From an uncultured Candidatus Saccharibacteria bacterium (lineage in GTDB: Bacteria > Patescibacteriota > Minisyncoccia > Phycocordibacterales > EsbW-18), in assembly GCA_964447415.1 (NCBI GenBank), contig CAYUSN010000001.1, positions 121,727-185,726 on the forward strand: a stretch of DNA of 64,000 nucleotides. Direction: 5' to 3'. The notes beneath the pieces are model-generated. The model saw nothing but the letters and a program-made list of their open reading frames with translations, made no database searches and had not been told where the DNA came from. The position numbers and the translations under genes were made by a program. Positions within the stretch are counted from its first letter, which is position 1; each line of letters opens with the position of its first letter. Below are positions 1 to 64,000 of the stretch, piece by piece.

Positions 1-1
1 G

Positions 2-466
2 GAAAGCAGAAAACTCCGCCGAGAGTTCGGCGGATTCAAGACGACGTTCGACCGCTTCTACATCTGGCGACAACAGGAACGCGAGGAGCTCCGTTCACTG
101 GCGCACGACGGCTTCATCACGGACTCGCCGCTGTTCCACAACTACATCGCCGCGAAGCTGTACTCCAGCGAACCGCGCGACTATCTGGCGGTACGCGAGC
201 TGCTGCGGATGTGCCATGAAATCGAGGGGCGCTATCAGCTCATCGTCATGGCGGAGGATCCGCGCGAGATTCCGTACAGGAAGGACCAGTCGCGCAGCGG
301 CAACGAGGAGAACGCGCGCAAGCGCCACGCGCTCACGCGTAGCTACGTGGAACACTTCCTGCCGGAGCAGTTGTTCCTAGTCCGCGGTTCGGTTCAGGAA
401 CGTCTCGAGCAGGTCGTGGCGCATCTCACGCTCATGCGCGCGTCGGGGAGAAGGCATCTGCGATGA
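2..466 (+). CDS. Hypothetical protein, 5'-truncated by the window edge (3' portion only). Open frame runs from nt 2 to TGA at 464-466. About 60% GC.
   Basis: Continuous frame-2 ORF entering from the window edge with protein-like composition. No family recognised. Confidence 0.4.
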   Translation, partial: ESRKLRREFGGFKTTFDRFYIWRQQEREELRSLAHDGFITDSPLFHNYIAAKLYSSEPRDYLAVRELLRMCHEIEGRYQLIVMAEDPREIPYRKDQSRSGNEENARKRHALTRSYVEHFLPEQLFLVRGSVQERLEQVVAHLTLMRASGRRHLR

Positions 467-628
467 CGATCAGCATTCACGCCCCGTCGCAGTCTCGTTT
501 TTTGAGACCGCGACGGGGCATTCGTATATAGGGGAAAACGGGTATAATTTGACAGTAACTTTTTTTAAGTTATAATTCTCATCAGAAATACGGCATGGAG
601 CCGTTTTTTCTTCAGAAAAGGAGGGTTT

Positions 629-1126
629 GTGAGCAAAGCACGCGCTTGGCTCATCGCGCTCATCGACTCCATTCACGGGGTCACGAGCGAAGAGTTCGGC
701 ACCTCCGTCACCAAGGTGACGGAGAAGAAGGACGGGGAAACCGAGATCGCCAAGATCGAGGGCTTCCTCGGGCAGTTCTGGACGCTCGCCTGGAACCGTC
801 AGCAGGCCGTTCGCGCGCAGGTGATGCGTGCGATGGCCGAGAGCATCGAGACCGGCAAGGATCCATCCGACGAGGAGAGGAAGCGGCTGGAGTCCGAGAC
901 CCGCGAGGCCGACGCGATGATGAGCCTGTTCTGGTTCCTCGTCAGGCGGCAGTTCCAGCTCGACGGCGGGACCATCGGGGTCCGCCGCGGAGGCGTTCTC
1001 GTCTCGGTGCCCGAAGAGCCCGAGGACGACGGTCCCAACGTCATCATCCACGCCGTTCAGATCCCGCTTCCGCCTTCCGGCGGCATCCTCTCCAAGATCT
1101 TCGGCGGCGGGAAACAGCAGCAGTAA
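629..1126 (+). CDS. Hypothetical protein, 165 aa, GTG start, in a ~60% GC island.
   Basis: AAAGGAGGG Shine-Dalgarno 5 nt upstream of GTG. TTGACA/TATAAT-like promoter at about 540-575. Hairpin plus T tract downstream. Confidence 0.5.
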   Translation: MSKARAWLIALIDSIHGVTSEEFGTSVTKVTEKKDGETEIAKIEGFLGQFWTLAWNRQQAVRAQVMRAMAESIETGKDPSDEERKRLESETREADAMMSLFWFLVRRQFQLDGGTIGVRRGGVLVSVPEEPEDDGPNVIIHAVQIPLPPSGGILSKIFGGGKQQQ

Positions 1127-1153
1127 CAGCAGTTCTTCGTCTGCCATTCCAGA

Positions 1154-1200
1154 GGCCCGGCGCGCAGTCAGCGCCGGGCCGTTTCGTATCCTGTTATTTT
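1154..1200 (+). terminator. Intrinsic terminator hairpin GGCCCGGCGC-gcagtca-GCGCCGGGCC followed by a T-rich tail.
   Basis: 10-bp GC stem read directly. Downstream T tract is interrupted. Confidence 0.45.
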
Positions 1201-2213
1201 TGATTCTCCAGGAATTCCAAGACCTTTTGATTGGCGAGCGCGTTTGCGACGTACGCCTCAACATGTGCGCGCTTTGCATCTTTGTGGTGCGAGAGAATAT
1301 GCTCGGTTTCCTTCTTGATTTCCTCGGCCGACGGTTCCAGTTTTTCCGAAAGACCGATGTCGTGCAAAATGAGCTGTTGCTTTGCGCTTTTCTCCGCGTC
1401 GGAGCGCCACTCTTTCCGCAAATCTTCAGGCGTTTTTTTGATGTGCGCCATGTATTCATCCGGTTTCAATCCGAATTTTTCAATGTCGTGCACGAACTGC
1501 GAAAACATTTTGTCCAGCTCCGCTTCCACCAGAATGTCGGGAATGACAACTTTTGTTTTATTCGTGATGTCTTCAAGAATCGCAATACGCAGCGCCTCGC
1601 GCGCCTTGTGTTTCTTGTCATGGAGGAGCCCGTCTTTAATTTTTGCCTTAAAATCAGCGACGTCTGTGAACGCACCGAACTCCTTCACCACGTCATCGGT
1701 GAGCTCAGGGATCGGGTCATCTTTTTTACCTGCACGCTCGTTTTTCTCGCGGAGCGCCATTTCTATAAACTTCGTGATCTCGTCGTCTTCTATGGTGATT
1801 TTTTCATCGGCGCTTTTTGCGACGTGTTTTTTTGCAAGCGCTTTGTAGTCGGGAAGCTCCACTTTCGGCATGACCGCAGTTTCGATTTTAAATCCGAGCG
1901 GATTGCCGGGCGCGAGTTTAGTCACTGACACGGCGGGACGTCCGATGGCGTCAATCTCATGATGCGCGAGCATTTTCGGGTAGTGTTCCGAAAGCGCGTG
2001 TTCCGCCATTTCCTGTAAAACGGCGTCTTCACCGATTTTTGAAAGCAGGATGTGTTCCGGTACGTGCCCTTTGCGGAAGCCGTCCATCTCGACGTGTTGT
2101 CCGAGCTTTTGTATGACGTGCCCGCGGTGTTTTGTGAGCTCCTCGTGCGGCAACTCGCCTTCGATGGTAACGGTCGCGTTGCTGTTCTTGGTGATTTTGA
2201 AGTTGGTATACAT
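1194..2213 (-). CDS. tig: Trigger factor (ribosome-associated chaperone and PPIase).
   Basis: N-terminal GFRKGHVP ribosome-binding signature and overall trigger-factor layout. Start taken as MYTNFK at 2213; the longer ORF reaches 2264. Confidence 0.85.
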   Translation of the reverse strand: MYTNFKITKNSNATVTIEGELPHEELTKHRGHVIQKLGQHVEMDGFRKGHVPEHILLSKIGEDAVLQEMAEHALSEHYPKMLAHHEIDAIGRPAVSVTKLAPGNPLGFKIETAVMPKVELPDYKALAKKHVAKSADEKITIEDDEITKFIEMALREKNERAGKKDDPIPELTDDVVKEFGAFTDVADFKAKIKDGLLHDKKHKAREALRIAILEDITNKTKVVIPDILVEAELDKMFSQFVHDIEKFGLKPDEYMAHIKKTPEDLRKEWRSDAEKSAKQQLILHDIGLSEKLEPSAEEIKKETEHILSHHKDAKRAHVEAYVANALANQKVLEFLENQK

Positions 2214-2256
2214 GATTGATTTTCTTAACGAGCGCCGCGAGTTTTGAAAATCATCA

Positions 2257-2289
2257 TCCAGCACTCAGTTTTCCCAACTGAGTGCTGGA
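2257..2289. repeat. Hairpin element, copy A: TCCAGCACTCAGTT-ttccc-AACTGAGTGCTGGA.
   Basis: Perfect 14-bp inverted repeat with the same ATCCAGCAC/GTGCTGGAT tips as the elements at 11981, 23350 and 45689. GAAAATCAT direct repeats flank it at 2246-2254 and 2295-2303. Confidence 0.6.
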
Positions 2290-2357
2290 TTCCCGAAAAT
2301 CATAGTCGTTACCACTCCTTGATTTTCGGAAGTGTACCAGTTTCCGTACCAAAATAA

Positions 2358-2395
2358 AAGACCGCCCCGGTTTTCCGGGACGGTCTTTTTCGTTT
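2358..2395. terminator. Bidirectional intrinsic terminator: GACCGCCCCGG-ttttcc-GGGACGGTC flanked by an A tract and a T tract.
   Basis: Hairpin with poly-A upstream and poly-T downstream. Lies downstream of the minus-strand 2402-2653 gene. Confidence 0.6.
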
Positions 2396-2401
2396 CCTGA
2401 A

Positions 2402-2653
2402 TTACTGTGTCTGCTCGAGCTCCTGAAGGTCTGCGTCAAGCTCGGCTTCAAGACCTGAAAGGTCTTCTGCCTGAAGCTCGCTTTCGATATTGGCGACCTC
2501 CTGTTCGTCGGTTGTTTGCGCCGCCTTCTGTGACTGCAGTTCGGAGTAAAAGAAGTACCCGCCGATTGCAAGCACGATGACGACGATGATAATACCGACG
2601 ACCGGACCGTTACTTTTTGCGGTCGGTGTTTGCATGGTTTCCATTTGTTCCAT
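2402..2653 (-). CDS. Small single-pass membrane protein, 83 aa, with an acidic C-terminal tail.
   Basis: One hydrophobic helix (VVGIIIVVIVLAIGGYFFY). Terminator immediately downstream. Confidence 0.5.
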   Translation of the reverse strand: MEQMETMQTPTAKSNGPVVGIIIVVIVLAIGGYFFYSELQSQKAAQTTDEQEVANIESELQAEDLSGLEAELDADLQELEQTQ

Positions 2654-2689
2654 GAGTGATGTACTTAAAATGAATAAATAAATGCGTTG

Positions 2690-3292
2690 TTAGTTGTCGT
2701 CATCCTCGTCATCGTCATCGCTGTCGTCTGCGTTTGCAAGTCCCGCTTTGATTGCAACGATGGCGTCCACCAGCTGTCCGTGCGCCTTTCTGATGAGATC
2801 TTTGACGGCGCCGAGCTGTACGCGCAATTCCGCGATTGCACCGGACGGCGTGGTTGTGCCGAAGTCTTCAAGGATGTCGGCTAACTCAATGGTATTGAGC
2901 GCTTCCTGTGCGTCGCTGAGTGTGTCGCGTGCGGAATCAACGTGACCTTGTGAAACGTCAACAGCAACTCCTTTGTCCGCGAGAAGATCGAGGCGCGCAT
3001 CAATGCGGTCTGCAAATGAGATGAGCCGGTCAATTGCACTCTGAAAACGTTCGGAGACGCGCTCAAGAATGTCACCGACTTTTTGCTGGCGAGTCTCCTG
3101 CATTTCGGCGCGCCGTTCTTCGAAGCGAGTTTTAATTTCCTCTTTTTTCTGCTGGAGCTCTTCACGTTTTTCCTGCCAACGTGCTCCCCATTGTCCTTTC
3201 GTTGAGGTTGAGGTCGTTGCATCTGCACTCGCAAACGCAAGCGGCATCACCAGAAGCGCCGTTGCGGCTACTCCGATAAATGTTTTTTTCAT
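2690..3292 (-). CDS. Secreted coiled-coil protein with an Asp-rich C-terminus, hypothetical.
   Basis: N-terminal signal peptide MKKTFIGVAATALLVMPLAFASA followed by heptad-like E/R/K/Q-rich sequence. Confidence 0.55.
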   Translation of the reverse strand: MKKTFIGVAATALLVMPLAFASADATTSTSTKGQWGARWQEKREELQQKKEEIKTRFEERRAEMQETRQQKVGDILERVSERFQSAIDRLISFADRIDARLDLLADKGVAVDVSQGHVDSARDTLSDAQEALNTIELADILEDFGTTTPSGAIAELRVQLGAVKDLIRKAHGQLVDAIVAIKAGLANADDSDDDDEDDDN

Positions 3293-3410
3293 ACGAATAA
3301 AAAATTATTACTGACAATAGTTCGACTGTAAGGGGTATTGTACACCACTGCCGATAGTATGGAAAAGAACGGAAAAGCGGTTACAAAAACAGCCCGATTC
3401 GGACTGTTTT

Positions 3411-3956
3411 TTAGAGGTCCATTTTTTGCTGATACATGCGTGCGGCGCGCTCGATTGCCTTGAGCGCATCGGCTTTTCCGGAAAAACCGTTGATGGTAAC
3501 TTTGTTTTTTTCGGGCAGGTCGTCTTTGAGTGCTTTGTACGTTTCAAAAAAGTGCTGGATTTCACGCAGTGTGTGTTTGTTCAAATCTTCGAGGTCCTGC
3601 ACATCTTCCCATCGTTTGTCGTGCACGGGCACGGCGAGCACTTTGTGGTCGGGAAGTCCGCCGTCAACCATGTCCATGAAACCGACGGCACGAACCGTTG
3701 CAAGGATACCCGACGGAATCGGATAGGTGGCGAGCACAACAACATCGAGTGCGTCGCCGTCGTCCCACAGTGTTTGTGGTACGAATCCGTAATCAAACGG
3801 GTAGCCGGATGCGTTGAAGTTCGCGCGGTCAAGCGCGATGAGTCCCGTCTCCTTATCAATCTCGTACTTGTTGTTGGAGCCCTTCGGGATTTCAATAATG
3901 GTGTTGAATTCCTCAGGTGCATTTTCTCCGATAGGAACGTCGTGCCAGTAGTTCAT
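3411..3956 (-). CDS. ppa: Inorganic pyrophosphatase, family I.
   Basis: 181 aa matching family I PPase throughout (DHKVLAVPVHD..., Asp-rich metal site). Confidence 0.9.
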   Translation of the reverse strand: MNYWHDVPIGENAPEEFNTIIEIPKGSNNKYEIDKETGLIALDRANFNASGYPFDYGFVPQTLWDDGDALDVVVLATYPIPSGILATVRAVGFMDMVDGGLPDHKVLAVPVHDKRWEDVQDLEDLNKHTLREIQHFFETYKALKDDLPEKNKVTINGFSGKADALKAIERAARMYQQKMDL

Positions 3957-4102
3957 GGTGGGATGTCTGTTTTTGGGGACCTCTACTCAACCGTTGGCGC
4001 GATGTTTCACGCAACAGATGAATTTCTTATAAAGTGGGTAAAAGACTTTAGAAAAACTTTATCTTTTCTTTATCTAGATTTTATCTTTACCAAAAAACGG
4101 CT

Positions 4103-5413
4103 CTATTCCCCGTCTTTTTTGGTGTCGTCGTTTTCCTCAGGTGCTTTCGTTTCATCCTCGTTTTTTCCGTCGGTTTTCGGTTGCTCTGTTTCACCGCTTT
4201 GTGTTTCGGCGTCGTCGGCAAGCTCAGTGGCGACGTGCTCTACGGATTCTTCCAACACACCGTCTTCAAGAGATTCACCGCCTGCGGACTGAATATCAAT
4301 ACGCCAACCGGTAAGTTTTGCGGCCAAACGAACATTTTGTCCTCCGCGGCCGATTGCAAGTGACTGCTGATCTTCGGTGACGCGCACCACCGCGCTGTGG
4401 GTGTCTTCGTCGATAATTTCAACGGAAAGTACTTTCGCAGGTGAGAGCGCGTCTTCAATGAAATGTTCCGGAGTTTCTGACCATTCAATAACGTCAATTT
4501 TTTCTCCCGCCAATTCACTCATCACCGTGGAGACGCGCACGCCGCGCTGACCGACGAGTGCGCCAACGGGATCAATGTGATCGTCGTTTGACCACACGGC
4601 AACTTTTGAACGCGAACCCGGTTCGCGCGCGATCGCTTTGATTTCAACGACACCGGACGCTACTTCCGGACACTCATTTGCAAACAGCTCCGCCAAAAAT
4701 TGCGGGTGTGAGCGCGACAGTCGCAGAAAGACTCCGCGTGGCGTCTCTTCCACTTTGAAGAGGTATGCGCGGATGCGTTCTCCTGCGCGATACCGCTCAC
4801 CCGGAATCTGTTCGTCGTACGGTAAGATGCCCACGGCGCGTCCGAGATCAACAAAAATATTTCCGCGCTCGATGCGCTGTACGGAACCGGAAAGAATTTC
4901 TCCTTCGCGCTGGCCGTACTCTTCCGAGAGATGCTCTTTCTCGGCCTCGCGGATTTTTTGAATGATGACTTGCTTTGCGGTCTGTGCGGCGATGCGGCCG
5001 AAGTCGTCGTGCGCATCAAGCGGAAAAATAATTTCGTCGCCCAACTGTGCACCCTTCTTCATTTTTTTCGCATCTTCAAGCAGCATGTGCTTCTCGGGGT
5101 TAAACACGGGAAGTTTGACGACAAGCTCGCCGGTTTCCGAAACCTCCGGCGCTGCGGTCTCTTCTTCATCCTCGGCGTCTTCTTTGAAGCGGACCGTTGT
5201 GTCATCAACGACCGTCTTTACCTGTTCAAATTCAGTTGCGCCGGTGTTGAGGTCAAAGTGTGCGCGAATAACCTGATCACGTTTCCCGTACTCTTTTTTG
5301 TACGCGGTTGCAAGCGCAACGGCGATTGCGTCGAGTACTTTTTCTTTGGTGATGCCGCGCTCTTCTTCAAGTTCTCCGAGCACTGCGGTCAATGTTTTAA
5401 GGTCGAATGTCAT
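4103..5413 (-). CDS. nusA: Transcription termination/antitermination factor NusA.
   Basis: N-terminal domain, S1 domain and two KH domains (ALVGQRGVRV... type). Acidic C-terminal tail. Start taken as MTFDLK. Confidence 0.85.
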   Translation of the reverse strand: MTFDLKTLTAVLGELEEERGITKEKVLDAIAVALATAYKKEYGKRDQVIRAHFDLNTGATEFEQVKTVVDDTTVRFKEDAEDEEETAAPEVSETGELVVKLPVFNPEKHMLLEDAKKMKKGAQLGDEIIFPLDAHDDFGRIAAQTAKQVIIQKIREAEKEHLSEEYGQREGEILSGSVQRIERGNIFVDLGRAVGILPYDEQIPGERYRAGERIRAYLFKVEETPRGVFLRLSRSHPQFLAELFANECPEVASGVVEIKAIAREPGSRSKVAVWSNDDHIDPVGALVGQRGVRVSTVMSELAGEKIDVIEWSETPEHFIEDALSPAKVLSVEIIDEDTHSAVVRVTEDQQSLAIGRGGQNVRLAAKLTGWRIDIQSAGGESLEDGVLEESVEHVATELADDAETQSGETEQPKTDGKNEDETKAPEENDDTKKDGE

Positions 5414-5772
5414 ACGAATAGTGGTTACCGATATCTGTGAAACAAAAGTGCCGCGTCCGTTTCTGGCGCAGCAACCATACACACAATATTAATACGGACA
5501 GTATACGCCGACCCGCACGCGTGTCAACCCCGGTAGAGATTTTTCTGCTCAAAAGAGTGTAGGAGTTGTTATAGAAAGCACCTGAAGAGAAAATACGATA
5601 CCAAGTGAAGGGTGTCTCTAACGGGGTCAACTGTCTGCTGTTATCAACATATATTATATGAGCCAGACGGCTTTGTACGATACAATGAAAGCACCATTGG
5701 ACCCGCATTCTCGGCGTTCCAACGTTTCTCTATCAACATTTTTAATCGTCGTTTCGTAACCGCACTATATAT

Positions 5773-6315
5773 ATGGAAAACATGAACATAAACCCGATGT
5801 CAGGCATTAATGCTCCGGGACCAGTACCGTCACGCGGAGGCCGCGGAGGCGTCCTTAAGACGCTTATTATCGTCATCGTCGCACTTATCGTTATTTGGGG
5901 CGCCGTGAAGCTCTTTTCTCGCGTCGGTGTCTCGGACGAAGACGCTGCACGAGGGTACTCTGTGGAGAGCGCCGATGAAGGCGAGGTCGTGTCAAGTTTT
6001 CCTTCTGAGTTTCTCGTTGAACCGAACGCGGCAGTTAGTGGTAGCTATGAACTGAAGTACACAAATGGCAGGGGAACGCTTCCGACTGTTGAATACACTT
6101 CGGAAAGGTCACTGGACGAAAATATCGCCCTGTTTAAGGGTATTTTGACCGATGGCGGATGGAGCATCACGAAGGAAGCGACATCAGAAGAGGCGCCTAC
6201 AACCAACTTCTACGCACTGAGGGGCGGAAACGACGTCAATATCACACTGACTGACATAGAAGGTGTAGTCACGGTCCACATCGCATACATTGAACGCGTG
6301 CCCATGGCGGAGTAA
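5773..6315 (+). CDS. Membrane-anchored hypothetical protein, 180 aa.
   Basis: Gly/Arg-rich N-terminus, then a TM helix (LKTLIIVIVALIVIWGAV) and an extracytoplasmic domain. Confidence 0.5.
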   Translation: MENMNINPMSGINAPGPVPSRGGRGGVLKTLIIVIVALIVIWGAVKLFSRVGVSDEDAARGYSVESADEGEVVSSFPSEFLVEPNAAVSGSYELKYTNGRGTLPTVEYTSERSLDENIALFKGILTDGGWSITKEATSEEAPTTNFYALRGGNDVNITLTDIEGVVTVHIAYIERVPMAE

Positions 6316-6338
6316 CCCGGCTGTACTTCAAACCAACT

Positions 6339-8540
6339 ATGAAAAAATATTTTAAACTGCCGATACTCACCGCAACCCTTGTACTTCTGGGTTTTTCTCT
6401 GTTTCCGAACGCCGCACAGGCAATGTGTGATCCGCTGTATGGAGACGGTGAACGAAATCCGCGTATTGATAACCCAGGCTCTGTTTCTCTGAGTGCCGAC
6501 CAAAACACGCTGAACGTCTCAGGTGCCATGTGGTACCCAGGAGCTCTTTGCCCCGATCCATCGGCGGAAAAAGAGGGGCAGATGGACAGTTTTGTTCAAG
6601 GGGCGTCTCCCTCAATAGTGGGACCGTCTCAAAATAGGACAACAGCGGGACCACACACATACTCAGGTTCTCTCAATGTTTCTGCATTGCCCAACGGTAC
6701 GTATACACTCACGCTCGTTGTCGACAGTATTTTCGGTGTTCCCGGCGAGGATTTTGCGTATCACCAATTTACTATTACAAACCGCAATCCGCTGACAGTT
6801 GGTTCCTGTTCAGGAAGTCCGAACCCGGCGACAACAGGCTCCTCAATGACGTGGTCAGTTCCTGTTCCGACAGGAGGAACGGGGAGCTACACGTATTCGT
6901 GGAGCGGGACGGACAGCCTGGGCGGTACTACGCGCACGGTCAACAAAACATATACAACGACCGGAACAAAAAACGCATCGGTTGTCGTGACGTCAGGCGC
7001 GGAGCAGGTTACGAAAAACTGCAGTATTACCGTGAATGCACCAGCAAGCAATCCGACATGTTTGCCTAGTCCATCCACGGTAACAACAGGACAAACAACA
7101 AGTATCTCCGCTTCAGGTGGCAGTGGCGGTACATCACCGTATTACACTTGGAATACAGATGGCGGTTCATCGTGTGCGGCGGGAACACCGTGTAGCACAT
7201 CGTGGACGACGACGGGCACAAAGAACGTGACCGTAACACGCAACGGTGTAACATCGCCGTCTTGTCCGGTGACGGTGGGTCCGCCTACCAACTACACACT
7301 GACCATCAATAAAGTCGCTGATCCGATTACAGGTGACGGAACAGACTACGCCAATGTCACCAGTGTTAGTCCCGACGGTCAGATTTCGTGCTCGGGAACA
7401 TGTAATACAGATACGGGCTCGTATGCTGCAAGTACTGTGATAAATACTAATACGTCAATCACTTCACCGGGAACATGGGTGGGTCTCGGTGCGGGTTCTG
7501 ATGCAGCATGTGGTGATCCGATGACGATGCCGGCGCGTAACGTGACGTGCAATATGGTATTCGGACTTGAAACTCCTCCTGATGACGATGACGACCCGCC
7601 GACGGGTATCGCATGTAGCGGTCCGGCAAACGTTGCGCAGGGCGATGAGGCGACATTTACCGTGTCGGGCGGCTCATCTCCGTACTCATGGTCATCAACG
7701 GGAAATCCGGGCAGCGGTTCGGGAACAAGCTACACTACCAGTTGGGGATCGCTTGGCACAAAAACCGTGACGGTCTCCGGTGGCGGAAGTGATACCTGTT
7801 CTATCTGTGTCGGCGCGTTTGGTTCGTGCGATGAACCTAATCCACCACCGACCGCAACGGTTCATATCAACGGATTTTTAACACCGCAAAACATTACTGC
7901 AGGACAATCGGCGACGGTGGGTTGGTCATCCACAAATGCGGCAGGGTGCAGGCTAACATCTTCTCCGGTTGATTCCGGTTGGAATGAGCTAGTCGCTGGA
8001 ACAAGTGGTTCGAAAGTACGGTCTCCTTCGGCAACAACTATATACACCGCACGCTGTACGGGGCTTGGCGGCTCTGCGTCAGATTCAAACACACTCAACG
8101 TCACTTCGTCTCCGCTTTCCTGCGACCCTCCGGTACAGGGGACGTATCTCAACACAAATGCAACAGTCAATGCGTCGGGTGGTACCGGGAGCTACACGTG
8201 GAATACGGGCGGCGGCACAACATGTCTTCCCGGTTCATCGTGTACAACACAGTATTCAACAACGGGTGCCAAGACGGTAACACTCTCTGACGGGTCGGGA
8301 GTCGCATACTGCACCATTAACGTTACCGTGCCCCCTGCTGCTCTGACGTGTGCTCCAACGACGCAGGAAATTGCGCCTGGCGCAACGGCAAACTTCACCG
8401 GCTCCGGAGGATCCGGAGGTCCGTACTCGTGGTCCGCTCCGGGCGGCACTCCGTCAACCGGAATAGGCACAATTTTTGCATCTCTCTTTAGTACAGCCGG
8501 AACGTACTACGTGACGGTAAGCGAAAGTGCATCCGATTAA
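6339..8540 (+). CDS. Large secreted repeat protein with PKD-like repeats and a divergent InlB B-repeat-like domain.
   Basis: Signal peptide. Repeated ~75-aa Cys-bracketed T/S/G-rich modules (…YTWS..GG…TGTKTVTV…). A ~95-aa module (NYTLTINKVADPITGDG…ARNVTCNMVFGL) is shared with the next gene. Confidence 0.75.
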   Translation: MKKYFKLPILTATLVLLGFSLFPNAAQAMCDPLYGDGERNPRIDNPGSVSLSADQNTLNVSGAMWYPGALCPDPSAEKEGQMDSFVQGASPSIVGPSQNRTTAGPHTYSGSLNVSALPNGTYTLTLVVDSIFGVPGEDFAYHQFTITNRNPLTVGSCSGSPNPATTGSSMTWSVPVPTGGTGSYTYSWSGTDSLGGTTRTVNKTYTTTGTKNASVVVTSGAEQVTKNCSITVNAPASNPTCLPSPSTVTTGQTTSISASGGSGGTSPYYTWNTDGGSSCAAGTPCSTSWTTTGTKNVTVTRNGVTSPSCPVTVGPPTNYTLTINKVADPITGDGTDYANVTSVSPDGQISCSGTCNTDTGSYAASTVINTNTSITSPGTWVGLGAGSDAACGDPMTMPARNVTCNMVFGLETPPDDDDDPPTGIACSGPANVAQGDEATFTVSGGSSPYSWSSTGNPGSGSGTSYTTSWGSLGTKTVTVSGGGSDTCSICVGAFGSCDEPNPPPTATVHINGFLTPQNITAGQSATVGWSSTNAAGCRLTSSPVDSGWNELVAGTSGSKVRSPSATTIYTARCTGLGGSASDSNTLNVTSSPLSCDPPVQGTYLNTNATVNASGGTGSYTWNTGGGTTCLPGSSCTTQYSTTGAKTVTLSDGSGVAYCTINVTVPPAALTCAPTTQEIAPGATANFTGSGGSGGPYSWSAPGGTPSTGIGTIFASLFSTAGTYYVTVSESASD

Positions 8541-8550
8541 TTCCACCATT

Positions 8551-11500
8551 ATGAATACACACAAAAAAATCTTTCTCGGACTTCTGGTGGCGGCTGTGCT
8601 CATTCTTCCATCGTCTGCGTTTGCACTCATGCCGTATGGCGAGGGTGATGAACCGCCGAACAATGAACCGCCGGGAAATCCGTGTTCCCTGAACTCACCC
8701 AGTATTACAACAGGCGGTATTACAATTACCGGCTCAACAGCGAGAGGAACATTCACAAACACCTCTGCGGACTGTACCTACAAAATCGGCATTGCGTCGT
8801 ACAAAATCAACGACCAACTCTCTGATTACACTGAGTTTATCAACGCACAGGTGCTGAATGATTCCGATTACACGACAGTCGGTCCCGGTGCATCGGTTGA
8901 AGTTTCAGCATCTATTCCGTCGTGTGACTATCAGGTTGACCTGTATGCGTACAAGGGGACAAACAACGTGCCGATACCGCCGGATTTCTGGTATGCGTTG
9001 AGCACAACACATCGATTGTTTGATTACCAAATGACGGGGGCGCTCGTATCCTGTTTTCGCCCGACGTGTTCGGCAAGTCCGTCGACGGTTGCGCCGAACA
9101 CGAACACTACACTTACCGGATCAGGGGGTTCTGCAGGGTATCCCTACACATGGTCTGGAGGAGGAACTCCGGCGACAGGGTCCGGCACCACATGGGCGAC
9201 ACAGTGGGCAAATCCGGGCACGAAGACAGTAACGGTGACGCGCGCAGGACAGTCAAATACCTGTCAGGTAACTGTTGGCGGTGATTGTGACTACCAATGT
9301 ACGCTCGGTATTACGCCGTCTTCTGGTGCCCCCGGAGCGAGCTTTACCTTCAACGTACAGGCGACGGGCGATAACGGATATTGTTCCGGTGCAGGCACGA
9401 ACAGAAAGTTTTACATTGATTACACCAATGATGGCACCTATGACGCGACAACGCCGTGGACGGGGTGTTACGAAAGTACATGTAAAGACGGTGCATGGAC
9501 AAGCGCACCGTACTCCTCGCCAGGTTCATACACCGCAAAGGGAAAGATGGATTGGCAGAACAATCCGAACGGAACGGTGACACGCACGTGTACCGCACCG
9601 GTGACAATCTCATCAACATCGTACACGCTGACCATAAACAAGGTTGCCGATCCTGTTACGGGTGACGGTACCAATTACGCTGACGTGACGAGTGTGGACG
9701 GGCAGATTTCCTGTTTAGGGGCGTGCAATACCGATACCGGTTCGTACGCTGCCGGTGCCACAATAGATACGATTACGACGATTACGCCGCCCGGAACGTG
9801 GGTGGGACTTGGAGCCGGTTCGGATCCCGCATGCGCCGATCCGATGACAATGCCGGCACGCAACGTGACGTGCAACATGGTGTTCGGACTCTCTCAGGCG
9901 CCTGTTTGCTCTCCTGCAACGCAGACGGTGACGACGGGACAGCAGGCGAGCTTCACGGCGTCAGCGGGGACCGGCACATACTCGTGGTCAGGCGGAGGGA
10001 CACCTTCAACAGGCTCCGGAGCTTCATGGTCAACAACGTACAGTACGACAGGAACGAAAACAGTGACAGTAAACAGCGGAGGACTGATTGACACCTGTTC
10101 GGTGACGGTGACCACGGTCCCGCCGACCAACTACACACTCACTGTTACGAAAGCGGGTACCGGTTCAGGTACGGTGACCAGCAGTCCGGCAGGAATTTCT
10201 TGCGGTGCTGACTGTACTGAAAGTTATTCCAGCGGAACATCGGTAACCATGACGCCGACGCCTGCTGCGGGGTCAACGTTTGCGGGATGGAGCGGCACCG
10301 GTTGTACGACAGGGACCGTGTCGATGACTACAAACAGAAACTGTACGGCAACGTTCAATGCTTCGGTAACCAACTACACACTCACTGTTACAAAAGCAGG
10401 CACAGGCTCAGGTACGGTGACGGCACCTGCAGGCACAGGCGACGGAATTTCCTGCGGTACCAACTGCACGGAGGCCTACGGAAGCGGCACACCGGTCACG
10501 ATGACGCCGACAGCGACACTGGGGTCAACCTTTGCGGGATGGAGCGGGCTCGGTTGTACAACCGGAACGGTCACCATGAGCGCAAACAGAACCTGTACGG
10601 CAACATTCAACCTATCTCAACTCTCGTGTGCGGCGGTATCACCCGACGTTGTGGTGGGTGATTATGCGAGATTCAACGCATCCGGCGGAACCGGCTCTTA
10701 CTCATGGTCGGGAGGGGGAATACCTGCGACAGGAAACAGTAATCCGTTTGTTACACAGTACACCAGCACAGGATTGAAAACAGTGACGGTGACAAGCGGA
10801 ACACAAAATGCGCAGTGCTCAGTCAATATCATTCCCGTACCCGCATCGGTGTGTCAGGTAAACGTGGCAGATGTCTGCGGACAAATCCGCGTGACCTCAA
10901 ACATCGGTACGACGTGGAGAATCACGGGTGCAGACGGAAAAATAATTGATCAAACAGAAGACGCAGGTACCACGCCTGTCGTCTACGACAAAACGGTCTG
11001 CGGTATGTACTCCATCACTAACATTCCTGAACGCGCCGGCACTGCTCCGGTGGTGTCTCCCGCCGACTCAGGCGATCTGGTGCAGGGAGGTGTGCTTGAA
11101 TTCAACATCAACTACGCGGCACCGGTTGACCTCAAGGCCAACGGAAAAGACAGCGGTGTGGAAGTGGTTCAAGGGACTCCGGCATATCTGACCTGGACAA
11201 CAACGGAAACAATTGAACCGGGCTCATGTGTTGCCTCAAACGACCGGAATCAGCCATCGTGGGATGGATCAAAGGCCGACAAAGGAGAACAGAACTCCGA
11301 TCCGATAGATGCAAAAACAATCTTCACGCTTACGTGTTACAACGCAAAAGGCGCAGAGTTCTCCGATTCTGTTGACGTCAGTCCACGCCCGCCGGTGTGT
11401 AACAACGACAAAGATGATGACTTTGACGGGTTCTTTGACTGGGACGGTGCAGGAATAACGGAACCGGACCCAGGGTGTGACGGTAATCCTACTAAAGACA

Positions 11501-11796
11501 GCGAAGACAATGCACCGGAATGCAGTGACGGCATAAACAACGATACGGAGGATGAAGATATCGATTATCCGGCAGATATCGGCTGTGAAGATCGTGATGA
11601 CAACGACGAGTCAAACGCGTCCACTATCGTCACGGACTGTAACGACGGTCTCAACAACGACGGAGACACAAACGAGAAGGGGGTTGAGATGGTTGACCAC
11701 GAGTCAGTGACGCCGACGGGGTACGTTCCTGATCCGGGATGCACAAGCGTGCTTGACCCGAGTGAGGTCGAAGATCCCGACATCCGCGAAATCTAG
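8551..11796 (+). CDS. Large secreted repeat protein: PKD-like modules, two InlB B-repeat-like domains and an acidic Cys-rich calcium-binding-like C-terminus.
   Basis: Signal peptide MNTHKKIFLGLLVAAVLILPSSAFA. Two near-identical YTLTVTKAGTGSGTV…FAGWSG.GCTTGTV…CTATF domains. C-terminal CxDGxNND/DxD repeats. Start at 8551; the longer ORF reaches 8527. Confidence 0.75.
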   Translation: MNTHKKIFLGLLVAAVLILPSSAFALMPYGEGDEPPNNEPPGNPCSLNSPSITTGGITITGSTARGTFTNTSADCTYKIGIASYKINDQLSDYTEFINAQVLNDSDYTTVGPGASVEVSASIPSCDYQVDLYAYKGTNNVPIPPDFWYALSTTHRLFDYQMTGALVSCFRPTCSASPSTVAPNTNTTLTGSGGSAGYPYTWSGGGTPATGSGTTWATQWANPGTKTVTVTRAGQSNTCQVTVGGDCDYQCTLGITPSSGAPGASFTFNVQATGDNGYCSGAGTNRKFYIDYTNDGTYDATTPWTGCYESTCKDGAWTSAPYSSPGSYTAKGKMDWQNNPNGTVTRTCTAPVTISSTSYTLTINKVADPVTGDGTNYADVTSVDGQISCLGACNTDTGSYAAGATIDTITTITPPGTWVGLGAGSDPACADPMTMPARNVTCNMVFGLSQAPVCSPATQTVTTGQQASFTASAGTGTYSWSGGGTPSTGSGASWSTTYSTTGTKTVTVNSGGLIDTCSVTVTTVPPTNYTLTVTKAGTGSGTVTSSPAGISCGADCTESYSSGTSVTMTPTPAAGSTFAGWSGTGCTTGTVSMTTNRNCTATFNASVTNYTLTVTKAGTGSGTVTAPAGTGDGISCGTNCTEAYGSGTPVTMTPTATLGSTFAGWSGLGCTTGTVTMSANRTCTATFNLSQLSCAAVSPDVVVGDYARFNASGGTGSYSWSGGGIPATGNSNPFVTQYTSTGLKTVTVTSGTQNAQCSVNIIPVPASVCQVNVADVCGQIRVTSNIGTTWRITGADGKIIDQTEDAGTTPVVYDKTVCGMYSITNIPERAGTAPVVSPADSGDLVQGGVLEFNINYAAPVDLKANGKDSGVEVVQGTPAYLTWTTTETIEPGSCVASNDRNQPSWDGSKADKGEQNSDPIDAKTIFTLTCYNAKGAEFSDSVDVSPRPPVCNNDKDDDFDGFFDWDGAGITEPDPGCDGNPTKDSEDNAPECSDGINNDTEDEDIDYPADIGCEDRDDNDESNASTIVTDCNDGLNNDGDTNEKGVEMVDHESVTPTGYVPDPGCTSVLDPSEVEDPDIREI

Positions 11797-11815
11797 AGAA
11801 AAAAGTAAGAAATGA

Positions 11816-11852
11816 AGACAGCGCGCCCGTTGTCGGGCGCGCTGTTGCGTTT
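11816..11852 (+). terminator. Intrinsic terminator (ACAGCGCGCCC-gttgtc-GGGCGCGCTGT then T-rich).
   Basis: 11-bp GC stem directly after the 8551-11796 stop. Confidence 0.55.
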
Positions 11853-11980
11853 ATGCGCCCCGTCGTGTATATTTTTCCGTGCACGGCCAAAGAATACAGG
11901 CAGTCTCACATATACAAGAGGCAGAGGTCCTGTAGAGGTCGACAACTCTTTTAGAGTGGCCCGTGCGGTCATTTTTTTTA

Positions 11981-12278
11981 TCCAGCACTTAACTTTGTCT
12001 TGCTAGTGTGAGCGCGTGATCTACGTATACGTGCTACAAAACAAGTCTGGCGAGCTGTACATCGGGTCAACAAACAATCTAAAGCGAAGAATGTTTGAGC
12101 ACGAGAAAGGTCTATCGGCTTCAACAAAACACACTTCGTGGAAGTTGGTGTATTACGAGACGTATATTTCCAGTGTTGATGGGCGAGAGCGCGAGCATCA
12201 ACTGAAATATCACGGACAGGCGAAACGTCATTTAAAGAATCGGCTCAAACATTCTTTAAGACAAAGTTAAGTGCCGGA
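11981..12278. mobile_element. Hairpin element, copy B. A 21-bp inverted repeat (TCCAGCACTTAACTTTGTCTT / AAGACAAAGTTAAGTGCCGGA, one mismatch) encloses the whole GIY-YIG ORF.
   Basis: The arms bracket 12016-12270, and the right arm overlaps the stop codon. Same conserved tips as copies A, C and D. Confidence 0.5.
12016..12270 (+). CDS. Small GIY-YIG nuclease family protein (UPF0213/YhbQ-like), 84 aa.
   Basis: N-terminal (V)IYVYVL…GELYIGSTNNLKRR…EH motif matches the GIY-YIG fold. GTG start. Confidence 0.7.
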   Translation: MIYVYVLQNKSGELYIGSTNNLKRRMFEHEKGLSASTKHTSWKLVYYETYISSVDGREREHQLKYHGQAKRHLKNRLKHSLRQS

Positions 12279-12297
12279 TGAATTTAAGAAAAACACT

Positions 12298-12804
12298 ATG
12301 GCAGTTACACGGCAGAAAAAAGAGGCGACGCTTGAAAAGCTTCAGAGCATTTTCAAGAACGCCGCAACCGCGGTCTTCGTGAATTTTCACGGACTGACGG
12401 TTTCCGATGTCTCCGACGTGCGTCGCACACTCAAAGGTGAGGGTATCGGCTACATGGTTGCAAAAAAAACGCTCATCAAAAAAGCGTTGCCGACGTCCGG
12501 TGCAGAAGGCGAGATGCCCTCACTTGACGGTGAAGTCGCCGTTGCGCACATTCCCGGAGGCGACGGAGCGGATATCACGGCTCCTGCGCGCGGCATTCAC
12601 GCATTTGCGAAGAAATTCGAAAACCGCATCGCGATTCTCGGAGGCATCTTCGGAGGCAAACTTCTCAACCGAGAAGAAATGCTTGAGATTGCGACCATTC
12701 CGTCTATGCACACGCTGCAGGGGATGTTCGTCAACGTCATCAGCGCGCCCATTCAGGGTTTTGTGGTGGCGCTTCAGGCAATTGCGGACAAGAAAAGCAA
12801 TTAA
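12298..12804 (+). CDS. rplJ: 50S ribosomal protein L10.
   Basis: L10 conservation (…VNFHGLTVSDVSDVRRTL…). ATG at 12298 preferred over the in-frame GTG at 12271, which lies inside the repeat arm. Confidence 0.85.
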   Translation: MAVTRQKKEATLEKLQSIFKNAATAVFVNFHGLTVSDVSDVRRTLKGEGIGYMVAKKTLIKKALPTSGAEGEMPSLDGEVAVAHIPGGDGADITAPARGIHAFAKKFENRIAILGGIFGGKLLNREEMLEIATIPSMHTLQGMFVNVISAPIQGFVVALQAIADKKSN

Positions 12805-12805
12805 T

Positions 12806-12935
12806 AAAAAAGCACGAAGCACGAAATACGAATCTCGAAACAAACTCGAAATCAGAAATTCTAATGTTTAAAACATTCAGGTTTCGAAATTAGATATTGT
12901 TTCGGATTTCGACATTCGGATTTCGAAATTAACTC
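12806..12935. repeat. ~125-bp palindromic intergenic repeat, copy 1, between rplJ and rplL.
   Basis: Left half AAGCACGAA…CGAAATACGAATCTCGAAACAAA pairs with right half TTTGTTTCGGATTTCGACATTCGGATTTCGAAATT. Apex palindrome AATGTTTAAAACATT at 12863-12877. Confidence 0.7.
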
Positions 12936-12942
12936 AAAAACT

Positions 12943-13356
12943 ATGTCAGATGAAGCAACAGTACAGGCGGGAGCGGACGAGAAGGTAGAAGTTCCCGCGC
13001 AATTCAAGGATTTGGTTTCAAAAATCGAAACCATGTCAGTGATTGAACTCAACGAGCTCGTCAAAGTGCTCGAGAAAAAATTCGGCGTCTCGGCGGTTGC
13101 AGCAGCGGCAGCACCTGCCGCAGCAGCGGCAGGCGAGGAAGAGAAGTCGGAGTACACCGTTGAGCTTACGTCAGTTGGCGACAACAAAATCGCCGTCATC
13201 AAGGCGGTGAAGGAAGTCTCGGGTCTCGGCCTCAAGGAGGCAAAAGATCTCGTTGACGGCGCACCGGGCGTCATCAAAGAGGCGGTCAAGAAAGAAGACG
13301 CCGAGGTGATGAAGAAAAAAATCGAGGAAGCAGGTGGCAAAGTGACTCTTAAATAG
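12943..13356 (+). CDS. rplL: 50S ribosomal protein L7/L12.
   Basis: Typical L7/L12: an N-terminal helix, an Ala-rich hinge and a C-terminal domain (…[11 protein letters not shown]…). Confidence 0.9.
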
Positions 13357-13393
13357 AGTCACTTTGATCCGGAACCTCCCTATCCCCAACATG

Positions 13394-13436
13394 GAGAAAA
13401 CACCCCCCCCCTGCACAGGGGGGGGGGTGTTTTCTG
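13394..13436 (+). terminator. Intrinsic terminator with a homopolymeric stem: AAAACAC-C9-tgcaca-G10-TGTTTT.
   Basis: A C9 run and a G10 run form the stem, with an A tract before and a T tract after. Confidence 0.6.
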
Positions 13437-13472
13437 TTATCATGTATTCACATCTATTCATAAACTCTGCAT

Positions 13473-15476
13473 ATGATATATAAGAAACATCTCTTCCTCG
13501 TACTTGCGTCACTCATGTTGGCAACCCCCGTGTCTGCAGCAACCGTGCCGGTGTTTGATTGGGTTGCTGCACGAACCGACTCACTTATTGGTCTTCAGGG
13601 AGGATTCAGTGTGGCCTACACACCAGCAGTTGATTCGGCTGATGGCAGTATCTACATCTCGAATTTTTTTACAGGGACACCTGATTTTGACCCTGGAGCA
13701 GGAACGGATTCCATTGCTTCAAATGGAGAGGAGGATAACTTCCTCTCCAAGTTTGATTCGAATGGCGCATACCTATGGACAAAAACATGGGGGGGCACGG
13801 GAAGAGAGCGCACGCTAGGAGCCACAGTTGATGGCAACGGAAACGTCTATAGTGTGGGCACATTTTCAAGCACGGTTGATTTTGATCCAGGAGCTGGGAC
13901 ATTCTTTGCTACATCAACAGGCGGTACTGATAACTTTGTTTCAAAATTTGATTCCGATGGAAACTTTATTTGGGCAAAGACGTGGGGGAATGCAAGCAAC
14001 CAAAACACCCTCCGAATGGTTACAACAAACGATACAGGAGATGTTTTTGTGCACGGACACTTTACAGGTACGGTTGATTTTGATCCGAGCGCTGGAACGG
14101 CATTTGCAACATCAACGGCAGGGAATGATATTTTTCTTTCAAAATTTGACTCGGATGGAAACTTTGAGTGGGTGAAAGCGTGGGGAGGGACAGGGGACGA
14201 CGGTTCATCGGGAGTTAAAATTGCGAATGACGGAGCGCTCTTCTTTACAGGTATTTTTACGAACACAATTGATCTTGATCCAAGCGTGGCTACTGCCTCA
14301 TCAACATCAGCAGGAAGTTATGATAGATATTTTTTGAAACTTTCTACAACAGGTGATCTTGTGTATGCAAAAACATGGGGAGGAACCGGATTTGATTCTG
14401 CCGGGGAACTTCAGTTTGGGAATGGTGATGCGGTGTATGTTTTTGGAGGATTTTCAAGCACGGTTGATTTTGATCCAGGTCCTGGCGAGGCGTTTGCGAC
14501 ATCAACAGGAGGTTTGGACGCATACTTTTCAAAATTTGATGCTGATGGAAATTTCGAATGGGTAAAAACATGGGGAGGCTCGGGGACCGACGTTGCTGTT
14601 AACGCGGTTGTGAATGAAAACACCCTTACTGTTGTTGGATATTTTTCAAGCACGGTTGATTTTGATCCAAGCGCCGGAACTGACTCAAAAGTATCTGTAG
14701 GAGGACTTGATGTGGCCATCTCTACATACTCACCAGATGGAACATATATCCGTACGGACACATTCGGTGGTTCGCTCGACGATTTTCTTGATTCGTTACC
14801 ACAGGGCGTGGCCTTTGGTTCGGACACGCTCGTTCTCGCAGCCTATTACAAAAGCGCACCCGCCGATTTCGATCCAGGTCCTGGAGTTTCGTCTGCATCA
14901 TCAAATGGAACATCGCTCTACATTTCTTCCCTCAACCTCGTTGAAGCTTCAGTCGGAGTCTCCCCGACATCAGGTACTGCCGAAGAGGGGGGTGATACGC
15001 TCACCTACGATATTGTGCTCAATGCTCCGCCGACTGATGACGTCGTCATCACTGTTACCCCCGACAGCCAACTCTCAGTTTCCACAACAACACTCACGTT
15101 CGCCTCAACCACATGGGACACACCGCAGACAGTGACGGTCACCGCGGTTGACGATGAGGAAAACGAAGATGACCCGCACACCGGCGTTGTGACGCACACT
15201 GCGGCCTCAGACGATGCATTGTATGACGGCATTACCGTCGGAAGCGTGACCGTGTCAATTGATGAAAACGATTCATCCGGTGGCGGTGGCTCCTCGCGTA
15301 GTACCCGCGCCATTCAGGCACTCACCGACACCGAGCCCGAAACACTTCCGCCTGCAGTACCGTTGACACCCGAGCAGGTGCAGGAGGCAATAGTCAAGGT
15401 GAAACAACAACTCATCATCGTTATCCAACAGCTTATCGTGCTGCTACAGGAAGAGATTGCAAAACTCTCCAGATAG
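13473..15476 (+). CDS. Secreted SBBP-type beta-propeller repeat protein with a Calx-beta/cadherin-like beta-sandwich and a conserved C-terminal motif. Paralog 1 of 3.
   Basis: Signal peptide MIYKKHLFLVLASLMLATPVSA. About 8 repeats of the form …VDFDPxxGTxxATSxGGxDxFxSKFDSDGxFEWVKTWGG…. C-terminal …SSGGGGSSRS…QQLIIVIQQLIVLLQEEIAKLSR. Confidence 0.75.
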   Translation: MIYKKHLFLVLASLMLATPVSAATVPVFDWVAARTDSLIGLQGGFSVAYTPAVDSADGSIYISNFFTGTPDFDPGAGTDSIASNGEEDNFLSKFDSNGAYLWTKTWGGTGRERTLGATVDGNGNVYSVGTFSSTVDFDPGAGTFFATSTGGTDNFVSKFDSDGNFIWAKTWGNASNQNTLRMVTTNDTGDVFVHGHFTGTVDFDPSAGTAFATSTAGNDIFLSKFDSDGNFEWVKAWGGTGDDGSSGVKIANDGALFFTGIFTNTIDLDPSVATASSTSAGSYDRYFLKLSTTGDLVYAKTWGGTGFDSAGELQFGNGDAVYVFGGFSSTVDFDPGPGEAFATSTGGLDAYFSKFDADGNFEWVKTWGGSGTDVAVNAVVNENTLTVVGYFSSTVDFDPSAGTDSKVSVGGLDVAISTYSPDGTYIRTDTFGGSLDDFLDSLPQGVAFGSDTLVLAAYYKSAPADFDPGPGVSSASSNGTSLYISSLNLVEASVGVSPTSGTAEEGGDTLTYDIVLNAPPTDDVVITVTPDSQLSVSTTTLTFASTTWDTPQTVTVTAVDDEENEDDPHTGVVTHTAASDDALYDGITVGSVTVSIDENDSSGGGGSSRSTRAIQALTDTEPETLPPAVPLTPEQVQEAIVKVKQQLIIVIQQLIVLLQEEIAKLSR

Positions 15477-15504
15477 ACCGGAACTTAAAAATCAACTACC
15501 CCAT

Positions 15505-17484
15505 ATGACATATAAAAAACATCCCTTTCTCGTACTTGCGTCACTCATGTTGGCAACCCCCGTGTCTGCAGCAACCGTGCCGGTGTTTGATTGGGTGAAT
15601 ACGTGGGGAGGAACAGGGAGTGATTCCGGTTCGAACGTTGTTTTTGACGGAGATGAAAATATCTATACCGTTGGTCGTTTTAATGTAACTACCGACTTTG
15701 ATTCCAGTGCAGGTACCGCATATGCGACATCAAGTGGTGAGGGAGACGCTTACTTATTAAAATCAGATCCAAATGGAATCTTTGAGCTGGTAAAAACATG
15801 GGGTGGTAGTGGTGATGACACTGCTAGTTTGGTTAGTTCTGACGGACTAGGTGGGCTTGTTGCATCCGGACGATTCTCAAACACCGTTGACCTAGACCCT
15901 GACGTAGGCACTGTGTTTGCAACATCAAGTGGCGGATATGATATGTATCTTTCCAGATTTGATACGGACGGTGTGCTTGAATGGTCGGGTGTCTGGGGTA
16001 GTACAGGCAGTGATGTCGGTGCGTTTGTTGTCCCCACTTTCAGTGACGCTGTTTATGTTATGTCTAACTTTGCCGGCGTCATTGATTTTGACCCTGGTGT
16101 AGATACTGCCTTTGCGACATCAAGTGGTGGATTTGACATGGCCCTTTCCAGGTTTAACTCAGACGGCATTTTTGAATGGGTGAAGACATGGGGAGGAACA
16201 GGCAACGAAATTCTGGGGGGCAGTTCATCGGTGGGACTTGACGGGGTGGGAGGAGTGTACGTTCTCGGTAATTTTAGTGGTACGGTTGATTTTGATCCCA
16301 GTGTCAGCACCACTTATGCAACCTCAAGCGGATCAGCGGATGCTTTTGTGTCTAAGTTTGACTCGGACGGTACGTTTGAATGGGTGAAAACGTGGGGAGG
16401 AACAGGGAGTGATGGGGCGCGCGGGGTGTTTTTCGATGACGAAGATAATATCTATATGATTGGTTCTTTTGCGAACACCGTCGACTTTGACCCTAGTGCA
16501 GGTACCGCGTATGCAACCTCAAGCGGAAACGCTGATGCTTCACTCTCCAAATTTGACTCAGAAGGTACATTTGAGTGGGTGAAGGCGTGGGGCGGAACAG
16601 GTAATGAGTTTGTAGAAAACGGTGCGGTTAATGAGGGTGATGTCTATGTATTTGGTTCTTTTGCGAACACGGTTGACTTTGATCCGAGCGCCAGCACCGC
16701 CTTTGCAACTTCAAACGGATCAGACGACGCCTTCGTGTCTAGGTTTAACTCGGAGGGTACGTTTGAATGGGTGAAGACATGGGGAGGAACCTCATCAGAC
16801 ACCTCCAAACATATGAATTTTCTCGATGGAAAAGCATTTATAAGCGGTACTTTTCAAAACACCGCCGACTTTGATTTCTCTCTCGGAACAGAAAACCGAA
16901 CATCGGCCGGTTCCGGTGATGTGTATCTCCTTGTCCTCAACCTCCTCGAACCCGCCGTCACCGTTTCTCCAACCTCGGACAGTTTAGACGAAGCAGGTGC
17001 CGGCACTTTTGACTACGACCTCGTGCTTGCAACGCCGCCCGAGAACGACGTCGTTATCACCATCACTCCTGATGTACAGGTGTCTGTGTCCACCACGTCA
17101 CTCACCTTCGCTTCAACCACATGGGACATTGCACAGACAGTGACGGTGAGTGTTGTTGACGATGAGGAGAACGAAGACGATCCGCACACCGGCGTCATAA
17201 CGCACACCGCAGTATCAGATGATGCGGCATATGACGGTATTACTATCAGCAGTGTGACGGTGTCAATTAACGAGAACGACTCGTCCGGCGGCGGTTCTTC
17301 ACGAAGCAGTGTGCGCGCTGTTCAGGCAATCACCGATGTTGAACCCGAGACACCCCCGCCCGCAGTACCGCTGACGCCTGAGCAAGTACAGGAGGCGATA
17401 GACAAGGTGAAACAACAGCTTGTGGCCGTTCTTCAACAGCTTATCGTGCTGCTACAGGAAGAGATTGCAAAACTCTCCAGATAG
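15505..17484 (+). CDS. Secreted SBBP-type beta-propeller repeat protein, paralog 2 of 3.
   Basis: Signal peptide and C-terminal motif identical to paralog 1. Start MTYKKH at 15505. Confidence 0.75.
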   Translation: MTYKKHPFLVLASLMLATPVSAATVPVFDWVNTWGGTGSDSGSNVVFDGDENIYTVGRFNVTTDFDSSAGTAYATSSGEGDAYLLKSDPNGIFELVKTWGGSGDDTASLVSSDGLGGLVASGRFSNTVDLDPDVGTVFATSSGGYDMYLSRFDTDGVLEWSGVWGSTGSDVGAFVVPTFSDAVYVMSNFAGVIDFDPGVDTAFATSSGGFDMALSRFNSDGIFEWVKTWGGTGNEILGGSSSVGLDGVGGVYVLGNFSGTVDFDPSVSTTYATSSGSADAFVSKFDSDGTFEWVKTWGGTGSDGARGVFFDDEDNIYMIGSFANTVDFDPSAGTAYATSSGNADASLSKFDSEGTFEWVKAWGGTGNEFVENGAVNEGDVYVFGSFANTVDFDPSASTAFATSNGSDDAFVSRFNSEGTFEWVKTWGGTSSDTSKHMNFLDGKAFISGTFQNTADFDFSLGTENRTSAGSGDVYLLVLNLLEPAVTVSPTSDSLDEAGAGTFDYDLVLATPPENDVVITITPDVQVSVSTTSLTFASTTWDIAQTVTVSVVDDEENEDDPHTGVITHTAVSDDAAYDGITISSVTVSINENDSSGGGSSRSSVRAVQAITDVEPETPPPAVPLTPEQVQEAIDKVKQQLVAVLQQLIVLLQEEIAKLSR

Positions 17485-17512
17485 ACCGGAACTTAAAAAT
17501 CAACTACCCCAT

Positions 17513-19522
17513 ATGACATATAAAAAACATCCCTTTCTCGTACTTGCGTCACTCATGTTGGCAACCCCCGTGTCTGCAGCAACCGTGCCGGTGTTTGATT
17601 GGGTAAACGGAGGGGACAGTTCTCTGATAAATACTACCATCGGTGGTTCCGCCCAAGTGTATAAAGTTGAAGTTGATACAAACGACGGGAGTATCTATGT
17701 TTCCGGACAGTTCACCGGCACACCCGATTTTGATCCGTCGGGCGATACGGACGAAATTGCTTCGGCGGGCGACAGAGACGCCTTTCTTTCTAAATTTGAT
17801 GCGGACGGCGGATATCTTTGGACGAAAACGTGGGGTTCAACCGCAGCTGACATTATTCGTGATGCGCTTGCCGTAGACACGAACAGCGACGTCTACGTTG
17901 CAGGTTCGTTCAGAGGAACGGTTGATTTTGATCCAGGTCCTGGCGAGGCGTTTGCGACATCAACAGGACAGAACGATGTGTTTTTCCTTAAACTTAATTC
18001 CGACGGAGAATTTGTGTGGCTCAAAACATGGGGCAAAACAGGATCAGAAACAGGATTCCCGTTTGATATAGAGGAAGCAACGGACGGGGGGGTTTTTGTA
18101 TACGGCGGATTTGACGGAACGGTTGATTTTGATCCAGGTCCTGGCGAGGTGTTTGCCACATCAACAGGAAGTGTTGATTTTGTGCTTTCAAAATTTGATG
18201 CAGACGGTACGTTTCAGTGGGTGAAAACATGGGGAAGCACCGGTTTTGATAGCGCGACATCCCTACATGAGGGTGAAGACGGATCGGTGTATCTTATGGG
18301 CCTATACGCTGGTACGACGGACTTTGATCCCGGCGCGGGCGTTGTATCGGTCGGGACAAACGGCGGTTCCGATGCGTTTGTTCTCAAACTTGATACGGAC
18401 GGATTGTTCCAATGGGTTCGTGTATGGGGGGGAGCTTCTACCGACGTCGCATACAGCGCAAACACCGACTCTACAGGCGGTTTGTATGTAGCGGGTTATT
18501 TTCAGGGCACTGCAGACTTAAATCCAACTGACGGTACAGCGACCACAACATCTGCAGGAGGCACAGACGCACTTCTCATGAAACTCGATTCAGACGGCAA
18601 TTTTGAGTGGGTGAAGACGTGGGGGAGCACGGGGTCGGACGATGTTCGTAAAACGGTTTTCTTTGACGACGGGTATCTTGTTCTTGGTAGGTTTTCGGAA
18701 ACCGTCGATTTTGATCCTGATGCCGGAGTAGATGAGAAGGTGGCGGCTGGTTCGGACGTGTCAATGTCTCTTTTCAATTTGAATGACGAGTATATACGCA
18801 CCGACACGTTCGGCGGGGCGCTTGATGAGTGGGTAGACAACGCTCCTGACAATAATTTGTCTTCGGGTAAGGCTCTTTTCGGCGGTTTTCACAAATCAGA
18901 TCCTGCCGATTTTGACCCGTCGGGGAAGGTGGCAGAACACTCAGGCGGTGGGGTGGATACAATGTATGTTGTCTCCTTCACCATGACGGAGCCGGCTGTC
19001 ACCATCACCGCATCCGACACAACGGCGTCCGAGGCGGGCGACACGGCGGCGTATTCCGTAGTCCTCACCGCGCCTCCGCATGAGGACGTCGTTGTTACTC
19101 TTACACCTGACAACCAGCTTTCTGTTTCTACCACTTCACTTACGTTCACGTCTGCAACGTGGGACATGCCGCAGACAGTGACGGTTACCGCAGTTGACGA
19201 TGAGGAAAACGAAAATGACCCGCACACCGGCGTCGTGACGCACACTGCGGCCTCAGACGATGTGTTGTATGACGGCATCACCGTCGGAAGCGTGACCGTG
19301 TCAATTGATGAAAACGATTCATCCAGCAGCAGCTCCTCGCGTAGTGCCCGTGCTATTCAGGCGATTACCGGCGCTGGGCCCGAAACACCTCTACAAACGG
19401 CACCGCTGACGCCCGAGCAAGTGCAGGAGGCAATAGTCAAGGTGAAACAACAACTCATCATCGTTATCCAACAGCTTATCGTGCTGCTACAGGAAGAGAT
19501 TGCAAGGCTTTCTGTCCAATAG
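17513..19522 (+). CDS. Secreted SBBP-type beta-propeller repeat protein, paralog 3 of 3.
   Basis: Same N-terminus and C-terminal motif. Start MTYKKH at 17513. Confidence 0.75.
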   Translation: MTYKKHPFLVLASLMLATPVSAATVPVFDWVNGGDSSLINTTIGGSAQVYKVEVDTNDGSIYVSGQFTGTPDFDPSGDTDEIASAGDRDAFLSKFDADGGYLWTKTWGSTAADIIRDALAVDTNSDVYVAGSFRGTVDFDPGPGEAFATSTGQNDVFFLKLNSDGEFVWLKTWGKTGSETGFPFDIEEATDGGVFVYGGFDGTVDFDPGPGEVFATSTGSVDFVLSKFDADGTFQWVKTWGSTGFDSATSLHEGEDGSVYLMGLYAGTTDFDPGAGVVSVGTNGGSDAFVLKLDTDGLFQWVRVWGGASTDVAYSANTDSTGGLYVAGYFQGTADLNPTDGTATTTSAGGTDALLMKLDSDGNFEWVKTWGSTGSDDVRKTVFFDDGYLVLGRFSETVDFDPDAGVDEKVAAGSDVSMSLFNLNDEYIRTDTFGGALDEWVDNAPDNNLSSGKALFGGFHKSDPADFDPSGKVAEHSGGGVDTMYVVSFTMTEPAVTITASDTTASEAGDTAAYSVVLTAPPHEDVVVTLTPDNQLSVSTTSLTFTSATWDMPQTVTVTAVDDEENENDPHTGVVTHTAASDDVLYDGITVGSVTVSIDENDSSSSSSSRSARAIQAITGAGPETPLQTAPLTPEQVQEAIVKVKQQLIIVIQQLIVLLQEEIARLSVQ

Positions 19523-19545
19523 AACTTCTTACACAAACCCGCAAA

Positions 19546-19576
19546 AAACACCCCACAAAGGGGTGTTTTTGTTTTA
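19546..19576 (+). terminator. Intrinsic terminator (AAAACACCCC-acaaa-GGGGTGTTTT then TGTTTT).
   Basis: Hairpin plus U tract after the third paralog. Confidence 0.6.
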
Positions 19577-19604
19577 ATGAAGAATGCGTCTATAATCGGG
19601 GTGT

Positions 19605-20162
19605 ATGGATTTGCTTGCAAAACTGTTCGGGGATGTAACGCTCGTACGCCTGATGCGCTTTTTCCTGTTTCACCCCGACGGCGTCTTTACCTCACAAGCG
19701 CTCTCGGAACACCTGCATACTCCGATACGCGCGCTTACCGGACCGCTCTCATGGCTGAAATCAGCCGGGTTTGCAAAAAAACGCGCGAAGGGATGGACAC
19801 TCGACCCCGCGTTCCCGCACATGGTATCTCTGCGCGAGTTATTACTCGGCAACATGCTTGCGGACGTCTCCATCGAGGACCGTATTGCCCGCGCCGGCGC
19901 CGTGAAGCTCATCGTTGCCTCGGGTATTTTCGTGGAAGGGGACACTGATACACGAACGGACGTGCTCATCGTCGCCGACCGGCTCAATGAACGGGCGCTC
20001 AAGCGCGCAGTGGCGGGTATTGAGGCCGACTGCGGGACGGACATCCGCTATGTGGCACTTTCAACGAAAGATTTCCGGTATCGCATGGATATGAACGATC
20101 GTTTGCTCCGTGATGTCTTCGACTATCCGCACCGGAAACTGGTCAATAAACTCGGTGTATAG
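19605..20162 (+). CDS. Hypothetical protein, 185 aa. Possible N-terminal winged helix and a nucleotidyltransferase-like C-terminal segment.
   Basis: ORF with balanced composition. GIFVEGDTDTRTDVLIVAD resembles a Pol-beta nucleotidyltransferase motif only weakly. Confidence 0.45.
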   Translation: MDLLAKLFGDVTLVRLMRFFLFHPDGVFTSQALSEHLHTPIRALTGPLSWLKSAGFAKKRAKGWTLDPAFPHMVSLRELLLGNMLADVSIEDRIARAGAVKLIVASGIFVEGDTDTRTDVLIVADRLNERALKRAVAGIEADCGTDIRYVALSTKDFRYRMDMNDRLLRDVFDYPHRKLVNKLGV

Positions 20163-20187
20163 CCGTTCACCTTTTTTTCACACCCCA

Positions 20188-20221
20188 CCCGAAAGCATGC
20201 TTTCGGGTGGGGTGGAGCGCA
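20188..20221. repeat. Perfect 34-bp palindrome CACCCCACCCGAAAGCA|TGCTTTCGGGTGGGGTG.
   Basis: Two 17-bp arms with no loop. No U tract on either strand, so it is not a canonical terminator. Confidence 0.5.
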
Positions 20222-20483
20222 ATGAGCCTGTCGCCCAAAAAGACTCTCGCAGGGCGAGGAGCCCGAGAGGGAGCGTTCCGCCAGGAGGCGGAAACGCGTG
20301 TTTTTTGGGCGATTCAGGCGAATGAAGGGTTATCCACAAAGACGGTAAAGGACACGGCATGCGGTGCTATCATAAAAGACATTAAAAGTCGAAATAGCGC
20401 CCTCGGGCACGTTTTTAAGGAAAAATAAGAACTATCCTTGGAAACACATTAAAAATTTCCACTAGTAAACATCTCATTAACGT

Positions 20484-21173
20484 ATGGATATTCTCGGTTC
20501 AACAGGCGTCACGGTGGCAGGATCACTCTCATCGGTCTGGGCAGGAGTCATCGCATTTCTGCCGAAGCTGATCGTCGCCCTCATCGTCTTTATCGTCGGC
20601 TGGATTATCGCGTCACTGCTTGCAAAAGCGGTTGATCAGGTGCTCAAGTCGGTGAAACTCGACATGGCGCTTCGCAGCGCGGGTATGGAACAGACGCTCG
20701 CACGTGCAGGGTTCTCGCTCAATTCAGGCAAGTTCATCGGCGAGCTCGTCCGTTGGTTCATCATCGTGGTCTTCTTGATTGCCGCGCTTGAAATCGTCAA
20801 CCTCACACAGGTGACCGATTTCTTGAGCAACGTGGTCTTGGGCTACCTCCCGCAGGTGATTGTTGCGGTCCTCATCATGCTGGTCTCGGTGGTGATTGCG
20901 GAGGCGGTTCGCAAGCTCGTGATTGCGTCGGCAAAAGCAACACACATCAAGATGGCGGGATTCCTCGGTGCACTCTCGCGCTGGGCGATTCTTATCTTCG
21001 CGCTCCTGGTCGCGCTCTCACACCTCGGTATCGGCGTCATGTTTTTGCAGACGCTCTTCACCGGCGTGGTGATTGCACTTGCGCTCGCGTTCGGTCTCTC
21101 ATTCGGTCTTGGTGGTCAGCAGGCAGCTGCGCGCTACCTTGAGCACTTGGGCAACGAGATGAAACACGATTAA
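20484..21173 (+). CDS. Polytopic membrane protein with repeated conserved TM helices (MscS N-terminal-like).
   Basis: Several hydrophobic helices and an internal repeat (…LPKLIVALIVFIVGWIIASLLAKAV… / …LPQVIVAVLIMLVSVVIAEAVRKLV…). Confidence 0.55.
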   Translation: MDILGSTGVTVAGSLSSVWAGVIAFLPKLIVALIVFIVGWIIASLLAKAVDQVLKSVKLDMALRSAGMEQTLARAGFSLNSGKFIGELVRWFIIVVFLIAALEIVNLTQVTDFLSNVVLGYLPQVIVAVLIMLVSVVIAEAVRKLVIASAKATHIKMAGFLGALSRWAILIFALLVALSHLGIGVMFLQTLFTGVVIALALAFGLSFGLGGQQAAARYLEHLGNEMKHD

Positions 21174-21235
21174 GAAAAGCACGAAAGTCGAATATCGAAA
21201 TTCGAAAATCCGCCCGCGCTGTACAGCGCAGGCGG
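21174..21235. repeat. Half copy (left arm) of the palindromic intergenic repeat, followed by a GC hairpin AATCCGCCCGCGCTGTACAGCGCAGGCGGATT.
   Basis: AAGCACGAAAGTCGAATATCGAAATTCGAAAA matches the left-arm consensus of the copies at 12806, 31778 and 34806. Confidence 0.55.
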
Positions 21236-21302
21236 ATTCGTGTATCGTCGCAGATAGAAAAAACTGTTACACAAAACGCTGAATCGGCGAAAGGGGTTTC
21301 AA

Positions 21303-21908
21303 ATGACATATCAGACGGCGAAGTCGAGGGTGAATCGCGCGATCATGCTTCTGGTCGCCACGTTCTTCTGTTTTCTCGGCGTGCTCGCGCTGACCCTCAA
21401 GCGCGTTCTGCGTGCGGATGAAAGCGTCGTGACGTGGCGCCTGTTGGTTGCTCTGGTGCTTTTCGCTGCGGTGTGGATGCTGTGGCGCACTGTGCTCAAG
21501 AGAATCGACGAGTGTCATTCCATCGAGCGCGCGTGGAAGGAGAACATTGAAGGGTTTTCTCTTTTCATGTTCATCGTTGCGCACGAACTTCGCAAGGGTG
21601 AGGTATCCGCACTCTTGCATCTCTGGAGATTTCATTCGGAGAAACGTGCGACGCGCGAGTGGAGCGTGTATCAAATTGAGGATGCCGCGAAGACGTACCG
21701 CGACGGGTCGGAGGCGTTTCTGTTCGCAATCATTCGTATGTGCGGGTCGGGGCATCTGGACTTCTCCCCGAAGCACTACCACCACCTCGTCATCGGTGAG
21801 GAGTTGTGGGGTGTTGCAAAGAGGAGATATCCGATCTCGGGCTTCTCGGTCAAGCAGAGAAGCGAGCTCGAAGCAGCAGAACGGTCCGTCGAGACCGCTT
21901 CCGCCTGA
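21303..21908 (+). CDS. Hypothetical membrane protein, 201 aa, with two N-terminal TM helices.
   Basis: Preferred over the overlapping minus-strand ORF 21267-21974, which has R/P/H-rich antisense-like composition. Confidence 0.45.
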   Translation: MTYQTAKSRVNRAIMLLVATFFCFLGVLALTLKRVLRADESVVTWRLLVALVLFAAVWMLWRTVLKRIDECHSIERAWKENIEGFSLFMFIVAHELRKGEVSALLHLWRFHSEKRATREWSVYQIEDAAKTYRDGSEAFLFAIIRMCGSGHLDFSPKHYHHLVIGEELWGVAKRRYPISGFSVKQRSELEAAERSVETASA

Positions 21909-22012
21909 CGGTTGCAGCAGTTCTTTCACGGCAGTACACCGCTCTCTCCTTGGGGGCGGTGCTCCATTTTCCACAGGTAATGCACAAAACAGTCCGAAAA
22001 AGTTGACGAATT

Positions 22013-22041
22013 TAAAAAGTCCGTATAGTATAAGCGAGCTT
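22013..22041 (+). promoter_or_regulatory. Sigma70-like promoter for tuf: TTGACG-17-TAGTAT.
   Basis: Sequence match to the -35/-10 hexamers with 17-nt spacing, about 100 nt upstream of tuf. Confidence 0.4.
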
Positions 22042-22142
22042 ACACAATGCGCGCTTAGCGTATTTTTTGTCGGAAGCGTGCGCTTCTCGAGGGGTTAAAG
22101 TAGAGGGCCACTATTTTTAGCAACTTTTAGCATTCTACGTAT

Positions 22143-23345
22143 ATGGCAGCAGAATTTGATCGTTCGAAACCGCACGTCAACGTCGGAACCATCGGTCACG
22201 TTGACCACGGTAAGACGACTCTCACCGCAGCTATTCTCCACGTCCTGGACATGAACAAGGACAAGGGATACGGCGCACGCGTCGAAGGTATTGATAACAT
22301 CGACAAGGCACCGGAAGAGAAGGCGCGCGGTATTACTATCTCACTCCACCACTCGGAGTACTGGACGCCGAACCGTCACTACGCGCACATCGATGCGCCG
22401 GGACACGCGGACTACATCAAGAACATGATCACCGGTGCCGCTCAAATGGACGGCGCAGTCTTGGTGGTCGCAGCTCCGGACGGAGCGATGCCGCAGACCC
22501 GAGAGCACATCCTCTTGGCAAAGCAGGTTGGCGTTCCGAAAATGATCGTCTTCCTCAACAAGTGCGACATGGTTGCCGATGCGGAACTTATTGACCTCGT
22601 TGAAGAGGAAGTCCGCGAAATGCTTACGAAATACGGTTTTGACGGCAAGGAGACGCCGTTTGTTCGCGGTTCAGGCCTCAAAGCGCTTGAATCAAAGTCG
22701 GTTGACGACCCGGAGGCCATGAAGGTCCTCGAGCTCGTGCAGACGCTGGACACCTACATCACTGAGCCGGTTCGCGAGACGGACAAGCCGTTTCTCATGC
22801 CGGTTGAAGACATCTTCTCAATCGAAGGACGCGGCACCGTGGTGACCGGCCGTATCGAGCGTGGAGAAATCAAAGTGGGTCAGGACATCGAAGTCGTCGG
22901 ACTTGCGCCGACACAGAAGACGACGGTGACCGGTATCGAAATGTTCAACAAGTCGCTCAATGAGGGAAAGGCGGGCGACAACGCGGGAATTCTTCTCCGC
23001 GGTCTCAAGAAAGAGGATGTGACGCGAGGACAGGTCATTGCGGCTCCGGGTTCGGTAACACCGCACACGGACTTCGAGGCAGAAGTGCTCATTCTCACGA
23101 AAGATGAAGGCGGACGACACACACCGTTCGTCTCCGGCTACAAGCCGCAGTTCTACATCCGCACAACCGACGTTACCGGAGAGGTGACGCTCAATGAGGG
23201 TGTGCAGATGGTGATGCCTGGCGACACCGTTACATTCAAGGTGAAGCTCACGGCGCCGATTGCACTTGAAGCACAACAGCGTTTCGCTATCCGCGAGGGT
23301 GGCAAGACGGTGGGCGCAGGAGTCGTCACAAAGATTGTTGCGTAA
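22143..23345 (+). CDS. tuf: Elongation factor Tu.
   Basis: [18 protein letters not shown] and NKCD GTPase motifs and full-length EF-Tu conservation. Confidence 0.97.
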
Positions 23346-23349
23346 TTAA

Positions 23350-23480
23350 TCCAGCACACAACTTCCCGTCGTTGCTGATATCGCAAGATGTCTGCGAAGC
23401 GGGAAGTTGTCGTATCTGGAAAAAATTGTTACAATCGCTTCGTTCACCGCAACAAAGATAACGGGAAGTTGTGTGCTGGA
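23350..23480. repeat. Hairpin element, copy C. A perfect 19-bp inverted repeat TCCAGCACACAACTTCCCG…CGGGAAGTTGTGTGCTGGA encloses ~95 nt.
   Basis: Starts 4 nt after the tuf stop. The interior carries a degenerate third arm copy (CGGGAAGTTGTCGTATCTGGA) and a TTGTCG-17-TACAAT promoter-like motif facing rpsJ. Confidence 0.65.
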
Positions 23481-23517
23481 CATGCCTCAGTAATTGATAT
23501 ACAGTGTCCCGCGTAGT

Positions 23518-23886
23518 ATGAGTACTTTGAAACCAAAAACACCACGAAAGACGAAGAAAGAAAAAGCGCACGACGAGGCGCCGCACAAGCTGCGCATCCG
23601 CGTTCGTGCCTACGAACACAAACTGCTCGACGAATCGGTGAAGCAGATTATGGATACCGCGACGAAGTACGAAGCGGAAGTCATCGGCCCAATACCGCTT
23701 CCCACCGAGCGTTCAATGTATACGGTCAACCGCGGCGCATTCATCGATAAAAATGCGCGCGAACAGTTTGAAATACGCGTGCACAAACGGGTGCTTGATA
23801 TCACGAACCCGTCGCCGAAAGTGATTGAAGCGCTCACCTCGCTGTCGCTTCCCTCAGGAGTCAATATTGAAGTCAAAATGATGTAA
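23518..23886 (+). CDS. rpsJ: 30S ribosomal protein S10 with a Lys-rich N-terminal extension.
   Basis: KLRIRVRAYEHKLLD…GPIPLPT…EIRVHKRVLDI matches the S10 core. ATG at 23518 preferred over TTG at 23494. Confidence 0.85.
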   Translation: MSTLKPKTPRKTKKEKAHDEAPHKLRIRVRAYEHKLLDESVKQIMDTATKYEAEVIGPIPLPTERSMYTVNRGAFIDKNAREQFEIRVHKRVLDITNPSPKVIEALTSLSLPSGVNIEVKMM

Positions 23887-23887
23887 A

Positions 23888-23920
23888 CAAAAAACCACCC
23901 TACGAGGGGTGGCTTTTTGT
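23888..23920 (+). terminator. Intrinsic terminator (AAAAACCACCC-tacga-GGGGTGGCTTTTTGTT).
   Basis: Hairpin plus T tract directly after rpsJ. Confidence 0.55.
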
Positions 23921-23982
23921 TATGCACACGGAAGAAAAAATCGTTGCCAGGTGATTTTGAGGAAGTGCTATACTTACGGGAT

Positions 23983-26574
23983 ATGAAGTCATCACTATTT
24001 TTTATGCGGTTGGGAGTTATTTCAACCTCCGTAGTATTTTCACTTTTTTGTGTTGGTGTTTCTCATGCACAGGCAGCAACACTGTATTTTAATGGTGTAG
24101 TGAATTCAAATTGGAATACGTTGGGTAACTGGTGGACAGATGTAGGGTTCTCTGCGCCAGCAGGGAGTCTTCCAGGCGTGGGTGATGATGTGATTATTTC
24201 TGCTGACGTACTTTCAAATAGCGGTCCTGCGGCATCTGTAAACAGCATGCTGGTGAGTGGCCCCGCTGTTATAGGAATACCGGTAACCGTTGCAGTAGAT
24301 GCATCGTTTCATGACTCAAGCTCGCTCCGTAACCTTGTTATTGGTGACGCATGTTTTGCAACAACTGCAACAAACGGGCCGCGGTTTTTCGCAGGCCTGG
24401 GCCAGAGCAACAGGTCTTGGAGTAACTTTGCGGCGGCACCAAACGGTGATGTATATGGTGTTACGACTACTAATAATGAAATTTACAAACAAACAGGTGG
24501 TACGGGAGACTTTGTTGATTTGGGTATATTTATCTCCGGTGCATTTAGTATCGGCGTTGCACCAAATGGTAATGTGTATGCGGGCTCATACGGTGGTGAT
24601 ATGTATATGCAGACAGGGGGTGTGGGTAGCTTTGACGCTCTCAATCAAACTTTCAGAAATTGGTTAGGTATCACGGTGGCTCCAAACGGGGATGTATACG
24701 CCACGGGCTTTAACGAGGACATCTACAAACAAACATCTGGCGTGGGTGATTTTGTAGCTCTCGGACAGACTGTTCGTTCTTGGCAAACAATGGCGGCTGC
24801 ACCAAATGGTAATATTTATGCAATTGCAAATGATAATAAAATATACAAACAAACCTCCGGCATGGGAGATTTTGTTGATATAGGCGCACCAGTCAAATCG
24901 TGGTCTGGTATCACTATTGCTGCAAATGGGGACGTATATGCAAGTGTGTTTAACGGTGATATTTACGTACAATCAGGTGGTACTGGTGACTTCAATGCTC
25001 TCGGAGAAACATCGAGGAATTGGAGAGGTATGACAGTTGTCCCGAACGGTAACATTTATACTGGTGTTGTGGGTGGAGATGTATACATGCAGGATAATAG
25101 TGGTACAGTCACGGGGGCTACTACTGTTTGTTCCGCAGCGCTTCCTGTGGTCACGACATCAGCAACAACGTTGGGGATAAGTGGATCCACCTCACTGCTT
25201 TTAGGATCGATTGATGATACTGGTGGGGAAAGTATAAGTACACGGGGTTTTGAATACGGCCTGACAGAAAGTTATGGAGCCGCAACGTCTGAATCAGGGG
25301 TTTTTAACTCTGGCTCCTATAGTTTTTTTGCGGAGAACTTAACATGTGGCAGCGCCTATCATTTTCGAGCATTTGCTACGAATGGGGTAGGAACTGCTTA
25401 CGGTGCGGATGAAACATTTACCACACCAGCCTGTTCATCGGACAGCACTCTTTATGGCATTGATGGTTCGGGTAGTAATTCTGATGACCCACAACTGTAT
25501 GTGCTTGACCCTCTTACGGGTCTGAAGATAGAAACAATTGGACCGGTTGGTTTCTATGTCACCGGAATGGCATTTGACCCTACAACGGGTATTTTGTATG
25601 GAAGTACGGGAGGAAGTGGAATTAATTCAAAAAGTTTGATTACCATAAATACAGAGACAGGAAACGGAACATATCTTGGTGCTATTAAGAATGCGGGAAA
25701 TACATCACTGAATATGCCAGATATCACCTTCCGTTCAGATGGTAGATTATACGGATGGTATGGAAATGATAGTAGTCTCTACACAATCGATTTGACTTCT
25801 TGTGATGGAGTTGATGTCTCCTGTCTCGCAACAAAAGTTGGAGATTCGGGCTTAAGTAGCAACGGTGGCAACGGGCTCGCATTTGATAGTAATGATACCT
25901 TATTTCAATTTGGGAATTATGACGATAGTTATTATCAGATAAATCCAGACACTGGGGAGTCCGTTGCCGAATTCTCATTTACAAATCCTACTGGGGATAG
26001 TCATCCTATAGCGGCAGCCTCTTTCAATCAAAGTGACACTCTCTATCTTTCTCGGTTGTATTACGGAAGCCCAGGAGATTTAGTGATAGTTAACACCGAT
26101 ACGTATGAAATATTTTCTACAGGTGAGAATAATGATGAGATGGCTTACATGGACGCAATTGCGTTTTATATTCCTCCCGACACCACCGCCCCTGTCATCA
26201 CTATTCTCGGCGACAATCCAACCACTATCACCGTTGGTGATACATACACCGACGCAGGAGCAACAGCAGAAGATGATACCGACGGTGATATTACTGGAGA
26301 CATTGTGACAACCAACAACGTCAACGCTGCAGTTGCCGGTACGTACACGGTTGTCTATGATGTATCTGACACGGCACTCAATACTGCATCTGCAGAACGA
26401 ACGGTTATTGTGAATGAAGAAGAATCGAGTGGTGGAGGAAGTAGCAGACGCCGTGACGTTGCCGACGAACCCGTTAATTCTTCACCTACAACTCAAACAC
26501 CACTCGAGCAGCTTCTACTGGAACTCATTGAAGCACTCAAACTGCTCATTGCTGAGTTGATGAAAACACGGTAA
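23983..26574 (+). CDS. Large secreted protein: ~45-aa beta-propeller-type repeats, an FN3-like domain, a second propeller-like region, a bacterial Ig-like (DUF5011-type) domain and the shared C-terminal motif.
   Basis: Signal peptide MKSSLFFMRLGVISTSVVFSLFCVGVSHAQA. Repeats of the form …APNG(D/N)VYA…DIYKQTSG.GDFV.LG…. C-terminal …SSGGGSSRRR…LLELIEALKLLIAELMKTR. Confidence 0.7.
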   Translation: MKSSLFFMRLGVISTSVVFSLFCVGVSHAQAATLYFNGVVNSNWNTLGNWWTDVGFSAPAGSLPGVGDDVIISADVLSNSGPAASVNSMLVSGPAVIGIPVTVAVDASFHDSSSLRNLVIGDACFATTATNGPRFFAGLGQSNRSWSNFAAAPNGDVYGVTTTNNEIYKQTGGTGDFVDLGIFISGAFSIGVAPNGNVYAGSYGGDMYMQTGGVGSFDALNQTFRNWLGITVAPNGDVYATGFNEDIYKQTSGVGDFVALGQTVRSWQTMAAAPNGNIYAIANDNKIYKQTSGMGDFVDIGAPVKSWSGITIAANGDVYASVFNGDIYVQSGGTGDFNALGETSRNWRGMTVVPNGNIYTGVVGGDVYMQDNSGTVTGATTVCSAALPVVTTSATTLGISGSTSLLLGSIDDTGGESISTRGFEYGLTESYGAATSESGVFNSGSYSFFAENLTCGSAYHFRAFATNGVGTAYGADETFTTPACSSDSTLYGIDGSGSNSDDPQLYVLDPLTGLKIETIGPVGFYVTGMAFDPTTGILYGSTGGSGINSKSLITINTETGNGTYLGAIKNAGNTSLNMPDITFRSDGRLYGWYGNDSSLYTIDLTSCDGVDVSCLATKVGDSGLSSNGGNGLAFDSNDTLFQFGNYDDSYYQINPDTGESVAEFSFTNPTGDSHPIAAASFNQSDTLYLSRLYYGSPGDLVIVNTDTYEIFSTGENNDEMAYMDAIAFYIPPDTTAPVITILGDNPTTITVGDTYTDAGATAEDDTDGDITGDIVTTNNVNAAVAGTYTVVYDVSDTALNTASAERTVIVNEEESSGGGSSRRRDVADEPVNSSPTTQTPLEQLLLELIEALKLLIAELMKTR

Positions 26575-26580
26575 CGCAAG

Positions 26581-26612
26581 ACCCGCCCGAAAGGGCGGGT
26601 TTTCATATTTTT
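26581..26612 (+). terminator. Intrinsic terminator (ACCCGCCC-gaaa-GGGCGGGT then TTTCATATTTTT).
   Basis: GC hairpin plus T tract. Confidence 0.55.
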
Positions 26613-26674
26613 GACTCTGTCAAAAGACTAGCGTATAGTCCCCACAGGAACACCGAATACAAAGGGAGGTTAAC

Positions 26675-26923
26675 ATGAGCGAAGAGTTCAACCCGTACGG
26701 GGGAGACGAGTACATGGACGATGTCGCGCTACTCCTGAACAGGCTTGCTGCTCGTTGCACGGGGTGCAAACGTGTCACCAAGAACAAGTTCTTGAAGGAG
26801 GGCAGATGCCCTGTCTGTCGTGGTGCGACGCACGAAGAAGTAGGACGACGTGACCACGGTTCCAATGGCGGTCGGCGTTGCGACACCAACTTCGGTCCCT
26901 GCTCCTGCGGCGCCTGGCACTGA
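26675..26923 (+). CDS. Small zinc-ribbon protein, 82 aa (CxxC…CPVC plus C-terminal CSCG). GC-rich.
   Basis: Strong Shine-Dalgarno AAGGGAGG 6 nt upstream. TTGACT-17-TATAGT promoter at 26611-26639. About 60% GC. Confidence 0.5.
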   Translation: MSEEFNPYGGDEYMDDVALLLNRLAARCTGCKRVTKNKFLKEGRCPVCRGATHEEVGRRDHGSNGGRRCDTNFGPCSCGAWH

Positions 26924-26974
26924 GAAGATGTTCACCGCTTTCCCCCCATGCCCGCGGCTTCTGCCGCGGGCGTC

Positions 26975-27003
26975 TTGCATCTAAAACAACGCTCATGTAT
27001 AGT
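26975..27003 (+). promoter_or_regulatory. Promoter for rplC (TTGCAT-17-TATAGT), followed by a structured ~90-nt leader.
   Basis: Hexamer match. The downstream leader contains a nested inverted repeat GGACACTACCGGCCCTGCCGGACCACAGTGTCC. Confidence 0.4.
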
Positions 27004-27094
27004 GTCTCCCGTTACGCTCCACGTCCCCATAGGGACCACTGGACACTACCGGCCCTGCCGGACCACAGTGTCCGAGCAGGGCGAATCAGTTTCT

Positions 27095-27697
27095 ATGCAG
27101 AAATTTCTCATCGGTACAAAACAGGAAATGACGCAAATCTTCGACGAGAAGGGTGTCGTGCACCCGGGCACCGTCATTTCGCTTTTTCCCGCAGCCGTGA
27201 CACAAATGAAAGCAACCGACACCGACGGGTACACCGCGGTGCAAATCGGTTACGGCGCAAAGAAAGAATCAAAAGTGAACCGCGCGCAGAAAGCGAAAGG
27301 TGCATTTACGGCATTCAAAGAATTTCGCGTTGATGACCCGTCTGCGTTTGCAGTCGGTACGGCAATTGATCCGAATGTGTTTGCAGTCGGTGACACGGTC
27401 ACTGTTGCGGGCGTATCAAAAGCAAAAGGATTTCAGGGTGTGGTGAAGCGTCACGGGTTCCACGGCGGCCGCCGCACGCACGGCCAGAAGCACTCAGAGC
27501 GCGAGCCGGGTTCCATCGGCGCCGGCGGTGTGCAGCGCGTACCCAAAGGACGCCGCATGGCAGGACGCATGGGCGGCGAGCGCATCTCAGTTAAGAATCT
27601 CCGCGTGCTCCAGATTGATCCGTCAGCCAATGTGCTGGTGGTCTCAGGTGCAATCCCGGGACGCCGCGGTACGGTGGTTGAAATCATCGCGCAGTAA
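27095..27697 (+). CDS. rplC: 50S ribosomal protein L3.
   Basis: MQKFLIGTKQEMTQIF… start and L3 conservation. The longer ORF from 26948 is an upstream artefact. Confidence 0.9.
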   Translation: MQKFLIGTKQEMTQIFDEKGVVHPGTVISLFPAAVTQMKATDTDGYTAVQIGYGAKKESKVNRAQKAKGAFTAFKEFRVDDPSAFAVGTAIDPNVFAVGDTVTVAGVSKAKGFQGVVKRHGFHGGRRTHGQKHSEREPGSIGAGGVQRVPKGRRMAGRMGGERISVKNLRVLQIDPSANVLVVSGAIPGRRGTVVEIIAQ

Positions 27698-27705
27698 TTG
27701 TTCTA

Positions 27706-28472
27706 TGGAAAAGAAAATCGTAAAAAAGAAAATCGTGAAGAAGACAGCGGCAAAAACGCGCGCCGTTAAAGCGGAGAAAAAAGCAAAAGCATCCACAGGC
27801 GAGCTTTCAGCGCCGATGTTTACAGTTGCAGGAAAAGAAGCGGGGAAAGTAACGCTTCCCGCAAGTGTCTTCGGTGTCACATGGAACGCGGACTTGGTGC
27901 ACCAGGTTACCTTGGGCATGCAGGCAAACGCACGCGCAGGACTCGGACGCGCACACACGAAAGGACGCGGTGAAGTACGCGGTGGAGGACGCAAGCCGTG
28001 GCGACAGAAGGGAACCGGACGCGCACGACACGGTTCTTCACGCTCACCGATATGGCGCGGCGGAGGAGTGACGCACGGACCGCGCGCGGACAAAGAATAC
28101 GCGGTGCGGATTCCCCGAAAGATGCGCGCGAAGGCGCTCTTCTCGGTGCTCTCACGAAAATTCCGCGACGGTCAGCTTCTCTTTGTGGATGCGATGCCGT
28201 TTGCAACGCCAAAAACAGGCGATGCCAAGAAAGCACTCGACACGCTTGCAAAAGTCGCGGGCTTTGAAAAACTTTCACGAAAGAGCGGGAATGCGGTGCT
28301 GTTTGTGATGCCGAAAAACGACGAGGCGGTGAAGAAGAGCTTCCGCAACATCGGCACGACCGGCGTGGAGGAGGCGCGCAACTTAAACGCGGTAGACGCA
28401 CTCTCATTTACGTATCTCGTTATTGTCGACCCCGATACGTCGGTGAAAGGGTTTGAATCAAAAATGAACTAA
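27706..28472 (+). CDS. rplD: 50S ribosomal protein L4, with a Lys-rich N-terminal extension.
   Basis: L4 core (…KPWRQKGTGRARHGS…). Gene order matches the S10 operon. Confidence 0.9.
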
Positions 28473-28473
28473 T

Positions 28474-28932
28474 ATGCTGTTTCGTAAAAAAGACAACTCA
28501 AGCGGTGCAAAAGCGAAGACCTCGCTGTTTGCAAAGCGCGCCACAAAGGAAGTCGCCGACGTCAAAGAAGAGGAGGCAAAAGAACTTCCGGCGGTCAAAG
28601 GCGGCAAGCACGTGACGGAGAAGAAAAATCTCAAGCAGACCATTGCCGGCGGGAAGGTGAACCCGAACTTTTTGCGCAGCCCGCGTGTGACCGAAAAAGG
28701 AACGATGCTTGCCGCACACAACGTGTACGTATTTGATGTGGCGCGTGAGTCGAACAAAAAACTTATCGCCGCGGCCGTGAAAGACGTCTACAATGTGACG
28801 CCGGTATCGGTGCGCATCGTAAACGTGCCGGCAAAAATGAAAGTATCGCGCCGCGGACTGAAGACAAAAATAGGCGGAGGCAAAAAAGCGTATGTGCAAC
28901 TGAAGAAGGGCGACACCATCGAGCTCGTGTAA
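28474..28932 (+). CDS. rplW: 50S ribosomal protein L23, with an N-terminal extension.
   Basis: L23 core (…RSPRVTEKG…VYVFDVA…) and operon position. Confidence 0.88.
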   Translation: MLFRKKDNSSGAKAKTSLFAKRATKEVADVKEEEAKELPAVKGGKHVTEKKNLKQTIAGGKVNPNFLRSPRVTEKGTMLAAHNVYVFDVARESNKKLIAAAVKDVYNVTPVSVRIVNVPAKMKVSRRGLKTKIGGGKKAYVQLKKGDTIELV

Positions 28933-28942
28933 TACACCGACT

Positions 28943-29794
28943 ATGAAATCATACAAACCAACAAGCAAAGGACGCCGCGGCATGACCGGTATCGAATACC
29001 GGAAACACCTGACGCGCAGCACGCCGCACAAGCCGCTTACCGGCGGATTTAAGCGTTCCTCGGGACGAAACGCGTTCGGTCGGCTCACCACACGCTCCAT
29101 CGGCGGCGGTCACAAACGACGCTTCCGCGACATTGATTTCTCATACGACAAAAAAGATATTCCGGCGCGCGTTGAATCAATTGAATACGATCCGAACCGC
29201 ACCGGTTTTATCGCGCTGTTGGTGTTTTCAGATGGTGCGCGCCGCTACATTCTTGCGCCGCAGTCGATGAAAGTCGGCGCAACATTCCTCGCGTCTGAAA
29301 AAGCACCGCTTATTCCCGGCAACCGTCTTCCGCTTGCAAAAATTCCCGTCGGTACGTTTGTGTACAACATCGAAGCAAAGCAAAACGGCGGTGCAAAGAT
29401 CGCGCGTTCGGCGGGGAACTACGCGGAAGTGGTTGCACACGACGGCGGATACACGCTTATCAAAATGCCGTCAACGGAAATTCGGCGCGCATCAGAAAAA
29501 TCATGGGCATCAATCGGAGAAGTCTCGAATCCTGAAAACAAACTCGTGAATCTCGGTAAGGCCGGTCGCAAGCGCTGGCTCGGCAAGAAGCCGAAAGTCC
29601 GCGGTACGGCGATGAACCCGGTTGACCACCCGCACGGAGGAGGTGAGGGACGTCAGGGACGCGGTCACCGACGCGCACGCACACGTCACGGTAAAAACAC
29701 AGGCAAAGGACACAAGACGCGCCGTCCGAAAAAATACTCAAACTTCCTCATCGTCTCGCGCCGCAAAGTCGGCAAGAAACGAAAGGCAAACTAA
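28943..29794 (+). CDS. rplB: 50S ribosomal protein L2.
   Basis: L2 signatures (…GRN..GRIT.RH.GGGHKR…NPVDHPHGGGEGR…). Confidence 0.95.
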   Translation: MKSYKPTSKGRRGMTGIEYRKHLTRSTPHKPLTGGFKRSSGRNAFGRLTTRSIGGGHKRRFRDIDFSYDKKDIPARVESIEYDPNRTGFIALLVFSDGARRYILAPQSMKVGATFLASEKAPLIPGNRLPLAKIPVGTFVYNIEAKQNGGAKIARSAGNYAEVVAHDGGYTLIKMPSTEIRRASEKSWASIGEVSNPENKLVNLGKAGRKRWLGKKPKVRGTAMNPVDHPHGGGEGRQGRGHRRARTRHGKNTGKGHKTRRPKKYSNFLIVSRRKVGKKRKAN

Positions 29795-29802
29795 TACACA
29801 AC

Positions 29803-29839
29803 ACACGCCCCGGCAAAAGCCGGGGCGTGTTTCTTTTTT
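29803..29839 (+). terminator. Intrinsic terminator after rplB (ACACGCCCCGG-caaaag-CCGGGGCGTGT then TTCTTTTTT).
   Basis: 11-bp GC stem plus T tract. Unusual inside an S10 operon. Confidence 0.6.
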
Positions 29840-29906
29840 ATATAAAGCAGAAAGGGCGCCGTACGTTCACGACGCCCTCAATGGGATTTCCGAGACCGGG
29901 GTGGTG

Positions 29907-30095
29907 TTAGATGGCCGCGATCGTGATCGAAGCGATCGCCAGCGTCAGCCAGACGCCGCGGTACCGGCCTTCCTTCGGCCGGACGTTGAGCGTGGGGAAG
30001 ACCCCCTGCTTCACCTCCGCGACGACGAACTCTCCGTTCGGGTCCCACTTGACCCGATAGACCCCCGGACGTACTGCATTGTACTCGGAGCGCAT
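29907..30095 (-). CDS. Small GC-rich membrane-anchored protein, 62 aa, on the strand opposite the ribosomal operon.
   Basis: GGAGGG Shine-Dalgarno 7 nt upstream of ATG. C-terminal TM helix ([16 protein letters not shown]). About 62% GC. The longer 86-aa ORF reaches 30167. Confidence 0.4.
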
Positions 30096-30245
30096 CCCGT
30101 TACCCTCCAGGCTCTCTTTTCCACGGAATGTGGAGAAGAGTACTTCTACAGCTGACTTTACATACAATTTTCATAAAGCGCAAGACCACTGTGTATTACC
30201 TGTGGAAAGACGGCTTCTTTGAGGGCGTTTTTGGCACCGCAACAT

Positions 30246-30274
30246 TTGACCGTGGGGTATGCTTCTGGTACTAT
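30246..30274 (+). promoter_or_regulatory. Promoter for rpsS (TTGACC-17-TACTAT). A 10-bp perfect palindrome GTCGAAAAAC-ttg-GTTTTTCGAC lies downstream at 30315-30337.
   Basis: Hexamer match. The palindrome sits in the 5' UTR. Confidence 0.4.
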
Positions 30275-30352
30275 GCCTCGAAGGCCGGTGGGCCATTTTT
30301 TTGGCGCTTAGCGCCGTCGAAAAACTTGTTTTTCGACCATTCAAAAGAATCA

Positions 30353-30697
30353 ATGACACGATCACTCAAAAAAGGACCATATCTCAACGTAAAGCTCATG
30401 CAGAAGGTGGGCAAGCAGAAACCGGGAGGACCGGCTATTAAAACGTGGGCGCGCGCATCCGTTATTGCCCCGGAAATGGTCGGCTATACATTTGCAGTTC
30501 ACAACGGCAAAGTTTTTAACGATGTATTTGTAACCGAGGAAATGGTCGGACACCGCCTCGGTGAATTTTCGCCCACGAAGACATTCCGCAAGCACGGAGG
30601 TCAGATGCAGAAGGCGCTTGATACCGCAAAGAAGGAAGCGGAAATTTCCGCAGCACACGCGGCGAAGGCAGCAGCAGAAGGTGCCGTAAAGAAATAA
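30353..30697 (+). CDS. rpsS: 30S ribosomal protein S19, with an Ala/Lys-rich C-terminal extension.
   Basis: [12 protein letters not shown]… start and S19 core. The longer ORF from 30128 is an upstream artefact. Confidence 0.9.
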
Positions 30698-30698
30698 T

Positions 30699-31115
30699 AT
30701 GCGCGTGTATCTCAAAAATTACCGTCAGTCGCCCCGCAAAGTTCGCCTCGTCGCGAACCTTATCCGCGGCAAAAGCGTTCCCGCAGCGCTTACACTGCTT
30801 CGTGTGACACCGAAGCGGGCAACGGTTCAGCTTGAAAAATCACTCCGTTCCGCGCTTGCGAACGCAAAGCAGAAGGGGATGACCGACGCAGACACGCTTA
30901 CCGTTAAAGAAATCCGCGTGGATAAGGGTGTGACCCTGCATCGATTTTTGCCCCGCGCACAGGGACGCGCGACCCGTTTTGACAAGCACTCAAGCAACAT
31001 CATTATGGTGCTCGGAGAATCAAAGAAAGCGGACGTGAAGGCGGAAAAGACCGAAACCGAGAAGGCGGCAAAAAAAACAGCACCGAAAACAAAAGCTAAA
31101 AAAGCGACAACGTAA
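30699..31115 (+). CDS. rplV: 50S ribosomal protein L22, with a Lys-rich C-terminal extension.
   Basis: L22 core and operon position. Confidence 0.9.
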   Translation: MRVYLKNYRQSPRKVRLVANLIRGKSVPAALTLLRVTPKRATVQLEKSLRSALANAKQKGMTDADTLTVKEIRVDKGVTLHRFLPRAQGRATRFDKHSSNIIMVLGESKKADVKAEKTETEKAAKKTAPKTKAKKATT

Positions 31116-31120
31116 TTTAT

Positions 31121-31777
31121 ATGACACACCGAGTTCATCCATTTGCACATCGTCTGGGAATTCTTCGTGACTGGCAGTCACGGTGGTTTGCGCGTGGTGC
31201 TGATTATCGCGCAAACCTTAAGACGGACGTGCTCATCCGAAGAAAAATCGCCAAGCTCACCGAAAAAATGTACGTCGGCGGCATTGAAATGGAACGCCGC
31301 GGCGCACAGCTTCGCATCATCATCAAGACGTCCCGTCCCGGTCTTATCATCGGACGCTCGGGTGAGGGTATTGCAAAGCTCAAAAAAGAAATAGACTCCT
31401 TTGCCGCAAAGCAGGGACTGGAGGGTGTCGGCGCCATCAAACTTGAAATTGAGGAGATAAAGTCGCCGGAATCAAACGCCGCAATCGTAGCAAGTATGGC
31501 AAAAGAGGGTATCGAGAAGCGCACACCGTTTCGCCGCGTGCTCAAACAGACTGTCGACAAGGTGATGGCGAACAAAGATGTGCAGGGCGTCCGTATTCAC
31601 CTCTCAGGTCGCCTCGGCGGGGCCGACATGGCGCGCCGTGAGCAGATTAAGAAAGGACGCATTCCGTTGCAGACGTTCCGCGCCGACATTGATTACGCAC
31701 ACGACGAAGCGCACATCCCGCAGGGACAAATCGGCATCCGCGTCTGGATTTACCGCGGTGATATCTTTAAAAAATAA
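31121..31777 (+). CDS. rpsC: 30S ribosomal protein S3.
   Basis: KH domain and S3 C-terminal domain (…GIRVWIYRGDIF). Confidence 0.92.
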   Translation: MTHRVHPFAHRLGILRDWQSRWFARGADYRANLKTDVLIRRKIAKLTEKMYVGGIEMERRGAQLRIIIKTSRPGLIIGRSGEGIAKLKKEIDSFAAKQGLEGVGAIKLEIEEIKSPESNAAIVASMAKEGIEKRTPFRRVLKQTVDKVMANKDVQGVRIHLSGRLGGADMARREQIKKGRIPLQTFRADIDYAHDEAHIPQGQIGIRVWIYRGDIFKK

Positions 31778-31900
31778 GCACGAATATCGAAGCGCGAAAT
31801 TCGAAACAAGCACGAAACATGAAGGCTCAAATGTTCAAAACTTCAAAAAGTAAGATTTCAGATTTGTTTCGGATTTCGATATTCGGATTTCGAATTTAAA
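31778..31900. repeat. Palindromic intergenic repeat, copy 2, between rpsC and rplP.
   Basis: GCACGAATATCGAAGCGCGAAATTCGAAACAAGCACGAAACATGAA…TTTGTTTCGGATTTCGATATTCGGATTTCGAATTT. Confidence 0.7.
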
Positions 31901-31905
31901 AAAAT

Positions 31906-32322
31906 ATGTTGTTTCCGAAGAAAGTAAAATACCGAAAGTGGCAGACGAAGCGCGTGAACCCGAAGAAAGTCGGGGTTGCTTCGCGCGGCACGACGATTGC
32001 GTTCGGTTCCTTCGGACTGAAAGCAGTGTCTGCACATCGCGTGACGTCAAATCAGATTGAAGCGGGACGACGTGTCATTCGCCGCGCGCTCGGCAAGAGC
32101 GGCAACCTCTGGACCCGTATTTTCCCCGACCGACCGTACACGGCAAAGCCGGCGGAAGTGGGCATGGGTAAGGGGAAAGGAGACCCGAAAGGGTTTGTGG
32201 TTGAAGTACTTCCCGGACAGATGCTGTTTGAAGTAGACGGCGTTCCTGAGGCGCTTGCGCGTGAGGTGCTTCGTAAAGGAGGCGCGAAAATGCCGTTGAA
32301 GACGAAAATTATTGCGCGATAA
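31906..32322 (+). CDS. rplP: 50S ribosomal protein L16.
   Basis: L16 conservation (MLFPKKVKYRK…). Confidence 0.92.
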   Translation: MLFPKKVKYRKWQTKRVNPKKVGVASRGTTIAFGSFGLKAVSAHRVTSNQIEAGRRVIRRALGKSGNLWTRIFPDRPYTAKPAEVGMGKGKGDPKGFVVEVLPGQMLFEVDGVPEALAREVLRKGGAKMPLKTKIIAR

Positions 32323-32351
32323 GGTATTCTTCTGTAGTATCACCAGACTCT

Positions 32352-32546
32352 ATGGCGAAAAAAACCGACATCACGAATATGACCGACAAAGATCTGCTGG
32401 CGCTCGTTTCCGAAAAGCGGGAGGCGCTCCGACAGGTTCGGTTTGCAACATCGTCATCACGCGGACGTGACGTAAAAAAAATGCGGGAGAGCAAGAAGGG
32501 AATCGCACGCGCACTGACTGAATTGTCACGCCGCAGTGCACAGTAA
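32352..32546 (+). CDS. rpmC: 50S ribosomal protein L29.
   Basis: 64-aa helical protein of the L29 family, in the expected position. Confidence 0.85.
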   Translation: MAKKTDITNMTDKDLLALVSEKREALRQVRFATSSSRGRDVKKMRESKKGIARALTELSRRSAQ

Positions 32547-32550
32547 TCAT

Positions 32551-32790
32551 ATGGATACACAAGCAAAAAAACCGAAAACGCTGAAGGGTACCGTCGTGTC
32601 AGACAAGATGAAAGACACGGTGGTTGTCCGTGTGGAGCGCTATATTAAGCACCCGAAGTACGGCAAATTCATGAAACGGCAGAAACGATACAAAGCGCAT
32701 GATGCAGGCAACACGAAGCGCATCGGAGAGGTGGTTACGATTATTGAAACCGCGCCGTATTCAAAGGACAAGCATTTTAAAGTGATGTAA
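32551..32790 (+). CDS. rpsQ: 30S ribosomal protein S17.
   Basis: S17 core (…[20 protein letters not shown]…). ATG at 32551 preferred over the overlapping GTG at 32536. Confidence 0.85.
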
Positions 32791-32794
32791 GTAT

Positions 32795-33166
32795 ATGATT
32801 CAGCCTCGTTCCATCGTGCAAATTGCAGACAACTCCGGAGCAAAAGTCGGACGTGTTTTCAAAGTGCTCGGCGGCAGCAAGCGCCGATATGCGGAAATCG
32901 GCGACAAGGTGGTTATTTCCATTCAGATTGCAGAACCGCGCAAGGCGACGAAGAAAAAAGACGTCGTGCACGCGGTTGTTGTACGCCAGACGAAAGCGTT
33001 TCGCCGAAAAGACGGTTCGTATGTTCGTTTTGATGAAAACGCGGTCGTGCTCGTGGACAAGGTGAAACCGGAACCGAAAGCAAACCGCATCTTCGGACCC
33101 GTTCCGCGCGAACTTTCAGATAAAGGTTTTCAGAAAATTGTATCGCTTGCACCCGAGGTTGTATAA
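32795..33166 (+). CDS. rplN: 50S ribosomal protein L14.
   Basis: [17 protein letters not shown]… L14 signature. Confidence 0.93.
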
Positions 33167-33170
33167 CGTT

Positions 33171-33386
33171 ATGCACGTCAAAAAAGGAGACAAAATCAAA
33201 GTGATCGCAGGAAAAGACAAAGGTACCTCAGGTACGGTGGTGCGCGCGTTTCCGAAAAAGAACATGGTGCTTATTGAGGGCGTCAACAGGGTCAAACGGC
33301 ACCAGCGTGCCAAAAAGGGCAGCGCAAAAGGACAGATTCTTGAAAAGGCGATGCCGATTCACGTATCTAACGTACAGAAAGCATAA
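33171..33386 (+). CDS. rplX: 50S ribosomal protein L24.
   Basis: [18 protein letters not shown]… KOW motif. The ORF track's 33138 start is an upstream artefact. Confidence 0.88.
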
Positions 33387-33391
33387 TTTGT

Positions 33392-33946
33392 ATGATTCCT
33401 GTTAAAGAAAAACAGAAAAAAGCGTTTGCAGACCTCAAGGACGTGTTGCACATCAAAAACACGATGGCGCTTCCGCATGTCGAAAAAATCGTCATCTCCG
33501 TCGGTATCGGTTCGGTGAAGGACAAAAACAAAATCGAAGTGATTCAGGACCGTTTGGGTAAAATTACCGGTCAGAAATCAGTCGGACGTGTCGCGAAAAA
33601 ATCCATCGCGTCATTTAAGCTCCGCGAAGGACAGACCATCGGCTACCAGATTACGCTCCGCGGTCAGCGCATGTACGATTTTCTTGATCGTCTGCTCAAC
33701 ATCGCGCTTCCCCGCACGCGTGACTTCCGCGGTATCGACCGAAAATCAGTTGACCCGATGGGCAATCTTACCATCGGTATCCGCGAACACCTTATTTTCC
33801 CTGAAACGGCGGATGAAGAAGCACGCGACGTGTTCGGTCTTGCCATCACCATCGTTACCTCGGCCCGCAACAAAAAAGACGCCGAAACCTACCTTGAATA
33901 TATCGGTGTGCCGTTCAAAAAAGAGACGGAAAAGGCCAAAAAATAA
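33392..33946 (+). CDS. rplE: 50S ribosomal protein L5.
   Basis: L5 conservation throughout. Confidence 0.92.
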   Translation: MIPVKEKQKKAFADLKDVLHIKNTMALPHVEKIVISVGIGSVKDKNKIEVIQDRLGKITGQKSVGRVAKKSIASFKLREGQTIGYQITLRGQRMYDFLDRLLNIALPRTRDFRGIDRKSVDPMGNLTIGIREHLIFPETADEEARDVFGLAITIVTSARNKKDAETYLEYIGVPFKKETEKAKK

Positions 33947-33955
33947 AGAAAAGCC

Positions 33956-33988
33956 CCGCCAAAAAGAAGGCGGGTTTTTTCTTGCCCT
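33956..33988 (+). terminator. Intrinsic terminator after rplE (AGCCCCGCC-aaaaagaa-GGCGGGTTTTTTC).
   Basis: Hairpin plus T6. Unusual between rplE and rpsN. Confidence 0.5.
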
Positions 33989-34150
33989 TTTTTGGCGGTT
34001 CTGGTAGTATACGAGGGCTTTACTTTTGTGGAGCTAGTCCTTCCAGAGCCAATAGGCGCAGGGGGGAGACCATCGCCTCGTTATCTGCCAGCCGGTCACA
34101 CGACCCATGGGCACATCCAAGAGGCAGCATTTTTTTTGGAAATAAAGCAT

Positions 34151-34420
34151 ATGGCACGAAAAAGCAATCTTGCACGGGACAAAAAACGAGCGGTTATGCG
34201 TACCCGCACGGCGGCAAAACGCGCCGCGCTCAAGGAGACGCACGACTACGAAGCGCTCCAGGGCCTGAAGAAAAACGCGTCGCCGGTTCGTACAAAGAAC
34301 CGCTGTTTTAAGTGTGGTCGTCCGCGCGGCTACATGCGCGAATTCGGTCTGTGCCGCATCTGTTTCCGCGAACTCGCCAACAAAGGAATGATTCCGGGCG
34401 TTAAAAAAGCATCATGGTAA
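34151..34420 (+). CDS. rpsN: 30S ribosomal protein S14, type Z (zinc-binding), with an N-terminal extension.
   Basis: CFKCGRPRG…CRIC zinc-ribbon motif typical of S14 type Z. The ORF track's 33992 start is an upstream artefact. Confidence 0.85.
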
Positions 34421-34803
34421 CCGACCCTATCGCAAATTTCATAATTGCTCTCCAGAATGCCGCGCGCGCAGGCAAAGAAACCGTGCTGGTACACCGTTCA
34501 GCGCTTAAAGAGGCGGTTGCTGCGACACTTAAAGGTGCAGGGTACATTTCAGGTTTTTCAATCAAGGGAAAAAACGACAACAAAATTGAAGCAACACTCG
34601 CGTTTGCCGACGGTGTTGCAAAGATTCACGGTGTAAAGCGCGTGTCACGTCCGGGTAAGCGCGTGTACTGCGGCGCATCTGATATTTATCCGGTACGCAA
34701 CGGCTACGGACACCTGGTGCTGTCAACGCCTGCAGGTGTGATTACCGGACAGGATGCACGCAAACGAAAAGTCGGCGGAGAGGTACTGTTTGAAATCTGG
34801 TAA
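34414..34803 (+). CDS. rpsH: 30S ribosomal protein S8.
   Basis: S8 conservation ([16 protein letters not shown]…). Overlaps rpsN by 7 nt. Confidence 0.92.
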
Positions 34804-34805
34804 CA

Positions 34806-34936
34806 AATGCAAGCACGAATGTCGAAGTACGAAATTCGAAACAAGCACGAAATATGAAAATCCAAATATCAAAAAAAGAAAAATACGAAAATCCAAATTT
34901 GTTTCGGATTTCGATATTCGAATTTCGAATTTAATT
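34806..34936. repeat. Palindromic intergenic repeat, copy 3, between rpsH and rplF.
   Basis: AAGCACGAATGTCGAAGTACGAAATTCGAAACAAGCACGAAATATGAAAA…TTTGTTTCGGATTTCGATATTCGAATTTCGAATTTAA. Confidence 0.7.
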
Positions 34937-34941
34937 CAGAT

Positions 34942-35475
34942 ATGTCACGTATCGGCCGACAAAAAATCACCGTTCCCGAGAAGACAACCGTTACCGTAAA
35001 CGACGGCATGGTAACTGTTGTCGGACCGAAAGGGACACTCTCACGCGCATTTAAGAACGACATCACCATCAGTATCGCAGACGGTGTGGTGACGCTTGTC
35101 CCGAAAAAAGAATCAAAGGAGGTCTCCGCACTCTGGGGGACGTACAGCTCGCACATCCAAAACATGATTAACGGCGTCAATACAGGATACGAAAAGAAGC
35201 TCGTGCTCGACGGAGTTGGTTTCCGTGCGGAAGTAAAAGGAAAAGAGCTCGCCATGCAGCTCGGTTTCTCGCATCCGGTGGTAGTACCGATTCCGGAGGG
35301 CGTCTCAGTAACGGCGGAAAAAAACCTTTTGACGTTTCAGGGAATCGACAAGGAGCTGGTGACGCAGTTTGCAGCGAAAATCAGAAGCTTGAAAAAACCG
35401 GAACCGTACAAAGGCAAAGGGTTTCATTACGACGACGAGGTTATCCGCCGCAAGGAAGGTAAACGTGCCGCATAA
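34942..35475 (+). CDS. rplF: 50S ribosomal protein L6.
   Basis: MSRIGRQKITVP… and L6 two-domain conservation. Confidence 0.92.
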   Translation: MSRIGRQKITVPEKTTVTVNDGMVTVVGPKGTLSRAFKNDITISIADGVVTLVPKKESKEVSALWGTYSSHIQNMINGVNTGYEKKLVLDGVGFRAEVKGKELAMQLGFSHPVVVPIPEGVSVTAEKNLLTFQGIDKELVTQFAAKIRSLKKPEPYKGKGFHYDDEVIRRKEGKRAA

Positions 35476-35478
35476 CGT

Positions 35479-35823
35479 ATGGCAATCAAAAGCACAAAAG
35501 AAAAACGAGTTCGCCGGCAGGTGCGCATCCGCGCCAAGATTTCGGGCACAAGCGAGCGCCCGCGGCTTGCGGTGTTTCGCTCAAACCGTGCTATTTCCGT
35601 ACAGCTTATCGACGATGTGAAGGGACGGACACTGTTGTCGGGAACGACGCGCGGCATGAAGGGCGCACAGAAAGAAAACGCGAAAAAGCTCGGACAACAG
35701 ATTGCCGCCGATGCGAAGGAGAAAAAAATTACGAAAGTGGTGTTTGACCGCGGCGGGTTTTCATATACAGGCAACATCGCGGTGTTGGCGGAGGGTGCGC
35801 GGGAAGGAGGCCTGCAATTTTAA
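35479..35823 (+). CDS. rplR: 50S ribosomal protein L18.
   Basis: L18 core (…RPRLAVFRSNR.I..QLIDD…). Confidence 0.9.
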   Translation: MAIKSTKEKRVRRQVRIRAKISGTSERPRLAVFRSNRAISVQLIDDVKGRTLLSGTTRGMKGAQKENAKKLGQQIAADAKEKKITKVVFDRGGFSYTGNIAVLAEGAREGGLQF

Positions 35824-35832
35824 TGTATACCT

Positions 35833-36486
35833 ATGTCAGATGACGCAACGATAAAGGAAAACGATGTGGAGATAAAAGAGGCTGAGGTTGAAGCTGTGGT
35901 TGAAACCGCAGATGAGGCCGCTGCTCCTGAGACAAAGGCGCCGGCCGCTCCCGAAGAGCGTGGAAGAGGCGGACGGTTCGAAAAGAATCCCCGTCGCCGT
36001 CCTCGCGCCCGCACGGAGCGTGTGAAGCCCGAGTTTGACCAGCGTATTATCGGTATCCGCCGTGTGACGCGTGTTGTCGCGGGAGGACGCCGATTCTCGT
36101 TCTCTGTCTGTGTCGTTGCGGGAAACCGTCGCGGACAAGTTGGTGTGGGCACCGGCAAAGCAGGTGACACAGCGCTTGCCGTTGAAAAGGCGTATCGAAG
36201 CGCGCTCAAAAATAAAATTGATATTTCAAAGACGGACACGAACTCCATTCCGCACGAGGTACAGGCAAAATACTCAAGCGGCGTGGTCAAGCTCTACCCG
36301 GCTCCGGGACGCGGTTTGATTGCCGGAGGCGCGGTGCGTGACGTACTTGAACTTGCAGGTATGCAGGGTGTGGGCGCAAAAATTCTTTCACGCAGCCACA
36401 ACAAGCTCAACAACGCATTTGCCGCAATTATGGCGCTCAAACAGCTCACACGGGAGATTAAGAAGCATGCGCCGCGTAAGGAATAA
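35833..36486 (+). CDS. rpsE: 30S ribosomal protein S5, with an acidic N-terminal extension.
   Basis: S5 dsRBD and C-terminal domain (…RVTRVVAGGRRFSFSV…). Followed directly by rplO, so no L30 gene. Confidence 0.92.
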   Translation: MSDDATIKENDVEIKEAEVEAVVETADEAAAPETKAPAAPEERGRGGRFEKNPRRRPRARTERVKPEFDQRIIGIRRVTRVVAGGRRFSFSVCVVAGNRRGQVGVGTGKAGDTALAVEKAYRSALKNKIDISKTDTNSIPHEVQAKYSSGVVKLYPAPGRGLIAGGAVRDVLELAGMQGVGAKILSRSHNKLNNAFAAIMALKQLTREIKKHAPRKE

Positions 36487-36491
36487 ATTCT

Positions 36492-36941
36492 ATGCAGCTC
36501 CACGAACTCAAAAGAAAAACACCGAATAAGAAATCGCGACGTGTCGGACGCGGCAGTAAGCGCGGTAAAACGTCGGGACGCGGTACAAAGGGTCAGAAAG
36601 CACGCGCAGGACACCGAATTCGTCCGGAGTTCCGCGACATGATCAAAAAGATTCCGAAACGGCGCGGCTACGGCAAACATCGCGCATCAGGCGTCATCGG
36701 CTCGCGTGTGAGTGCAATCGTCGTTGACCTCAAAACAATCGATAAGACGTTCGAGTCAGGAGACTCGGTAACACTTGCGGCACTCGCCGAAAAAAAAGTC
36801 ATTCGCATGCGCGGCGGCAAAATGCCGGCTGTAAAAATACTCGGTACAGGACCAGTTTCAAAGAAACTCACCGTAACCGGTGTTCCGATCTCAGCGTCCG
36901 CGAAGGCGGCAATCGAGAAGGCGGGTGGGTCAGTTGCATAA
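36492..36941 (+). CDS. rplO: 50S ribosomal protein L15.
   Basis: L15 Gly/Arg/Lys-rich N-terminus and core. Confidence 0.9.
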   Translation: MQLHELKRKTPNKKSRRVGRGSKRGKTSGRGTKGQKARAGHRIRPEFRDMIKKIPKRRGYGKHRASGVIGSRVSAIVVDLKTIDKTFESGDSVTLAALAEKKVIRMRGGKMPAVKILGTGPVSKKLTVTGVPISASAKAAIEKAGGSVA

Positions 36942-36945
36942 TTAT

Positions 36946-38217
36946 ATGTCCGAATTTGTTCATAAACTGAAAATTATCGTCGGTGACCGGCAGTTGCGTT
37001 CACGCATTCTCTTTGTGCTCGGCATTCTCGCGCTCTCGCGCGTGTTTGCGGCTATCCCGATTCCGGGCATTGATATCGTCGCGCTTGCGCAGTTCTTTTC
37101 AAACAATCAGTTCTTCGGACTGCTCAATCTGTTTTCAGGAGGCGGACTGTCGGGGCTTTCCATCGCCATGCTCGGTGTGGGTCCGTTCATTACGGCATCC
37201 ATCATCATGCAGCTTCTGACGATTCTGTCTCCACAACTCAAGGCGATGTACCACGAGGAAGGGCAGGCGGGACGCCGGCGCATTTCACAGTACTCGCGTC
37301 TGCTCACGGTGCCGCTTGCGGCGCTCTCGGCATTCGGTTTCATCCTGCTTTTGCAGCGTAACGGCGTTATCGCCGAGCTCAGCTCGCTTGCGCTTATCTC
37401 AAACATCGTGGTGATTGTCGCCGGTTCAGTGCTCATGATGTGGCTCGGAGAACTCATCACGGAATTCGGTATCGGCAACGGCATGTCACTGCTTATCTTC
37501 GCCGGAATCGTCGCGGGGTTGCCCGGGGCCATTCAACAGCTCTCGTTTTCATTCACACCGGAACAGATTCCCGCGTATGTCGGTTTCCTCATCGTAGCGC
37601 TTGTCATTATCTTCGGTGTCGTAATCATCACGGAGGCGGAGCGGCCGATTCCGATTACGTATGCAAAGCAGGTCCGCGGCAACAAAGTCTACGGCGGCGT
37701 GTCCACGTACCTTCCGCTGCGCGTCAACCAAGCCGGCGTGATGCCGATCATCTTCGCACTCTCCATCCTGCTGTTTCCGGGCATGATTGCGAACTTCCTT
37801 TCAGGTATTCAAAACGGATTTGTGCAGGCGGCAGTCTCCTTCATCAACGGGTTCCTCAATAATCTGCTTCTCTATGGCGCCGCGTACTTCATCCTGGTGT
37901 TTCTCTTCACGTACTTCTACACCGCCGTTACATTTGACCCCGATGCGATTTCAAAGAACCTGCAGAGAAGTGGCGCATTTATTCCGGGCGTTCGTCCGGG
38001 CGTTTCCACCGCAACACATATCGGCAACATTCTCACCCGCCTCACGCTTTTAGGAGCCCTGTTCCTCGGTCTTATCGCGGTCTTGCCGCTTATCATGCAG
38101 ACGGCGACCGGTATCACTTCAGTGGCGGTCGGCGGTACGGGACTTCTGATTGCTGTGTCCGTCATCATCGACTTGGTGAAGAAGATAGAAGCCCAAGTGT
38201 CGCTTCGAGAATACTAA
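36946..38217 (+). CDS. secY: Preprotein translocase subunit SecY.
   Basis: 10-TM SecY topology and motifs. Start MSEFVHKLK at 36946. The ORF track's 36880 start overlaps the rplO 3' end. Confidence 0.92.
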   Translation: MSEFVHKLKIIVGDRQLRSRILFVLGILALSRVFAAIPIPGIDIVALAQFFSNNQFFGLLNLFSGGGLSGLSIAMLGVGPFITASIIMQLLTILSPQLKAMYHEEGQAGRRRISQYSRLLTVPLAALSAFGFILLLQRNGVIAELSSLALISNIVVIVAGSVLMMWLGELITEFGIGNGMSLLIFAGIVAGLPGAIQQLSFSFTPEQIPAYVGFLIVALVIIFGVVIITEAERPIPITYAKQVRGNKVYGGVSTYLPLRVNQAGVMPIIFALSILLFPGMIANFLSGIQNGFVQAAVSFINGFLNNLLLYGAAYFILVFLFTYFYTAVTFDPDAISKNLQRSGAFIPGVRPGVSTATHIGNILTRLTLLGALFLGLIAVLPLIMQTATGITSVAVGGTGLLIAVSVIIDLVKKIEAQVSLREY

Positions 38218-38225
38218 AAAACACG

Positions 38226-38257
38226 AAACCGCCCCGTACCGGGGCGGTTTTAATATT
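38226..38257 (+). terminator. Intrinsic terminator after secY (AAACCGCCCC-gtacc-GGGGCGGTTTTAATATT).
   Basis: GC hairpin plus T tract. Confidence 0.55.
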
Positions 38258-38274
38258 CTGGTATACTGGAATCC

Positions 38275-38841
38275 ATGAAATACAACACCATCATCGTTTT
38301 AGGAAAGCCGGGGTCGGGGAAGGGCACACAGGCAAAACTGCTCTCTGAAAAGGCAGGTTTTCCGGTGTTCTCTGCGTCGGGTAACCTCAAATCTCTGGCA
38401 CAGTCACACCCCGATATCGGCAAAGAAATTCTTGATGATATGAATCACGGCGTTTTGGTGCCGCACTGGATTGTGTCGTACCTATGGATCGCCGAGCTGG
38501 TAAATCTCGGACACGACAAAGGTATTATTTTTGACGGCGCGGTGCGCAAGCTTGAAGAGGCAAAACTGTTTGATGAAGTGATGCGTTACATGCACCGCAC
38601 ATATGTGGTGGTGTATCTGACCATTTCTGATGAAGAGCTGTACGACCGGCTTTCCAAGCGCGCTGAAATCGAGAGCCGTGCTGACGACGACGGAGAGGTG
38701 ATTAAAAAACGTCTTGCGCAGTACGATGAAAACACGAAGGACTCACTCGCGTTTTTCAAAGAACAAGGAACGCTTAAAGAGGTAAACGGTGAGGGAAGTA
38801 TTGAAGAAATCCACGAGCGTATTCTTGCCGCGCTTGCATAA
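38275..38841 (+). CDS. adk: Adenylate kinase, short form without a zinc lid.
   Basis: P-loop GKPGSGKGTQ and the adenylate-kinase fold. Confidence 0.9.
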   Translation: MKYNTIIVLGKPGSGKGTQAKLLSEKAGFPVFSASGNLKSLAQSHPDIGKEILDDMNHGVLVPHWIVSYLWIAELVNLGHDKGIIFDGAVRKLEEAKLFDEVMRYMHRTYVVVYLTISDEELYDRLSKRAEIESRADDDGEVIKKRLAQYDENTKDSLAFFKEQGTLKEVNGEGSIEEIHERILAALA

Positions 38842-38843
38842 TC

Positions 38844-39608
38844 ATGCTGCTGATTAAAACCGAGGAAGACATACGGCTCATTCGTGAAGCGGGTAGGCGT
38901 CTTGCGCGCGTGATGCGCGACGTTGCCGTCGCGGCCGTGCCCGGTGTTTCCACACAGGAACTCAATGATCTCGCTGAACGTCTCATCCGCGAGGGAGGAG
39001 ACGCGCCGGCATTTTTAAACTTTAAACCCGCAGGTGCTTCACGTCCCTTTCCTGCAACGCTGTGTGTGTCCGTTAACGACGAAGCGGTGCACGGCATTCC
39101 ATCAAAAGAACGCTTTTTGAAAGAGGGAGATATCGTGAGTTTAGACGCGGGTTTGACGCACCATGGTCGTGTTGCCGACATGTGTGTGACGGTTCCCGTC
39201 GGAGAGGTTGATGAAAAAGCGAAACGGCTCATTGAAGTCACCAAAAAAGCGATGGAGCTAGGTATTGCCGCCTCGCACGGCGGTGCGTTTGTCGGCGATA
39301 TCGGACGCGCCATTGAACCGTATGTAAAAAAGGAGGGCTTTGAGGTGGTCGCTGACCTCGGTGGACACGGTGTGGGGTATGCGGTGCACGAAGAACCGCA
39401 CGTTTTTCATATTGTGCGGAAAGGAAAGGGAATGAAGCTGAGCCCTGGAATGGTCATTACCGTTGAACCGACGGTGTCGGAAGGGAGCGGAGAGGTGGAT
39501 TTGGCAGGGGATGAGTGGACATATAAAACCACAGATGGTTCCCGCTGTGCACAGTGGGAACACACCATACTTATTACCGAGGGTGTTCCTGAAATTTTGA
39601 CGGTATAA
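38844..39608 (+). CDS. map: Methionine aminopeptidase, type I.
   Basis: Pita-bread-fold metal ligands (D…D…H…E…E) and full-length MetAP-I similarity. Confidence 0.92.
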   Translation: MLLIKTEEDIRLIREAGRRLARVMRDVAVAAVPGVSTQELNDLAERLIREGGDAPAFLNFKPAGASRPFPATLCVSVNDEAVHGIPSKERFLKEGDIVSLDAGLTHHGRVADMCVTVPVGEVDEKAKRLIEVTKKAMELGIAASHGGAFVGDIGRAIEPYVKKEGFEVVADLGGHGVGYAVHEEPHVFHIVRKGKGMKLSPGMVITVEPTVSEGSGEVDLAGDEWTYKTTDGSRCAQWEHTILITEGVPEILTV

Positions 39609-39638
39609 TGAAGTTATTAAAAATCTAGCCGCACTTTT

Positions 39639-42224
39639 ATGAAAATGGAAGGATTTCAGTCACCACAGGAGGAACAACCGAAAGATCTTGACCATGTGAC
39701 GGCAGGTGATTTGCGGGATGTGTATAAGTCTGTGTTAAAGAGGAAGGAAGGTGAGGCTGCCGAAGAAGAAAGGGCACAGAAAACCGAGAGTTCGTCTCCG
39801 GAGGTAAAAAAATCTTCCGGACGCAAGACATCAAAAGGCCGGTTGCCCGCGAAATCTGATGAGAATAAGAAACCTGAGACATTTGTTCGCCCTGAAGAGG
39901 CGCTGTCCCGGAAAGAACTTGAACAGCTCGAGCAGAAATTGCGGGAGATTCCTTCTGAAGCTGAGCTCACACAACGAATCAGCGACGCCGCGTCGTTTGA
40001 TGAGCTTTTTGCCGCATTTGAGGGTGTGGAGATTGTTGAAGGTACACACACATACACTTTAGAGCAGGTGAAAAAAGGTATTGAGAAGCTTCGTGCGGAC
40101 GTTGTGCGCACCGCACAGGAAAAAAACGGAACCGAGGAGCGGACGTATGAGGTGTTCCAGGCGCTGTTGCGCTGGGGTCTTCCGGAATTCACAAGACGGT
40201 TCGGTTTGCGTGGTAAAGTCGAAGAGTTGTTAATTGAGGAGTATCATCTCGGACCTGAAGGGGCAGAGGAACAGTCTTCACAACCAGAGACAGAAGCGCA
40301 GGAGCCCGAAAAAGATGCCGAAAAACTTCTCGAAGCCGTTCCTGAAAAAGAAAAACCGACATGGCTGCGAAAAATCGCCGGTGCAGGGTTTGGTATTCAA
40401 CAAGCGAAGAACTGGGCGGGCGAACAGGCGTTCGGATTTGCGTACAAGAAATTTTTTGAAGGCGCAGTAGACGCAAAAAAGCAGGGAAAAGAGCTGAAAG
40501 GGTTTCAAAAAGCGCGGTTTGAAGCGGGGCTTCTGGTAGGCTCATTGGCGAGACATTACTCCGAAGCAAAAGATGTTTCGGAAAAAAACAAAGAGGACTT
40601 CTACGCCGGAAAAAGCAAGAAGATGGAGTGGGCGAAACTCGCAGGGGAGGGTATCCGTGCGGTGCGTGCGGTGTTTGCGCCGATGGGAATGCTGCGTTCT
40701 CCGGTGTGGACGCTGATTGCGCTTTCAAGAATCTCCGAGACCGCAAAAGAACACCGTTTTGAGAAGAAAAAATACGACGAATCATCGGATGAGGTCGCGG
40801 AAGACGCCATTGCAATGTACGAAGAGGCGCAGAAAGAAGCACGGGCAGCCGGAAGGGATCTTCCGACGTCAGATGATATCTCCCGCGTGTACGCAAAAGG
40901 TGTGATTCGCGGAACGCTTGAGTCGGGGACGGGTGTGCTTGCCAAAACTGCGGCGGGTTTGGGCGTGAAGAAGCTTATTGAGCCCGTGTTTAAGGAAATG
41001 CAGGCGGTTGAAGAAGATGCAACGCTTTCCGCTTCAGAAAAACAGGCGCGGCTGACCGTGTTGGCGCGTAAAAATGAAAAACTCATCAAGGAAGTGGACA
41101 TGCTCGTTGACCGGGCGGGTAGCGTGGATGCGGTTGCCTACTATCTGCGTCAGACTGGCGTCTGGACGAAACGTGTTTCAGCCGCGGTGGCGATAGAAAC
41201 TATTCTTGAGGCGGGGTACCACATCTTTGACAGTCTTGCAGAGGGAGCGGATGCGTCGCATTCGGCGGGTGCCGAAGTCTCATCACTGAAACGCCCGCAC
41301 GTTGCATCTATGGCGTATACGCTCGGGCACATGAAAGACACGGAGGGATTAGATTTGTCGGGTGTTGAGGCGCCGGTCCCGCCGGTTACCATCGAGCACG
41401 GCGGAAACATCTGGAGTTCCGCAAAAGACATTGCGGAGAAGGCGGGACTTTCAAAGGAGCAGTTCGCAGCCGCGTGGGGAGAGTCCACTGTGAAGCTTCC
41501 TGACGGACGCGTTATTCCGATTGCGGAGCTTAATTTGGTGCATGAGGGCGATACGCTCTCCTACGTGCCGGGAGAAGGGGATGCCGCGGGACATTTTGAA
41601 TTCAACAACGAATCACATATTGCGTACGGCGATACGTTGAATCTTCCGGGCGCACAGGAGGGCGAGGTGATTTCAAAGATGGATTTTGAACCGCAAGAAT
41701 ACTCTGAAGTCGTTGATTCGGGATCAGAAAATGTTGAGAAATTGATGCAAGATTACCCCGAGCTTACCCGTGAACAGGCGGAAAGAATAGAGGATATTAT
41801 GTCATCCGAACACAGCACGCTACCTGAAGCGGAGGGAATTACCGGAGAGGTCGGGACGGACTCGCCGCAGGAAGTTTCGGAAAAAATCTCCGGAACACCG
41901 GTTGACCGTCTTGCCGAGATGGGTATTGAAAAATACTCTGCTGATGTGGTTGATAAGGAGTTGCGTTGGTATTTCGGACAAAAATATCAGACATCTGAGG
42001 CGTGGAATCAGATTCAGGGTATGAGCGCGCGAAAATTTGAAAGAATGTCGCCCGGTGCCGAAGATGCGGAAATAATTACAAAATTTCAGTCGTATATTGA
42101 AGATCTCGGGAAAAAAACAGGAATCAAGCCGGTCGGAGGGTTGTTCCGGCGCGATGAAACCGTGCTTGAATACTTCGCACGTGTTAGAAGGGCTTTGATC
42201 GAACAAAAAAGCTCGGGTAGGTAG
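39639..42224 (+). CDS. Large hypothetical protein, 861 aa, highly charged (Lys/Glu-rich), no recognised domain.
   Basis: Long ORF directly upstream of the coupling protein-like ATPase. No TM segment or signal peptide seen. Confidence 0.6.
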   Translation: MKMEGFQSPQEEQPKDLDHVTAGDLRDVYKSVLKRKEGEAAEEERAQKTESSSPEVKKSSGRKTSKGRLPAKSDENKKPETFVRPEEALSRKELEQLEQKLREIPSEAELTQRISDAASFDELFAAFEGVEIVEGTHTYTLEQVKKGIEKLRADVVRTAQEKNGTEERTYEVFQALLRWGLPEFTRRFGLRGKVEELLIEEYHLGPEGAEEQSSQPETEAQEPEKDAEKLLEAVPEKEKPTWLRKIAGAGFGIQQAKNWAGEQAFGFAYKKFFEGAVDAKKQGKELKGFQKARFEAGLLVGSLARHYSEAKDVSEKNKEDFYAGKSKKMEWAKLAGEGIRAVRAVFAPMGMLRSPVWTLIALSRISETAKEHRFEKKKYDESSDEVAEDAIAMYEEAQKEARAAGRDLPTSDDISRVYAKGVIRGTLESGTGVLAKTAAGLGVKKLIEPVFKEMQAVEEDATLSASEKQARLTVLARKNEKLIKEVDMLVDRAGSVDAVAYYLRQTGVWTKRVSAAVAIETILEAGYHIFDSLAEGADASHSAGAEVSSLKRPHVASMAYTLGHMKDTEGLDLSGVEAPVPPVTIEHGGNIWSSAKDIAEKAGLSKEQFAAAWGESTVKLPDGRVIPIAELNLVHEGDTLSYVPGEGDAAGHFEFNNESHIAYGDTLNLPGAQEGEVISKMDFEPQEYSEVVDSGSENVEKLMQDYPELTREQAERIEDIMSSEHSTLPEAEGITGEVGTDSPQEVSEKISGTPVDRLAEMGIEKYSADVVDKELRWYFGQKYQTSEAWNQIQGMSARKFERMSPGAEDAEIITKFQSYIEDLGKKTGIKPVGGLFRRDETVLEYFARVRRALIEQKSSGR

Positions 42225-42277
42225 GAATAGCACATATACTCCTACATTCTGTGTGTTTCAGTTGCTATACTATTCGT

Positions 42278-45037
42278 ATGGAACGTTTTTCCGTTACCCC
42301 TGAAACAAAATTTTCCTCAGCAGAGCAGGAGGCGGCATTTTTGCGGGAACGGCTTAAACAACTAGAGCAAAACGTTGATGCGGGTACGCACGAGCTCGTG
42401 CACACAGGTACTGAAGAGGAAATTACGCGTACCTACGCAAAAACCGCCCCCGATAAAGTGCTTGCCAAGGGCCATGAAATGCTCCAGCCGGAAGTTGATG
42501 CTGTGGTGCTTGATTTGGCGCCTGAGGAGCACGACACCATCATGGGTGAGCTTTTGACGTTGGTTCGTGAGAAAGGTGTCCGTAACGCGCTTTCTGTTGT
42601 TGAGAAACTTCACGATGCCCATGTTGAGGACGACTTTCATCGCTTTTTGGCCGAGTATCTGAAGGAAGGGTATGCAACGAAAGGTGTTAAAGAGGGCGAG
42701 CCTTTGTGGAAAGCGCTCCACATGACGCTTCTGGAGGTGACACTGCCGTTTGCCGCCTCCGACGCACAGGAACATCAAAAACCTCTGAAGGAACTGCTAT
42801 CGTCCATGGAGCAGTTTTATGCCGGCGCCTTGTCGGTTGCGGAGGAAAAAGGTTCCAAGAAAAACTATTTTGCCCTTGAACTTGCGGTTGAGTCGCATCA
42901 GGAGCATGTGGTGCTGTATCTCTCCGTTCCGGTGGAGAAAGTGCCGCTGTTTGAAAAGCAATTGCTCTCCATTTTTCCGCAGGCGCGCATCGAAGTCTCG
43001 AAAAACGACTACAACATCTTTGTTCCGGAAGGACAGACGGCGGGTTCCGTTGCCTCATATGCACAGCCGTCCGCGTATTCAATAAAAACACACGAATCGT
43101 TCGACTACGACCCGCTCAATATTCTGCTCTCGGCTTTCGGAAAACTCCTGCGCGTCGGTGAAGGAGCGGCGGTACAAGTGCTTGTTCGGGCCGCACAAAC
43201 CGACTATGCGGCGACATACCGGAAGGCGCTTGAAAAAATACTGAAAGGGACGCCTGTGAAAGAGGCGCTTAAGGAAAAATCGGTGGTGTCCTCAATCGGC
43301 AAGGAAATTAACGAGCTCTTTTTCATGACGAAAGAGAAAAAAGACAAGAAAAAAGAAAAAGAGCGGGAACACCCCGTGGACGATATCGCGGTTGAGCAGA
43401 TTAAACAGAAAATTTCGCACCCGATTGCCGAAGTGAACGTGCGCTTGCTTGCATCCGCAACCTCACAAACGCGCGCTGATGCAATTCTTTCGGATATTGA
43501 AGCAACCTTCAGCCAGTTTAATGAACCGCGCGGGAACGCGTTTGCATTTACTCGCGTCAAACCCGGCAACATCAAGGTTCTTATAAAGAACTTTGCGTTC
43601 CGCCTGTTTGCAGACGGCGACGTGATGCCGATGAATCTCCGCGAGATCGCATCTTTTATCCATGTTCCGTCAACGAGCGGCGATGCATCGCGCGAACTGA
43701 AGCGTTCGAAATCTACTGTGACGCCCGCACCGATAGACCTTCCGCAAGAGGGCGTACTTCTCGGTTACAACACATACGGTAACCAGCAGACGCCCGTGCG
43801 CATGCTTCCGGAAGACCGTCTGCGCCATCTCTACTGCGTCGGACAGACCGGTGTAGGAAAGACAACGCTTTTGAAAAATATGATTATCCAAGACATCAAA
43901 AACGGTGAGGGTGTGTGTATGATTGACCCGCACGGCACAGACCTCATTGATGTGCTTTCACAAATTCCTGCGGAGCGCTGGGATGATGTGATTTATTTTG
44001 ATCCTGCGTATACACCGCGCCCGATGGGACTCAACATGCTTGAGTACGATACACGCTATCCCGAGCAAAAAACATTCGTGGTTAACGAGGTGTTCTCCAT
44101 CTTCCAGAAGCTGTACGGCAGTGTGCCCGAGTCAATGGGACCGATGTTTGAACAGTATTTCCGTAACTCGGCCATGCTCGTGATTGAAGATCCGGAGACG
44201 GGTAACACGCTGTTTGATGTCTCTCGGGTGATGACCGATAAGGCATTTCGTGACCTGAAGCTTTCCCGCTGTAAAAACCCTGTGGTGGTGCAGTTTTGGC
44301 GTGAAATCGCCGAAAAAGCGGGCGGTGAAGCCTCGCTTGCCAATATCGTGCCCTACATCTCGAGTAAATTTGACGTGTTTTTGGCAAACGACATCATGCG
44401 TCCGATTATTACGCAAAAGAAATCGGTCTTTAATTTCCGCGAAATCATGGATGAGCGCAAGATTCTTTTGGTGAACCTTTCAAAGGGTCGTTTGGGCGAC
44501 ATCAACGCAAACCTCATCGGACTCATCATTGTCGGCAAGATTTTGATGGCGGCGCTCTCACGAGTTGATATGCTCGGCACAAAAGACATTCCGCCTTTCT
44601 ATCTGTATATCGACGAATTTCAAAATGTGACGACAGACTCTATTGCAACAATTCTCTCGGAGGCACGCAAATACAAACTGGGGCTCAATGTGTACCACCA
44701 GTACATCAAACAGCTTGATGAGAAAATCCGCGATGCGGTGTTCGGCAACGTCGGCACCATCTGCTCCTACCGTGTGGGTTCCGAAGATGCGGAGTTTTTG
44801 GAAAAACAATTTACACCGGTATTTACCGCAAACGATCTCATGAATGTCGACAACTTTAACGCGTTTCTCAAACCGCTCATCAGAAATAAAACAGAGCGCC
44901 CATTTTCAATCTACATACCCAACACAGAAAAAGGAAACCCGGAGGTGATTGAAACACTCAAACAGCTTTCGTACAACCGATTCGGACGTCCGCGCGAAGA
45001 AGTCGAAGCGGAAATCGGCTCGATGTACAAGGTGTAA
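42278..45037 (+). CDS. Type IV coupling protein-like (VirD4/TraG, FtsK/HerA superfamily) ATPase, fused to a ~480-aa N-terminal domain of unknown function.
   Basis: Walker A YCVGQTGVGKTTLL, then MIDPHGTDL, then Walker B-like FYLYIDEFQNV. Start MERFSV at 42278. No N-terminal TM helices. Confidence 0.65.
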   Translation: MERFSVTPETKFSSAEQEAAFLRERLKQLEQNVDAGTHELVHTGTEEEITRTYAKTAPDKVLAKGHEMLQPEVDAVVLDLAPEEHDTIMGELLTLVREKGVRNALSVVEKLHDAHVEDDFHRFLAEYLKEGYATKGVKEGEPLWKALHMTLLEVTLPFAASDAQEHQKPLKELLSSMEQFYAGALSVAEEKGSKKNYFALELAVESHQEHVVLYLSVPVEKVPLFEKQLLSIFPQARIEVSKNDYNIFVPEGQTAGSVASYAQPSAYSIKTHESFDYDPLNILLSAFGKLLRVGEGAAVQVLVRAAQTDYAATYRKALEKILKGTPVKEALKEKSVVSSIGKEINELFFMTKEKKDKKKEKEREHPVDDIAVEQIKQKISHPIAEVNVRLLASATSQTRADAILSDIEATFSQFNEPRGNAFAFTRVKPGNIKVLIKNFAFRLFADGDVMPMNLREIASFIHVPSTSGDASRELKRSKSTVTPAPIDLPQEGVLLGYNTYGNQQTPVRMLPEDRLRHLYCVGQTGVGKTTLLKNMIIQDIKNGEGVCMIDPHGTDLIDVLSQIPAERWDDVIYFDPAYTPRPMGLNMLEYDTRYPEQKTFVVNEVFSIFQKLYGSVPESMGPMFEQYFRNSAMLVIEDPETGNTLFDVSRVMTDKAFRDLKLSRCKNPVVVQFWREIAEKAGGEASLANIVPYISSKFDVFLANDIMRPIITQKKSVFNFREIMDERKILLVNLSKGRLGDINANLIGLIIVGKILMAALSRVDMLGTKDIPPFYLYIDEFQNVTTDSIATILSEARKYKLGLNVYHQYIKQLDEKIRDAVFGNVGTICSYRVGSEDAEFLEKQFTPVFTANDLMNVDNFNAFLKPLIRNKTERPFSIYIPNTEKGNPEVIETLKQLSYNRFGRPREEVEAEIGSMYKV

Positions 45038-45101
45038 GGTGTTTCTTGCCCGTACTGCGGGCGTCTGATACGATGGTGCCGTTACACATAGCATTTTTAG
45101 C

Positions 45102-45686
45102 ATGAAAAATCCAAAAGAGGAGAAGACATTCGTGATGATTAAACCCGACGGCGTGCGGAAAGGACTTGTCGGCGAGATTATCAAACGCTTTGAACAGCGT
45201 GACATGAAGATTGTGGCGCTTGAAATGTACCAACCGACCCTTAAACAGGTTGATAGTCATTACCCGAAGGATAAAGCATGGGTTACCCGTCTTGGGGAAA
45301 AGACTTCGGCGACATACGAGAAGTACGGATACTCTCTAAAAAGTCATTTTGGTACTGATGACAAGTTTAAAATAGGAAAAGAAGTCCGTAGTTGGTTATT
45401 GAAATACATGACATCCGGGCCGATTGTGAAAATGGTCGTGCAAGGTGTTCATGCGGTTGATATGATTCGGAAAATTGTCGGTCCGACTCTGCCATATTCT
45501 GCTGAAATGGGCACGATTCGCGGAGATTTCTCCGCGGACTCACCGGCGCTGGCAAATGCCGAGAAACGCGCCGTTATGAACCTTGTTCATGCGTCAGAAA
45601 CACCCGCAGAAGCGGCGCACGAGATCAAACATTGGTTTGGGAAGGAGCCGATTTATGCCTATAAACGCTTCGGCATTGATGAATGA
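45102..45686 (+). CDS. ndk: Nucleoside diphosphate kinase, long variant with insertions.
   Basis: ERTFVMIKPDGV signature. Active-site His context NLVHAS. Confidence 0.8.
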   Translation: MKNPKEEKTFVMIKPDGVRKGLVGEIIKRFEQRDMKIVALEMYQPTLKQVDSHYPKDKAWVTRLGEKTSATYEKYGYSLKSHFGTDDKFKIGKEVRSWLLKYMTSGPIVKMVVQGVHAVDMIRKIVGPTLPYSAEMGTIRGDFSADSPALANAEKRAVMNLVHASETPAEAAHEIKHWFGKEPIYAYKRFGIDE

Positions 45687-45688
45687 AC

Positions 45689-45774
45689 CCAGCACTTAAT
45701 TTACCCTGTGTTTTTTGGTTTGGTGAGGATTGGTTAGTAAGGAACGAGGGAAAAATGATACGATGTGCATGAAT
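45689..45774. repeat. Hairpin element, copy D. A 13-bp inverted repeat CCAGCACTTAATT…AATTAAGTGCTGG encloses ~60 nt.
   Basis: Begins 2 nt after the ndk stop. Same tips as copies A to C. Confidence 0.6.
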
Positions 45775-45844
45775 TAAGTGCTGGATGAAGCTGACATCAA
45801 TCAAAATCAGAATCTTTGTCAAATCTTCATAAAACGAAATCCAA

Positions 45845-45872
45845 AAACACGCCAAAAACTGGCGTGTTTTGT
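45845..45872 (+). terminator. Intrinsic terminator (AAAACACGCC-aaaaact-GGCGTGTTTT).
   Basis: Hairpin flanked by an A tract and a T tract, so it could act in either direction. Confidence 0.5.
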
Positions 45873-46029
45873 GTCGGGCGTATTCACTTTTTGTGCGCGT
45901 GTGGTGAACGGTGTTATCCCCCTTGCACGTTTTTGTCAAAAGGGAGTATCGTACTAGTAGGGGTTATTTTGGATATTATCTAGATCAAATAAAAACTTAT
46001 AGGGACTCCGAATTGTTTCAAACCGCGCA

Positions 46030-46136
46030 CCTTGGTGCTCGTACTGAGGAGACCCACCTAGCATACGCTAGGTAACACATCCGAGATGACCCCACAGATG
46101 AGCTCCGACCGCAAGGTCGGGGCTCATCTGTTTTTC
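46030..46136 (+). ncRNA. Candidate small structured RNA or leader: nested GC hairpins CAGATGAGC[TCCGACC-gcaa-GGTCGG]GGCTCATCTG followed by TTTTT.
   Basis: No ORF here. Strong coaxial hairpins with a U tract, ~45 nt upstream of the 46183 gene. No known family recognised. Confidence 0.25.
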
Positions 46137-46182
46137 GTGTGATATACTAAGGGTATTACACGCAGACTAGTCTTGATATTTT

Positions 46183-46611
46183 GTGATAGAAAAGCGAAAA
46201 AACATCCTCCTACTCGCGCTTTTGGTGATTGCATTTGCTGTGTTAACGCTTGATCGGATTGCGCAGGACAACTATCTGTACTGGACGTATTGGTGGTACG
46301 ACATCATGATGCACTTTCTCGGCGGGTTTCTTGTCGCCGGCATCGCGCTGTGGTTTCTTGCGCGCTTTTCACACGAGTCAGTGCGCGGCGCACGCCGTGC
46401 GCTGTATGTTGCAGTCAGTACCGCTATTATCGTCGGTATCGGATGGGAATTTTTTGAATATTTTTCCGGAGCACTTCTGCAGCAGGAGGGAAGCGTTGTC
46501 GGTGACACTGCGCTTGATTTGGTGATGGACACGGTCGGTGCGCTCGTGATGTGGGGAATTCTTGCAAAAATTTTTTTCGTACAGATTATTGACGACATGC
46601 GTCCGCTATGA
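46183..46611 (+). CDS. Small polytopic membrane protein (VanZ-like topology), hypothetical.
   Basis: Four predicted TM helices. Overlaps the next gene by 4 nt. Confidence 0.5.
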   Translation: MIEKRKNILLLALLVIAFAVLTLDRIAQDNYLYWTYWWYDIMMHFLGGFLVAGIALWFLARFSHESVRGARRALYVAVSTAIIVGIGWEFFEYFSGALLQQEGSVVGDTALDLVMDTVGALVMWGILAKIFFVQIIDDMRPL

Positions 46612-47987
46612 GCACCGAGCAATCTTCAAAAGACGTACGAATTGTGTTTCATGGCGGCGTCGGTACAGTGACGGGTGCAAATTTTCTGCTTGCATCGTCG
46701 CAGATACAAATTCTCGTTGACTGCGGTCTGCTGCAGGGTCAGCGCATGTGCAGTGCCGAAAACAGCGACCCGTTTCCGTACAATCCCGCAGAGATGCAGG
46801 CGCTTCTTGTGACGCACTCACACATTGATCATATCGGGCGCATTCCGAAATTGGTGAAGGATGGTTTTAGGGGGACGATTTATTCCACGCTCGAAACAAA
46901 AAAACTTGCCGAAGTGATGCTGCCGGACGCAGCGCAACTCTTGATGCAGGAGTCGCTCACCTGCGGAACACCGCCGCCATATACGGCTGACGATGTCGCG
47001 CCTATTTTTGAGAAGTGGGAAACGATGCCGTACTACGCGTCATTTCCGCTCGGTGACTTTACCGTAAAATTCCAAAACGCGGGCCATATTCTCGGTTCCG
47101 CGATGGTTGAGATCGTTCATCCGAAGGTGGGAAAGATTCTCTTTACCGGCGATCTCGGCAATTCACCCTCACTGCTTCTCAAGGATACCGATGCGGTTGA
47201 AGAGGTGAACTACCTTGTTGTGGAATCAGTCTACGGCGACCGTGTGCATGAGGTTGTTGAGAACCGTCTCGGGCAGCTCGAAGACATCGTTGAACGGACA
47301 ATTTTACACGGAGGCACACTGCTGATTCCGACATTCTCCGTCGAGCGTACTCAAAACATTCTATACGAGATTAATCTGCTTGTTGAAAAAGACCGTATAC
47401 CGCATATTCCCGTCTTTCTTGACTCACCGCTTGCAACAAAGGTGACGGAGATTTACCGCAACGCAAAAACCGAATACAACGAATCGGTACAGCGCACGAT
47501 GGCGAAGGGGGATGACATTTTTGCGTTTGAAGGACTGCGTGTCGTTGAGTCGCCGGAGGAATCGCAGGAGATTCACAACATGTCGGGACCGAAAATCATC
47601 ATCGCGGGTTCGGGAATGTCCACCGGCGGACGTGTGTTGAGCCACGAGAAGCACTATCTCTCCGATCCGTCCTGCACGCTGCTTATCGTCGGCTATCAGG
47701 CACCAGGAAGTTTGGGTCGCCAGCTTGTAGACGGGGCAAAAGACGTACAGATTGAGAAAGAAGAGGTGGCCGTGCGCGCGAAAGTGGTTTCGGTGTCGGG
47801 ATACTCGGGGCATCGCGACGTCAACGGCCTGCTCGAGTTCGTCAACAGCACCAACACGTCGCTAAAACGCGCGTTTGTAGTGATGGGCGAGCCGAAAAGT
47901 TCCCAGTTTTTTGCACAACGGCTGCGTGATTACTATGGCGTTGACGCGTATGTGCCTACCGCAGGAGAAACTGTTGAACTTCCGTAG
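46608..47987 (+). CDS. Metallo-beta-lactamase fold ribonuclease with a beta-CASP domain (CPSF/RNase J-like).
   Basis: HSHIDHIG (HxHxDH) motif and downstream beta-CASP motifs (D…H…H). Confidence 0.8.
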   Translation: MSTEQSSKDVRIVFHGGVGTVTGANFLLASSQIQILVDCGLLQGQRMCSAENSDPFPYNPAEMQALLVTHSHIDHIGRIPKLVKDGFRGTIYSTLETKKLAEVMLPDAAQLLMQESLTCGTPPPYTADDVAPIFEKWETMPYYASFPLGDFTVKFQNAGHILGSAMVEIVHPKVGKILFTGDLGNSPSLLLKDTDAVEEVNYLVVESVYGDRVHEVVENRLGQLEDIVERTILHGGTLLIPTFSVERTQNILYEINLLVEKDRIPHIPVFLDSPLATKVTEIYRNAKTEYNESVQRTMAKGDDIFAFEGLRVVESPEESQEIHNMSGPKIIIAGSGMSTGGRVLSHEKHYLSDPSCTLLIVGYQAPGSLGRQLVDGAKDVQIEKEEVAVRAKVVSVSGYSGHRDVNGLLEFVNSTNTSLKRAFVVMGEPKSSQFFAQRLRDYYGVDAYVPTAGETVELP

Positions 47988-48023
47988 ACGCCGTTTGCGT
48001 GTGCGGTATACTACAATAACGTT

Positions 48024-48650
48024 ATGACCTACCGAAAAGAGGTGAATCAAGACATCAAGTTGTGTGTGTCAGGAGCGGCGGAAACGTCGAACTGCGGACC
48101 GCACGCATACGAACTTGCCAAGGAACTCGGCCGTGAGATTGCGCGCCATGATGCGGTGGTCGTCACCGGCGCCACGACGGGATTTCCGCTGTGGGCGGCA
48201 ATCGGGGCAAAAGAAGCGGAAGGAACTTCCATCGGCTTTTCTCCGGCGGCATCAGAGCGCGAACACATTGAGGCATTCCGGCTCCCCGTTGATTACATGG
48301 ACCTTATCATTTACACGGGATTCGGTTATTCGGGACGCGACCTTATTTTGACCCGTTCATCGGATGCCGTGCTGTTCGGGTGCGGACGCATCGGAACAAT
48401 TCACGAATTTACCATCGCGTTTGAAGACAACAAACCCATCGGTATTTTGGAAGGGGACTGGATGACGGATGAAACAATCAAAACAATTCTCGAGCGCAGC
48501 AACCGCGCATACGACAAGGTGATATTTGATACGAATCCGAAAAGTCTTGTTGAGAAAATTATCGAGCTGGTGAAACGCGACAAGGCCGCCGACAAGATGA
48601 CGTACAGTTACCGTCCCGTGGAAGAAGACGACGGCGCACTACATGGATAA
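48024..48650 (+). CDS. LOG / TIGR00725-family Rossmann-fold protein.
   Basis: GCGRIGTIHEF resembles the LOG PGGxGTxxE motif. Size and layout fit. Confidence 0.55.
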   Translation: MTYRKEVNQDIKLCVSGAAETSNCGPHAYELAKELGREIARHDAVVVTGATTGFPLWAAIGAKEAEGTSIGFSPAASEREHIEAFRLPVDYMDLIIYTGFGYSGRDLILTRSSDAVLFGCGRIGTIHEFTIAFEDNKPIGILEGDWMTDETIKTILERSNRAYDKVIFDTNPKSLVEKIIELVKRDKAADKMTYSYRPVEEDDGALHG

Positions 48651-48656
48651 GCCTCG

Positions 48657-48705
48657 GCCCACTTTATTTTAGAAAACACGAAAACCGGTCACGCGGTTTT
48701 TTTTG
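48657..48705 (+). terminator. Intrinsic terminator (AAAACCG-gtcacg-CGGTTTTTTTT).
   Basis: Short stem plus T8. Confidence 0.4.
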
Positions 48706-48864
48706 ATATCTTTATGTTCTTTCATCGGATTTTCCATAATGTAAGAAGATAAAATTTTTCTAAAGTTGTTTTGTCTCGACCGTTGACAACAGTTGGCAAT
48801 CGTTTAAGATTAGTTCCCAGATAGGACAGAATAGTTCTGTCCCACGAAGTACCTTGAAAAGGAG

Positions 48865-49449
48865 ATGGTCATGATTCAGGCAATCGAAAGAAGGTCTCAT
48901 CCGGAAGAATCCCCACGCTTCCACGGTGGATTCGCGGTTCAGGGGATTCTCAGCGATCTGGTGATTCCCGCAGTTCCAGGCGAGTGCTACATGTACTCAT
49001 CTGAGTTCACGGTGGGTCGGCCGCTGTACGTGTTCATGAAGTGCAAGGCAAACAAGAGCCGCCCCATCGGCGCCGCGGAAGACCTCGGCCACGAGGCCAA
49101 CCTGCTCTTCTTGTTCGGCAATCCGAACGAGGTTCAGGTCTGCGCGATCAAGGAGGCACACCACTCCGGCCTACTCGGCGACTCCGTCAACGGTGAGGTG
49201 TTCGGCGAGACATGGATTGCGCCCGCCGGGATTACCGCCGAAGACTTCTACAAGCTTTGCTCACAGCAGGATGTGGCGAAGCTGGTGGAGGTTTGCCGGG
49301 CGGCGTGCTCGGAGCGCCGTGGGTTCATCGCACTGGATCCGGGAGCGGTCATTGCCATGATGACCGATTGCGGCAAGTACGGTCTGTTCTTCGTGAAGGG
49401 ACTCACCCAGGCATCGATTCAGATCGACGCCTGCCACATCTTGCTGTAG
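48865..49449 (+). CDS. Hypothetical protein, 194 aa, GC-rich.
   Basis: Strong Shine-Dalgarno AAAAGGAGATGG. TTGACA-17-TAAGAT promoter at about 48770-48800. Perfect palindrome GGACAGAA-tag-TTCTGTCC at 48808-48826 between the promoter and the Shine-Dalgarno. Confidence 0.5.
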   Translation: MVMIQAIERRSHPEESPRFHGGFAVQGILSDLVIPAVPGECYMYSSEFTVGRPLYVFMKCKANKSRPIGAAEDLGHEANLLFLFGNPNEVQVCAIKEAHHSGLLGDSVNGEVFGETWIAPAGITAEDFYKLCSQQDVAKLVEVCRAACSERRGFIALDPGAVIAMMTDCGKYGLFFVKGLTQASIQIDACHILL

Positions 49450-49471
49450 CTCTACGGAGCACAGTGGAAGC

Positions 49472-49505
49472 ATCTGCCGCCAAGAAACCTTTGGCGGCAG
49501 ATTTA
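49472..49505. terminator. Bidirectional terminator between convergent genes (ATCTGCCGCCAA-gaaacc-TTTGGCGGCAGAT then TTTAATTTTAT).
   Basis: 12-bp stem with T-rich flanks. Confidence 0.55.
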
Positions 49506-49514
49506 ATTTTATAT

Positions 49515-49991
49515 CTATAAAATTTTTCGCCACACGTACCCGATGTCATCATCCGGCGGGGTTACCTCTCCAACTCTCTTAAAACCCAACGTGTCATGGA
49601 AACTCCAAGACTCATCATGAGAACCGGGGCTGTATAAAAGAATTTCAGAAAACCCGAGCCTCTGCACTTCTTCCACCAGTTTTGATTTGAGCACCTCCCC
49701 AATACCTCTTCTCTTGAACTTTACTGCAATGACGTAAAACTCAACGGGGTTATCTGTTTGCACAAACGGTTTCAAGTAGTCAGCCACTTTTTTAAAGCCG
49801 ACAATTCCTACAATTTCACTACCTTCTGTTGCTACAAAAAAACCGGAATCTTTCTTTGGAGCATTTTGAGTGTACAGTTCTAATTCACCTGAAAGCTCCC
49901 TCAGAAATTCCAAGTCTGTCCAATACAAAGCAAAAATTTCTTCAACCGCTTTTTGGTCACTTTTCTGAAATTCTCGGATAATCATCTGCAT
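49515..49991 (-). CDS. GNAT family N-acetyltransferase.
   Basis: Motif A (…KRRGIGEVL…) and GNAT fold layout. Confidence 0.75.
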   Translation of the reverse strand: MQMIIREFQKSDQKAVEEIFALYWTDLEFLRELSGELELYTQNAPKKDSGFFVATEGSEIVGIVGFKKVADYLKPFVQTDNPVEFYVIAVKFKRRGIGEVLKSKLVEEVQRLGFSEILLYSPGSHDESWSFHDTLGFKRVGEVTPPDDDIGYVWRKIL

Positions 49992-50123
49992 ATTTTAACA
50001 AAACTGTGCGATATGTGAATTAGTATTTAGAATGAACCTTCAATCTTTGTGAGGTGTATTCAAAGATTTTCTGAAAAGATTGGGTACATAATAAAAACCC
50101 CCGCCAAACGGCGGGGGTTTTTA

Positions 50124-50471
50124 TTATGCGATGACTTGGGTGACGATGCGATCGAATGTTTTCGGGTGGTCTTTGGCAATCTCGGCGAGCATCTTGCGGT
50201 TCAGCACAATACCTTTCTTGTGCACGAGCCCCATAAACTTACTGTATGAAATGCTGTGCGGTGCGAGTCCTGCGGAAATGCGTGTCTGCCAGAGCATGCG
50301 GAAATCGTTTTTCTTGTCGCGGCGGTGTGCGAATGCGTAGACACCGGCGTGCACCAGCGCTTCGTGCGCCTGGCGCTCCTTGCTCTTGCGCGCGTTGCGG
50401 AAACCTTTCGTGCGTGAAAGCACGTTGCGGCGGCGCTTCGTTGATATTTTGCCTCGTTTGACTCGTGTCAT
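50124..50471 (-). CDS. rplT: 50S ribosomal protein L20.
   Basis: MTRVKRGKISTKRRRNVL… L20 N-terminus and core. Confidence 0.92.
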   Translation of the reverse strand: MTRVKRGKISTKRRRNVLSRTKGFRNARKSKERQAHEALVHAGVYAFAHRRDKKNDFRMLWQTRISAGLAPHSISYSKFMGLVHKKGIVLNRKMLAEIAKDHPKTFDRIVTQVIA

Positions 50472-50480
50472 GGTGGTATT

Positions 50481-50666
50481 TTATTTGCCTGCCAAAAAGC
50501 GCGTGCGGAGCTTCACCGTCAGATTGACGCGCTGGTTTCGTTTTCGCTTGAGCTGGACGCCCCGCGACTCTTTCGCGTTGTAGTGGTTGCCGCCGGCTTT
50601 TCGGCCCAGGATTTTCCCGTTTTTGGTGACGCGCAACCGCTTGGTATATGCCTTGTTTGTCTTCAT
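50481..50666 (-). CDS. rpmI: 50S ribosomal protein L35.
   Basis: 61-aa Lys/Arg-rich protein (…KRLRVTKNGKI…) between infC and rplT. Confidence 0.85.
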   Translation of the reverse strand: MKTNKAYTKRLRVTKNGKILGRKAGGNHYNAKESRGVQLKRKRNQRVNLTVKLRTRFLAGK

Positions 50667-50879
50667 AAAAAGAAGCCCCGATGGGCTCGCTTATAATACC
50701 TTTTTCCGCCTGTTTTGCAAGGGTTCCTGTATTGGTGTAGTGGGGCCGTTTTTGCGGCCCCACGTGTGCGCAATGAGCCCCTATTTTTAGAAAGCCTCTG
50801 CAGGGGACGGCGGTCCCGAAAGGAGAAAACCGCCAGTAGGCGGTTTTTGTGCTTTCAAAAATACGGGGCGAGTGAAGGG
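50667..50879 (-). promoter_or_regulatory. Candidate L20-responsive leader in the infC-rpmI intergenic region, ~210 nt.
   Basis: GC hairpins read on the minus strand (GGGGCCGTTTTTGCGGCCCC, AAACCGCC-agta-GGCGGTTT). The position matches the known L20 autoregulatory site. Confidence 0.25.
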
Positions 50880-51404
50880 CTATTTGCGCTCCAACACCAT
50901 GGACATGCCTTTGGGGTTCTTGGCAGGTGCCTCCGCGATCTTAAATTCAACCGCCAAAAGCTTCAAAAACCGCTCCATACGCTCCTTGAGGAAGGCGTCT
51001 CCGAGGAATTTGGCCCGTCCGCGCAGATACAGTTCAAACCGCACGCGGTGTCCGTCGGCAAGCCAGGCAGAGGCCTGTTTTGCCTTGATACCCATAGAGT
51101 CCTCCGACGTGCCGATTTTTATCTGCACGCTTTTTGTTTCTGTCTGATGCGATTTTGCTTTTACGTCGCGCGCTTTCTTTTTCTGCTCATAGAGATATTT
51201 GCCGAACTCGATGATTTTTGCGACCGGCGGCACCGCGTTGGGGGAGATTTCAACTAAGTCCAATTCTGCCTCGCGCGCCTTTGCCATCGCTTCCTCACGT
51301 GAAATAACGCCGATGTTTTCGCCATCTGCGCCGATAACGCGAAGCTCCGGGGCACGAATGCCTTCGTTAACGCGTGTACCTCCTTTGTCTCGTGGATTAC
51401 TCAC
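50880..51404 (-). CDS. infC: Translation initiation factor IF-3.
   Basis: IF-3 N- and C-terminal domains (…INEGIRAPELRVIGADGE…). The true start may be a non-ATG codon. Confidence 0.9.
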   Translation of the reverse strand: MSNPRDKGGTRVNEGIRAPELRVIGADGENIGVISREEAMAKAREAELDLVEISPNAVPPVAKIIEFGKYLYEQKKKARDVKAKSHQTETKSVQIKIGTSEDSMGIKAKQASAWLADGHRVRFELYLRGRAKFLGDAFLKERMERFLKLLAVEFKIAEAPAKNPKGMSMVLERK

Positions 51405-51491
51405 TTGTGGGCTGATACTACTACAACTTCACGTATTTTTCAATCTGCTTTACGTATAGATAAAATTTTCATAAAGCCACTTCTAAAAATA

Positions 51492-51524
51492 CTTGACAAT
51501 TCCATATAAAAATGTATTTTATAA
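51492..51524 (+). promoter_or_regulatory. Promoter-like TTGACA…TATAAT with 21-nt spacing, upstream of the radical-SAM gene.
   Basis: Perfect hexamers but suboptimal spacing. Confidence 0.3.
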
Positions 51525-51575
51525 TAAGAATTCAAAGAATGGGTGCCAATACCCATGAAAAGGAGGAGGCACGCC

Positions 51576-52628
51576 ATGTGCTCTTTGAAAACTCAAACAG
51601 CAACAAGTTCACGACCAGGCTGTGCGTGGATTACAGTGAATCGCGTGTGTAACTTCAGGTGCTCCTGGTGTTACGCGCAGGGTACCGAGTACAACCCAAA
51701 CCAAAGTATGACGCTCGAGCTTGCAGAAGCACTCGTGTCTCTTCTCGAATCATTGGGTATCCGAGACGTTACAGTGATTGGAGGAGAGCCGACTCTCTGG
51801 AAACACCTGATTGAATTCAACGCGCTCTGTGCTGGCAGGGGAATCAAGACGGGGCTCGTAACAAACGCCATGCGTTTCGGAATCGATGGTTTTTGGGAGC
51901 GCTACATGAAGGCTCCCAACAATCACGCGGGCGTCTCGGTGAAGGCGTTTGATGAAAAAAGCCTTCAAGCGGTTGCCGGTGTTGCGCGCTTCGATCTCTC
52001 AAAAAAGGGCATCGAGCGTGCGGTCAAGTTCTTCAACTGTGGCGTAAGCACTGTCTACAACACCGCTTGTGCGGACTCTCTCGTAGAGATTGCCCGATTT
52101 GCGATGGAGTGTGGGGCCAGGTCCTTGAGAATAAGCCCCTGTACCCCGGCACTTTCCGGAAAGAAGGTCGACGGATCCTACGTGGTGGAGCCTCATACGC
52201 TCGTGAAGAACGTGGTAGGTATCTATCCGCAACTTCATGAGATCACGCACGGACAGGTCAGTTTCTCGATGAAGCTCCCGCTATGTCTGTGGCCGCGGGA
52301 ATTCATCGACACCCTGATTCGGCGAAACCAAATCAGCACGGTTTGCCAGCTCCAACACCGATCAGGTATTATCTTCGATACGGACGGGCATCTTGCAATC
52401 TGCAACAGTTTGTTCGACTATCCGGTCGGTAAGTACGGCGAGGACTTTAATGATGCTGACTCGCTTCTTGCCGTCGTGAACAGACCTGACGTTGTGGCTC
52501 TCTACGACAGACTTACTTCCTATCCGTCGAAGAAGTGTGTCGAGTGTGAGAAGTTCAACATCTGTGCGGGCGGATGTCCTCTGTACTGGACACTCTACCA
52601 TCCTGAGGAGCTCATCCCCGGCTGGTGA
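51576..52628 (+). CDS. Radical SAM / SPASM-domain peptide-modifying enzyme.
   Basis: CNFRCSWC (Cx3Cx2C) radical-SAM cluster. C-terminal SPASM cysteines (…CVECEKFNICAGGCP). AAAGGAGGAGG Shine-Dalgarno before ATG at 51576. The longer ORF reaches 51543. Confidence 0.8.
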   Translation: MCSLKTQTATSSRPGCAWITVNRVCNFRCSWCYAQGTEYNPNQSMTLELAEALVSLLESLGIRDVTVIGGEPTLWKHLIEFNALCAGRGIKTGLVTNAMRFGIDGFWERYMKAPNNHAGVSVKAFDEKSLQAVAGVARFDLSKKGIERAVKFFNCGVSTVYNTACADSLVEIARFAMECGARSLRISPCTPALSGKKVDGSYVVEPHTLVKNVVGIYPQLHEITHGQVSFSMKLPLCLWPREFIDTLIRRNQISTVCQLQHRSGIIFDTDGHLAICNSLFDYPVGKYGEDFNDADSLLAVVNRPDVVALYDRLTSYPSKKCVECEKFNICAGGCPLYWTLYHPEELIPGW

Positions 52629-52669
52629 GAGAACCCCGCCAATCGAAGCACCGAAAGGAGGTGATACAA

Positions 52670-52825
52670 ATGGAGTTGCTGCTCGAGATTCCGGTCACGG
52701 GCATTCAGCCGACCTGTCGTCCCATCGGGCTCAGCACCGCCTCTCGAGAGGGGCAGTGTGATCCGCCGCCGGACGACTGCGCGAATCCGGACGACTGCGA
52801 CTGTGACTGCGCCCCGCCGCACTGA
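52670..52825 (+). CDS. Candidate RiPP precursor peptide, 51 aa. Leader MELLLEIPVTGIQPT followed by a Cys/Asp/Pro-rich core with 6 Cys.
   Basis: 13-nt perfect Shine-Dalgarno GAAAGGAGGTGAT 4 nt before ATG. Lies 42 nt after the radical-SAM stop. Followed by a terminator. About 62% GC. Confidence 0.55.
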   Translation: MELLLEIPVTGIQPTCRPIGLSTASREGQCDPPPDDCANPDDCDCDCAPPH

Positions 52826-52857
52826 CGGCACCCTCTCTGGGGGCACCAGAGACATCC

Positions 52858-52897
52858 CTCGGCAAGAAGATTGCCGAGGGATTTATTTTTTGTCACA
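52858..52897 (+). terminator. Intrinsic terminator (CCCTCGGCAA-gaagat-TGCCGAGGG then ATTTATTTTTTG).
   Basis: Hairpin plus T tract after the precursor ORF. Confidence 0.6.
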
Positions 52898-52905
52898 ATG
52901 GGGCA

Positions 52906-53550
52906 ATGAACGAGGTAATTAGTCTATCTTTTAAATACTCAAAAATTCTTGAAAAAGAAAGAATTACTAACACGATCAAACGTCTTAGTTGGTACAAAGA
53001 GAATAAGTATAACGTTGATTTAATCGGTTTCCCAAAAGAACTCAATAGAGAAAGGATTTTTTCTGTTTCTGATACTGATATTTCGAACGCTATTGATGCT
53101 GAATACGATGAGACAAAATTTGTTGAATCAGAAAGGTCATTAAGAGAACTTTTTCCCCTATATCACGACCGGCTCACATGTTTTTTGGATGAGATAAAAC
53201 TGTCCATTATTCCGTCCATTGTTGTTCAGCTGACCATGTATGGTATGGGCGGGAGCTATTCTTTACCAAACAAAGCGATAGTGAATATCGCAAAATATTA
53301 CGGCGTCGGATTACTGAGAAACATGCTCCATGAAATTATTCACCTGCATATTCAACATCTTATCGACAGGTACAAACTCAGCCAGTGGCAGAAAGAAAGG
53401 GTTGTTGACTTGCTTATAGAGAAACTTGTTCCAGAACTCGCAAAGCAACAAAAAATACCAATTGATATTTCTGTTGTTGATGAAGCGTTCAACAAATATT
53501 ATCCGGATGTACCACGAGTAATACAAAATATTGCCGTCTCCCACGGATAA
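52906..53550 (+). CDS. Hypothetical protein with an HExxH motif (HEIIHLH), AT-rich.
   Basis: ORF with HExxH. About 36% GC, unlike its neighbours. Confidence 0.5.
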   Translation: MNEVISLSFKYSKILEKERITNTIKRLSWYKENKYNVDLIGFPKELNRERIFSVSDTDISNAIDAEYDETKFVESERSLRELFPLYHDRLTCFLDEIKLSIIPSIVVQLTMYGMGGSYSLPNKAIVNIAKYYGVGLLRNMLHEIIHLHIQHLIDRYKLSQWQKERVVDLLIEKLVPELAKQQKIPIDISVVDEAFNKYYPDVPRVIQNIAVSHG

Positions 53551-53571
53551 AATCACCTGTTGCAAGTAAGT

Positions 53572-55188
53572 TTAAGAGAGGGCGGGGAGGTCGACGAAGA
53601 AGGTGGAGCCTTTTCCTCGACCTTCTGATTCTGCCCAGATGCGGCCGCCGTGCGCTTCCACAATTTTCTTTGCGATAAATAGTCCGTAGCCGGTTGAGTG
53701 CGGATTGATGTTGCGTGACTCTTCTCCGCGACCGCCTTCGGTAAACAACACTTGCATATCCTCAGGGGTGAGTCCGATACCGGTGTCCTTCACCGAAAAG
53801 ATAATCCGTTTTCCTGAGCGCGACAGCGAGACGGTGATGGAGCCCGACGGCGTGTAGTTGGTCGCGTTGTTGATGAGGTTGCCGATGAGGTGATTGGTGA
53901 GTTGGTCGGCGTCGCCGCTGATCTGATAGTCGCCCGGCGCGATATGTGAAGAAAGCGTCAGTCCTTTTTTCTTTGCATTTTCCTCAAGCATCGGAAGCGC
54001 GTCCTCAAGTGTTTTTTTGAAGTCAAACGGCTGTATCTGATAGGCGACCTTTCCGGTCTTGAAGTCCGAGATTCGCAAGAACTCTTTAATTTCGTTGATT
54101 GCTTTTTGGTCTTTTGCGAGCGCTTCTTTGACCATCGCGCGGGTCTCATCGTTGATGGGACCAAACGTGTCGGTCAACAGCGCGTCAAAGGCGCCTGAGG
54201 AGTCGGTGAGATAGCCCTTCACTTCGTGGGTGATGAACCGCATGGTATCAACCTGTTGTTTGTTCATGACCTGCAGTTGTTCACGCAGGGCCACCTCGCG
54301 TTTGACACTTTTCACGAGCGCGGCGCCAATTGCCATCACAAAAAGAAATGTTACCGCAATGACGTAGCGCAGGTTTTCAATGTGACGCACAAAAAGCATT
54401 GCAAATACCAAACCGGCGAGTGCGATGACAAGCATTTGTGCGCCGATGATTTTCACACTGAATGCATGATAGCGGACAATCATAAAGGCAAGGAATGCCA
54501 AAAAGAGCACCATACCGATCGGTCCGATGAGGTTCACTTCATATACCAAGAAATAGTCGCCGGCGAGATTAGTGAGCGTGAATACTAAAAGAAAGAGTGC
54601 AGAGGCAACAGAGAGCATCAGTATCTGCTTGCGGGCCACTCCTTCCGACGTTTTTCGCAGATAGTGAAACGAAAGATACACCACAAAAAGTATTGAGGCG
54701 AATTCAAGCGCATAAATGTAGTACCAGAGTGAGCCGTAAATTGCTTCACAATTTATCAAATCAAAAGCAATCATATTAAACTGCGTCGGAAGGAGCACGA
54801 TGACCGGCGTATACAAAAGAACCATTATTAGATTTTGTCTGAAACTCAACTCGGAACCTTTAAAGTATATCCATGTGAAGTACACAATGAGGTACACCAG
54901 CATGGAGTGAAAGAGAGCGGAGAGCTCCCACCCGAAATACACAAAATCGGCGCGAACCGCAATCCATTGAATAATCTCATTGAGTAGTAAGAGTGCAAAA
55001 AGAACGGAAAGCGCAAGCAGCAATCTCGATTGCAACTGTTGGGTGTTCTTTAAAAAAATGAACAGACCGAAAAAAACGGAAAAAATTGCGATGGGGAGAT
55101 ACGCATAATACATCAACGTCGGCGCAATTGTCGTGTCAAAAAGACCCCAGAGATTTGCGATTGAATCAGGACAAAGCAGGACATCCAT
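53572..55188 (-). CDS. Sensor histidine kinase with a polytopic (about 7-8 TM) N-terminal domain.
   Basis: H-box FITHEVKGYL. HATPase_c G-boxes (DTGIGL…GYGLFIAK). Several N-terminal hydrophobic helices. Confidence 0.85.
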   Translation of the reverse strand: MDVLLCPDSIANLWGLFDTTIAPTLMYYAYLPIAIFSVFFGLFIFLKNTQQLQSRLLLALSVLFALLLLNEIIQWIAVRADFVYFGWELSALFHSMLVYLIVYFTWIYFKGSELSFRQNLIMVLLYTPVIVLLPTQFNMIAFDLINCEAIYGSLWYYIYALEFASILFVVYLSFHYLRKTSEGVARKQILMLSVASALFLLVFTLTNLAGDYFLVYEVNLIGPIGMVLFLAFLAFMIVRYHAFSVKIIGAQMLVIALAGLVFAMLFVRHIENLRYVIAVTFLFVMAIGAALVKSVKREVALREQLQVMNKQQVDTMRFITHEVKGYLTDSSGAFDALLTDTFGPINDETRAMVKEALAKDQKAINEIKEFLRISDFKTGKVAYQIQPFDFKKTLEDALPMLEENAKKKGLTLSSHIAPGDYQISGDADQLTNHLIGNLINNATNYTPSGSITVSLSRSGKRIIFSVKDTGIGLTPEDMQVLFTEGGRGEESRNINPHSTGYGLFIAKKIVEAHGGRIWAESEGRGKGSTFFVDLPALS

Positions 55189-55233
55189 ATGGAGGAATTG
55201 TAGTATAATATTTACATAAAGACAAAACGGTTT

Positions 55234-55806
55234 ATGAAGAAATCATATTCTTGGGTAAATTCAAAATTGATTGTTAAAGAAACCCCACACATGGGGTTGG
55301 GGGTCTTTACCGACCGAAATATACAAAAAAACGAAATTCTGGTTGTCTTGGGTGGTTATATTTATGATATAAACGATGAAAACAAACTCAAGGGTTTTAA
55401 TGAAGACAAGCCAATTGAAATATCAGAGCATTTTTCCTTTTGTCCGCACCGTGAGGATGATATGGATAGGATGTTTCAACATTATCTGAACCATAGTTGC
55501 GAGCCAAATGTTGGATTTCGGGGACAACTCTTTATGGTTGCGTTACGAGATATCATGGTGGGTGAAGAGCTCTGTTATGACTACGCAATGATCATGCACT
55601 CTAATGAGAAGAGCACAAACACCTTCTCTATGAAGTGTTTATGTGGGGCCGCATCGTGTCGGGGTGAAATTAAGGAAGATGATTGGAAAATACCGGCACT
55701 GCAAAGTAAATATGATGGTTACTTTCAATATTACCTGCAGGAGAAAATAAAAAATCCGGGAAGAGAACTATATATCCTTCCCGACGATTTCTATAAAAAA
55801 GAATAA
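55234..55806 (+). CDS. SET-domain protein (putative protein-lysine methyltransferase).
   Basis: NHSCEPN and ELCYDY SET signatures. Post-SET Cys cluster CLCGAASCRG. Confidence 0.75.
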   Translation: MKKSYSWVNSKLIVKETPHMGLGVFTDRNIQKNEILVVLGGYIYDINDENKLKGFNEDKPIEISEHFSFCPHREDDMDRMFQHYLNHSCEPNVGFRGQLFMVALRDIMVGEELCYDYAMIMHSNEKSTNTFSMKCLCGAASCRGEIKEDDWKIPALQSKYDGYFQYYLQEKIKNPGRELYILPDDFYKKE

Positions 55807-55971
55807 TTTGGCTATTCTTCACCAACCTCCTCAACAACTTCAAAATCTTGTAGGAAGAAAGTTCTATACGTTGTGTAGCCGATAGAAATTAAAATTACCA
55901 ACAGAAAAACAAAAAACAGAAGTTTTGAATTCTTGTCCATATGGGGTTACTATACTACGTATACACCACCC

Positions 55972-57354
55972 ATGAAAGTGCTGTTTGTCTCAAAAGATCT
56001 GTTGGCCGGAAATCTCGCAGTTTTGCTGCGGAAGGAAGGGCATGAAGTGAAATTGTATATAGAGGACGGCTCGCGTCGGAAAAACTTACAGGGTCTCGTG
56101 ACCCAGACGGAGGACTGGGAAAAGGACCTTGAGTGGGTCGGTAAAGACGGCCTGATTGTTTTTGATGACGTCGGGTTCGGAAAAACACAGGACGCACTTC
56201 GAAAGAAGGGGTATCGGGTGTTCGGTGGCTCGTATACAGGTGAGCGCATGGAGACGAACCGATACTTCGGTCACGAGATTTTCCGACACAACGGCATTCA
56301 GACGTTTCCACTGCTCGATTTCGACGGCATTGATACCGCCATTAAATTTCTTGGGGAACACAAGGGTAAATGGGTGCTGAAGCAAAACAATTCCGACAAG
56401 GAGTTTACCTATGTCGGGTATCTTGAGGATGCGAGCGATACGATAGCTGTGCTGAAGAATTATGACAATCGAACGAAGTATAAGCACCACATTGTCACGC
56501 TCCATAAACGAATAGAGGGAGTTGAAGTCGGGGTCGCGCGATACTTTAACGGCCATGACTGGGTGGGACCCATTGAAATGAATCTGGAACATAAACACCT
56601 GTTCCCCGGAGATATCGGGCCGATGACATTTGAGATGGGAACGCTGGCCTGGTATGACGACGATGAGAACAATAAACTCTTTCAAGAAACGCTTGCCAAA
56701 CTGAAAGATTTTCTCATCAAGGCGGATTTCAGGGGCGATTTCAGTATCAATTGCATCGTCAATGAACACGGAGCTTTCCCAACTGAGGCAACAGCGCGCT
56801 TGGGATGCCCGATAATACATTTACAGACGGAGCTTCACGATTCTTCGTGGGGCGATTTTTTATATGCAGTTGCAAGCGGGGAGCCGTTTGATTTGCAGTG
56901 GAAGAGAGGATTCGGTCTTGTTGCGACTGTCGCGCTTCCGCCGTTCCCGTTTCACTTCGAAGGTCATCCGGTGTCTAGCAGCGGCATTCCGATTCATTTG
57001 GGCGGATATGCACAAGAGCAAAGTGAACATATTCACTTTGATGAAGTGTCGGTTTCCGGCAGTGGCAACAACAACTACTTTGTCTCCGGTGATGCGGGAT
57101 ACGGTTTGTACGTGACGTCTGTCGGAAAGACGGTGAGGGAAGCGCAGAAAAAGCTGTACAAAATTATTGAAGACATTCACATACCGCGCATGTTCTACCG
57201 CAACGACATCGGCAACCGGTATTTGAAATCAGATGCAAAAAAACTGAAGCAGTGGGGGTACCTGAAAGAAACATTTGCAGAACACTACCTGTCATTTCTT
57301 GTAGACTGGAACTTTTCGGAGAAAAACGAGGAAAAAGAAAGCAGCGCCTCGTAA
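55972..57354 (+). CDS. ATP-grasp fold protein (PurD-like layout).
   Basis: N-terminal Rossmann-like MKVLFVS… followed by central and C-terminal ATP-grasp-like segments. The assignment is tentative. Confidence 0.45.
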   Translation: MKVLFVSKDLLAGNLAVLLRKEGHEVKLYIEDGSRRKNLQGLVTQTEDWEKDLEWVGKDGLIVFDDVGFGKTQDALRKKGYRVFGGSYTGERMETNRYFGHEIFRHNGIQTFPLLDFDGIDTAIKFLGEHKGKWVLKQNNSDKEFTYVGYLEDASDTIAVLKNYDNRTKYKHHIVTLHKRIEGVEVGVARYFNGHDWVGPIEMNLEHKHLFPGDIGPMTFEMGTLAWYDDDENNKLFQETLAKLKDFLIKADFRGDFSINCIVNEHGAFPTEATARLGCPIIHLQTELHDSSWGDFLYAVASGEPFDLQWKRGFGLVATVALPPFPFHFEGHPVSSSGIPIHLGGYAQEQSEHIHFDEVSVSGSGNNNYFVSGDAGYGLYVTSVGKTVREAQKKLYKIIEDIHIPRMFYRNDIGNRYLKSDAKKLKQWGYLKETFAEHYLSFLVDWNFSEKNEEKESSAS

Positions 57355-57391
57355 GAGACGCTGCTCGGGTGGTTCCGCGTTGGTTGTTGGC

Positions 57392-57913
57392 TTAGAAAAT
57401 CGACGAGACGGATTTCCAGACCCACTCGCCGACCTCCAGGCCGGTGAATACGGCGAAGGTCCACCAGGCATTGGCAATGACGAACGAGACGAGGAAAATC
57501 ACCCAGTCCCGCTTGCTCATGCCGTTGTACTGATGTGCACCGTGTCGCATATACACGGTGCAAATGAATGGGTCGAATTTCACCGACAGAATGAGCATCA
57601 CTGCCCAGTCTCCGCGGCGCATCGCCCACTGCATGATTCTTTGAAAGAGCTTTTTCGCTTCGGCATCGCGAACCTCTTTCAAGGTTTCGATGCCGAGCCA
57701 GTCCGTACGCGACCAGTCGTAGAACTTCATGGTCGCGTAGCAGTTGATGAAGGAAAGTACCCACATGATGGCGGCACCCTTCACCAACCCGGCCTTCCAC
57801 ATCACCCACGGATAGAGGGCGTAATCGAAGACCCAGACGAGGAGGAAGTTGGCGATGTATCCAACTCCCCAGATCCCAACTCGCTCTTTGAGCGACTTTC
57901 TGGTGTTGGTCAC
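57392..57913 (-). CDS. Hypothetical polytopic membrane protein, 173 aa. GTG start with GAAAGGAAG Shine-Dalgarno.
   Basis: Several TM helices. Preferred over the overlapping plus-strand ORF 57380-57919, which has R/G/P/H-rich antisense composition. Confidence 0.5.
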   Translation of the reverse strand: MTNTRKSLKERVGIWGVGYIANFLLVWVFDYALYPWVMWKAGLVKGAAIMWVLSFINCYATMKFYDWSRTDWLGIETLKEVRDAEAKKLFQRIMQWAMRRGDWAVMLILSVKFDPFICTVYMRHGAHQYNGMSKRDWVIFLVSFVIANAWWTFAVFTGLEVGEWVWKSVSSIF

Positions 57914-58058
57914 CGTTGACTTCCTTTCTGTGTGGGGAAGGGTGTTTGGGCGAGATTGCCCGAAACCCTCATTCCACTCTACCTATCATTTTAGCACATA
58001 AAATGGCTATTTGTCAATGTACGAAAAAACAAGGTATAGGGGTATATAATCTCGGTAT

Positions 58059-58448
58059 ATGGAACAAGAACCTACTAATAATTCACAACAAAAAGCTGCC
58101 GAAAAGCTGTCACTGGAAGGGAAAAAGTTGTTTTTTGAGCGTGTAGAAAAAGAGGGAATGGATAATCACCTCTCGTTTCTTGTGGAAATCCTTGAGCAAG
58201 ATGATCCGTCGCTCAAGGCGTTATTTGACTACGGAATAGCGCATTTGCCCGCAGACGATAAAAGACCCAACACAGCGCTCGCTTCGTTCTTTTTCTTTAT
58301 TTCTGAAATTGCTTTAATGCCGGAAGAAGCACAGAGTTTTGCAGCGGATTTAATGGTTTTTTGTGAAGAAGACCAGTACTCGCCGCCTGTGATTCGGCGG
58401 GAAAATATTTTACAGGAGTTTGAAAAGGTTAAACCCCTGCTTGCGTAA
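58059..58448 (+). CDS. Hypothetical protein, 129 aa.
   Basis: TTGTCA…TATAAT promoter about 40 nt upstream. No domain recognised. Confidence 0.45.
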   Translation: MEQEPTNNSQQKAAEKLSLEGKKLFFERVEKEGMDNHLSFLVEILEQDDPSLKALFDYGIAHLPADDKRPNTALASFFFFISEIALMPEEAQSFAADLMVFCEEDQYSPPVIRRENILQEFEKVKPLLA

Positions 58449-58484
58449 CCAAACGCAAGCAGGGGTGGTTGGCGGCGGGTGATA

Positions 58485-58703
58485 CTACTTGCGCCTGCCG
58501 CCGAAGATGCCGTGGCCGTGCGCGGTGGTGCGCCCGCTCTCGTGCTCGGTGACGATCACGTGCGAGTGGTCGTTCCGCGAGCCTTCCTTGGCGTTGTCCT
58601 CCGTGCGGAGGGTGTGGCTCTCCGTACGGCCGCCGGACGACTCCGTCTTCTCACGTGTCTCGCCGCCACCGGATGAATCCGAAGACCAAGGTCCCCATCC
58701 CAT
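58485..58703 (-). CDS. Small hydrophilic Gly/Ser/His/Glu-rich protein, 72 aa, with no Cys (…HGHGIFGGRRK).
   Basis: 13-nt perfect Shine-Dalgarno GAAAGGAGGTGAT 4 nt before ATG. This region matches the 5' region of the precursor ORF at 52670 at 19 of 21 positions. About 62% GC. The longer ORF reaches 58712. Confidence 0.4.
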   Translation of the reverse strand: MGWGPWSSDSSGGGETREKTESSGGRTESHTLRTEDNAKEGSRNDHSHVIVTEHESGRTTAHGHGIFGGRRK

Positions 58704-58825
58704 CTGTATCACCTCCTTTCAGGGGGCTTCTTTCCTGAGATCAGTGTGCGCCCGTGAGTAATTTTGTCAACAGTTTTTATTTGAAGTTTTATAAAAAATT
58801 TATCTGACGAAAACCCCGCCCAACG

Positions 58826-58856
58826 AAGCCGTTGGGCGGGGGATAGGAAAGCAGAA
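58826..58856 (-). terminator. Terminator for the 58861-59532 gene (CCCCGCCCAACG-aagc-CGTTGGGCGGGG, T-rich on the minus strand).
   Basis: 12-bp GC stem, followed by TTTTCG on the minus strand. Confidence 0.5.
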
Positions 58857-58860
58857 AGGG

Positions 58861-59532
58861 TCAGAGACCGGACCAGAGGAAGCGGTGCGTCCAGTTGGAG
58901 GAAGTATCGTTGCGGTACGAACCGCAATTTACGCCGGGCGTGCAGTAGTCACCGTCGGGATACATGGATGTGTTCTTGTACCGTGTGGCATTGCCGGTTG
59001 CCATGTATCCGGCATGCACGTGCGTGCCGGTCCAGGCACAGTCACGACCGGAATCATTGACCATGGTGCCGAGCGACTTGATGTTGTATGTCCCGGTACT
59101 TGAAGTGGCGATTGGAAATTCTGCAGTTGAGTTCATCGACGCGTGCGTATACTGCATGACACCGCGAATTTTCAACTCACCGTAGTCGATGAGATACACT
59201 TTTTGTACTTCGCACACTTCAGAACCTGAGGACACGAGGGCACGTCGCCCATAGAGACGATTGGTCTCTTGTGGAGAGTTGCTTCTCGTGAAGATACCGC
59301 GGAACGAGACCAAAAGCGTACTGGTGTTGTCCCAGTCGAGGAAATTGCCGGTGGCACCGTTGTAGCACGCACCGCTATGGAAACCGCAGGTGAGCGCGGG
59401 TGACTGTCCCGTGTTTCCCGAGGGGGGCAACAGATTTGCGCGGTATTGGAACGTGGAAGCACTCGACAATGGAACAGAAGTTCCAAGGAGTGCACCGATG
59501 AGAAGCGGAATGAGCCGGTGCAGACGCATCAC
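58861..59532 (-). CDS. Secreted hypothetical protein, 223 aa, Cys-containing.
   Basis: Signal peptide MMRLHRLIPLLIGALLGTSVPLSSA. Confidence 0.55.
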   Translation of the reverse strand: MMRLHRLIPLLIGALLGTSVPLSSASTFQYRANLLPPSGNTGQSPALTCGFHSGACYNGATGNFLDWDNTSTLLVSFRGIFTRSNSPQETNRLYGRRALVSSGSEVCEVQKVYLIDYGELKIRGVMQYTHASMNSTAEFPIATSSTGTYNIKSLGTMVNDSGRDCAWTGTHVHAGYMATGNATRYKNTSMYPDGDYCTPGVNCGSYRNDTSSNWTHRFLWSGL

Positions 59533-59562
59533 TCTCTCCTTTCTTTGTGTGGTGTTGAGGGA

Positions 59563-60261
59563 CTACTGCGTACGGGTAGTTGAAGCAACGATCTCGACAA
59601 GTTTCATGAATTCGGAGCGGGGAAGTTGAGACACCCGGATGGCGGTCATTCCGAAGGATTCTGGAAAATATGCAGAAGCACGTTCCCAGTAGCCATCTTC
59701 GGTAATCGTGTTAACGATCACCACTTCTCGTCCGGAAACCTTTTGTACTTTGACGCGTTCAACCGCCACGTCAGTTGTGTCGTAATCAGAAAACGATCGG
59801 CCGATGAAGATGTTTGCAGTGTCACCATTGGAAAGGCGATAGATGTAACTTTTGTTTGAACTCATTACACCGCCGTCACAGGCGATTGTGCCGTTGCTTG
59901 GGCTCTCAATATCGAGTACGTACTCTTCCGGCAACTCAATGTCGAGAGTCAAAACACCCGCCTCACTGTCCGGCACAATCCACGACTTGCGCTCCGCACA
60001 CAGATCGTCAAACGTCGTGTACTTCTCGGGGATGGGTGTGCCCTCAGGGGCGAGGAAGATGCCGCCGATTTCGCCGACGAAGCGCGGCTTCCCGCGCTCG
60101 GCGATCACAGCCGGGTCGGTGGGAGGAACCTTCCAGAGTTGATCGTTGCGGCTCTCGCGGTCCGCGAAGAGTTTCGGGTTGAGGTACTGCACGCCGATGT
60201 AACCGGCGAGCACGAGGCCGAGGAACAAGACCGCGGCCGAGATTTTGCTGCTGACGTTCAT
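59563..60261 (-). CDS. Membrane-anchored hypothetical protein, 232 aa.
   Basis: Start MNVSSK with AGAAAGGAAA Shine-Dalgarno. N-terminal TM anchor ISAAVLFLGLVLAGYIGV. The longer ORF reaches 60375. Confidence 0.5.
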   Translation of the reverse strand: MNVSSKISAAVLFLGLVLAGYIGVQYLNPKLFADRESRNDQLWKVPPTDPAVIAERGKPRFVGEIGGIFLAPEGTPIPEKYTTFDDLCAERKSWIVPDSEAGVLTLDIELPEEYVLDIESPSNGTIACDGGVMSSNKSYIYRLSNGDTANIFIGRSFSDYDTTDVAVERVKVQKVSGREVVIVNTITEDGYWERASAYFPESFGMTAIRVSQLPRSEFMKLVEIVASTTRTQ

Positions 60262-60538
60262 GGTGTTTCCTTTCTGGCCGTATGGCCGGTTAGGTGCTGC
60301 GTGAGAGTGACCCTTTCTGCTGTCAATGAACCTCTGAGGCGCACTGTACAGAAGTGAGGATGAAATAAATTTCAAACGCGTTTGTGTTGATAAGGTGACT
60401 CCTCCCAGCGTAGCAAACTAAGATAAAGAAAAGGTAAATTCATTGCATTCACAGCATTGACTTTCTGTGTATCAGTGGTAACTTACTTTTAAGTAACCAA
60501 TCCTGGTTACTCTGATGTTCTTTGAAAGGAGCTGCGTC

Positions 60539-60739
60539 GTGAGCAAAAGCAACGTAGTCCCCGCCGCGGTACCGGACCAGCCGGACACCGCACCCAACAC
60601 CACCGAAGGTCACCGGCCCACCAGGATCAAGCAGGTGCCCGACAACGACCCGCACGGAGCCGAAGTGCTCAAGCCGGGTTCGCCCGGCCGCCGGTTCTCC
60701 CCCGAACGGAGGATGGGCAAGGACGGCTGTGGCTACTAG
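60539..60739 (+). CDS. Candidate RiPP precursor peptide, 66 aa, GTG start, Pro/Asp/basic-rich with a single Cys. C-terminus …RRMGKDGCGY.
   Basis: GAAAGGAG Shine-Dalgarno 8 nt upstream of GTG. Ends 72 nt before the second radical-SAM/SPASM gene, with a hairpin-plus-U attenuator in between. About 62% GC. Confidence 0.45.
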   Translation: MSKSNVVPAAVPDQPDTAPNTTEGHRPTRIKQVPDNDPHGAEVLKPGSPGRRFSPERRMGKDGCGY

Positions 60740-60810
60740 AGCCACACCGAGGCCTCACAGCCCTCCTGATCGCCACGGCGGTCAGGAGGGTTTCTACTTA
60801 TAAGGAGGTT

Positions 60811-62139
60811 GTGGTGAAAAACAAACCGAAGTGGAGCAATTTTCAGACAAGAGCGGTGCTTCCAAACGGGAGCATACTCCTGAAGAGTACGCTTACCGGT
60901 GCCGTGGTTTCGATAGGCTGCCATGCCGAGACCGCGGTGACCAGTTGGATTGACGGGAAGGAAGAAACCATCCCGTCGGTCGTCAAGACACTCCTGGATC
61001 CCAATGTTGGTCTACTCGTTCCTGCTGAGTACGATGAGTACTCCGCATGGCGGGACAAGCTTTTGGATCGACGGAACAACGCCGCACACACCTTTACCCT
61101 CCACTTTCTCCCAACGACACTGTGCCAGCTTGAATGCTCGTACTGTTTCGAGAACGGGAGTCAGCGGATGAAGGGTATGCGGCCGGAGCTTGTGGGGACG
61201 TCGCGCGAGTGGCTTGCAACTTACCTTGCGAACCACCCGGAGATTGACACGGTGCGCCTCGCGCTTTTCGGGGGAGAACCTCTCCTGCAAAAAGACATCG
61301 TCAAGCTCGGGCTGGAAGCATTTCATTCACTCGCTCGCGAGAGAGGGCTCGACTTCTGGACCGAACTGACCAGCAACGCCGAGCTGCTCAACGAAGCGAC
61401 TGCCAAGATGCTGTCCCAACACGAGTGGCGTCGGGTTCAGGTTACGCTCGACGGTCCGGAGGAGGTGCATGATGCTCGGAGACATGGTCGGAACATGCGA
61501 CCGACGTTTGAGAGAATCATGCGCAATGTGCAGATGCTTCTCTCGACCGACTACATTCCAAAGGTCGACATCAGAATTTCCTTCGACCTTTCGAATGCCG
61601 ATCGGGTTCCGGAACTGATTCGGTACCTTGCCGGACTCGACAGGCAGCACCGCATCAACCTGAGTCTTGGGCTCATTACACCAACACTCCAGAACCGTGA
61701 CAATGCGAAAAACGAAGCGCTTCTTGCCGAGAAGGCGCTCGCGGTGTGGAAACTGGCGAAACAGCACGGCTTTGAAATCCCGGGGGAGTTCATCACGGGT
61801 CCGTGGTGTGTGGCCATAGCCAAGCACTCGGCGGTTCTACAACCGGACGGCACCTTGCAGAAGTGCTTCTGTACCGTCGGTCGAGAAGGGTACAACTTCG
61901 GAACGATTTACGAACAACCGAAGGGCGGGTATCTGTACGACTCGCGATTCGAACACTTCCGCCGAACGGATCAGTGCATCGAGGAGAAGTGCCAGTATCT
62001 GCCCATGTGTGGCGGCGGGTGCATCCACGATGCCATAGTTGCGGCCGGCGGCGCAGAAGGGGCTCGCAACCGTTTTTGCCAGAAGACCCTTCTTACCAAA
62101 ATGAACAAAGGTCTCCTGGTACTCAATCATGTTTCCTGA
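60811..62139 (+). CDS. Radical SAM / SPASM-domain peptide-modifying enzyme (second, distinct paralog).
   Basis: CQLECSYC (Cx3Cx2C) radical-SAM cluster. C-terminal SPASM cysteines (…CIEEKCQYLPMCGGGC). AAGGAGG Shine-Dalgarno before GTG. Confidence 0.8.
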   Translation: MVKNKPKWSNFQTRAVLPNGSILLKSTLTGAVVSIGCHAETAVTSWIDGKEETIPSVVKTLLDPNVGLLVPAEYDEYSAWRDKLLDRRNNAAHTFTLHFLPTTLCQLECSYCFENGSQRMKGMRPELVGTSREWLATYLANHPEIDTVRLALFGGEPLLQKDIVKLGLEAFHSLARERGLDFWTELTSNAELLNEATAKMLSQHEWRRVQVTLDGPEEVHDARRHGRNMRPTFERIMRNVQMLLSTDYIPKVDIRISFDLSNADRVPELIRYLAGLDRQHRINLSLGLITPTLQNRDNAKNEALLAEKALAVWKLAKQHGFEIPGEFITGPWCVAIAKHSAVLQPDGTLQKCFCTVGREGYNFGTIYEQPKGGYLYDSRFEHFRRTDQCIEEKCQYLPMCGGGCIHDAIVAAGGAEGARNRFCQKTLLTKMNKGLLVLNHVS

Positions 62140-62167
62140 TGCTCTTTTGCAACACACGTTGTTGCGA

Positions 62168-62200
62168 GGTCACCACCCGGGCGGGAGGTGACCTTTTTTG
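62168..62200 (+). terminator. Intrinsic terminator (GGTCACCACCCGG-gcg-GGAGGTGACC then TTTTTTG).
   Basis: Hairpin plus T6 after the second radical-SAM gene. Confidence 0.55.
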
Positions 62201-62213
62201 TTACCATGGGTTT

Positions 62214-62951
62214 ATGTTCGAACAACATTTACCACACTATATTCATACGTTTGAAAATGATTCCCGGTGGCGGACACGTACGTCAGACCACTACATTTTT
62301 CACTATTTTGAAAACTCAGCCGCCGAAAAGGACATAGACCACATTATAGAGAGGCAAGAAAAGGCATACGCAAAAATTATGTCGTTTCTAAGTGTTCCGG
62401 AACCGAGGCGTCCCATTGAGTATTTTTTCTATCCCGACGAGGACACAAAAAAGGAACTCATGGGTGATGATTGGTACGCGCAGTCTATTTACAACGAGTT
62501 TCGGGTCCACGTGTTGTATACCGAAAAAAATAAACCGCTCGGGGAACACGAAGACACACACCTCCTCTCGCTTCCGTGGGGTCAATCAATCGCATTTTTT
62601 GCCGAAGGGTTAGCTGAATATATGGTCGGACATGCGTGGGACGGGACACCGCATCTACAGTACGTACGAGAAGGGTACGAGAAAAAACTCTACCCGACAC
62701 TTGAGAGTTTTATGCGTCACGACGCGTGGCTTGAAACGGATGACACATACGCTATTTATTTTTATTCTCTTGCGGGGGTGTTTACGTCATTTCTCATTTC
62801 CCGGTTTGGAAAAGAAAAATTTGAAATGGTGTACACACAGCTGAACAGAAAAAATACCAAAGAAGAAAACAGTACGGTGTGTGAGTCAGTACTGGGAACA
62901 AGTATTTTATCCCTGGAGACAGTATTCAAGGATTCTTTAAAAAATGTTTAA
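62214..62951 (+). CDS. Putative zinc metallopeptidase, 245 aa: HExxH (GEHEDTH) plus a downstream Glu (AEGLAEY).
   Basis: HEDTH followed about 18 aa later by ExxxE. Start MFEQHL at 62214. The 5' part of the 61803 ORF overlaps the radical-SAM gene and is an artefact. Confidence 0.5.
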   Translation: MFEQHLPHYIHTFENDSRWRTRTSDHYIFHYFENSAAEKDIDHIIERQEKAYAKIMSFLSVPEPRRPIEYFFYPDEDTKKELMGDDWYAQSIYNEFRVHVLYTEKNKPLGEHEDTHLLSLPWGQSIAFFAEGLAEYMVGHAWDGTPHLQYVREGYEKKLYPTLESFMRHDAWLETDDTYAIYFYSLAGVFTSFLISRFGKEKFEMVYTQLNRKNTKEENSTVCESVLGTSILSLETVFKDSLKNV

Positions 62952-63043
62952 GAAAAGAACCAGGTAACATACTTTCTATTGACGTAAGTAAACTGATTTT
63001 CCATTAGATTTCTCGTCGCAGAGGGACGTTGTAGTATGAGAAG

Positions 63044-63571
63044 ATGAAAGTCCAGGTATTAAAAACAGAACGCCTTATACTCCGCCCTTACGAAGAGGGA
63101 GATATTGTCGCGTGGCAACGGTGGGATACTGACGTGCAGGTCCAAGAGTATCTTCCGGAACCACTGAACAAACCTGTGAGCGATGCGGAGCAACTCGCGT
63201 ATCTCAAAGAATGTCTTGCTGAAGAAGACGGTGCCTACTGGACGATTGTTTTTTCCGAGACACATGAGGTCGTCGGAACAATTTCTCTAAGTGACATTAA
63301 CACATATCACGGCACAGCTGAGATAAATACCGTCATCGGCGAGAAACAATACTGGGGAAAAGGAATCGCTACCGAAGCCACGCGTGCGGTTGTTGACTAC
63401 GCGCGTGACGTTCTCAAGTTACGGCGAATTACGGGCGAGTTTGAAGCCGACAACAAAGGGGTTGCTAAAGTACTTGCCACGAACGGTTTTGTCGAAGAAT
63501 GCCGTTGCAAAGCATCACGAATGAAGCGTGGTGCACCGATTGACACCATCCGCTACTACTTACAACTCTAG
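63044..63571 (+). CDS. GNAT family N-acetyltransferase (RimJ/RimL-like).
   Basis: …LRPYEEGD… N-terminus and motif A (…QYWGKGIATEA…). Confidence 0.75.
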   Translation: MKVQVLKTERLILRPYEEGDIVAWQRWDTDVQVQEYLPEPLNKPVSDAEQLAYLKECLAEEDGAYWTIVFSETHEVVGTISLSDINTYHGTAEINTVIGEKQYWGKGIATEATRAVVDYARDVLKLRRITGEFEADNKGVAKVLATNGFVEECRCKASRMKRGAPIDTIRYYLQL

Positions 63572-63619
63572 GTTTCCCGGTGTTTTGAACCCGAGGGGCG
63601 GGCGTGGTATCCTACAGGC

Positions 63620-64000
63620 ATGACCGACGCATCGAAAAAGAAAGTACTTCTGGTTGACGACGACGCGTTTTTCTCGAAGCTCTACCAAAAGAAGGCGGAG
63701 CAGTATCCGCTTGAGTTCCGCGTTGCCGGCAGCGGTAAGGAGGCGCTTGAACTTCTTAAAAGCGGCGCGTTTGTTCCCGACAAAATTCTTCTTGATATCA
63801 ACATGCCCGACATGGACGGCGTCGAAGTACTGCGCGAGATACGGGAACAGAACCTCGTGCCGAATGCAAAGATATATATTCTCTCAAACACGCATGAAGC
63901 GGAGTACGCCGACGACTACAAAAAACTGAAGATTGACCGCTTTATCCCGAAGACCGCACTCCTGCCCTCACAGCTTCTTGAAGCACTCACCAACGGCAAC
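63620..64000 (+). CDS. Response regulator receiver domain protein, 3'-truncated by the window edge.
   Basis: Hand translation of the frame starting at ATG 63620 gives MTDASKKKVLLVDDD…LLDINMPDMDG…IPK, a receiver domain. This frame has no stop inside the window. Confidence 0.7.
   Translation, partial: MTDASKKKVLLVDDDAFFSKLYQKKAEQYPLEFRVAGSGKEALELLKSGAFVPDKILLDINMPDMDGVEVLREIREQNLVPNAKIYILSNTHEAEYADDYKKLKIDRFIPKTALLPSQLLEALTNGN

Follow-up and report, generated by a model that had tools for sequence, protein, structure and literature searches.

Bacteroidota and Cyanobacteria are poor in Shine-Dalgarno (SD) sequences, and a few of their genes (for example, rpsU in Flavobacteria) keep a strong one. 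The locus described here resembles them in its A/T-rich, SD-free core starts and in its small, specific set of strong-SD genes; unlike in theirs, the members are mobile accessory genes or RiPP precursors, with no ribosomal autoregulatory gene among them, and the lineage belongs to the Candidate Phyla Radiation (CPR). A second point of comparison is the 'group C' of GeneMarkS-2 (for example, Actinobacteria and Deinococcus), where leaderless transcription is frequent and a Pribnow box lies 6-8 nt before the start (PMC6028130). As in group C, many first genes here have a near Pribnow box (5-12 nt) and the remaining genes use a second type of signal, but group C genes that are internal or leadered mostly bear an SD, whereas here 0 of 34 core genes do and SDs are confined to accessory cassettes.

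Closer in lineage are the Parcubacteria reported to lack a 16S anti-SD, members of the same superphylum for which an SD-less core, as seen here and in the relatives scored, would be expected; the CCTCCT motif is found in just 48% of the 16S genes surveyed from Parcubacteria (Tsurumaki et al. 2022, PMC9297842). That survey covers rRNA only, whereas here strong, conserved SDs occur in the same genomes as the SD-less core, in the window and in its relatives, which argues that the lineage probably keeps a usable anti-SD. Finally, two loci resemble radical-SAM (rSAM)/SPASM RiPP clusters (ranthipeptide, SCIFF and Cys-rich maturases; TIGR04463, NF038107, NF047865) in pairing the enzyme with an adjacent short, Cys-rich precursor that has a strong SD and either a terminator or an attenuator, and in having a putative HExxH peptidase. 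They differ from the curated clusters in their CPR host, in scoring below all family cut-offs and, for cassette 1, in placing the precursor after the enzyme.

We analysed one 64-kb stretch of a genome, hereafter the window, together with ~20-kb pieces from relatives. Its source is a Kaiserbacteria-like Parcubacterium, judging from an L2 protein 80% identical to that of MAG GCA_964608145.1 and 67-69% identical to those of Ca. Kaiserbacteria; L30 was not found between S5 and L15 in the window, in keeping with the L30 absence reported for CPR (PMC9297842). We give a probability of about 60% to the reading that two start modes coexist here, an SD-less core and self-contained, mobile, SD-led accessory cassettes.

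SD-less core genes and SD-led accessory genes

The contrast between the two classes is real. A strong SD precedes 13 of the 69 genes scored with curated starts (some accessory ORF starts were picked partly with the preceding SD in view, and 7 of those match the lengths of independently called homologues) and 0 of 34 housekeeping genes (tuf, 25 r-protein genes, secY, adk, map, nusA, ppa, tig, infC, ndk and an RNase J-like gene). Duplex energies with the canonical anti-SD run from +1.0 to -7.1 kcal/mol across these 34, as against -9 to -23 kcal/mol for SD-led genes, bearing out the sequence-only reading that housekeeping genes here lack SDs. Core-gene upstream regions are less SD-like than the internal start-codon null (p = 2e-4), and exact SD matches of at least 7 nt are found in 10 genes, whereas the rate for internal start-like codons is 1.7% (binomial 3e-7). 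The same pattern extends to relatives: r-protein genes are SD-less in 12 of 12 Parcubacteria-type loci scored, with 0-7% reaching dG <= -9, the value reached by 100% of r-protein genes in Bacillus and Acetivibrio controls. Every SD site listed in that earlier reading is present at or next to its position, with two starts shifting (48871 rather than 48865, 60814 rather than 60811), and three further SD-led genes lie outside its list (ATG 21303, ATG 59529(-) and ATG 60261(-)).

Core genes appear to start either leaderless or, within operons, through the nearness of the preceding stop. Of 30 SD-less first genes, 14 have a -10-like hexamer whose end falls 5-12 nt ahead of the start, versus 10% expected (p = 3e-7); among SD-led genes the count is 0 of 11, their -10 boxes being placed 35 nt or more upstream. 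In the large core block (Table 1), first genes such as tuf, rpsJ and adk have a -10 box 7-12 nt ahead of the ATG (9, 12 and 7 nt, respectively), other first genes have a long SD-less leader (rplC, ~91 nt; rpsS, ~78 nt) and internal genes begin 3-10 nt past a TAA stop. A -10 box at 5-12 nt is the geometry by which GeneMarkS-2 recognises leaderless bacterial genomes (PMC6028130). From these hexamers we infer that about half of the first-in-operon genes would yield mRNAs that are leaderless or nearly so; operon-internal genes, starting a few bases past TAA in A/T-rich sequence, might use re-initiation or initiation at unstructured sites. The earlier suggestion of differing initiation modes is therefore backed by two regimes, an SD-less core and accessory genes with a strong SD at working distance (3-6 nt ahead of the start codon).

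Could mRNA architecture or composition, and not gene origin, produce the contrast, with long, GC-rich, structured leaders or GC3-rich genes needing an SD and short, A/T-rich leaders doing without? The SD-led genes all have 35-75-nt leaders, leaderless-type genes have none, and SD strength correlates with GC3. We nevertheless regard this explanation as improbable, given that the leadered core genes rplC and rpsS have no SD, that GC3-rich core genes are SD-less (L35, 0.74; an MscS-like gene, 0.70; tuf, 0.67) and that low-GC SD-led genes are common in a Wolfebacteria locus, with the precursors of locus L085 as further cases.

Table 1. SD-less blocks, SD-led genes and associated signals in the window
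Feature	Coordinates	Strand	SD and start	Composition and other signals
AAA_28-like gene	2-466			Upstream of unk629, same island; GC3 0.81
unk629 cassette	549..1126	+	SD 617-625 AAAGGAGGG; GTG 629	Promoter TTGACA-16-TATAAT (549-576); conserved leader with small hairpin and U-tract; 165-aa ORF, GC 65%, GC3 0.88
SD-less core block	1194..5482	-	No SD	tig, 83-aa TM protein, 200-aa protein, ppa, nusA; nusA promoter TTGACA-16-TATACT ends 17 nt before nusA start
TM21303	21289..21908	+	SD-like GAAAGGGG 21289-21296, weakest of SD-led set; ATG 21303	201-aa membrane protein, GC3 0.72
SD-less core block	22143..39608	+	No SD	tuf, rpsJ, rplC-rplD-rplW-rplB, rpsS-rplV-rpsC, rplP...rplE, rpsN-rpsH, rplF...rplO-secY, adk-map
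Wedge unit, Ig-like surface protein gene/rplC	26578..26990	+	SD 26662-26670 AAGGGAGGT; ATG 26675	82-aa CxxC...CxxC protein (26675-26923); terminator 26578-26603; promoter TTGACT-17-TATAGT (26611-26639); downstream hairpin
Wedge unit, rplB/rpsS	29803..30109	-	SD 30102-30109; ATG 30095	62-aa ORF 30095-29907, hydrophobic tail, GC 64%, GC3 0.86; terminator hairpins 29803-29830, 29852-29879
rpsS promoter	30246-30274			TTGACC-17-TACTAT, past the preceding wedge unit
o48871 cassette	48784..49449	+	SD 48857-48865 AAAAGGAGA; usable ATG 48871	192-aa protein, GC 59%, GC3 0.76; promoter TTGACA-16-TAAGAT ~60 nt upstream, then leader hairpin
Putative RiPP-type cassette 1	51493..53550	+		Promoter ~51493-51525; terminator ~52845-52885
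rSAM/SPASM gene (rSAM1)	51576-52628	+	SD 51558-51569; ATG 51576	53% GC
51-aa Cys/Asp-rich precursor	52670-52825	+	13-nt SD 52653-52665 GAAAGGAGGTGAT; ATG 52670	67% GC
HExxH protein	52906-53550	+	No SD; ATG 52906	36% GC; -10-like CACAAT ends 6 nt before ATG
SD-led block, four genes	57392..60275	-		Genes in the next rows marked -
173-aa membrane protein	57913-57392	-	SD 57920-57929; GTG 57913	
Gene inside the block	58059-58448	+		43% GC; TATAAT ends 8 nt before ATG, leaderless type
72-aa Gly/Ser/His-rich protein	58703-58485	-	13-nt SD 58708-58720 GAAAGGAGGTGAT; ATG 58703	
222-aa protein	59529-58861	-	SD 59534-59544; ATG 59529	
232-aa protein	60261-59563	-	SD 60265-60275; ATG 60261	
Putative RiPP-type cassette 2	60470..62951	+		Promoter TTGACT-16-TAACTT, -10 hexamer ends 54 nt before start 60539
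66-aa precursor-like ORF	60539-60739	+	SD 60524-60532; GTG 60539	68% GC
Hairpin CCCTCCTGA...TCAGGAGGG, then TTTCT	between stop 60739 and SD 60801			Read in alignment, coordinates not computed
rSAM/SPASM gene (rSAM2)	60814-62139	+	SD 60801-60809 TAAGGAGGT; conserved GTG 60814	56% GC
HExxH protein	62139-62951	+	No SD	44% GC; start overlaps rSAM2 stop

Cassette layout and base composition

The accessory minority is organised as self-contained cassettes, comprising the two rSAM/SPASM loci with their precursors, several small or lineage-restricted proteins and two units in the S10 cluster. As the sequence shows, each combines a sigma-70 promoter close to consensus, placed 35-75 nt upstream, with a long leader and a strong SD that is often extended; many also have a terminator of their own. 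Cassettes 1 and 2 are putative rSAM/SPASM peptide-maturation (RiPP-type) cassettes; both enzymes fall below every curated family cut-off (NCBIfam TIGR04463, NF038107 and NF047865 among the families), and homologues of rSAM1 have a scattered distribution that takes in Sterolibacterium, Prolixibacteraceae, Nitrospirota and Verrucomicrobia.

The association of SD use with GC proposed earlier holds in the window: GC3 is 0.747 in SD-led genes versus 0.560 in the others (Mann-Whitney p = 1.4e-7; Spearman rho -0.45), with most SD-led genes at 0.76-0.88 against a core mean of 0.59. The accompanying picture of islands at 60-62% GC stands for bases 1-1130 (60%) and the small ORFs (58-68%), but not for rSAM1, rSAM2 or the 57.4-60.3 kb block (54-55%). 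High GC3 does not always go with an SD, as the core genes tuf, secY, L20 and L35 have GC3 of 0.67-0.74 yet no SD. The low-GC HExxH partners inside both cassettes are SD-less.

Across relatives, six other CPR loci pooled show an SD-led GC3 excess of +0.14 (p = 0.001). The link is not universal, because 5 of 6 SD-led genes in the Wolfebacteria locus have host-like low GC. GC likewise fails as a donor signature, since the same RiPP cassette on another contig is 31-45% GC and its precursors are still SD-led. The o48871 gene exceeds its host in GC in 4 of 5 other CPR lineages, as it does in the window; its homologue stands at 55% GC in Wolfebacteria (locus 34%) and at 63% GC (GC3 0.86) in Doudnabacteria (locus 45%). 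High GC3 is probably a gene-specific property that travels with the genes across hosts. The excess may stem from GC-biased gene conversion in often-exchanged DNA or from a reservoir of mobile genes that is richer in GC.

Mobility, SD conservation and origin

The SD-led genes are mobile, and their divergence is out of step with that of the core, so the earlier view that island genes have a history of their own is upheld. In the sister MAG, the rSAM cassettes are contiguous and adjoin nusA at another locus, with DNA identities of 85-87% versus 66-81% for core genes. The AAA_28/unk629 island shows the reverse, with 72-82% identity to a strain that matches the core at 93-100%; the unk629 coding sequence itself is 74% identical to the relative, its flanking core genes 93-100%. 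On a 590-kb contig, a related RiPP cassette has a transposase as its neighbour. The SD-led genes move or recombine among related genomes, and their common trait is this history, not base composition. Independent recent uptake of the rSAM cassettes by both genomes from a third lineage would place selection on their SDs there, not in the host.

The SDs themselves are conserved and under selection. SD-core bases are unchanged at 41 of 41 positions, whereas 25 of 125 flanking leader positions (20%) have changed (Fisher p = 4e-4), and therefore the SDs are maintained where the genes live and are not relics. In the o48871 family, an SD precedes the homologue in 5 of 5 other CPR lineages examined and is kept in six CPR lineages, even where the proteins are just 40% identical. 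AAAGGAGA is invariant in four aligned CPR leaders that otherwise diverge, and of the two unaligned leaders, that of L212 has GGGAGGGG and that of L213 a weaker ACGGAGA. Among 94 homologues, the 8 with an organism name are all CPR/Patescibacteria or just 'bacterium'. The structure model of o48871 (pLDDT 84.6) gave no informative fold match. For unk629, 5.8 billion proteins yield just 2 homologues, and one of these, in a close relative, preserves both synteny and the SD. In L086 and L087 the island is syntenic with SD and promoter kept, the SD in altered form in L086.

These observations bear on the proposal that the GC-rich SD genes arrived recently from donors outside the lineage that use SDs and are richer in GC, their SDs being inherited signals that may or may not function here. 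Atypical GC3, the patchy spread of the rSAM1 family over phyla, the different loci of cassettes younger than the core divergence and the wedge ORFs (26675 and 30095), which have no homologue at the relatives' loci (for 26675, none in 14 Parcubacteria-type loci), all favour it. We consider it unlikely as a full account, given the CPR restriction of named o48871 homologues with an SD kept in six lineages, the lineage-restricted, syntenic and SD-retaining unk629, invariant SD cores amid diverged flanks, a GC span of 36% to 67% inside cassette 1 and the SD-led precursors of the same cassette type at 31-45% GC. The claim that the SDs mark SD-using donors is not supported, and foreign origin accounts for the contrast only in part.

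Because strong SDs are conserved, the host 16S presumably keeps a working anti-SD; given the 48% survey figure, this runs against a possible lineage trait. That figure, the wholly SD-free core here and in all relatives scored, and an SD-like TCAGGAGGG (within 60740-60800) that forms the 3' arm of a hairpin could instead suggest that the host has lost its anti-SD and that the motifs are relics or other elements, such as leader hairpin arms or attenuators. This seems a remote prospect to us in view of the spacing of the motifs from start codons, their invariance amid diverging leaders and the perfect 13-nt pairing with the canonical 16S tail at 52670 and 58703, which appear to be unrelated genes. 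Trigger factor, the loss of which reportedly correlates with anti-SD loss (bioRxiv 10.1101/755876), is present, a weak point in the same direction.

At the rplB/rpsS place of the sister MAG (L001) lie terminators, a promoter and a 61-aa minus-strand ORF (GC3 0.90) with the SD GGAGGAG; compared by eye, unaligned, this ORF is apparently unrelated to the 62-aa ORF in the window.

Two classes of start signal

Shine-Dalgarno (SD) strength divides the genes of the window into two real classes. With start codons curated by N-terminal homology to relatives and by conserved ribosomal-protein N-termini, we scored the −21 to −4 region of 69 genes against the canonical 16S tail. The 34 housekeeping genes all fall between +1.0 and −7.1 kcal/mol, and their upstream regions are less SD-like than those of internal start-like codons (p = 2e-4). 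A further 13 genes, here called SD-led, range from −9 to −23 kcal/mol; 10 of these 13 match the SD exactly over 7 nt or more, versus 1.7% in the null of internal start-like codons (binomial 3e-7), which rules out a chance origin of the sites. A 13-nt SD, GAAAGGAGGTGAT, occurs in two genes. These are small ORFs with no apparent relation to each other, yet the 16 nt before the ATG, GAAAGGAGGTGATACA, are identical in both and contain 13 nt of perfect complementarity to the canonical 16S tail; their leaders show no similarity farther upstream.

The sequence-only reading had opposed housekeeping genes of about 50% GC without SDs to imported, SD-bearing islands of 60–62% GC. Its start-signal contrast holds: every SD site that it listed was found, with two starts moved (48865 to 48871 and 60811 to 60814), SD-led genes at 21303, 59529(−) and 60261(−) extend its list, and no housekeeping gene reaches −9 kcal/mol (0/34, all internal ribosomal-protein genes included). 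Its idea of two initiation modes is likewise supported. The GC figure was too strong, fitting bases 1–1130 and the small ORFs but not the two radical-SAM (rSAM) genes, at 53% and 56% GC; the window as a whole has 51.1% GC and reaches 60% in its first kilobase only (1-kb bins). SD-led genes have a GC3 of 0.747 versus 0.560 (p = 1.4e-7), and their coding-model scores are lower. A third class comprises low-GC (36–45%) atypical genes without SDs, two of which lie within the rSAM cassettes.

Absence of SDs from the core is a trait of the lineage. Across 12 Parcubacteria-type relative loci of 36–65% GC, 0–7% of ribosomal-protein genes reach −9 kcal/mol, versus 100% in Bacillus and Acetivibrio controls. 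Two control loci were unlike their labels, one called 'Phocaeicola dorei' with SDs on 75% of its ribosomal-protein genes and one called 'Streptomyces cinereus' at 44% GC; both may be mis-binned or mislabelled.

Inside operons, core genes start at an ATG 3–10 nt past the preceding TAA stop in an A/T-rich context. Among first genes, 14 of 30 have a −10-like hexamer ending 5–12 nt before the start, against 10% expected (p = 3e-7; examples in the table). Because the −10 box lies so near the start, the geometry by which GeneMarkS-2 defines leaderless-rich genomes (PMC6028130), we infer leaderless or near-leaderless core mRNAs. Two core genes lack an SD despite having leaders, rplC (~91 nt) and rpsS (~78 nt). 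The arrangement is akin to GeneMarkS-2 group C, where a −10 box sits ~6–8 nt 5' of the start in a sizeable share of first genes, as the window sequence also suggests; it differs in that the other, internal or leadered genes of group C mostly carry SDs, whereas the core here has 0/34. Our literature search found no paper on how CPR mRNAs use SDs or leaderless starts. Start-signal heterogeneity is known already, and the core/accessory split described here is a variant of it.

Judged by the conserved marker L2, the organism is a Kaiserbacteria-like member of the Parcubacteria (CPR): L2 identity is 80% to the sister MAG GCA_964608145.1, 67–69% to two Ca. Kaiserbacteria MAGs and at most 54% to named non-CPR genomes. 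uL30 is absent, with S5 directly 5' of L15 (rpsE to rplO), a trait described for CPR (PMC9297842). Pfam and NCBIfam annotation gives the following layout: tig, ppa and nusA on the minus strand; large PKD and Ig-like surface proteins; a GIY-YIG gene, rplJ–rplL and three large ORFs without assignment; tuf, rpsJ and an Ig-like surface protein wedged 5' of rplC; the remaining S10/spc cluster without L30, then secY, adk and map; a HerA/TraG-like ATPase, ndk, an RNase J-like gene and infC–rpmI–rplT; and two rSAM genes with several ORFs of no assigned family. The same organism is present in Logan assemblies SRR14787578/9 (adk match; contigs of 4–14 kb). An assembly chimera was rejected on gene order that agrees between independent Logan and NCBI assemblies over 34.9–48.6 kb, the rSAM cassette interiors and the island holding unk629 (a 165-aa ORF), stretches that take in only a minority of the junctions between cassettes and flanking core.

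SD-led genes as self-contained units

Each SD-led gene is a self-contained unit (table), and no −10 box lies closer than 35 nt to the start of any of the 11 promoter-proximal ones. For unk629, ATG 595 was rejected as the start, since in the window its frame is not that of the conserved ORF and the feature common to the related strain is the SD with GTG.

Coordinates and organization of the features discussed (window positions unless stated otherwise)
Feature	Position	Organization
unk629	629; promoter and leader 549–628	TTGACA-16-TATAAT, 52-nt leader with conserved ACGGC/GCCGT hairpin, then six T (U-tract; attenuator-like look), SD, GTG
CxxC protein, 82 aa	26675	terminator, TTGACT-17-TATAGT, SD, gene, hairpin
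Minus-strand gene	30095(−)	flanked by two terminators and the rpsS promoter
192-aa ORF	48871	TTGACA-16-TAAGAT, 60-nt leader
Cassette 1	rSAM1 51576–52628	promoter, SD, rSAM/SPASM gene, 13-nt SD, 51-aa Cys/Asp-rich peptide, terminator, HExxH protein
Cassette 2	rSAM2 60814–62139	promoter, SD, 66-aa peptide, attenuator-like hairpin (within 60740–60800), SD, rSAM/SPASM gene, HExxH protein
ORFs with identical 16-nt region	52670–52825; 58485–58703(−)	
adk		TATACT, 7 nt before start
ATPase gene	42278	TATACT, 6 nt before start
ndk		−10-like hexamer, 7 nt before start
Histidine kinase gene		−10-like hexamer, 8 nt before start
infC		−10-like hexamer, 10 nt before start
SLOG-domain gene	48024	TACAAT at 6 nt, TATACT at 11 nt
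S5; L15 start	35833–36486; 36492	
S10 cluster transcription-unit breaks	23887–27094, 29795–30352; sister MAG locus 3637–4400, 7320–7838	own terminators and promoters
Related cassette, ENA ERZ25039483 contig_12274	8730–12681 (locus L085)	rSAM gene, two precursors, 220-aa protein
GIY-YIG gene, 84 aa	12016–12270	43% GC, without SD
Unassigned ORFs, three	13473–19522	3' of rplL
Palindromic element, rplJ/rplL	12805–12942	core 12898–12932
Palindromic element, rpsC/rplP	31778–31905	core 31865–31899
Palindromic element, rpsH/rplF	34804–34941	core 34900–34934

The rSAM enzymes match Pfam Radical_SAM and Fer4_12, and their rSAM/SPASM assignment draws on a radical-SAM CxxxCxxC motif and a C-terminal Cys-rich SPASM region, with the motifs CNFRCSWC and CVECEKFNICAGGC, and on an adjacent 51-aa peptide with 6 Cys; homologues are named 'SPASM domain' proteins by JGI. 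Among curated equivalogs the best match of rSAM2 was TIGR04463 (148 bits, cut-off 525), and rSAM1 gave generic matches only; both enzymes resemble RiPP maturases, at scores below every curated cut-off. The spacer from the precursor-like 66-aa ORF to rSAM2 contains a hairpin of 9 perfectly paired bp, CCCTCCTGA...TCAGGAGGG, with TTTCT after it. One of its arms is anti-SD-like and the other SD-like. The sister MAG keeps this hairpin, a possible attenuator through which the ratio of precursor to enzyme would be set.

Conservation and mobility of the units

The reading of the SDs as marks of SD-using donors, first proposed from the sequence, is not supported by the evidence, and the origin proposed for the islands needs revising. 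In the comparison of the window with the sister MAG, SD-core positions are unchanged at 41/41, versus 25/125 flanking-leader positions changed (Fisher p = 4e-4), evidence that the SDs are not relics of such donors. Homologue searches, which are not trees, place the rSAM1 family in several phyla, find named 48871 homologues only in CPR or under 'bacterium', and show unk629 to be lineage-restricted, with two known homologues among 5.8 billion proteins. The syntenic homologue of unk629 still has an SD, with a changed sequence (AAGGAGGAGAGTGTG versus AAAGGAGGGTTTGTG).

The family of the 192-aa ORF at 48871 has 94 homologues, 8 with an organism name (Wolfebacteria, Zambryskibacteria, Paceibacterota, Doudnabacteria, Patescibacteria group or only 'bacterium'). 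An SD precedes the homologue in 5/5 other lineages opened, where almost all neighbouring genes lack one; AAAGGAGA is the sole conserved leader block in four aligned lineages, and protein identities across the compared lineages fall to 40%. The homologue is GC-richer than its host in 4/5 of these lineages, as in the window (for example, 55% GC where the locus has 34%, and 63% GC with a GC3 of 0.86 where the locus has 45%); its composition thus goes with the gene from host to host. When six CPR loci are taken together, SD-led genes show a GC3 excess of +0.14 (p = 0.001). In the Wolfebacteria locus, the surroundings of the rSAM/SPASM and ATP-grasp genes include five further SD-led genes whose GC is low, like that of the host; the SD thus tracks accessory and RiPP genes, not GC as such. 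An AF_1845-like gene beside rSAM1 in the sister MAG was considered as the counterpart of 48871 and shows no similarity to it.

The history of SD-led genes is decoupled from that of the core. Both rSAM cassettes are contiguous in the sister MAG and adjoin nusA there, and cassette DNA is 85–87% identical, with tuf at 81%, rplB at 80% and other core genes at 66–77%. Conversely, a strain with 93–100% identity in tig, ppa and adjoining genes has only 72–82% identity in the island of unk629 and its AAA_28-like neighbour; the promoter and leader of unk629 (549–628; ~190–270 in that strain's locus, L086) are near-identical and the coding sequence right after the SD ~74%. The gene appears hypervariable.

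The S10 cluster is itself split into several transcription units. The rpsJ–rplC interval holds the 885-aa, 45% GC surface protein and a small Zn-ribbon-like gene, and the rplB/rpsS (L2/S19) gap holds a small antisense gene. At the same place the sister MAG has a different small GC3-rich SD-led ORF (unrelated by eye, the proteins being unaligned), which suggests a recurrent insertion site.

Homologues of rSAM1 are named from four other phyla. A cassette of the same type, at 31–45% GC, lies beside a Transposase_mut gene on the 590-kb contig_12274; its two precursors have a common leader motif, VTGI...PTGF, and strong SDs, and the surrounding genes, SurA among them, are 49–60% GC and SD-less in appearance. 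As expected of islands, the units have atypical composition and, in close relatives, a locus or divergence incongruent with the core. Among mobility hallmarks, neither a tRNA nor a Pfam integrase or transposase was found in the window, the transposase beside the related cassette being the only one. Our verdict is that the SD-led genes form accessory cassettes that are mobile, express themselves and circulate for the most part inside the CPR gene pool.

A possible two-tier initiation and the 16S prediction

We tentatively propose, at odds of roughly one in three, that Parcubacteria may have two-tier translation initiation, with an SD-free vertical core and an anti-SD kept for a shared mobile accessory pool that travels as GC3-rich units. 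The vertically inherited core would have given up SDs for leaderless and coupled starts, and the anti-SD would be kept essentially to express mobile RiPP cassettes and small lineage-specific proteins. Portable units of promoter, leader and strong SD would pass between CPR lineages, holding their own GC3-rich composition at any host GC.

Start calling in CPR genomes takes a single start-signal model for each genome. If initiation signals split between core and accessory genes, starts would be misplaced and small accessory ORFs, such as the RiPP precursors here, concealed. If SDs mark mobile genes, they could provide a cheap finder of the flexible genome, peptide natural-product cassettes included, in uncultured ultra-small bacteria.

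The sharpest value of the SD contrast is a testable prediction about the 16S rRNA. Because the SDs are conserved, correctly spaced and extended, a working anti-SD in the lineage is implied. Such retention would be the opposite of the loss reported for part of the Parcubacteria by Tsurumaki et al. (PMC9297842). Rfam gave no match at gathering score in the window, and therefore no rRNA was found there; a scan for the 16S 3'-end motif was likewise negative across the window and the first 80 loci. A 16S 3' end reading ...CCUCCUUUC would favour the working-SD model, and absence of CCUCC would leave a paradox for the 13-nt SDs.

Absence of uL1 was taken as a criterion for the Parcubacteria subgroup without an anti-SD (PMC9297842). 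Upstream of rplJ (12271), within the 64-kb window, are the GIY-YIG nuclease-family gene, directly 5', and a large unassigned ORF, with no rplK–rplA there; the ORF 5' of rplJ was considered as a uL1 remnant and is the GIY-YIG protein instead. The region 3' of rplL has the three unassigned ORFs and no rpoB–rpoC.

A palindromic element of ~115–135 nt occurs in three copies, in the rplJ/rplL, rpsC/rplP and rpsH/rplF spacers, each ending 10–12 nt 5' of the ATG (fold z-scores −3.1 to −4.4). It has no Rfam match and looks MITE-like. At the only site compared, rpsC/rplP, the copy is apparently absent from the sister MAG (spacer of ~25 nt versus 128 nt in the window). Its right arm, TTGTTTCGGATTTCGATATTCGGATTTCGAATTT, is built from 7-mers TTCGRAT and matches exactly in at least 120 metagenome contigs of 36–67% GC, many at contig ends and about half with the inverted left arm.

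Follow-up and report, generated by a model that had tools for sequence, protein, structure and literature searches.

The hairpins in the window (the whole 64-kb stretch analysed, which comes from a relative of Candidatus Campbellbacteria) are probably copies of a selfish palindromic insertion element, widespread in Patescibacteria, that is driven by a UPF0213/Slx1-like nuclease and has MITE-like ORF-less derivatives. This family of small palindromic insertion elements is previously undescribed: the original prediction, made from the sequence alone, knew of no such family, and no published description of this hairpin/GIY-YIG family was found in the literature. Its core reading, mobile hairpins with a GIY-YIG nuclease in the place of RAYT and a full-length copy accompanied by derivatives, is supported by the association of gene and hairpin, by presence and absence among relatives and by the arms. 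Related copies also explain some of the unexplained insertions inside CPR rRNA genes. We infer that the nuclease is the mobilising enzyme, as well as the transposition chemistry set out below.

Hairpin loci in the window

All four hairpin loci originally predicted are real, and their arms were found again in the window. These inverted-repeat loci, A to D, have the tip (A)YCCAGCAC…GTGCYGGA(T) in common:

2246-2254 (left) and 2295-2303 (right): 9-nt direct repeat GAAAATCAT flanking copy A, with spacers of 1 nt and 4 nt
2256-2290, unstranded: copy A, mini-hairpin without an ORF, ATCCAGCACTCAGTT-TTCCC-AACTGAGTGCTGGAT, lying upstream of minus-strand tig
11980-12280, plus strand: copy B, full-length 301-bp element, supported by its fold and an empty site in three relatives
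23349-23481, unstranded: copy C, hairpin without an ORF in the tuf-rpsJ spacer
23400-23420, unstranded: extra degenerate right arm CGGGAAGTTGTCGTATCTGGA in copy C
45687-45786, unstranded: copy D, hairpin without an ORF that abuts the ndk stop codon

Three exact CCAGCAC…GTGCTGG pairs in the window head extended stems; 500 first-order Markov simulations yielded no such hairpin, and CCAGCAC is the only 7-mer of the window that heads at least three of them. A lone GTGCTGGAT at 3552-3560, within a pyrophosphatase gene and with no partner, is probably there by chance. The inner stem had been described as different at each locus; the copies do vary, but their inner arms are not unrelated: each is a version of the arm of the GIY-YIG copy B, CCAGCAC-TNAAYTT. 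Copies A, C and D (35-133 bp, with perfect arms of 13-20 bp) hold no credible ORF and, as expected of MITEs, combine terminal inverted repeats and small size with the lack of a transposase gene.

Copy A has a perfect stem of 15 bp and a loop of 5 nt. The GAAAATCAT repeat around it, which had been proposed as a target-site duplication, is real and may be a duplication from insertion, but it is not a general one because copy B has none. In copy C, the arms at 23350-23369 and 23461-23480 are perfect over 20 bp with a spacing of 91 nt, and the extra arm suggests a nested or duplicated end. The right tip of copy C runs into a conserved CTGGACA box upstream of rpsJ (TGGACA, -35-like), a box also kept in relatives without copy C. 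The promoter-like motif facing rpsJ that had been noticed in this copy stands as a match to the consensus and nothing more. In copy D, the arms at 45689-45701 and 45772-45784 are perfect over 13 bp with a spacing of 70 nt; the end first given, 45774, falls about 12 nt short of the true one, 45786. Both copies had been placed 2-4 nt past the stops of tuf and ndk; copy C begins 3 nt past the tuf stop, and copy D immediately past the ndk stop.

The full-length copy and its nuclease gene

Copy B lies directly 3' of the T-run of a terminator-like hairpin (the L10 leader) and upstream of rplJ. Its parts are as follows:

11980-12001, plus strand: left arm ATCCAGCAC-TTAACTTTGTCTT
12016-12270, plus strand: GIY-YIG nuclease gene with a GTG start, 84 aa, single-domain (Pfam)
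12087-12100, plus strand: internal stem P3, AAGAATGTTTGAGC (codons RRMFEH), pairing with 12243-12256, GCTCAAACATTCTT (codons RLKHSL)
12258-12280, plus strand: right arm AAGACAAAGTTAA-GTGCCGGAT, encoding the nuclease's last residues ..RQS*

The arms, taken as 11977-12001 and 12258-12282, are 92% complementary with a spacing of 256 nt; the right tip GTGCCGGAT has one mismatch to the consensus, and the TAA stop codon of the nuclease gene lies inside the right arm. The complete GIY-YIG ORF said to be enclosed in the largest copy is thus confirmed, matching the GIY-YIG domain PF01541 with a Pfam E-value of 2.9e-13. Residues Y5, Y15, G17, R25, H29 and E60 are invariant, the catalytic residues among them. 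The closest solved structures are the UPF0213 proteins BH0048 (E = 2.4e-10) and EF2693 (E = 7.8e-7), followed by SLX1, a structure-specific nuclease (E = 1e-3). With a single domain, a length of 84 aa that suits the branch's range of about 85-105 aa and its best similarity to UPF0213 and SLX1 nuclease domains, the protein fits the UPF0213/YhbQ-Slx1 branch.

The gene does not fit the I-TevI type of homing endonuclease: the GIY-YIG domain is present, but the protein, at only 84 aa, has no separate DNA-binding domain or linker, its TIGR01453 score of 26.5 is under the cutoff of 56, with only positions 4-40 of the 215-position profile matched, and the element gave no match to a group I intron or anything else in Rfam. 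A predicted catalytic domain of 84 aa without a DNA-binding domain may be insufficient for mobility.

Association of the nuclease gene with hairpins in Patescibacteria

The original prediction had named a GIY-YIG gene never linked to such repeats elsewhere as evidence against it. Of 80 GIY-YIG homologues in the genomes of other Patescibacteria, about 75-77 lie within a hairpin with C-rich/G-rich tips or directly beside one: 52 have an enclosing inverted repeat of 12-25 nt, a further 20 have a tip-motif hairpin starting no more than about 35 nt (mostly 7-25 nt) from the end of the gene match, and three have one just upstream of the gene. The association between gene and hairpin is near-obligate. 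The same architecture was found before greA, in the holB-frr interval and, as a tandem pair, before a 23S gene. At roughly one locus in four the gene is beside the hairpin and not inside it (type II), so that the mobile unit is not uniquely defined. The ORF is intact in 47 of the 51 enclosed (type I) elements examined.

The tip sequence changes along with the protein clade (CCAGCAC, CCCGCACAC, CCCCCACACC, CCCCGCACC and CCCGTGAG), and in 14 of 18 cases another hairpin at a locus belongs to its tip class. The short copies had been taken for deletion derivatives, and the ORF-less arms are indeed recognisably those of the GIY-YIG copy: the arms of copy D and of a mini-hairpin in L099 match those of copy B, and 18 of 20 positions agree between an ORF-less arm in L004 and the GIY-YIG arm. 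As expected of MITEs, the short copies have their ends in common with a longer coding element. The arms of ORF-less copies carry sequence derived from the coding region of the nuclease C-terminus, which fits deletion derivatives and not independent host hairpins.

Mobility and target sites

A comparison of orthologous loci, which the original prediction had called for, showed that the copies are not identical in position: copy B is absent from three relatives, each with a clean empty site, and copy D is absent from L103 and present in L102 with a different interior. In the near-isogenic relative L102, a different GIY-YIG element occupies a site that is empty in the window and in L103, both of which have a single (G/A)TATAC there. 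With copies B and D, this element provides the insertion polymorphism between related genomes that is expected of MITEs. Relatives also carry hairpins with the same tips and another GIY-YIG element at other sites.

Landing sites are intergenic spacers, tRNA gene ends and 23S rRNA helices. A tRNA gene end is overlapped or abutted by 10 of 68 elements, compared with about 0.3 expected, and an element is found 3' of tRNA-Gly in five species. Although the window has no rRNA gene, three hairpins in the 23S gene of L004 replace or extend helices and are missing from L013, which has a GIY-YIG copy at another 23S site; among the relatives, it is in L004 that the loop of a 23S helix is replaced by an extended stem, as in 23S intervening sequences (IVS). 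A 299-bp element in the L004 23S gene (6952-7250) holds a different ORF, of 73 aa, hydrophobic and with no Pfam match. Orientation to neighbouring genes is random (21 co-oriented, 23 opposed). Target repeats vary, with none at copy B, the 9-nt offset repeat at copy A, a 6-bp palindromic GTATAC core in L102 and repeats of 10-12 nt at the tRNA-Gly sites, and a target-site duplication consistent across the family is not apparent.

Structure and covariation

Compensatory changes preserve the pairing of the outer stem and of two internal stems. In the outer stem, double changes occur at 10 of 16 pairs, and the two further stems, inside the ORF, covary, the amino acids changing together with them (RLSE with SESL; RMFE with LKHS). 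The share of elements whose own pairing exceeded the 95th percentile of cross pairs between elements was 100% for P1, 55% for P2 and 68% for P3. As z-scores, the fold stabilities of copies B, C and D are -7.6, -8.0 and -3.8. Stem mismatches comprise 14 G·T and 13 A·C; with no excess of G·T, an RNA-level role receives no direct support from them.

Proposed mechanism and alternative explanations

The full-length unit is about 300 bp long, with a C-rich left tip, a short promoter region, a gene for an 84-90-aa UPF0213/Slx1-type GIY-YIG nuclease and a G-rich right arm formed by the 3' end of that gene; the ORF-less hairpins A, C and D would be internal-deletion derivatives keeping the arms. The nuclease could act on the folded or palindromic DNA of the arms (a hairpin, a cruciform, or the palindromic junction that an excised or tandem copy would form) and could thereby start copying or reinsertion. 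New sites may be picked by short identity with the tips, possible examples being CTGGAC at copy C, the GTATAC core of the L102 site and CCTACCCGCACA at the tRNA-Gly 3' end. Through its long, perfectly paired stem the insert would fold out of host transcripts, and RNase III might then excise it, in the manner of classical 23S intervening sequences. If so, insertion into operons and rRNA would be nearly harmless.

It is also conceivable, if unlikely, that the hairpins are RNA or DNA structures serving the host (in transcript ends, processing, stability or as rRNA expansion helices) and that a free-standing homing endonuclease, the GIY-YIG protein, targets them, its gene nesting in or beside a hairpin that is a target outside the mobile unit. 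Copies do lie exactly at gene ends (the tuf stop, the ndk stop, the L10-leader T-run), and type II genes adjoin the hairpin. The tuf-rpsJ spacer of relatives holds other, unrelated hairpins, and this, or the persistence of copy D at one site in two genomes with a changed interior, could point to a host-useful hairpin there. However, the hairpins are themselves insertions, as the absence of D in L103 and the interruption of 23S helices in one genome only indicate; the coding-derived arms of ORF-less copies also speak against this explanation, and a T-tract 3' of the stem is absent from all four copies, A to D. Slightly less probable again is mobilisation in trans by a different enzyme, for example a tyrosine or HUH recombinase that works on folded single strands in the manner of attC or REP/RAYT, the GIY-YIG gene being frequent cargo only, for example an addiction, defence or repair gene. 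The element combines conserved tips with inner stems that vary yet stay complementary, which is the hallmark of an attC site, the type II arrangement of ORF plus hairpin resembles a gene cassette with its attC site, and the 299-bp L004 element carries a different ORF, of 73 aa. Nevertheless, nearly every member of the GIY-YIG clade is tied to a hairpin whose tip changes with the protein, and copies are single and scattered, not in arrays. No recombinase adjoins the element in the Pfam-annotated loci (L001, L004, L098-L100, L102, L103); a single Phage_integrase gene was seen, in L003, and it lies some 7.5 kb away from a GIY-YIG copy without conserved tips. The tips are also unlike attC RYYYAAC/GTTRRRY cores and REP GTAG/CGTC heads.

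A third reading is improbable, in which the unit is mainly a structured RNA (an autoregulated mRNA silenced by folding back, or a processing module linked to rRNA or tRNA) that spreads vertically with occasional recombination and not by transposition. The three covarying stems span the entire ORF and mask the start region, and the recurrence after tRNA-Gly would suit such a module. The random orientation, the stems without G·U bias, the lack of an Rfam match and the insertions that differ among near-isogenic genomes argue against it.

Comparison with known systems

REP/REPIN sequences with their RAYT are similar in having short palindromic repeats scattered in intergenic DNA and a single small gene flanked by inverted repeat copies, with the repeat co-varying with the protein. 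The present element differs in its enzyme, a GIY-YIG nuclease (PF01541) and not a Y1 HUH transposase, in its tips, (A)YCCAGCAC or CCCSCACAC and not GTAG/CGTC heads, in its arms of 13-25 bp enclosing up to about 260 nt, and in a copy number per genome that is apparently low, with four family copies in the 64 kb of this genome that were examined. Bacterial MITEs such as the Correia elements of Neisseria and Rickettsia palindromic elements likewise have non-autonomous hairpin copies of 35-130 bp with terminal inverted repeats and internal promoter-like sequences, which are inserted beside or within genes and RNA genes and are potential RNase III substrates. Here, by contrast, a candidate autonomous partner of only about 300 bp can be identified, a regular TA-type target duplication is not apparent, and arm complementarity within a copy is perfect though copies differ from each other.

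With GIY-YIG homing endonucleases (I-TevI, Seg proteins) the element has in common the catalytic core with its conserved Tyr, Tyr, Arg, His and Glu and a selfish, insertion-associated lifestyle, and with the UPF0213/YhbQ-Slx1 branch the best structural relatives of its protein. Unlike either, it has neither a DNA-binding domain nor an intron, its gene lies within its own inverted repeat, and there are derivatives that lack the ORF. To our knowledge, UPF0213 proteins have no link to mobile DNA, and none was found in the literature.

Integron gene cassettes and attC sites also combine conserved tips with a variable self-complementary interior, and the type II unit is alike in pairing ORF and hairpin. 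The element copies are solitary, and no integrase or cassette array was seen beside them in the Pfam-annotated loci. An attC site was rejected on its R''/R' cores, RYYYAAC…GTTRRRY being absent at the tips in general; the ACTTAAC…GTTAAGT of copy B alone is fortuitous and inside the conserved tip, where relatives have CACTAAC and similar sequences.

The 23S IVS of Salmonella, Leptospira and Coxiella and the CPR rRNA insertions resemble the element in that a terminal-inverted-repeat stem replaces or extends rRNA helices, including the helix-25 region, some copies carry a small ORF, and the distribution is sporadic. Unlike them, the GIY-YIG element has most of its copies away from rRNA, in spacers between genes and at the ends of tRNA genes, and its ORF does not encode the 23S_rRNA_IVP four-helix protein of the IVS. 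A survey of CPR rRNA genes reported GIY-YIG ORFs in non-intron insertions, seemingly 'outside the context of homing', and termed these insertion sequences 'uncharacterised' (Tsurumaki et al. 2024, PMC11270868). As a text search of that paper gave no occurrence of 'inverted repeat', 'hairpin' or 'palindrom', neither the hairpin architecture nor the conserved tips are apparently covered there.

Hairpin elements of the window

All four hairpin loci of the original prediction were found in the window and share their tips; the copies lie where they had been placed, except that the end given for copy D was ~12 nt too small. Copy B is the full-length element with the GIY-YIG gene, and copies A, C and D are ORF-less.

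Copy A, 2256-2290: perfect 15-bp stem with a 5-nt loop, upstream of tig
Copy B, arms 11977-12001 and 12258-12282: 25 nt each, 92% complementary, 256 nt apart, between a terminator-like hairpin with a T-run and rplJ
Copy C, arms 23350-23369 and 23461-23480: 20 nt, perfect, between tuf and rpsJ
Copy D, arms 45689-45701 and 45772-45784: 13 nt, perfect, directly after ndk

In every copy, the left end starts with (A)YCCAGCAC and the right end finishes with GTGCYGGA(T). The inner arms, which had been described as differing at each locus, are not unrelated, as all of them are variants of TNAAYTT, the arm of copy B.

A chance origin of the hairpins was rejected on the basis of simulation and 7-mer counts. 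In the window, CCAGCAC…GTGCTGG occurs three times as an exact pair with an extended stem, compared with none in 500 Markov simulations, and CCAGCAC is the only 7-mer that heads at least three such hairpins there. As single strands, the copies fold far more stably than their shuffles (z = -7.6 for B, -8.0 for C and -3.8 for D). Classical intrinsic terminators were rejected because no T-run follows the stems, and integron attC sites and REP elements because the tip consensus did not fit. No tRNA or rRNA was identified in the window, and no Rfam family was detected in the window or the related loci at gathering or E-value thresholds.

The GIY-YIG protein

The ORF in copy B (12016-12270) encodes 84 aa with a complete GIY-YIG domain (Pfam E = 2.9e-13) and no further domain, and its catalytic residues are invariant across homologues. 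Among solved structures, it is closest to two single-domain UPF0213 proteins, BH0048 and EF2693, with the structure-specific nuclease SLX1 next in rank. With the group I intron endonuclease family profile, the protein was far under the cutoff and matched only the first ~40 profile positions. The stop codon is within the right arm, therefore the last codons (..RQS-stop) are the inner right arm. The database look-up gave no exact-sequence match to the protein, probably because its start differs from the called one or because it is not on record. The family comprises 223 clusters (50% identity) at E ≤ 1e-10.

Numerous relatives of the 84-aa protein (e.g. P0258, P0263, P0269 and P0306) have lengths of 220-610 aa and an N-terminal GIY-YIG domain; these are either fusions with other domains or the result of read-through past the stop into the flanking gene.

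Association of the gene with hairpins across Patescibacteria

A genome scan with one genome per species identified 116 relatives, and the best 80 of the 116 loci were retained. These 80 are mostly labelled as Patescibacteria-group or candidate phyla, with three labelled otherwise; the labels include Kaiser-, Nomura-, Zambryskii-, Giovannoni-, Wolfe-, Colwell- and Vogelbacteria, Paceibacterota and Saccharibacteria. The EF-Tu of the window has its closest named relatives in Candidatus Campbellbacteria (90% identity).

In 52 of the best 80 loci, a near-perfect inverted repeat of 12-25 nt encloses the gene (type I), while in 20 the gene lies beside a hairpin with the same kind of tip, which starts at most ~35 nt (mostly 7-25 nt) from the end of the gene match (type II). 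The hairpin is just upstream of the gene in 3/80, and no hairpin was present near the gene in another 3/80. The ORF was intact in 47 of the 51 type I elements examined. Metagenome homologues were located in the holB-frr interval, ahead of greA and, as a tandem pair, ahead of a 23S gene, and the repeat flanking them is the same throughout (CCCAGCAC-TNAACTTTG…CAAAGTTNA-GTGCTGGG). The tips are lineage-specific (CCAGCAC, CCCGCACAC, CCCCCACACC, CCCCGCACC and, in the relative's locus L102, CCCGTGAG) and track the protein clade, and the local tip class was also found on other hairpins at the same locus in 14 of 18 cases. The window shows no enrichment of the L102 tip motif CCCGTGAGATA.

The palindromic insertion elements, accompanied by a minimal GIY-YIG gene and by MITE-like derivatives, form a real family that extends across the lineage. 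We observed its architecture, the association of gene and hairpin, covariation, polymorphic insertions, and targets in rRNA and tRNA. The family behaves like rRNA intervening sequences and like REP/RAYT systems, yet it is a member of neither. We found no published account of a GIY-YIG/inverted-repeat family in CPR/Patescibacteria, including in the MITE/REP and UPF0213/YhbQ literature.

One 54%-identical homologue (L003:10001-10261), situated among tRNA genes, lacks the conserved tips, has only a weak repeat (GTACAGG…CCTGTAC), and may have decayed or diverged from the rest of the family.

A covarying fold within the coding sequence

Besides the outer stem (P1), the full-length element has two internal stems. 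In P2, the region just 5' of or across the start codon pairs with codons ~20-31, and in P3, codons ~24-29 pair with the last ~6 codons. The positions of both are conserved, and the nucleotides used differ in each homologue. RNAalifold on a MAFFT alignment detected compensatory changes in 10 of 16 P1 pairs and gave the outer stem alone, because the internal stems are in shifted registers. A self-versus-cross-pair test was therefore used, in which the left half of an element was scored with its own right half or with that of a distant homologue. For P1, the mean was 18.6 for self-pairing against 6.6 for cross-pairing, and all elements were above the 95th percentile of cross pairs; for P2 and P3, 55% and 68% of the elements were above it. 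The amino acids of the paired segments also co-vary (RLSE with SESL, RMFE with LKHS), which indicates that the nucleic-acid fold constrains the protein. Such covarying stems within a coding gene clearly illustrate how a nucleic-acid fold can limit an amino-acid sequence.

Whether pairing is selected in RNA can be considered from the mismatches and the orientation of the gene. Stem mismatches were 14 G·T and 13 A·C, with no excess of G·T, and the orientation of the GIY-YIG gene relative to its neighbours is random, which argues against reliance on read-through transcription. Together, these results do not separate RNA-level from DNA-level selection; if anything, they favour a structure needed on either strand.

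Insertion polymorphism and spread

Syntenic loci for comparison were found by means of EF-Tu and NDK homologues. At the copy B site, three syntenic relatives are empty, with GCCGTTTTTTT running directly into GTTTAACAC and on to the ATG of rplJ, whereas the window has T8, then ATCCAGCAC…GTGCCGGAT, then GAATTTAAG. Copy B is therefore a clean insertion, without duplication or with at most a palindromic AT. At the copy D site, the near-isogenic relative at L102 (NDK 97% identical) carries a hairpin in the same position with a different inner arm, the interior being 45% identical compared with 86-89% for the flanks, and an 89% relative (L103) is empty.

The L102 locus also contains a second GIY-YIG element (5213-5585; 51% identity to the window's protein) with an adjoining ORF-less hairpin. 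Both have the tips GTATAC-CCCGTGAGATAA and represent a second family, and the window (~46150) and L103 have a single (G/A)TATAC at this site. Mini-hairpins with the same tips were present at other sites in relatives (L099, 12840-12867; L100, 6512-6580). The original prediction had allowed for conserved regulatory hairpins fixed at identical orthologous positions, or for a GIY-YIG ORF that elsewhere never accompanies such repeats. The empty sites of copies B and D, the L102 element and the same-tip hairpins elsewhere in relatives argue against these readings, and most of the best 80 loci carry hairpins.

The ORF-less hairpins can be related to the full-length elements by their arms. In the groundwater CPR contig L004, the arm of an ORF-less hairpin (TCCAGCACTAACTTTGGCAT) is identical at 18 of 20 positions to the GIY-YIG arm of the same genome, and the matched arm is coding sequence for the nuclease C-terminus. 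The arms of copy D and of the L099 mini-hairpin match copy B. Arms are perfectly complementary within a copy, yet differ between copies, which requires either selection for pairing or the copying of one arm from the other.

The tuf-rpsJ spacer contained other hairpins in related loci: a 123-nt inverted repeat (AGAACGCATTCGATAGCCCTCA…) at L098:11203-11374 and L099:11203-11325, and a short G-first hairpin, CAGTGTGCGA…TCGCACACTG, resembling reversed tips, at L100:11117-11190. Hairpins seem to be attracted to this spacer, or needed in it.

Targets in 23S rRNA and tRNA genes

Three hairpins in L004 carry CCAGCAC tips and take the place of 23S rRNA helices or lengthen them; the helix-25 region, the classical IVS site, is among those affected. 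Two GIY-YIG copies are located just upstream of this 23S gene. Another related locus, L013, is without these hairpins and has a GIY-YIG copy at a different 23S position. One hairpin element in the 23S rRNA gene of L004 (6951-7251) matches the GIY-YIG copies in size (inner length 285) and tips, but its cargo differs: a 73-aa ORF, encoded on the opposite strand, whose C-terminal half is hydrophobic and for which Pfam gave no match.

The ends of tRNA genes were overlapped or abutted by 10 of 68 elements, compared with ~0.3 expected (L025:9908-10293, and elements at L048, L061, L063, L091, L023, L078, L090, L056 and L057). The tRNAs were Gly (three anticodons), His, Phe and Leu. In 8 of the 10, the C-rich tip is the 3' acceptor strand of the tRNA itself, and in at least seven of those eight, at tRNA-Gly and tRNA-His loci, the opposite arm is followed by 6-12 nt that repeat the tRNA end, such as CCTACCCGCACA. 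The resulting small hairpin at the far end, G-arm-CCTA-C-arm, is a truncated "mini-tRNA" of 5' acceptor strand, 4 nt and 3' acceptor strand; at L061, the acceptor variant CTCGC has its counterpart in the G-arm GCGAG. Such an arrangement resembles integration into the 3' end of a tRNA and restoration of that end.

When the elements were searched for a common target-site duplication or a consensus in the flanks, no one rule covered them. The tRNA ends, together with GTATAC at L102 and CTGGAC at copy C, suggest integration where a few bases match the tips. We infer that targets are chosen by microhomology with the tips, in a manner equivalent to recombination of a short target core with a palindromic junction. 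A solitary exact GTGCTGGAT without a partner arm, at 3552-3560 in the inorganic pyrophosphatase gene (minus strand), is probably due to chance and would be a candidate target of this kind.

Possible mechanism and significance

By acting on folded or palindromic DNA, the nuclease probably confers mobility, and the stem may render the insertions harmless at the RNA level. A more far-reaching proposal, which we consider doubtful, is that the ~300-bp unit constitutes an autonomous mobile DNA element made up solely of its inverted repeat and, folded within it, a gene for a single-domain Slx1/UPF0213-like nuclease, and that it moves via a nuclease-cut palindromic intermediate. This intermediate would be a hairpin, a cruciform or a circle/tandem junction (G-arm-core-C-arm); the structure-specific nuclease would cut it, and the element would reinsert at sites sharing a few bases with the tips, such as tRNA acceptor ends, with every move restoring perfectly complementary arms. 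If autonomous, it would be, to our knowledge, the smallest known DNA mobile element, with a transposition chemistry distinct from that of DDE, HUH, serine and tyrosine enzymes. If the nuclease drives movement, the elements would provide an extremely compact system for the study of structure-directed DNA insertion. The widespread, uncharacterised UPF0213-type minimal GIY-YIG proteins would gain a first biological role from this family.

Although CPR/Patescibacteria have tiny genomes that are regarded as poor in mobile DNA, unexplained insertions abound in their rRNA genes. The proposed mechanism, if true, would account for many of the "uncharacterised" ones, and part of them gains a concrete, testable identity through the hairpin structure, the motif at the tips, the partner nuclease and the derivatives without an ORF. 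The elements are also a natural marker of strain-level variation in uncultured bacteria. A survey of CPR rRNA genes reported many short uncharacterised ORF-less insertions (Tsurumaki et al. 2024, PMC11270868); the terms "inverted repeat", "hairpin" and "palindrom" are absent from its text.

Other features of the window

The stretch upstream of rplJ (11860-11975) is conserved in four genomes (GGCAG.CTCAC…AGAGGTCCT..GAGGTCGAC.ACTC…, then a hairpin and T-run). It matched no Rfam family and is probably an L10-leader-type regulatory RNA. After rplL, where rpoB and rpoC would be expected, there are three large ORFs of ~670-700 aa (13473-19522). The 700-aa ORF at 17420-19522 had only six metagenome matches (33-39% identity), with no syntenic loci among them, and the corresponding interval in relatives contains small unannotated ORFs and an MS-channel gene. 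Perfect palindromes of 17-19 nt outside the family, at 13395-13435, 50087-50128 and 20181-20214, are probably bidirectional terminators; one of them, AGAAAACACCCCCCCCC/GGGGGGGGGTGTTTTCT, is located after rplL.

Follow-up and report, generated by a model that had tools for sequence, protein, structure and literature searches.

Palindromic Elements in Ribosomal Protein Operons of a Saccharibacterium as Probable Miniatures of a Selfish PF05635 Cassette

Elements in the Ribosomal Protein Operons

The window, i.e., the whole 64-kb stretch of DNA analysed here, includes ribosomal protein operons in which three intercistronic gaps are occupied by imperfect palindromes, and a truncated copy of the same element follows a gene for an MscS-like protein. 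The elements and their parts are the following:

Copy 1, 12806-12935: rplJ-rplL gap (Pfam flanks L10 and L7/L12); the preceding stop codon ends at 12804 and the next start codon is at 12943
Copy 1, left heptad arm, ~12810-12846: AAGCACG occurs twice at 12810-12825
Copy 1, right arm, 12897-12931: TTTCGGA/TTTCGAC/ATTCGGA/TTTCGAA
Copy 2, 31778-31900: rpsC-rplP gap (Pfam flanks S3 and L16); stop codon ending at 31777, start codon at 31906
Copy 2, arms: left 31778-31809, right 31862-31900
Copy 3, 34805-34939 (135 nt): rpsH-rplF gap (Pfam flanks S8 and L6), with limits taken from the empty allele; stop codon ending at 34803, start codon at 34942
Truncated copy, 21174-21250: 3' of the MscS-like gene (Pfam)
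Truncated copy, left heptad arm, 21174-21207
Truncated copy, G+C-rich hairpin, 21208-21238: stands where the core would be

All four sites, as well as the distances from the stop and start codons, had been recognised in a sequence-only reading of this DNA, which described dispersed imperfect palindromes able to form hairpins in the polycistronic mRNA. Two of its limits are to be revised: copy 3 had been correctly located but confined to 34806-34936, and the "half copy" at 21174-21205 does hold a left arm but is part of a truncated copy, with the G+C-rich hairpin and, on the right, the short remnant TTCGTG, paired with CACGAA.

The window copies have (NNNCGAA)n as left arm and (TTTCGRA)n as right arm, which are inverted 7-nt arrays, and period-7 arrays are detected by TRF at 12810-12825, 12900-12925, 21182-21210, 31867-31897, and 34902-34932; the elements therefore show the tandem 7-nt units in intergenic DNA that characterise STRR-like heptamer SSRs. 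The right-arm pattern has three matches in the window against 0.00 expected from 100 shuffles, and CGAAATTCGAAA, with up to one mismatch, has eight against 1.3 expected. Over 124 nt, copy 2 shares 81% identity with copy 3, and the right arms of the copies are 88-90% identical.

The window copies contain no ORF, and no PF05635 gene is found within the 64 kb. The remaining gaps of the operon measure 1-10 nt and are devoid of Shine-Dalgarno sequences. On the coding strand, no promoter-like or terminator-like site is present in the elements; in particular, the hypothesis of an intrinsic terminator or attenuator was rejected because none of the four elements has a terminator-type site (a G+C-rich stem and then a U tract), real examples of which lie elsewhere in the window at 13403-13426 and 33955-33974.

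Distribution among Bacteria

The family is defined by the right arm GTTTCGGATTTCGAYATTCGRATTTCG(R)ATTT and by a left arm of AAAYNCG heptads ending in CGAAAC; the 26-nt right-arm pattern is present in all three full window copies. At least 120 stretches of GTDB species-representative genomes carry this 26-nt arm exactly, and by the titles of the matches listed they span more than 10 bacterial phyla. Among these listed matches there are about 50 Desulfobacterota, 25 Planctomycetota, 15 Patescibacteria, and 13 Verrucomicrobiota/Lentisphaerae, together with others including Aminicenantes, Binatia, Nitrospirales, Calditrichota, and Omnitrophota, the taxonomy being that of the MAG record titles, in which some bins, such as an "Alcaligenaceae" MAG, may be mis-assigned. 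In most copies the complementary left arm is located 60-170 nt upstream. The window copies align to family copies over their full length with E-values down to 3e-20; copy 1, for example, matches L113, L114, L021, and L002 with E = 3e-20 to 3e-14 (blastn). The family alignment (A2) shows little or no variation in CGAAAC and in the right arm.

As many as 64 of 83 copies sit between co-directional genes, many of them abutting a stop codon, and the host genes are of every functional kind. In other CPR genomes family copies occupy the rpsL-rpsG, nusG-rplK, and rpsH-rplF gaps, the last for instance in the distant relative L083. The element is thus not unique to this genome, and heptamers within ribosomal protein operons have a precedent in the Beggiatoaceae (PMC4679880).

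No Rfam family is matched at the gathering score or at permissive E-values, and the family pattern is absent from 72,556 plasmids and has a single match in viral contigs. Membership in ERIC or REP-BIME was rejected on the basis of the Rfam and plasmid results, so the ERIC/BIME kinship first proposed is without sequence or Rfam relationship. As no published description of the palindrome was found, the family is apparently undescribed, in spite of being very widespread.

Full-Length Cassettes

In L036, L040, and L098, arms of the window type surround a gene for a PF05635 "23S rRNA intervening-sequence protein", a four-helix bundle of about 120 aa. These full-length cassettes of about 0.5-0.6 kb hold this one small gene and have the layout 5'-(AAAYNCG)n-AAAC-AAATTCAAATGACCAAAA...[gene]...GTTTTGAACATTTGAA-TTTG-(TTTCGRA)n-3', in which the ATG of the gene is inside the inner left arm, within AAATGACCAAA. 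The number of units expands and contracts, reaching (AAATCCG)6 in L040, and the element termini are frequently TAAAT...ATTTA. In 80 metagenomic relatives of the PF05635 gene, the left-arm consensus lies just upstream in 43 and the right arm just downstream in 45, with both arms in 28; the wrong-side controls give 6 and 4.

The inner arms of the cassette ends (AAATTCAAATGACCAAAA..TTCAAAAC and GTTTTGAACATTTGAA) can be followed into the window, where left inner remnants are retained in copies 1-3: TCTAATGTTTAAAAC in copy 1, CAAATGTTCAAAAC, which agrees with the family consensus, in copy 2, and CCAAATATCAAAAAA in copy 3. The right inner arms are decayed. The window copies derive from a PF05635 gene cassette that has lost its cargo, and they are probably to be regarded as miniature derivatives of a selfish element of the intervening-sequence (IVS) type rather than as a conserved regulator. 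Gene loss from the cassette would leave a palindrome of 100-170 nt.

Distinct PF05635 subfamilies accompany distinct heptamers. Inverted heptamer arrays with other sequences border four-helix-bundle genes of cultured cyanobacteria, as in Planktothrix, where the array is (AATCCCC)6, a CCCCAAT-type heptamer. The inner arms of the present family contain TTGGTCA, reportedly the STRR2 unit of Mazel et al. (1990).

RNA Folding and Arm Pairing

The predicted RNA stems are interrupted, as had been proposed, but comprise about 25-35 bp instead of about 50 bp. The predicted folding energies of copies 1-3 are -30.8, -30.5, and -26.8 kcal/mol (z-scores of -4.4, -2.8, and -2.5), and the truncated copy has an MFE of -34.2 with z = -4.3. 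In these hairpins the CGAA and TTCG cores pair and the 3-nt linkers are frequently mismatched; the window copies have decayed inner stems, and the transcribed strand has no advantage in RNA stability (p = 0.31). In the family, arm variants with CG, TA, and GG cores shift jointly on the left and on the right. The heptad core pairs are CG:CG at 39 loci, CT:AG at 8, and AC:GT at 1, and arms taken from one locus pair better than arms combined by shuffling (z = -7.0; none of 20,000 permutations reaches the observed value). The arm variation is compensatory.

The conservation of the CGAA cores despite unpaired linkers fits a sequence-specific binder as well as a plain hairpin. The arms may accordingly be arrays of protein-binding sites, whose 7-nt units would be recognised on DNA or RNA by candidates such as the pentameric PF05635 protein, ribosomal protein S1, or a cold-shock protein, so that the element would work through binding and not through the hairpin, for instance in translational control or element maintenance. 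This is suggested by the strict 7-nt periodicity, by a nearly invariant core next to variable linkers, by the varying unit number, by the subfamily-specific heptamers that co-evolution of protein and site would predict, and by the RNA-binding proteins that MacGregor (PMC4679880) proposed for TAACTGA repeats located 5' of start codons. However, the arms are always inverted pairs with compensatory core changes, which points to pairing, and the window has no PF05635 gene; as a separate explanation binding is unlikely, and it is compatible with the origin from a selfish cassette.

Polymorphism among Strains and Relatives

A co-occurring strain B is about 96-99% identical to the strain of the window (strain A) across the compared stretches; its rpsC-rplP gap is filled, and its rpsH-rplF gap is empty (4 nt). 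The 4-nt gap is found in four contigs encoding an identical S8 protein (L122, L123, L125, and L126), whereas L124 and L127, 100% identical to the window, have copy 3. The filled allele, TGGTAAC[135 nt]ATATG, compares with the empty TGGTAAC-C-ATATG without any target-site duplication at this single empty/filled pair. In the related genus L130 neither site is filled, the gaps being 14 nt (rpsC-rplP) and 5 nt (rpsH-rplF), and in the relative L128 the rpsC-rplP gap is 54 nt long and lacks a full element. The operon copies are dispensable and polymorphic. Since there is one empty/filled pair, and its polarity is set by parsimony from distant outgroups, a gain in strain A is inseparable from a loss in strain B; moreover, copy 3 looks decayed and is only as similar to copy 2 as stated above, so a recent insertion requires an unseen, nearly identical master copy.

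A non-autonomous derivative of a DDE transposon (e.g., IS630) or of IS200/IS605/RAYT, i.e., a classical MITE or REP-type element mobilised in trans, would share the small size, the terminal inverted repeats, the many copies, and the presence/absence polymorphism. Assemblies break at the element copies as they do at repeats, and contigs of the same strain terminate within copy 1. IS630 duplicates TA, and a TA duplication could be hidden in the TAAAT...ATTTA termini. This origin is nevertheless very improbable, because no duplication is seen at the empty/filled pair, no constant target sequence adjoins the four window copies, and the pattern is absent from the plasmids and almost absent from the viral contigs. 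Furthermore, the PF05635 protein is the sole cargo of the full-length elements with family arms, in which neither a transposase nor another mobility enzyme was found.

The sequence-only reading had named RNase III sites, mRNA stabilisers, or attenuators of downstream stoichiometry as possible roles of the hairpins. Recruited as such a host-beneficial cis-regulatory RNA, they would uncouple translation and govern the proportions in which L7/L12, L16, and L6 are produced. The copies do lie within operons that are normally tightly coupled, their predicted hairpins are stable (z from -2.5 to -4.4), the distant L083 shares the rpsH-rplF placement, further CPR copies are found in translation operons, and the stem of a related Coxiella element is cut by RNase III (PMC4990558). 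In addition, the rpsC-rplP copy of strain B (L132) is identical at 128 of 128 positions although the flanks are 97.6% identical and about 3 differences would be expected, which could hint at constraint or gene conversion. A dedicated regulator of ribosomal protein stoichiometry is disfavoured, on the other hand, by the absence of the rpsH-rplF copy from a near-identical strain and of both copies from related genera, by the functional variety of the host genes, by the decayed inner stems, by a stability no better on the transcribed strand, and by the lack of terminator-type signals; such a function is improbable.

Relationship to Known Systems

The Correia/NEMIS elements of Neisseria, the enterobacterial ERIC, and the YPAL of Yersinia are 100-170-nt imperfect palindromes, co-transcribed with the flanking genes and hairpin-forming like the present ones. 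A TA duplication and an IHF site are features of the Correia elements, whose hairpins are substrates of RNase III. To our knowledge, each of these families is restricted to a genus or family, in contrast to the more than 10 phyla of the present family, which has no sequence similarity with them and has full-length relatives with a PF05635 gene.

A close likeness is to the S23p-type IVS of 23S rRNA genes in Coxiella burnetii and Leptospira (PMC4990558), in which terminal inverted repeats form a long stem, a PF05635/S23p ORF occupies the loop (here only in the full-length relatives), the 5' arm has tandem heptamers of variable number immediately before the ATG, no transposase is present, and a sporadic, strain-variable distribution suggests horizontal transfer. 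The Coxiella 23S IVS is bounded by terminal inverted repeats and encodes S23p; its ATG is preceded by 2-3 tandem heptamers, and RNase III was experimentally shown to cut at the first of them (PMC4990558). By analogy with this cut within the heptamers, established for Coxiella, the stem of the present element is probably cut by RNase III too, and the cut would segment the operon transcript. Classical IVS lie inside rRNA helices, whereas protein-coding genes flank the present copies; the ORF is gone from the window copies, and the heptamer is CGAAAYN instead of the GACAGAT of Coxiella. None of the 215 loci adjoins rRNA in a blastn comparison with the E. coli rrnH operon, so the link with classical IVS is one of architecture and cargo family.

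Heptamer arrays have been described as STRR, as GGGAATC/GGGGAYT in Xanthomonas and Nostoc, with 70-75 convergent (inverted) pairs in Xanthomonas (PMC4692102), and as TAACTGA in Beggiatoaceae, Cyanobacteria, and Bacteroidetes, inside ribosomal protein operons just upstream of start codons (PMC4679880). They share 7-nt intergenic units, variable copy number, and patchy distribution across phyla; in contrast, they have other unit sequences and were reported as direct arrays or pairs, with no link to PF05635 or IVS, whereas the present family is a defined palindrome with outer and inner arms. The cargo family is also homologous to Avd of diversity-generating retroelements, a pentameric four-helix bundle acting in concert with a reverse transcriptase and RNA (PMC10053308), but neither a reverse transcriptase nor a template/variable repeat lies near the cassettes inspected.

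Returning to the selfish cassette, both cassettes and miniatures lodge in short spacers of co-transcribed genes. Usually a stop codon immediately precedes them, and the next start codon follows 5-30 nt downstream. The insert may be tolerated because, being self-complementary, it folds as a closed hairpin in the mRNA, so that the stop codon would remain near the following start codon in space; the logic would be that of intervening sequences at the tips of rRNA helices. The A/U-rich right end would also resemble the native sequence preceding ATG in this lineage, which is without Shine-Dalgarno sites.

Wider Implications

A broader and rather doubtful possibility is that the PF05635 cassettes bounded by inverted heptamer arms and their miniatures form one unrecognised class of mobile elements present throughout bacteria. 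If so, classical rRNA IVS would be only those members that landed in rRNA, and the cyanobacterial STRR, the Xanthomonas GGGAATC pairs, and the Beggiatoa TAACTGA repeats would be footprints of the class. The Avd-like pentameric protein would be a mobility or maintenance factor recognising its own heptamers, possibly via an RNA intermediate, and spacers within highly transcribed operons would be the preferred targets of the class.

The family connects the origin and movement of S23p-type IVS, a question since about 1990-1993, with the function of the IVS protein and with the meaning of heptamer repeats such as STRR, a question since 1990. It offers hundreds of natural copies with compensatory arm variants, as well as two strains distinguished by one insertion within an essential operon, and suggests how a 130-nt insert may be tolerated between translationally coupled ribosomal protein genes of a reduced genome. 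As the element breaks short-read assemblies at the ribosomal protein operons of uncultured lineages, the recovery of marker genes is affected.

Structure of the palindromic elements

The palindromes in the ribosomal protein operons of the window are local representatives of a large and apparently undescribed family of selfish elements of the intervening-sequence (IVS) type, which extends across phyla. The four sites of the sequence-only reading are all present in the window as described, and Pfam assigns their flanking genes as that reading had named them:

12806-12935, copy 1, between the L10 and L7/L12 genes (rplJ|rplL)
31778-31900, copy 2, between the S3 and L16 genes (rpsC|rplP)
34805-34939, copy 3, between the S8 and L6 genes (rpsH|rplF)
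21174-21250, fourth site, after an MscS-like gene

The conserved right arm has three matches in the window and none in 100 shuffles, and copies 2 and 3 share 81% identity across 124 nt. The fourth site, previously described as a half copy, is real and is a truncated copy in which a G+C-rich hairpin takes the place of the core and a short remnant that of the right arm. A further weak "copy" at 23535-23570 was rejected, as it falls within the rpsJ coding sequence.

Each arm consists of repeated 7-nt units, a feature absent from the sequence-only reading, with (NNNCGAA)n on the left and TTTCGGA-TTTCGAT-ATTCGGA-TTTCGAA on the right, and the period of 7 is recovered by Tandem Repeats Finder in each arm. 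The copies are predicted to fold in RNA as interrupted hairpins (-26.8 to -30.8 kcal/mol, z -2.5 to -4.4), as had been proposed, with a length of ~25-35 bp instead of ~50 bp; in these predicted hairpins the CGAA/TTCG cores are paired and the 3-nt linkers are often unpaired. Promoter-like or terminator-like signals were not found on the coding strand of the window elements.

Distribution of the family

Rfam returned no family at gathering score or at permissive E-values, the only matches being chance ones to microRNA and snoRNA models. A scan with the exact 26-nt right arm, using one genome per species and taxonomy from the titles of metagenome-assembled genome (MAG) records, retrieved at least 120 stretches, all from MAGs, most of them with a complementary left arm 60-170 nt upstream; the search for copies in relatives and elsewhere that had been advised thus shows a family not confined to the window. 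Among the matches listed, ~50 belong to Desulfobacterota, 25 to Planctomycetota, 15 to Patescibacteria/CPR and 13 to Verrucomicrobiota/Lentisphaerae, with fewer in Aminicenantes, Binatia, Nitrospirales, Calditrichota, Omnitrophota and a few Proteobacteria. This breadth is not a binning artefact, since some matches lie on megabase contigs. Carriers of the family include OY970194.1 (Sedimentisphaerales) and Gemmataceae contigs (CAWIDK01). The family consensus is AAATTCGAAGCACGAAATCCGAAATTCGAAAC-AAATTCAAATGACCAAAATTCAAATGTTCAAAAC-[variable]-GTTTTGAACATTTGAATTTTGGTCATTTGAATTTG-TTTCGGATTTCGATATTCGGATTTCGGATTT, and the window copies align at full length to family copies with E down to 3e-20. The pattern matched one of 2.9 million viral contigs and the consensus none of 72,556 plasmids, so carriage by phages or plasmids is not supported.

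Some loci show additional repetition. In a Thermoguttaceae locus (L086, oriented ~7407-7545) the right arm occurs as three tandem 46-nt repeats, and the left arm of locus L040 is (AAATCCG)6, which suggests that heptad arrays amplify locally through slippage or unequal exchange. In one "delta proteobacterium" MAG (CAWDJO01; loci L024, L033 and L035) the right flanks of several copies have an added conserved motif, GATTTTTCAAT..CC..AACCTGTTTGGTYC, suggesting that the palindrome is there one part of a larger composite repeat.

Relationship to PF05635 gene cassettes

In three retrieved loci (L036, L040 and L098) the arms are 470-580 nt apart and surround a gene of ~120 aa, gene calls in the family loci being ORF heuristics; the layout of L098, TAA|element|~20 nt|ATG, is that of the window copies. 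The proteins of this type belong to PF05635 (23S rRNA intervening-sequence protein, S23p), and searching metagenomes with their alignment yielded at least 548 relatives. In the best 80 of these, the left consensus of the short elements lies directly upstream of the gene in 43 and the right consensus directly downstream in 45; both are present in 28, and the wrong-side controls gave 6 and 4. The start codon of the cassette gene is the ATG within the inner-arm motif AAATGACCAAA, which identifies the inner arms of the short elements as what is left of the 5' and 3' cassette ends. The 64-kb window itself contains no PF05635 gene. In another locus (L105) a PemK toxin gene seemingly lies between arms; the left arm matches poorly there (6 mismatches), probably by chance.

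In variant cassettes the heptads are compensated across the arms (AAATCCT/AGGATTT, AAATCCC/GGGATTT, AACAAAC/GTTTGTT), the dominant core pairing being CG:CG in 39 loci, CT:AG in 8 and AC:GT in 1. Inverted complementarity is maintained, because pairing is better between the two arms of one locus than between arms exchanged among loci (z = -7.0, with 0 of 20,000 permutations reaching the observed value). RNAalifold on 46 aligned copies recovered just a local self-fold of the right arm and not the long hairpin, in an alignment where the heptad register slips and the search pattern holds the right arm constant. More distant four-helix-bundle genes have other heptamers in the same layout:

Heptamers of the more distant four-helix-bundle cassettes
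Locus L113: heptamer CAATGRT
Planktothrix (L221): (AATCCCC)6(AATCGTA)4, similar cassette between drmD and an MmeI-type restriction gene
Nostoc flagelliforme: (AAATTCA)4 / (TTTTGAA)4
Plasmids of Nostoc sp. TCL26-01 (L219) and Anabaena cylindrica PCC 7122 (L220): PF05635-like gene with (AAGTAAA)n / (TTTACTT)n arms, between cas2 and cas1, opposite strand

Presence and absence among strains and relatives

The window organism is a Patescibacteria/Parcubacteria-like bacterium, and the closest named relative of its S8 protein is Candidatus Campbellbacteria (67% identity). Contigs with an identical S8 protein split into two strains at rpsH|rplF: two (L124, L127) match the window at 100% identity and have copy 3, and four (L122, L123, L125, L126) are 98.4-99.9% identical with a gap of 4 nt. 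The empty allele reads TGGTAAC-C-ATATG against TGGTAAC[135 nt]ATATG in the window; no target-site duplication is visible at copy 3 in this one empty/filled pair, and neither such a duplication nor slippage accounts for the 1-nt difference at the empty site. Contigs L122, L132 and L133 are identical across their 833-nt overlap and were therefore treated as one strain (strain B), which retains the rpsC|rplP copy with 128/128 identity to the window (31778-31905 vs L132 1373-1500). The surrounding 3 kb are 97.6% identical between the strains, so that ~3 differences would be expected in 128 nt and none is observed; constraint, gene conversion or chance may be responsible.

Two more distant relatives (S8 identity 76-77%) were also compared: L130 is without copies 2 and 3, with gaps of 14 and 5 nt, and L128 is without a full element. 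Insertion is favoured by parsimony on these grounds, although copy 3 could instead have been lost in strain B. Copies 2 and 3 can thus be dispensed with and vary in presence. Contigs assembled from the window's strain break repeatedly inside the copies, and every contig found for copy 1 ends inside the element. A more distant CPR genome (L083) has an independent copy in the rpsH|rplF gap, and other CPR genomes have copies in rpsL|rpsG and nusG|rplK and beside fusA, frr and rsmH.

Position within operons and possible processing

Of 83 copies from the whole family, 64 are flanked on both sides by co-directional genes, and many directly adjoin a stop codon, according to the same heuristic gene calls. 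All remaining gaps in the ribosomal protein operon of the window are 1-10 nt long and without a Shine-Dalgarno sequence. The right end of the element is A/U-rich (TTCGAATTTAAAAAAAT-ATG), similar to the native pre-ATG motif of the relative L128 (TTCAAATTTAAAAAT-ATG), and the insert would close on itself in the mRNA, placing stop and start codons near in space, so that it may be tolerated.

The orientation of the element relative to the genes was discarded as a test, because a palindrome begins with its A-rich arm whichever strand is read and such tests are uninformative. An apparent strand asymmetry of folding energy reflects ascertainment by the G-containing search pattern and does not follow transcription; folding on the transcribed strand is not better than on the other (p = 0.31), so that no sign of RNA-specific selection is seen.

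Cleavage of the element stems by RNase III is likely by analogy with the 23S IVS of Coxiella. That sequence is bounded by terminal inverted repeats and contains an S23p ORF whose ATG is preceded by 2-3 tandem GACAGAT heptamers, and the RNase III cut falls at the first of these repeats (PMC4990558). The same paper cites a proposal by Ralph and McClelland in which the product of the IVS ORF is a mobility component. The Avd protein of diversity-generating retroelements is a homologue of PF05635 (PMC10053308).

Comparison with known elements

Among known entities the S23p-type rRNA IVS comes closest; it is alike in architecture and cargo family but differs in its defining rRNA location, absent here: none of 215 family loci adjoins rRNA. 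The family is filed as a variant, not a member, of this type because that location is not matched, and the supplement of a paper on CPR rRNA insertions holds no match to it. The likeness to ERIC or BIME elements suggested earlier does not hold, as the family is neither and matches nothing in Rfam; nor is it a Correia element. A classical MITE was rejected on target-site duplication (one site) and on a transposase-bearing parent. Intergenic heptamer repeats are known as TAACTGA, also found inside ribosomal protein operons (PMC4679880), and as GGGAATC inverted pairs in Xanthomonas and GGGGAYT arrays in Nostoc (PMC4692102); neither paper links them to PF05635 genes. Open-access papers and preprints yielded none describing the family or the link between cassettes and gene-less copies, and searching the literature by sequence string gave unrelated primer matches alone.

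The palindrome finding is real and of more interest than at first, for a reason other than the one proposed. A regulator of ribosomal protein stoichiometry had been envisaged; the copies are not bespoke to such a role, being dispensable, polymorphic and locally sampled from a cross-phylum family.

Neighbouring features of the operons

The genes usually found after rplL are rpoB/rpoC. In the window, rplL is followed by a strong terminator-like hairpin (13403-13426) and directly by three tandem paralogous ORFs of ~670-700 aa (13473-19522), with signal-peptide-like N-terminal ~95 nt that are 96-100% identical and with internal repeats of ~195 nt (65 aa); Pfam has no family for the first of them.

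The rplE|rpsN spacer (33947-34150) is unusually long within an otherwise compact operon and contains a terminator-like hairpin (33955-33974), then a promoter-like box, TCTGGTAGTATA, kept in two related genera (L128 3898-4194; L130 3955-4223). It may serve rpsN and downstream genes as an internal promoter or leader; Rfam gave weak sub-threshold matches alone at this spacer (FuFi-1, Thr_leader). Finally, a terminator-like hairpin, AAAAACCACCC...GGGTGGCTTTTT, lies after rpsJ (23519-23886), and an 885-aa ORF (23917-26574) then separates this gene, as an insertion, from the remainder of the S10 operon.
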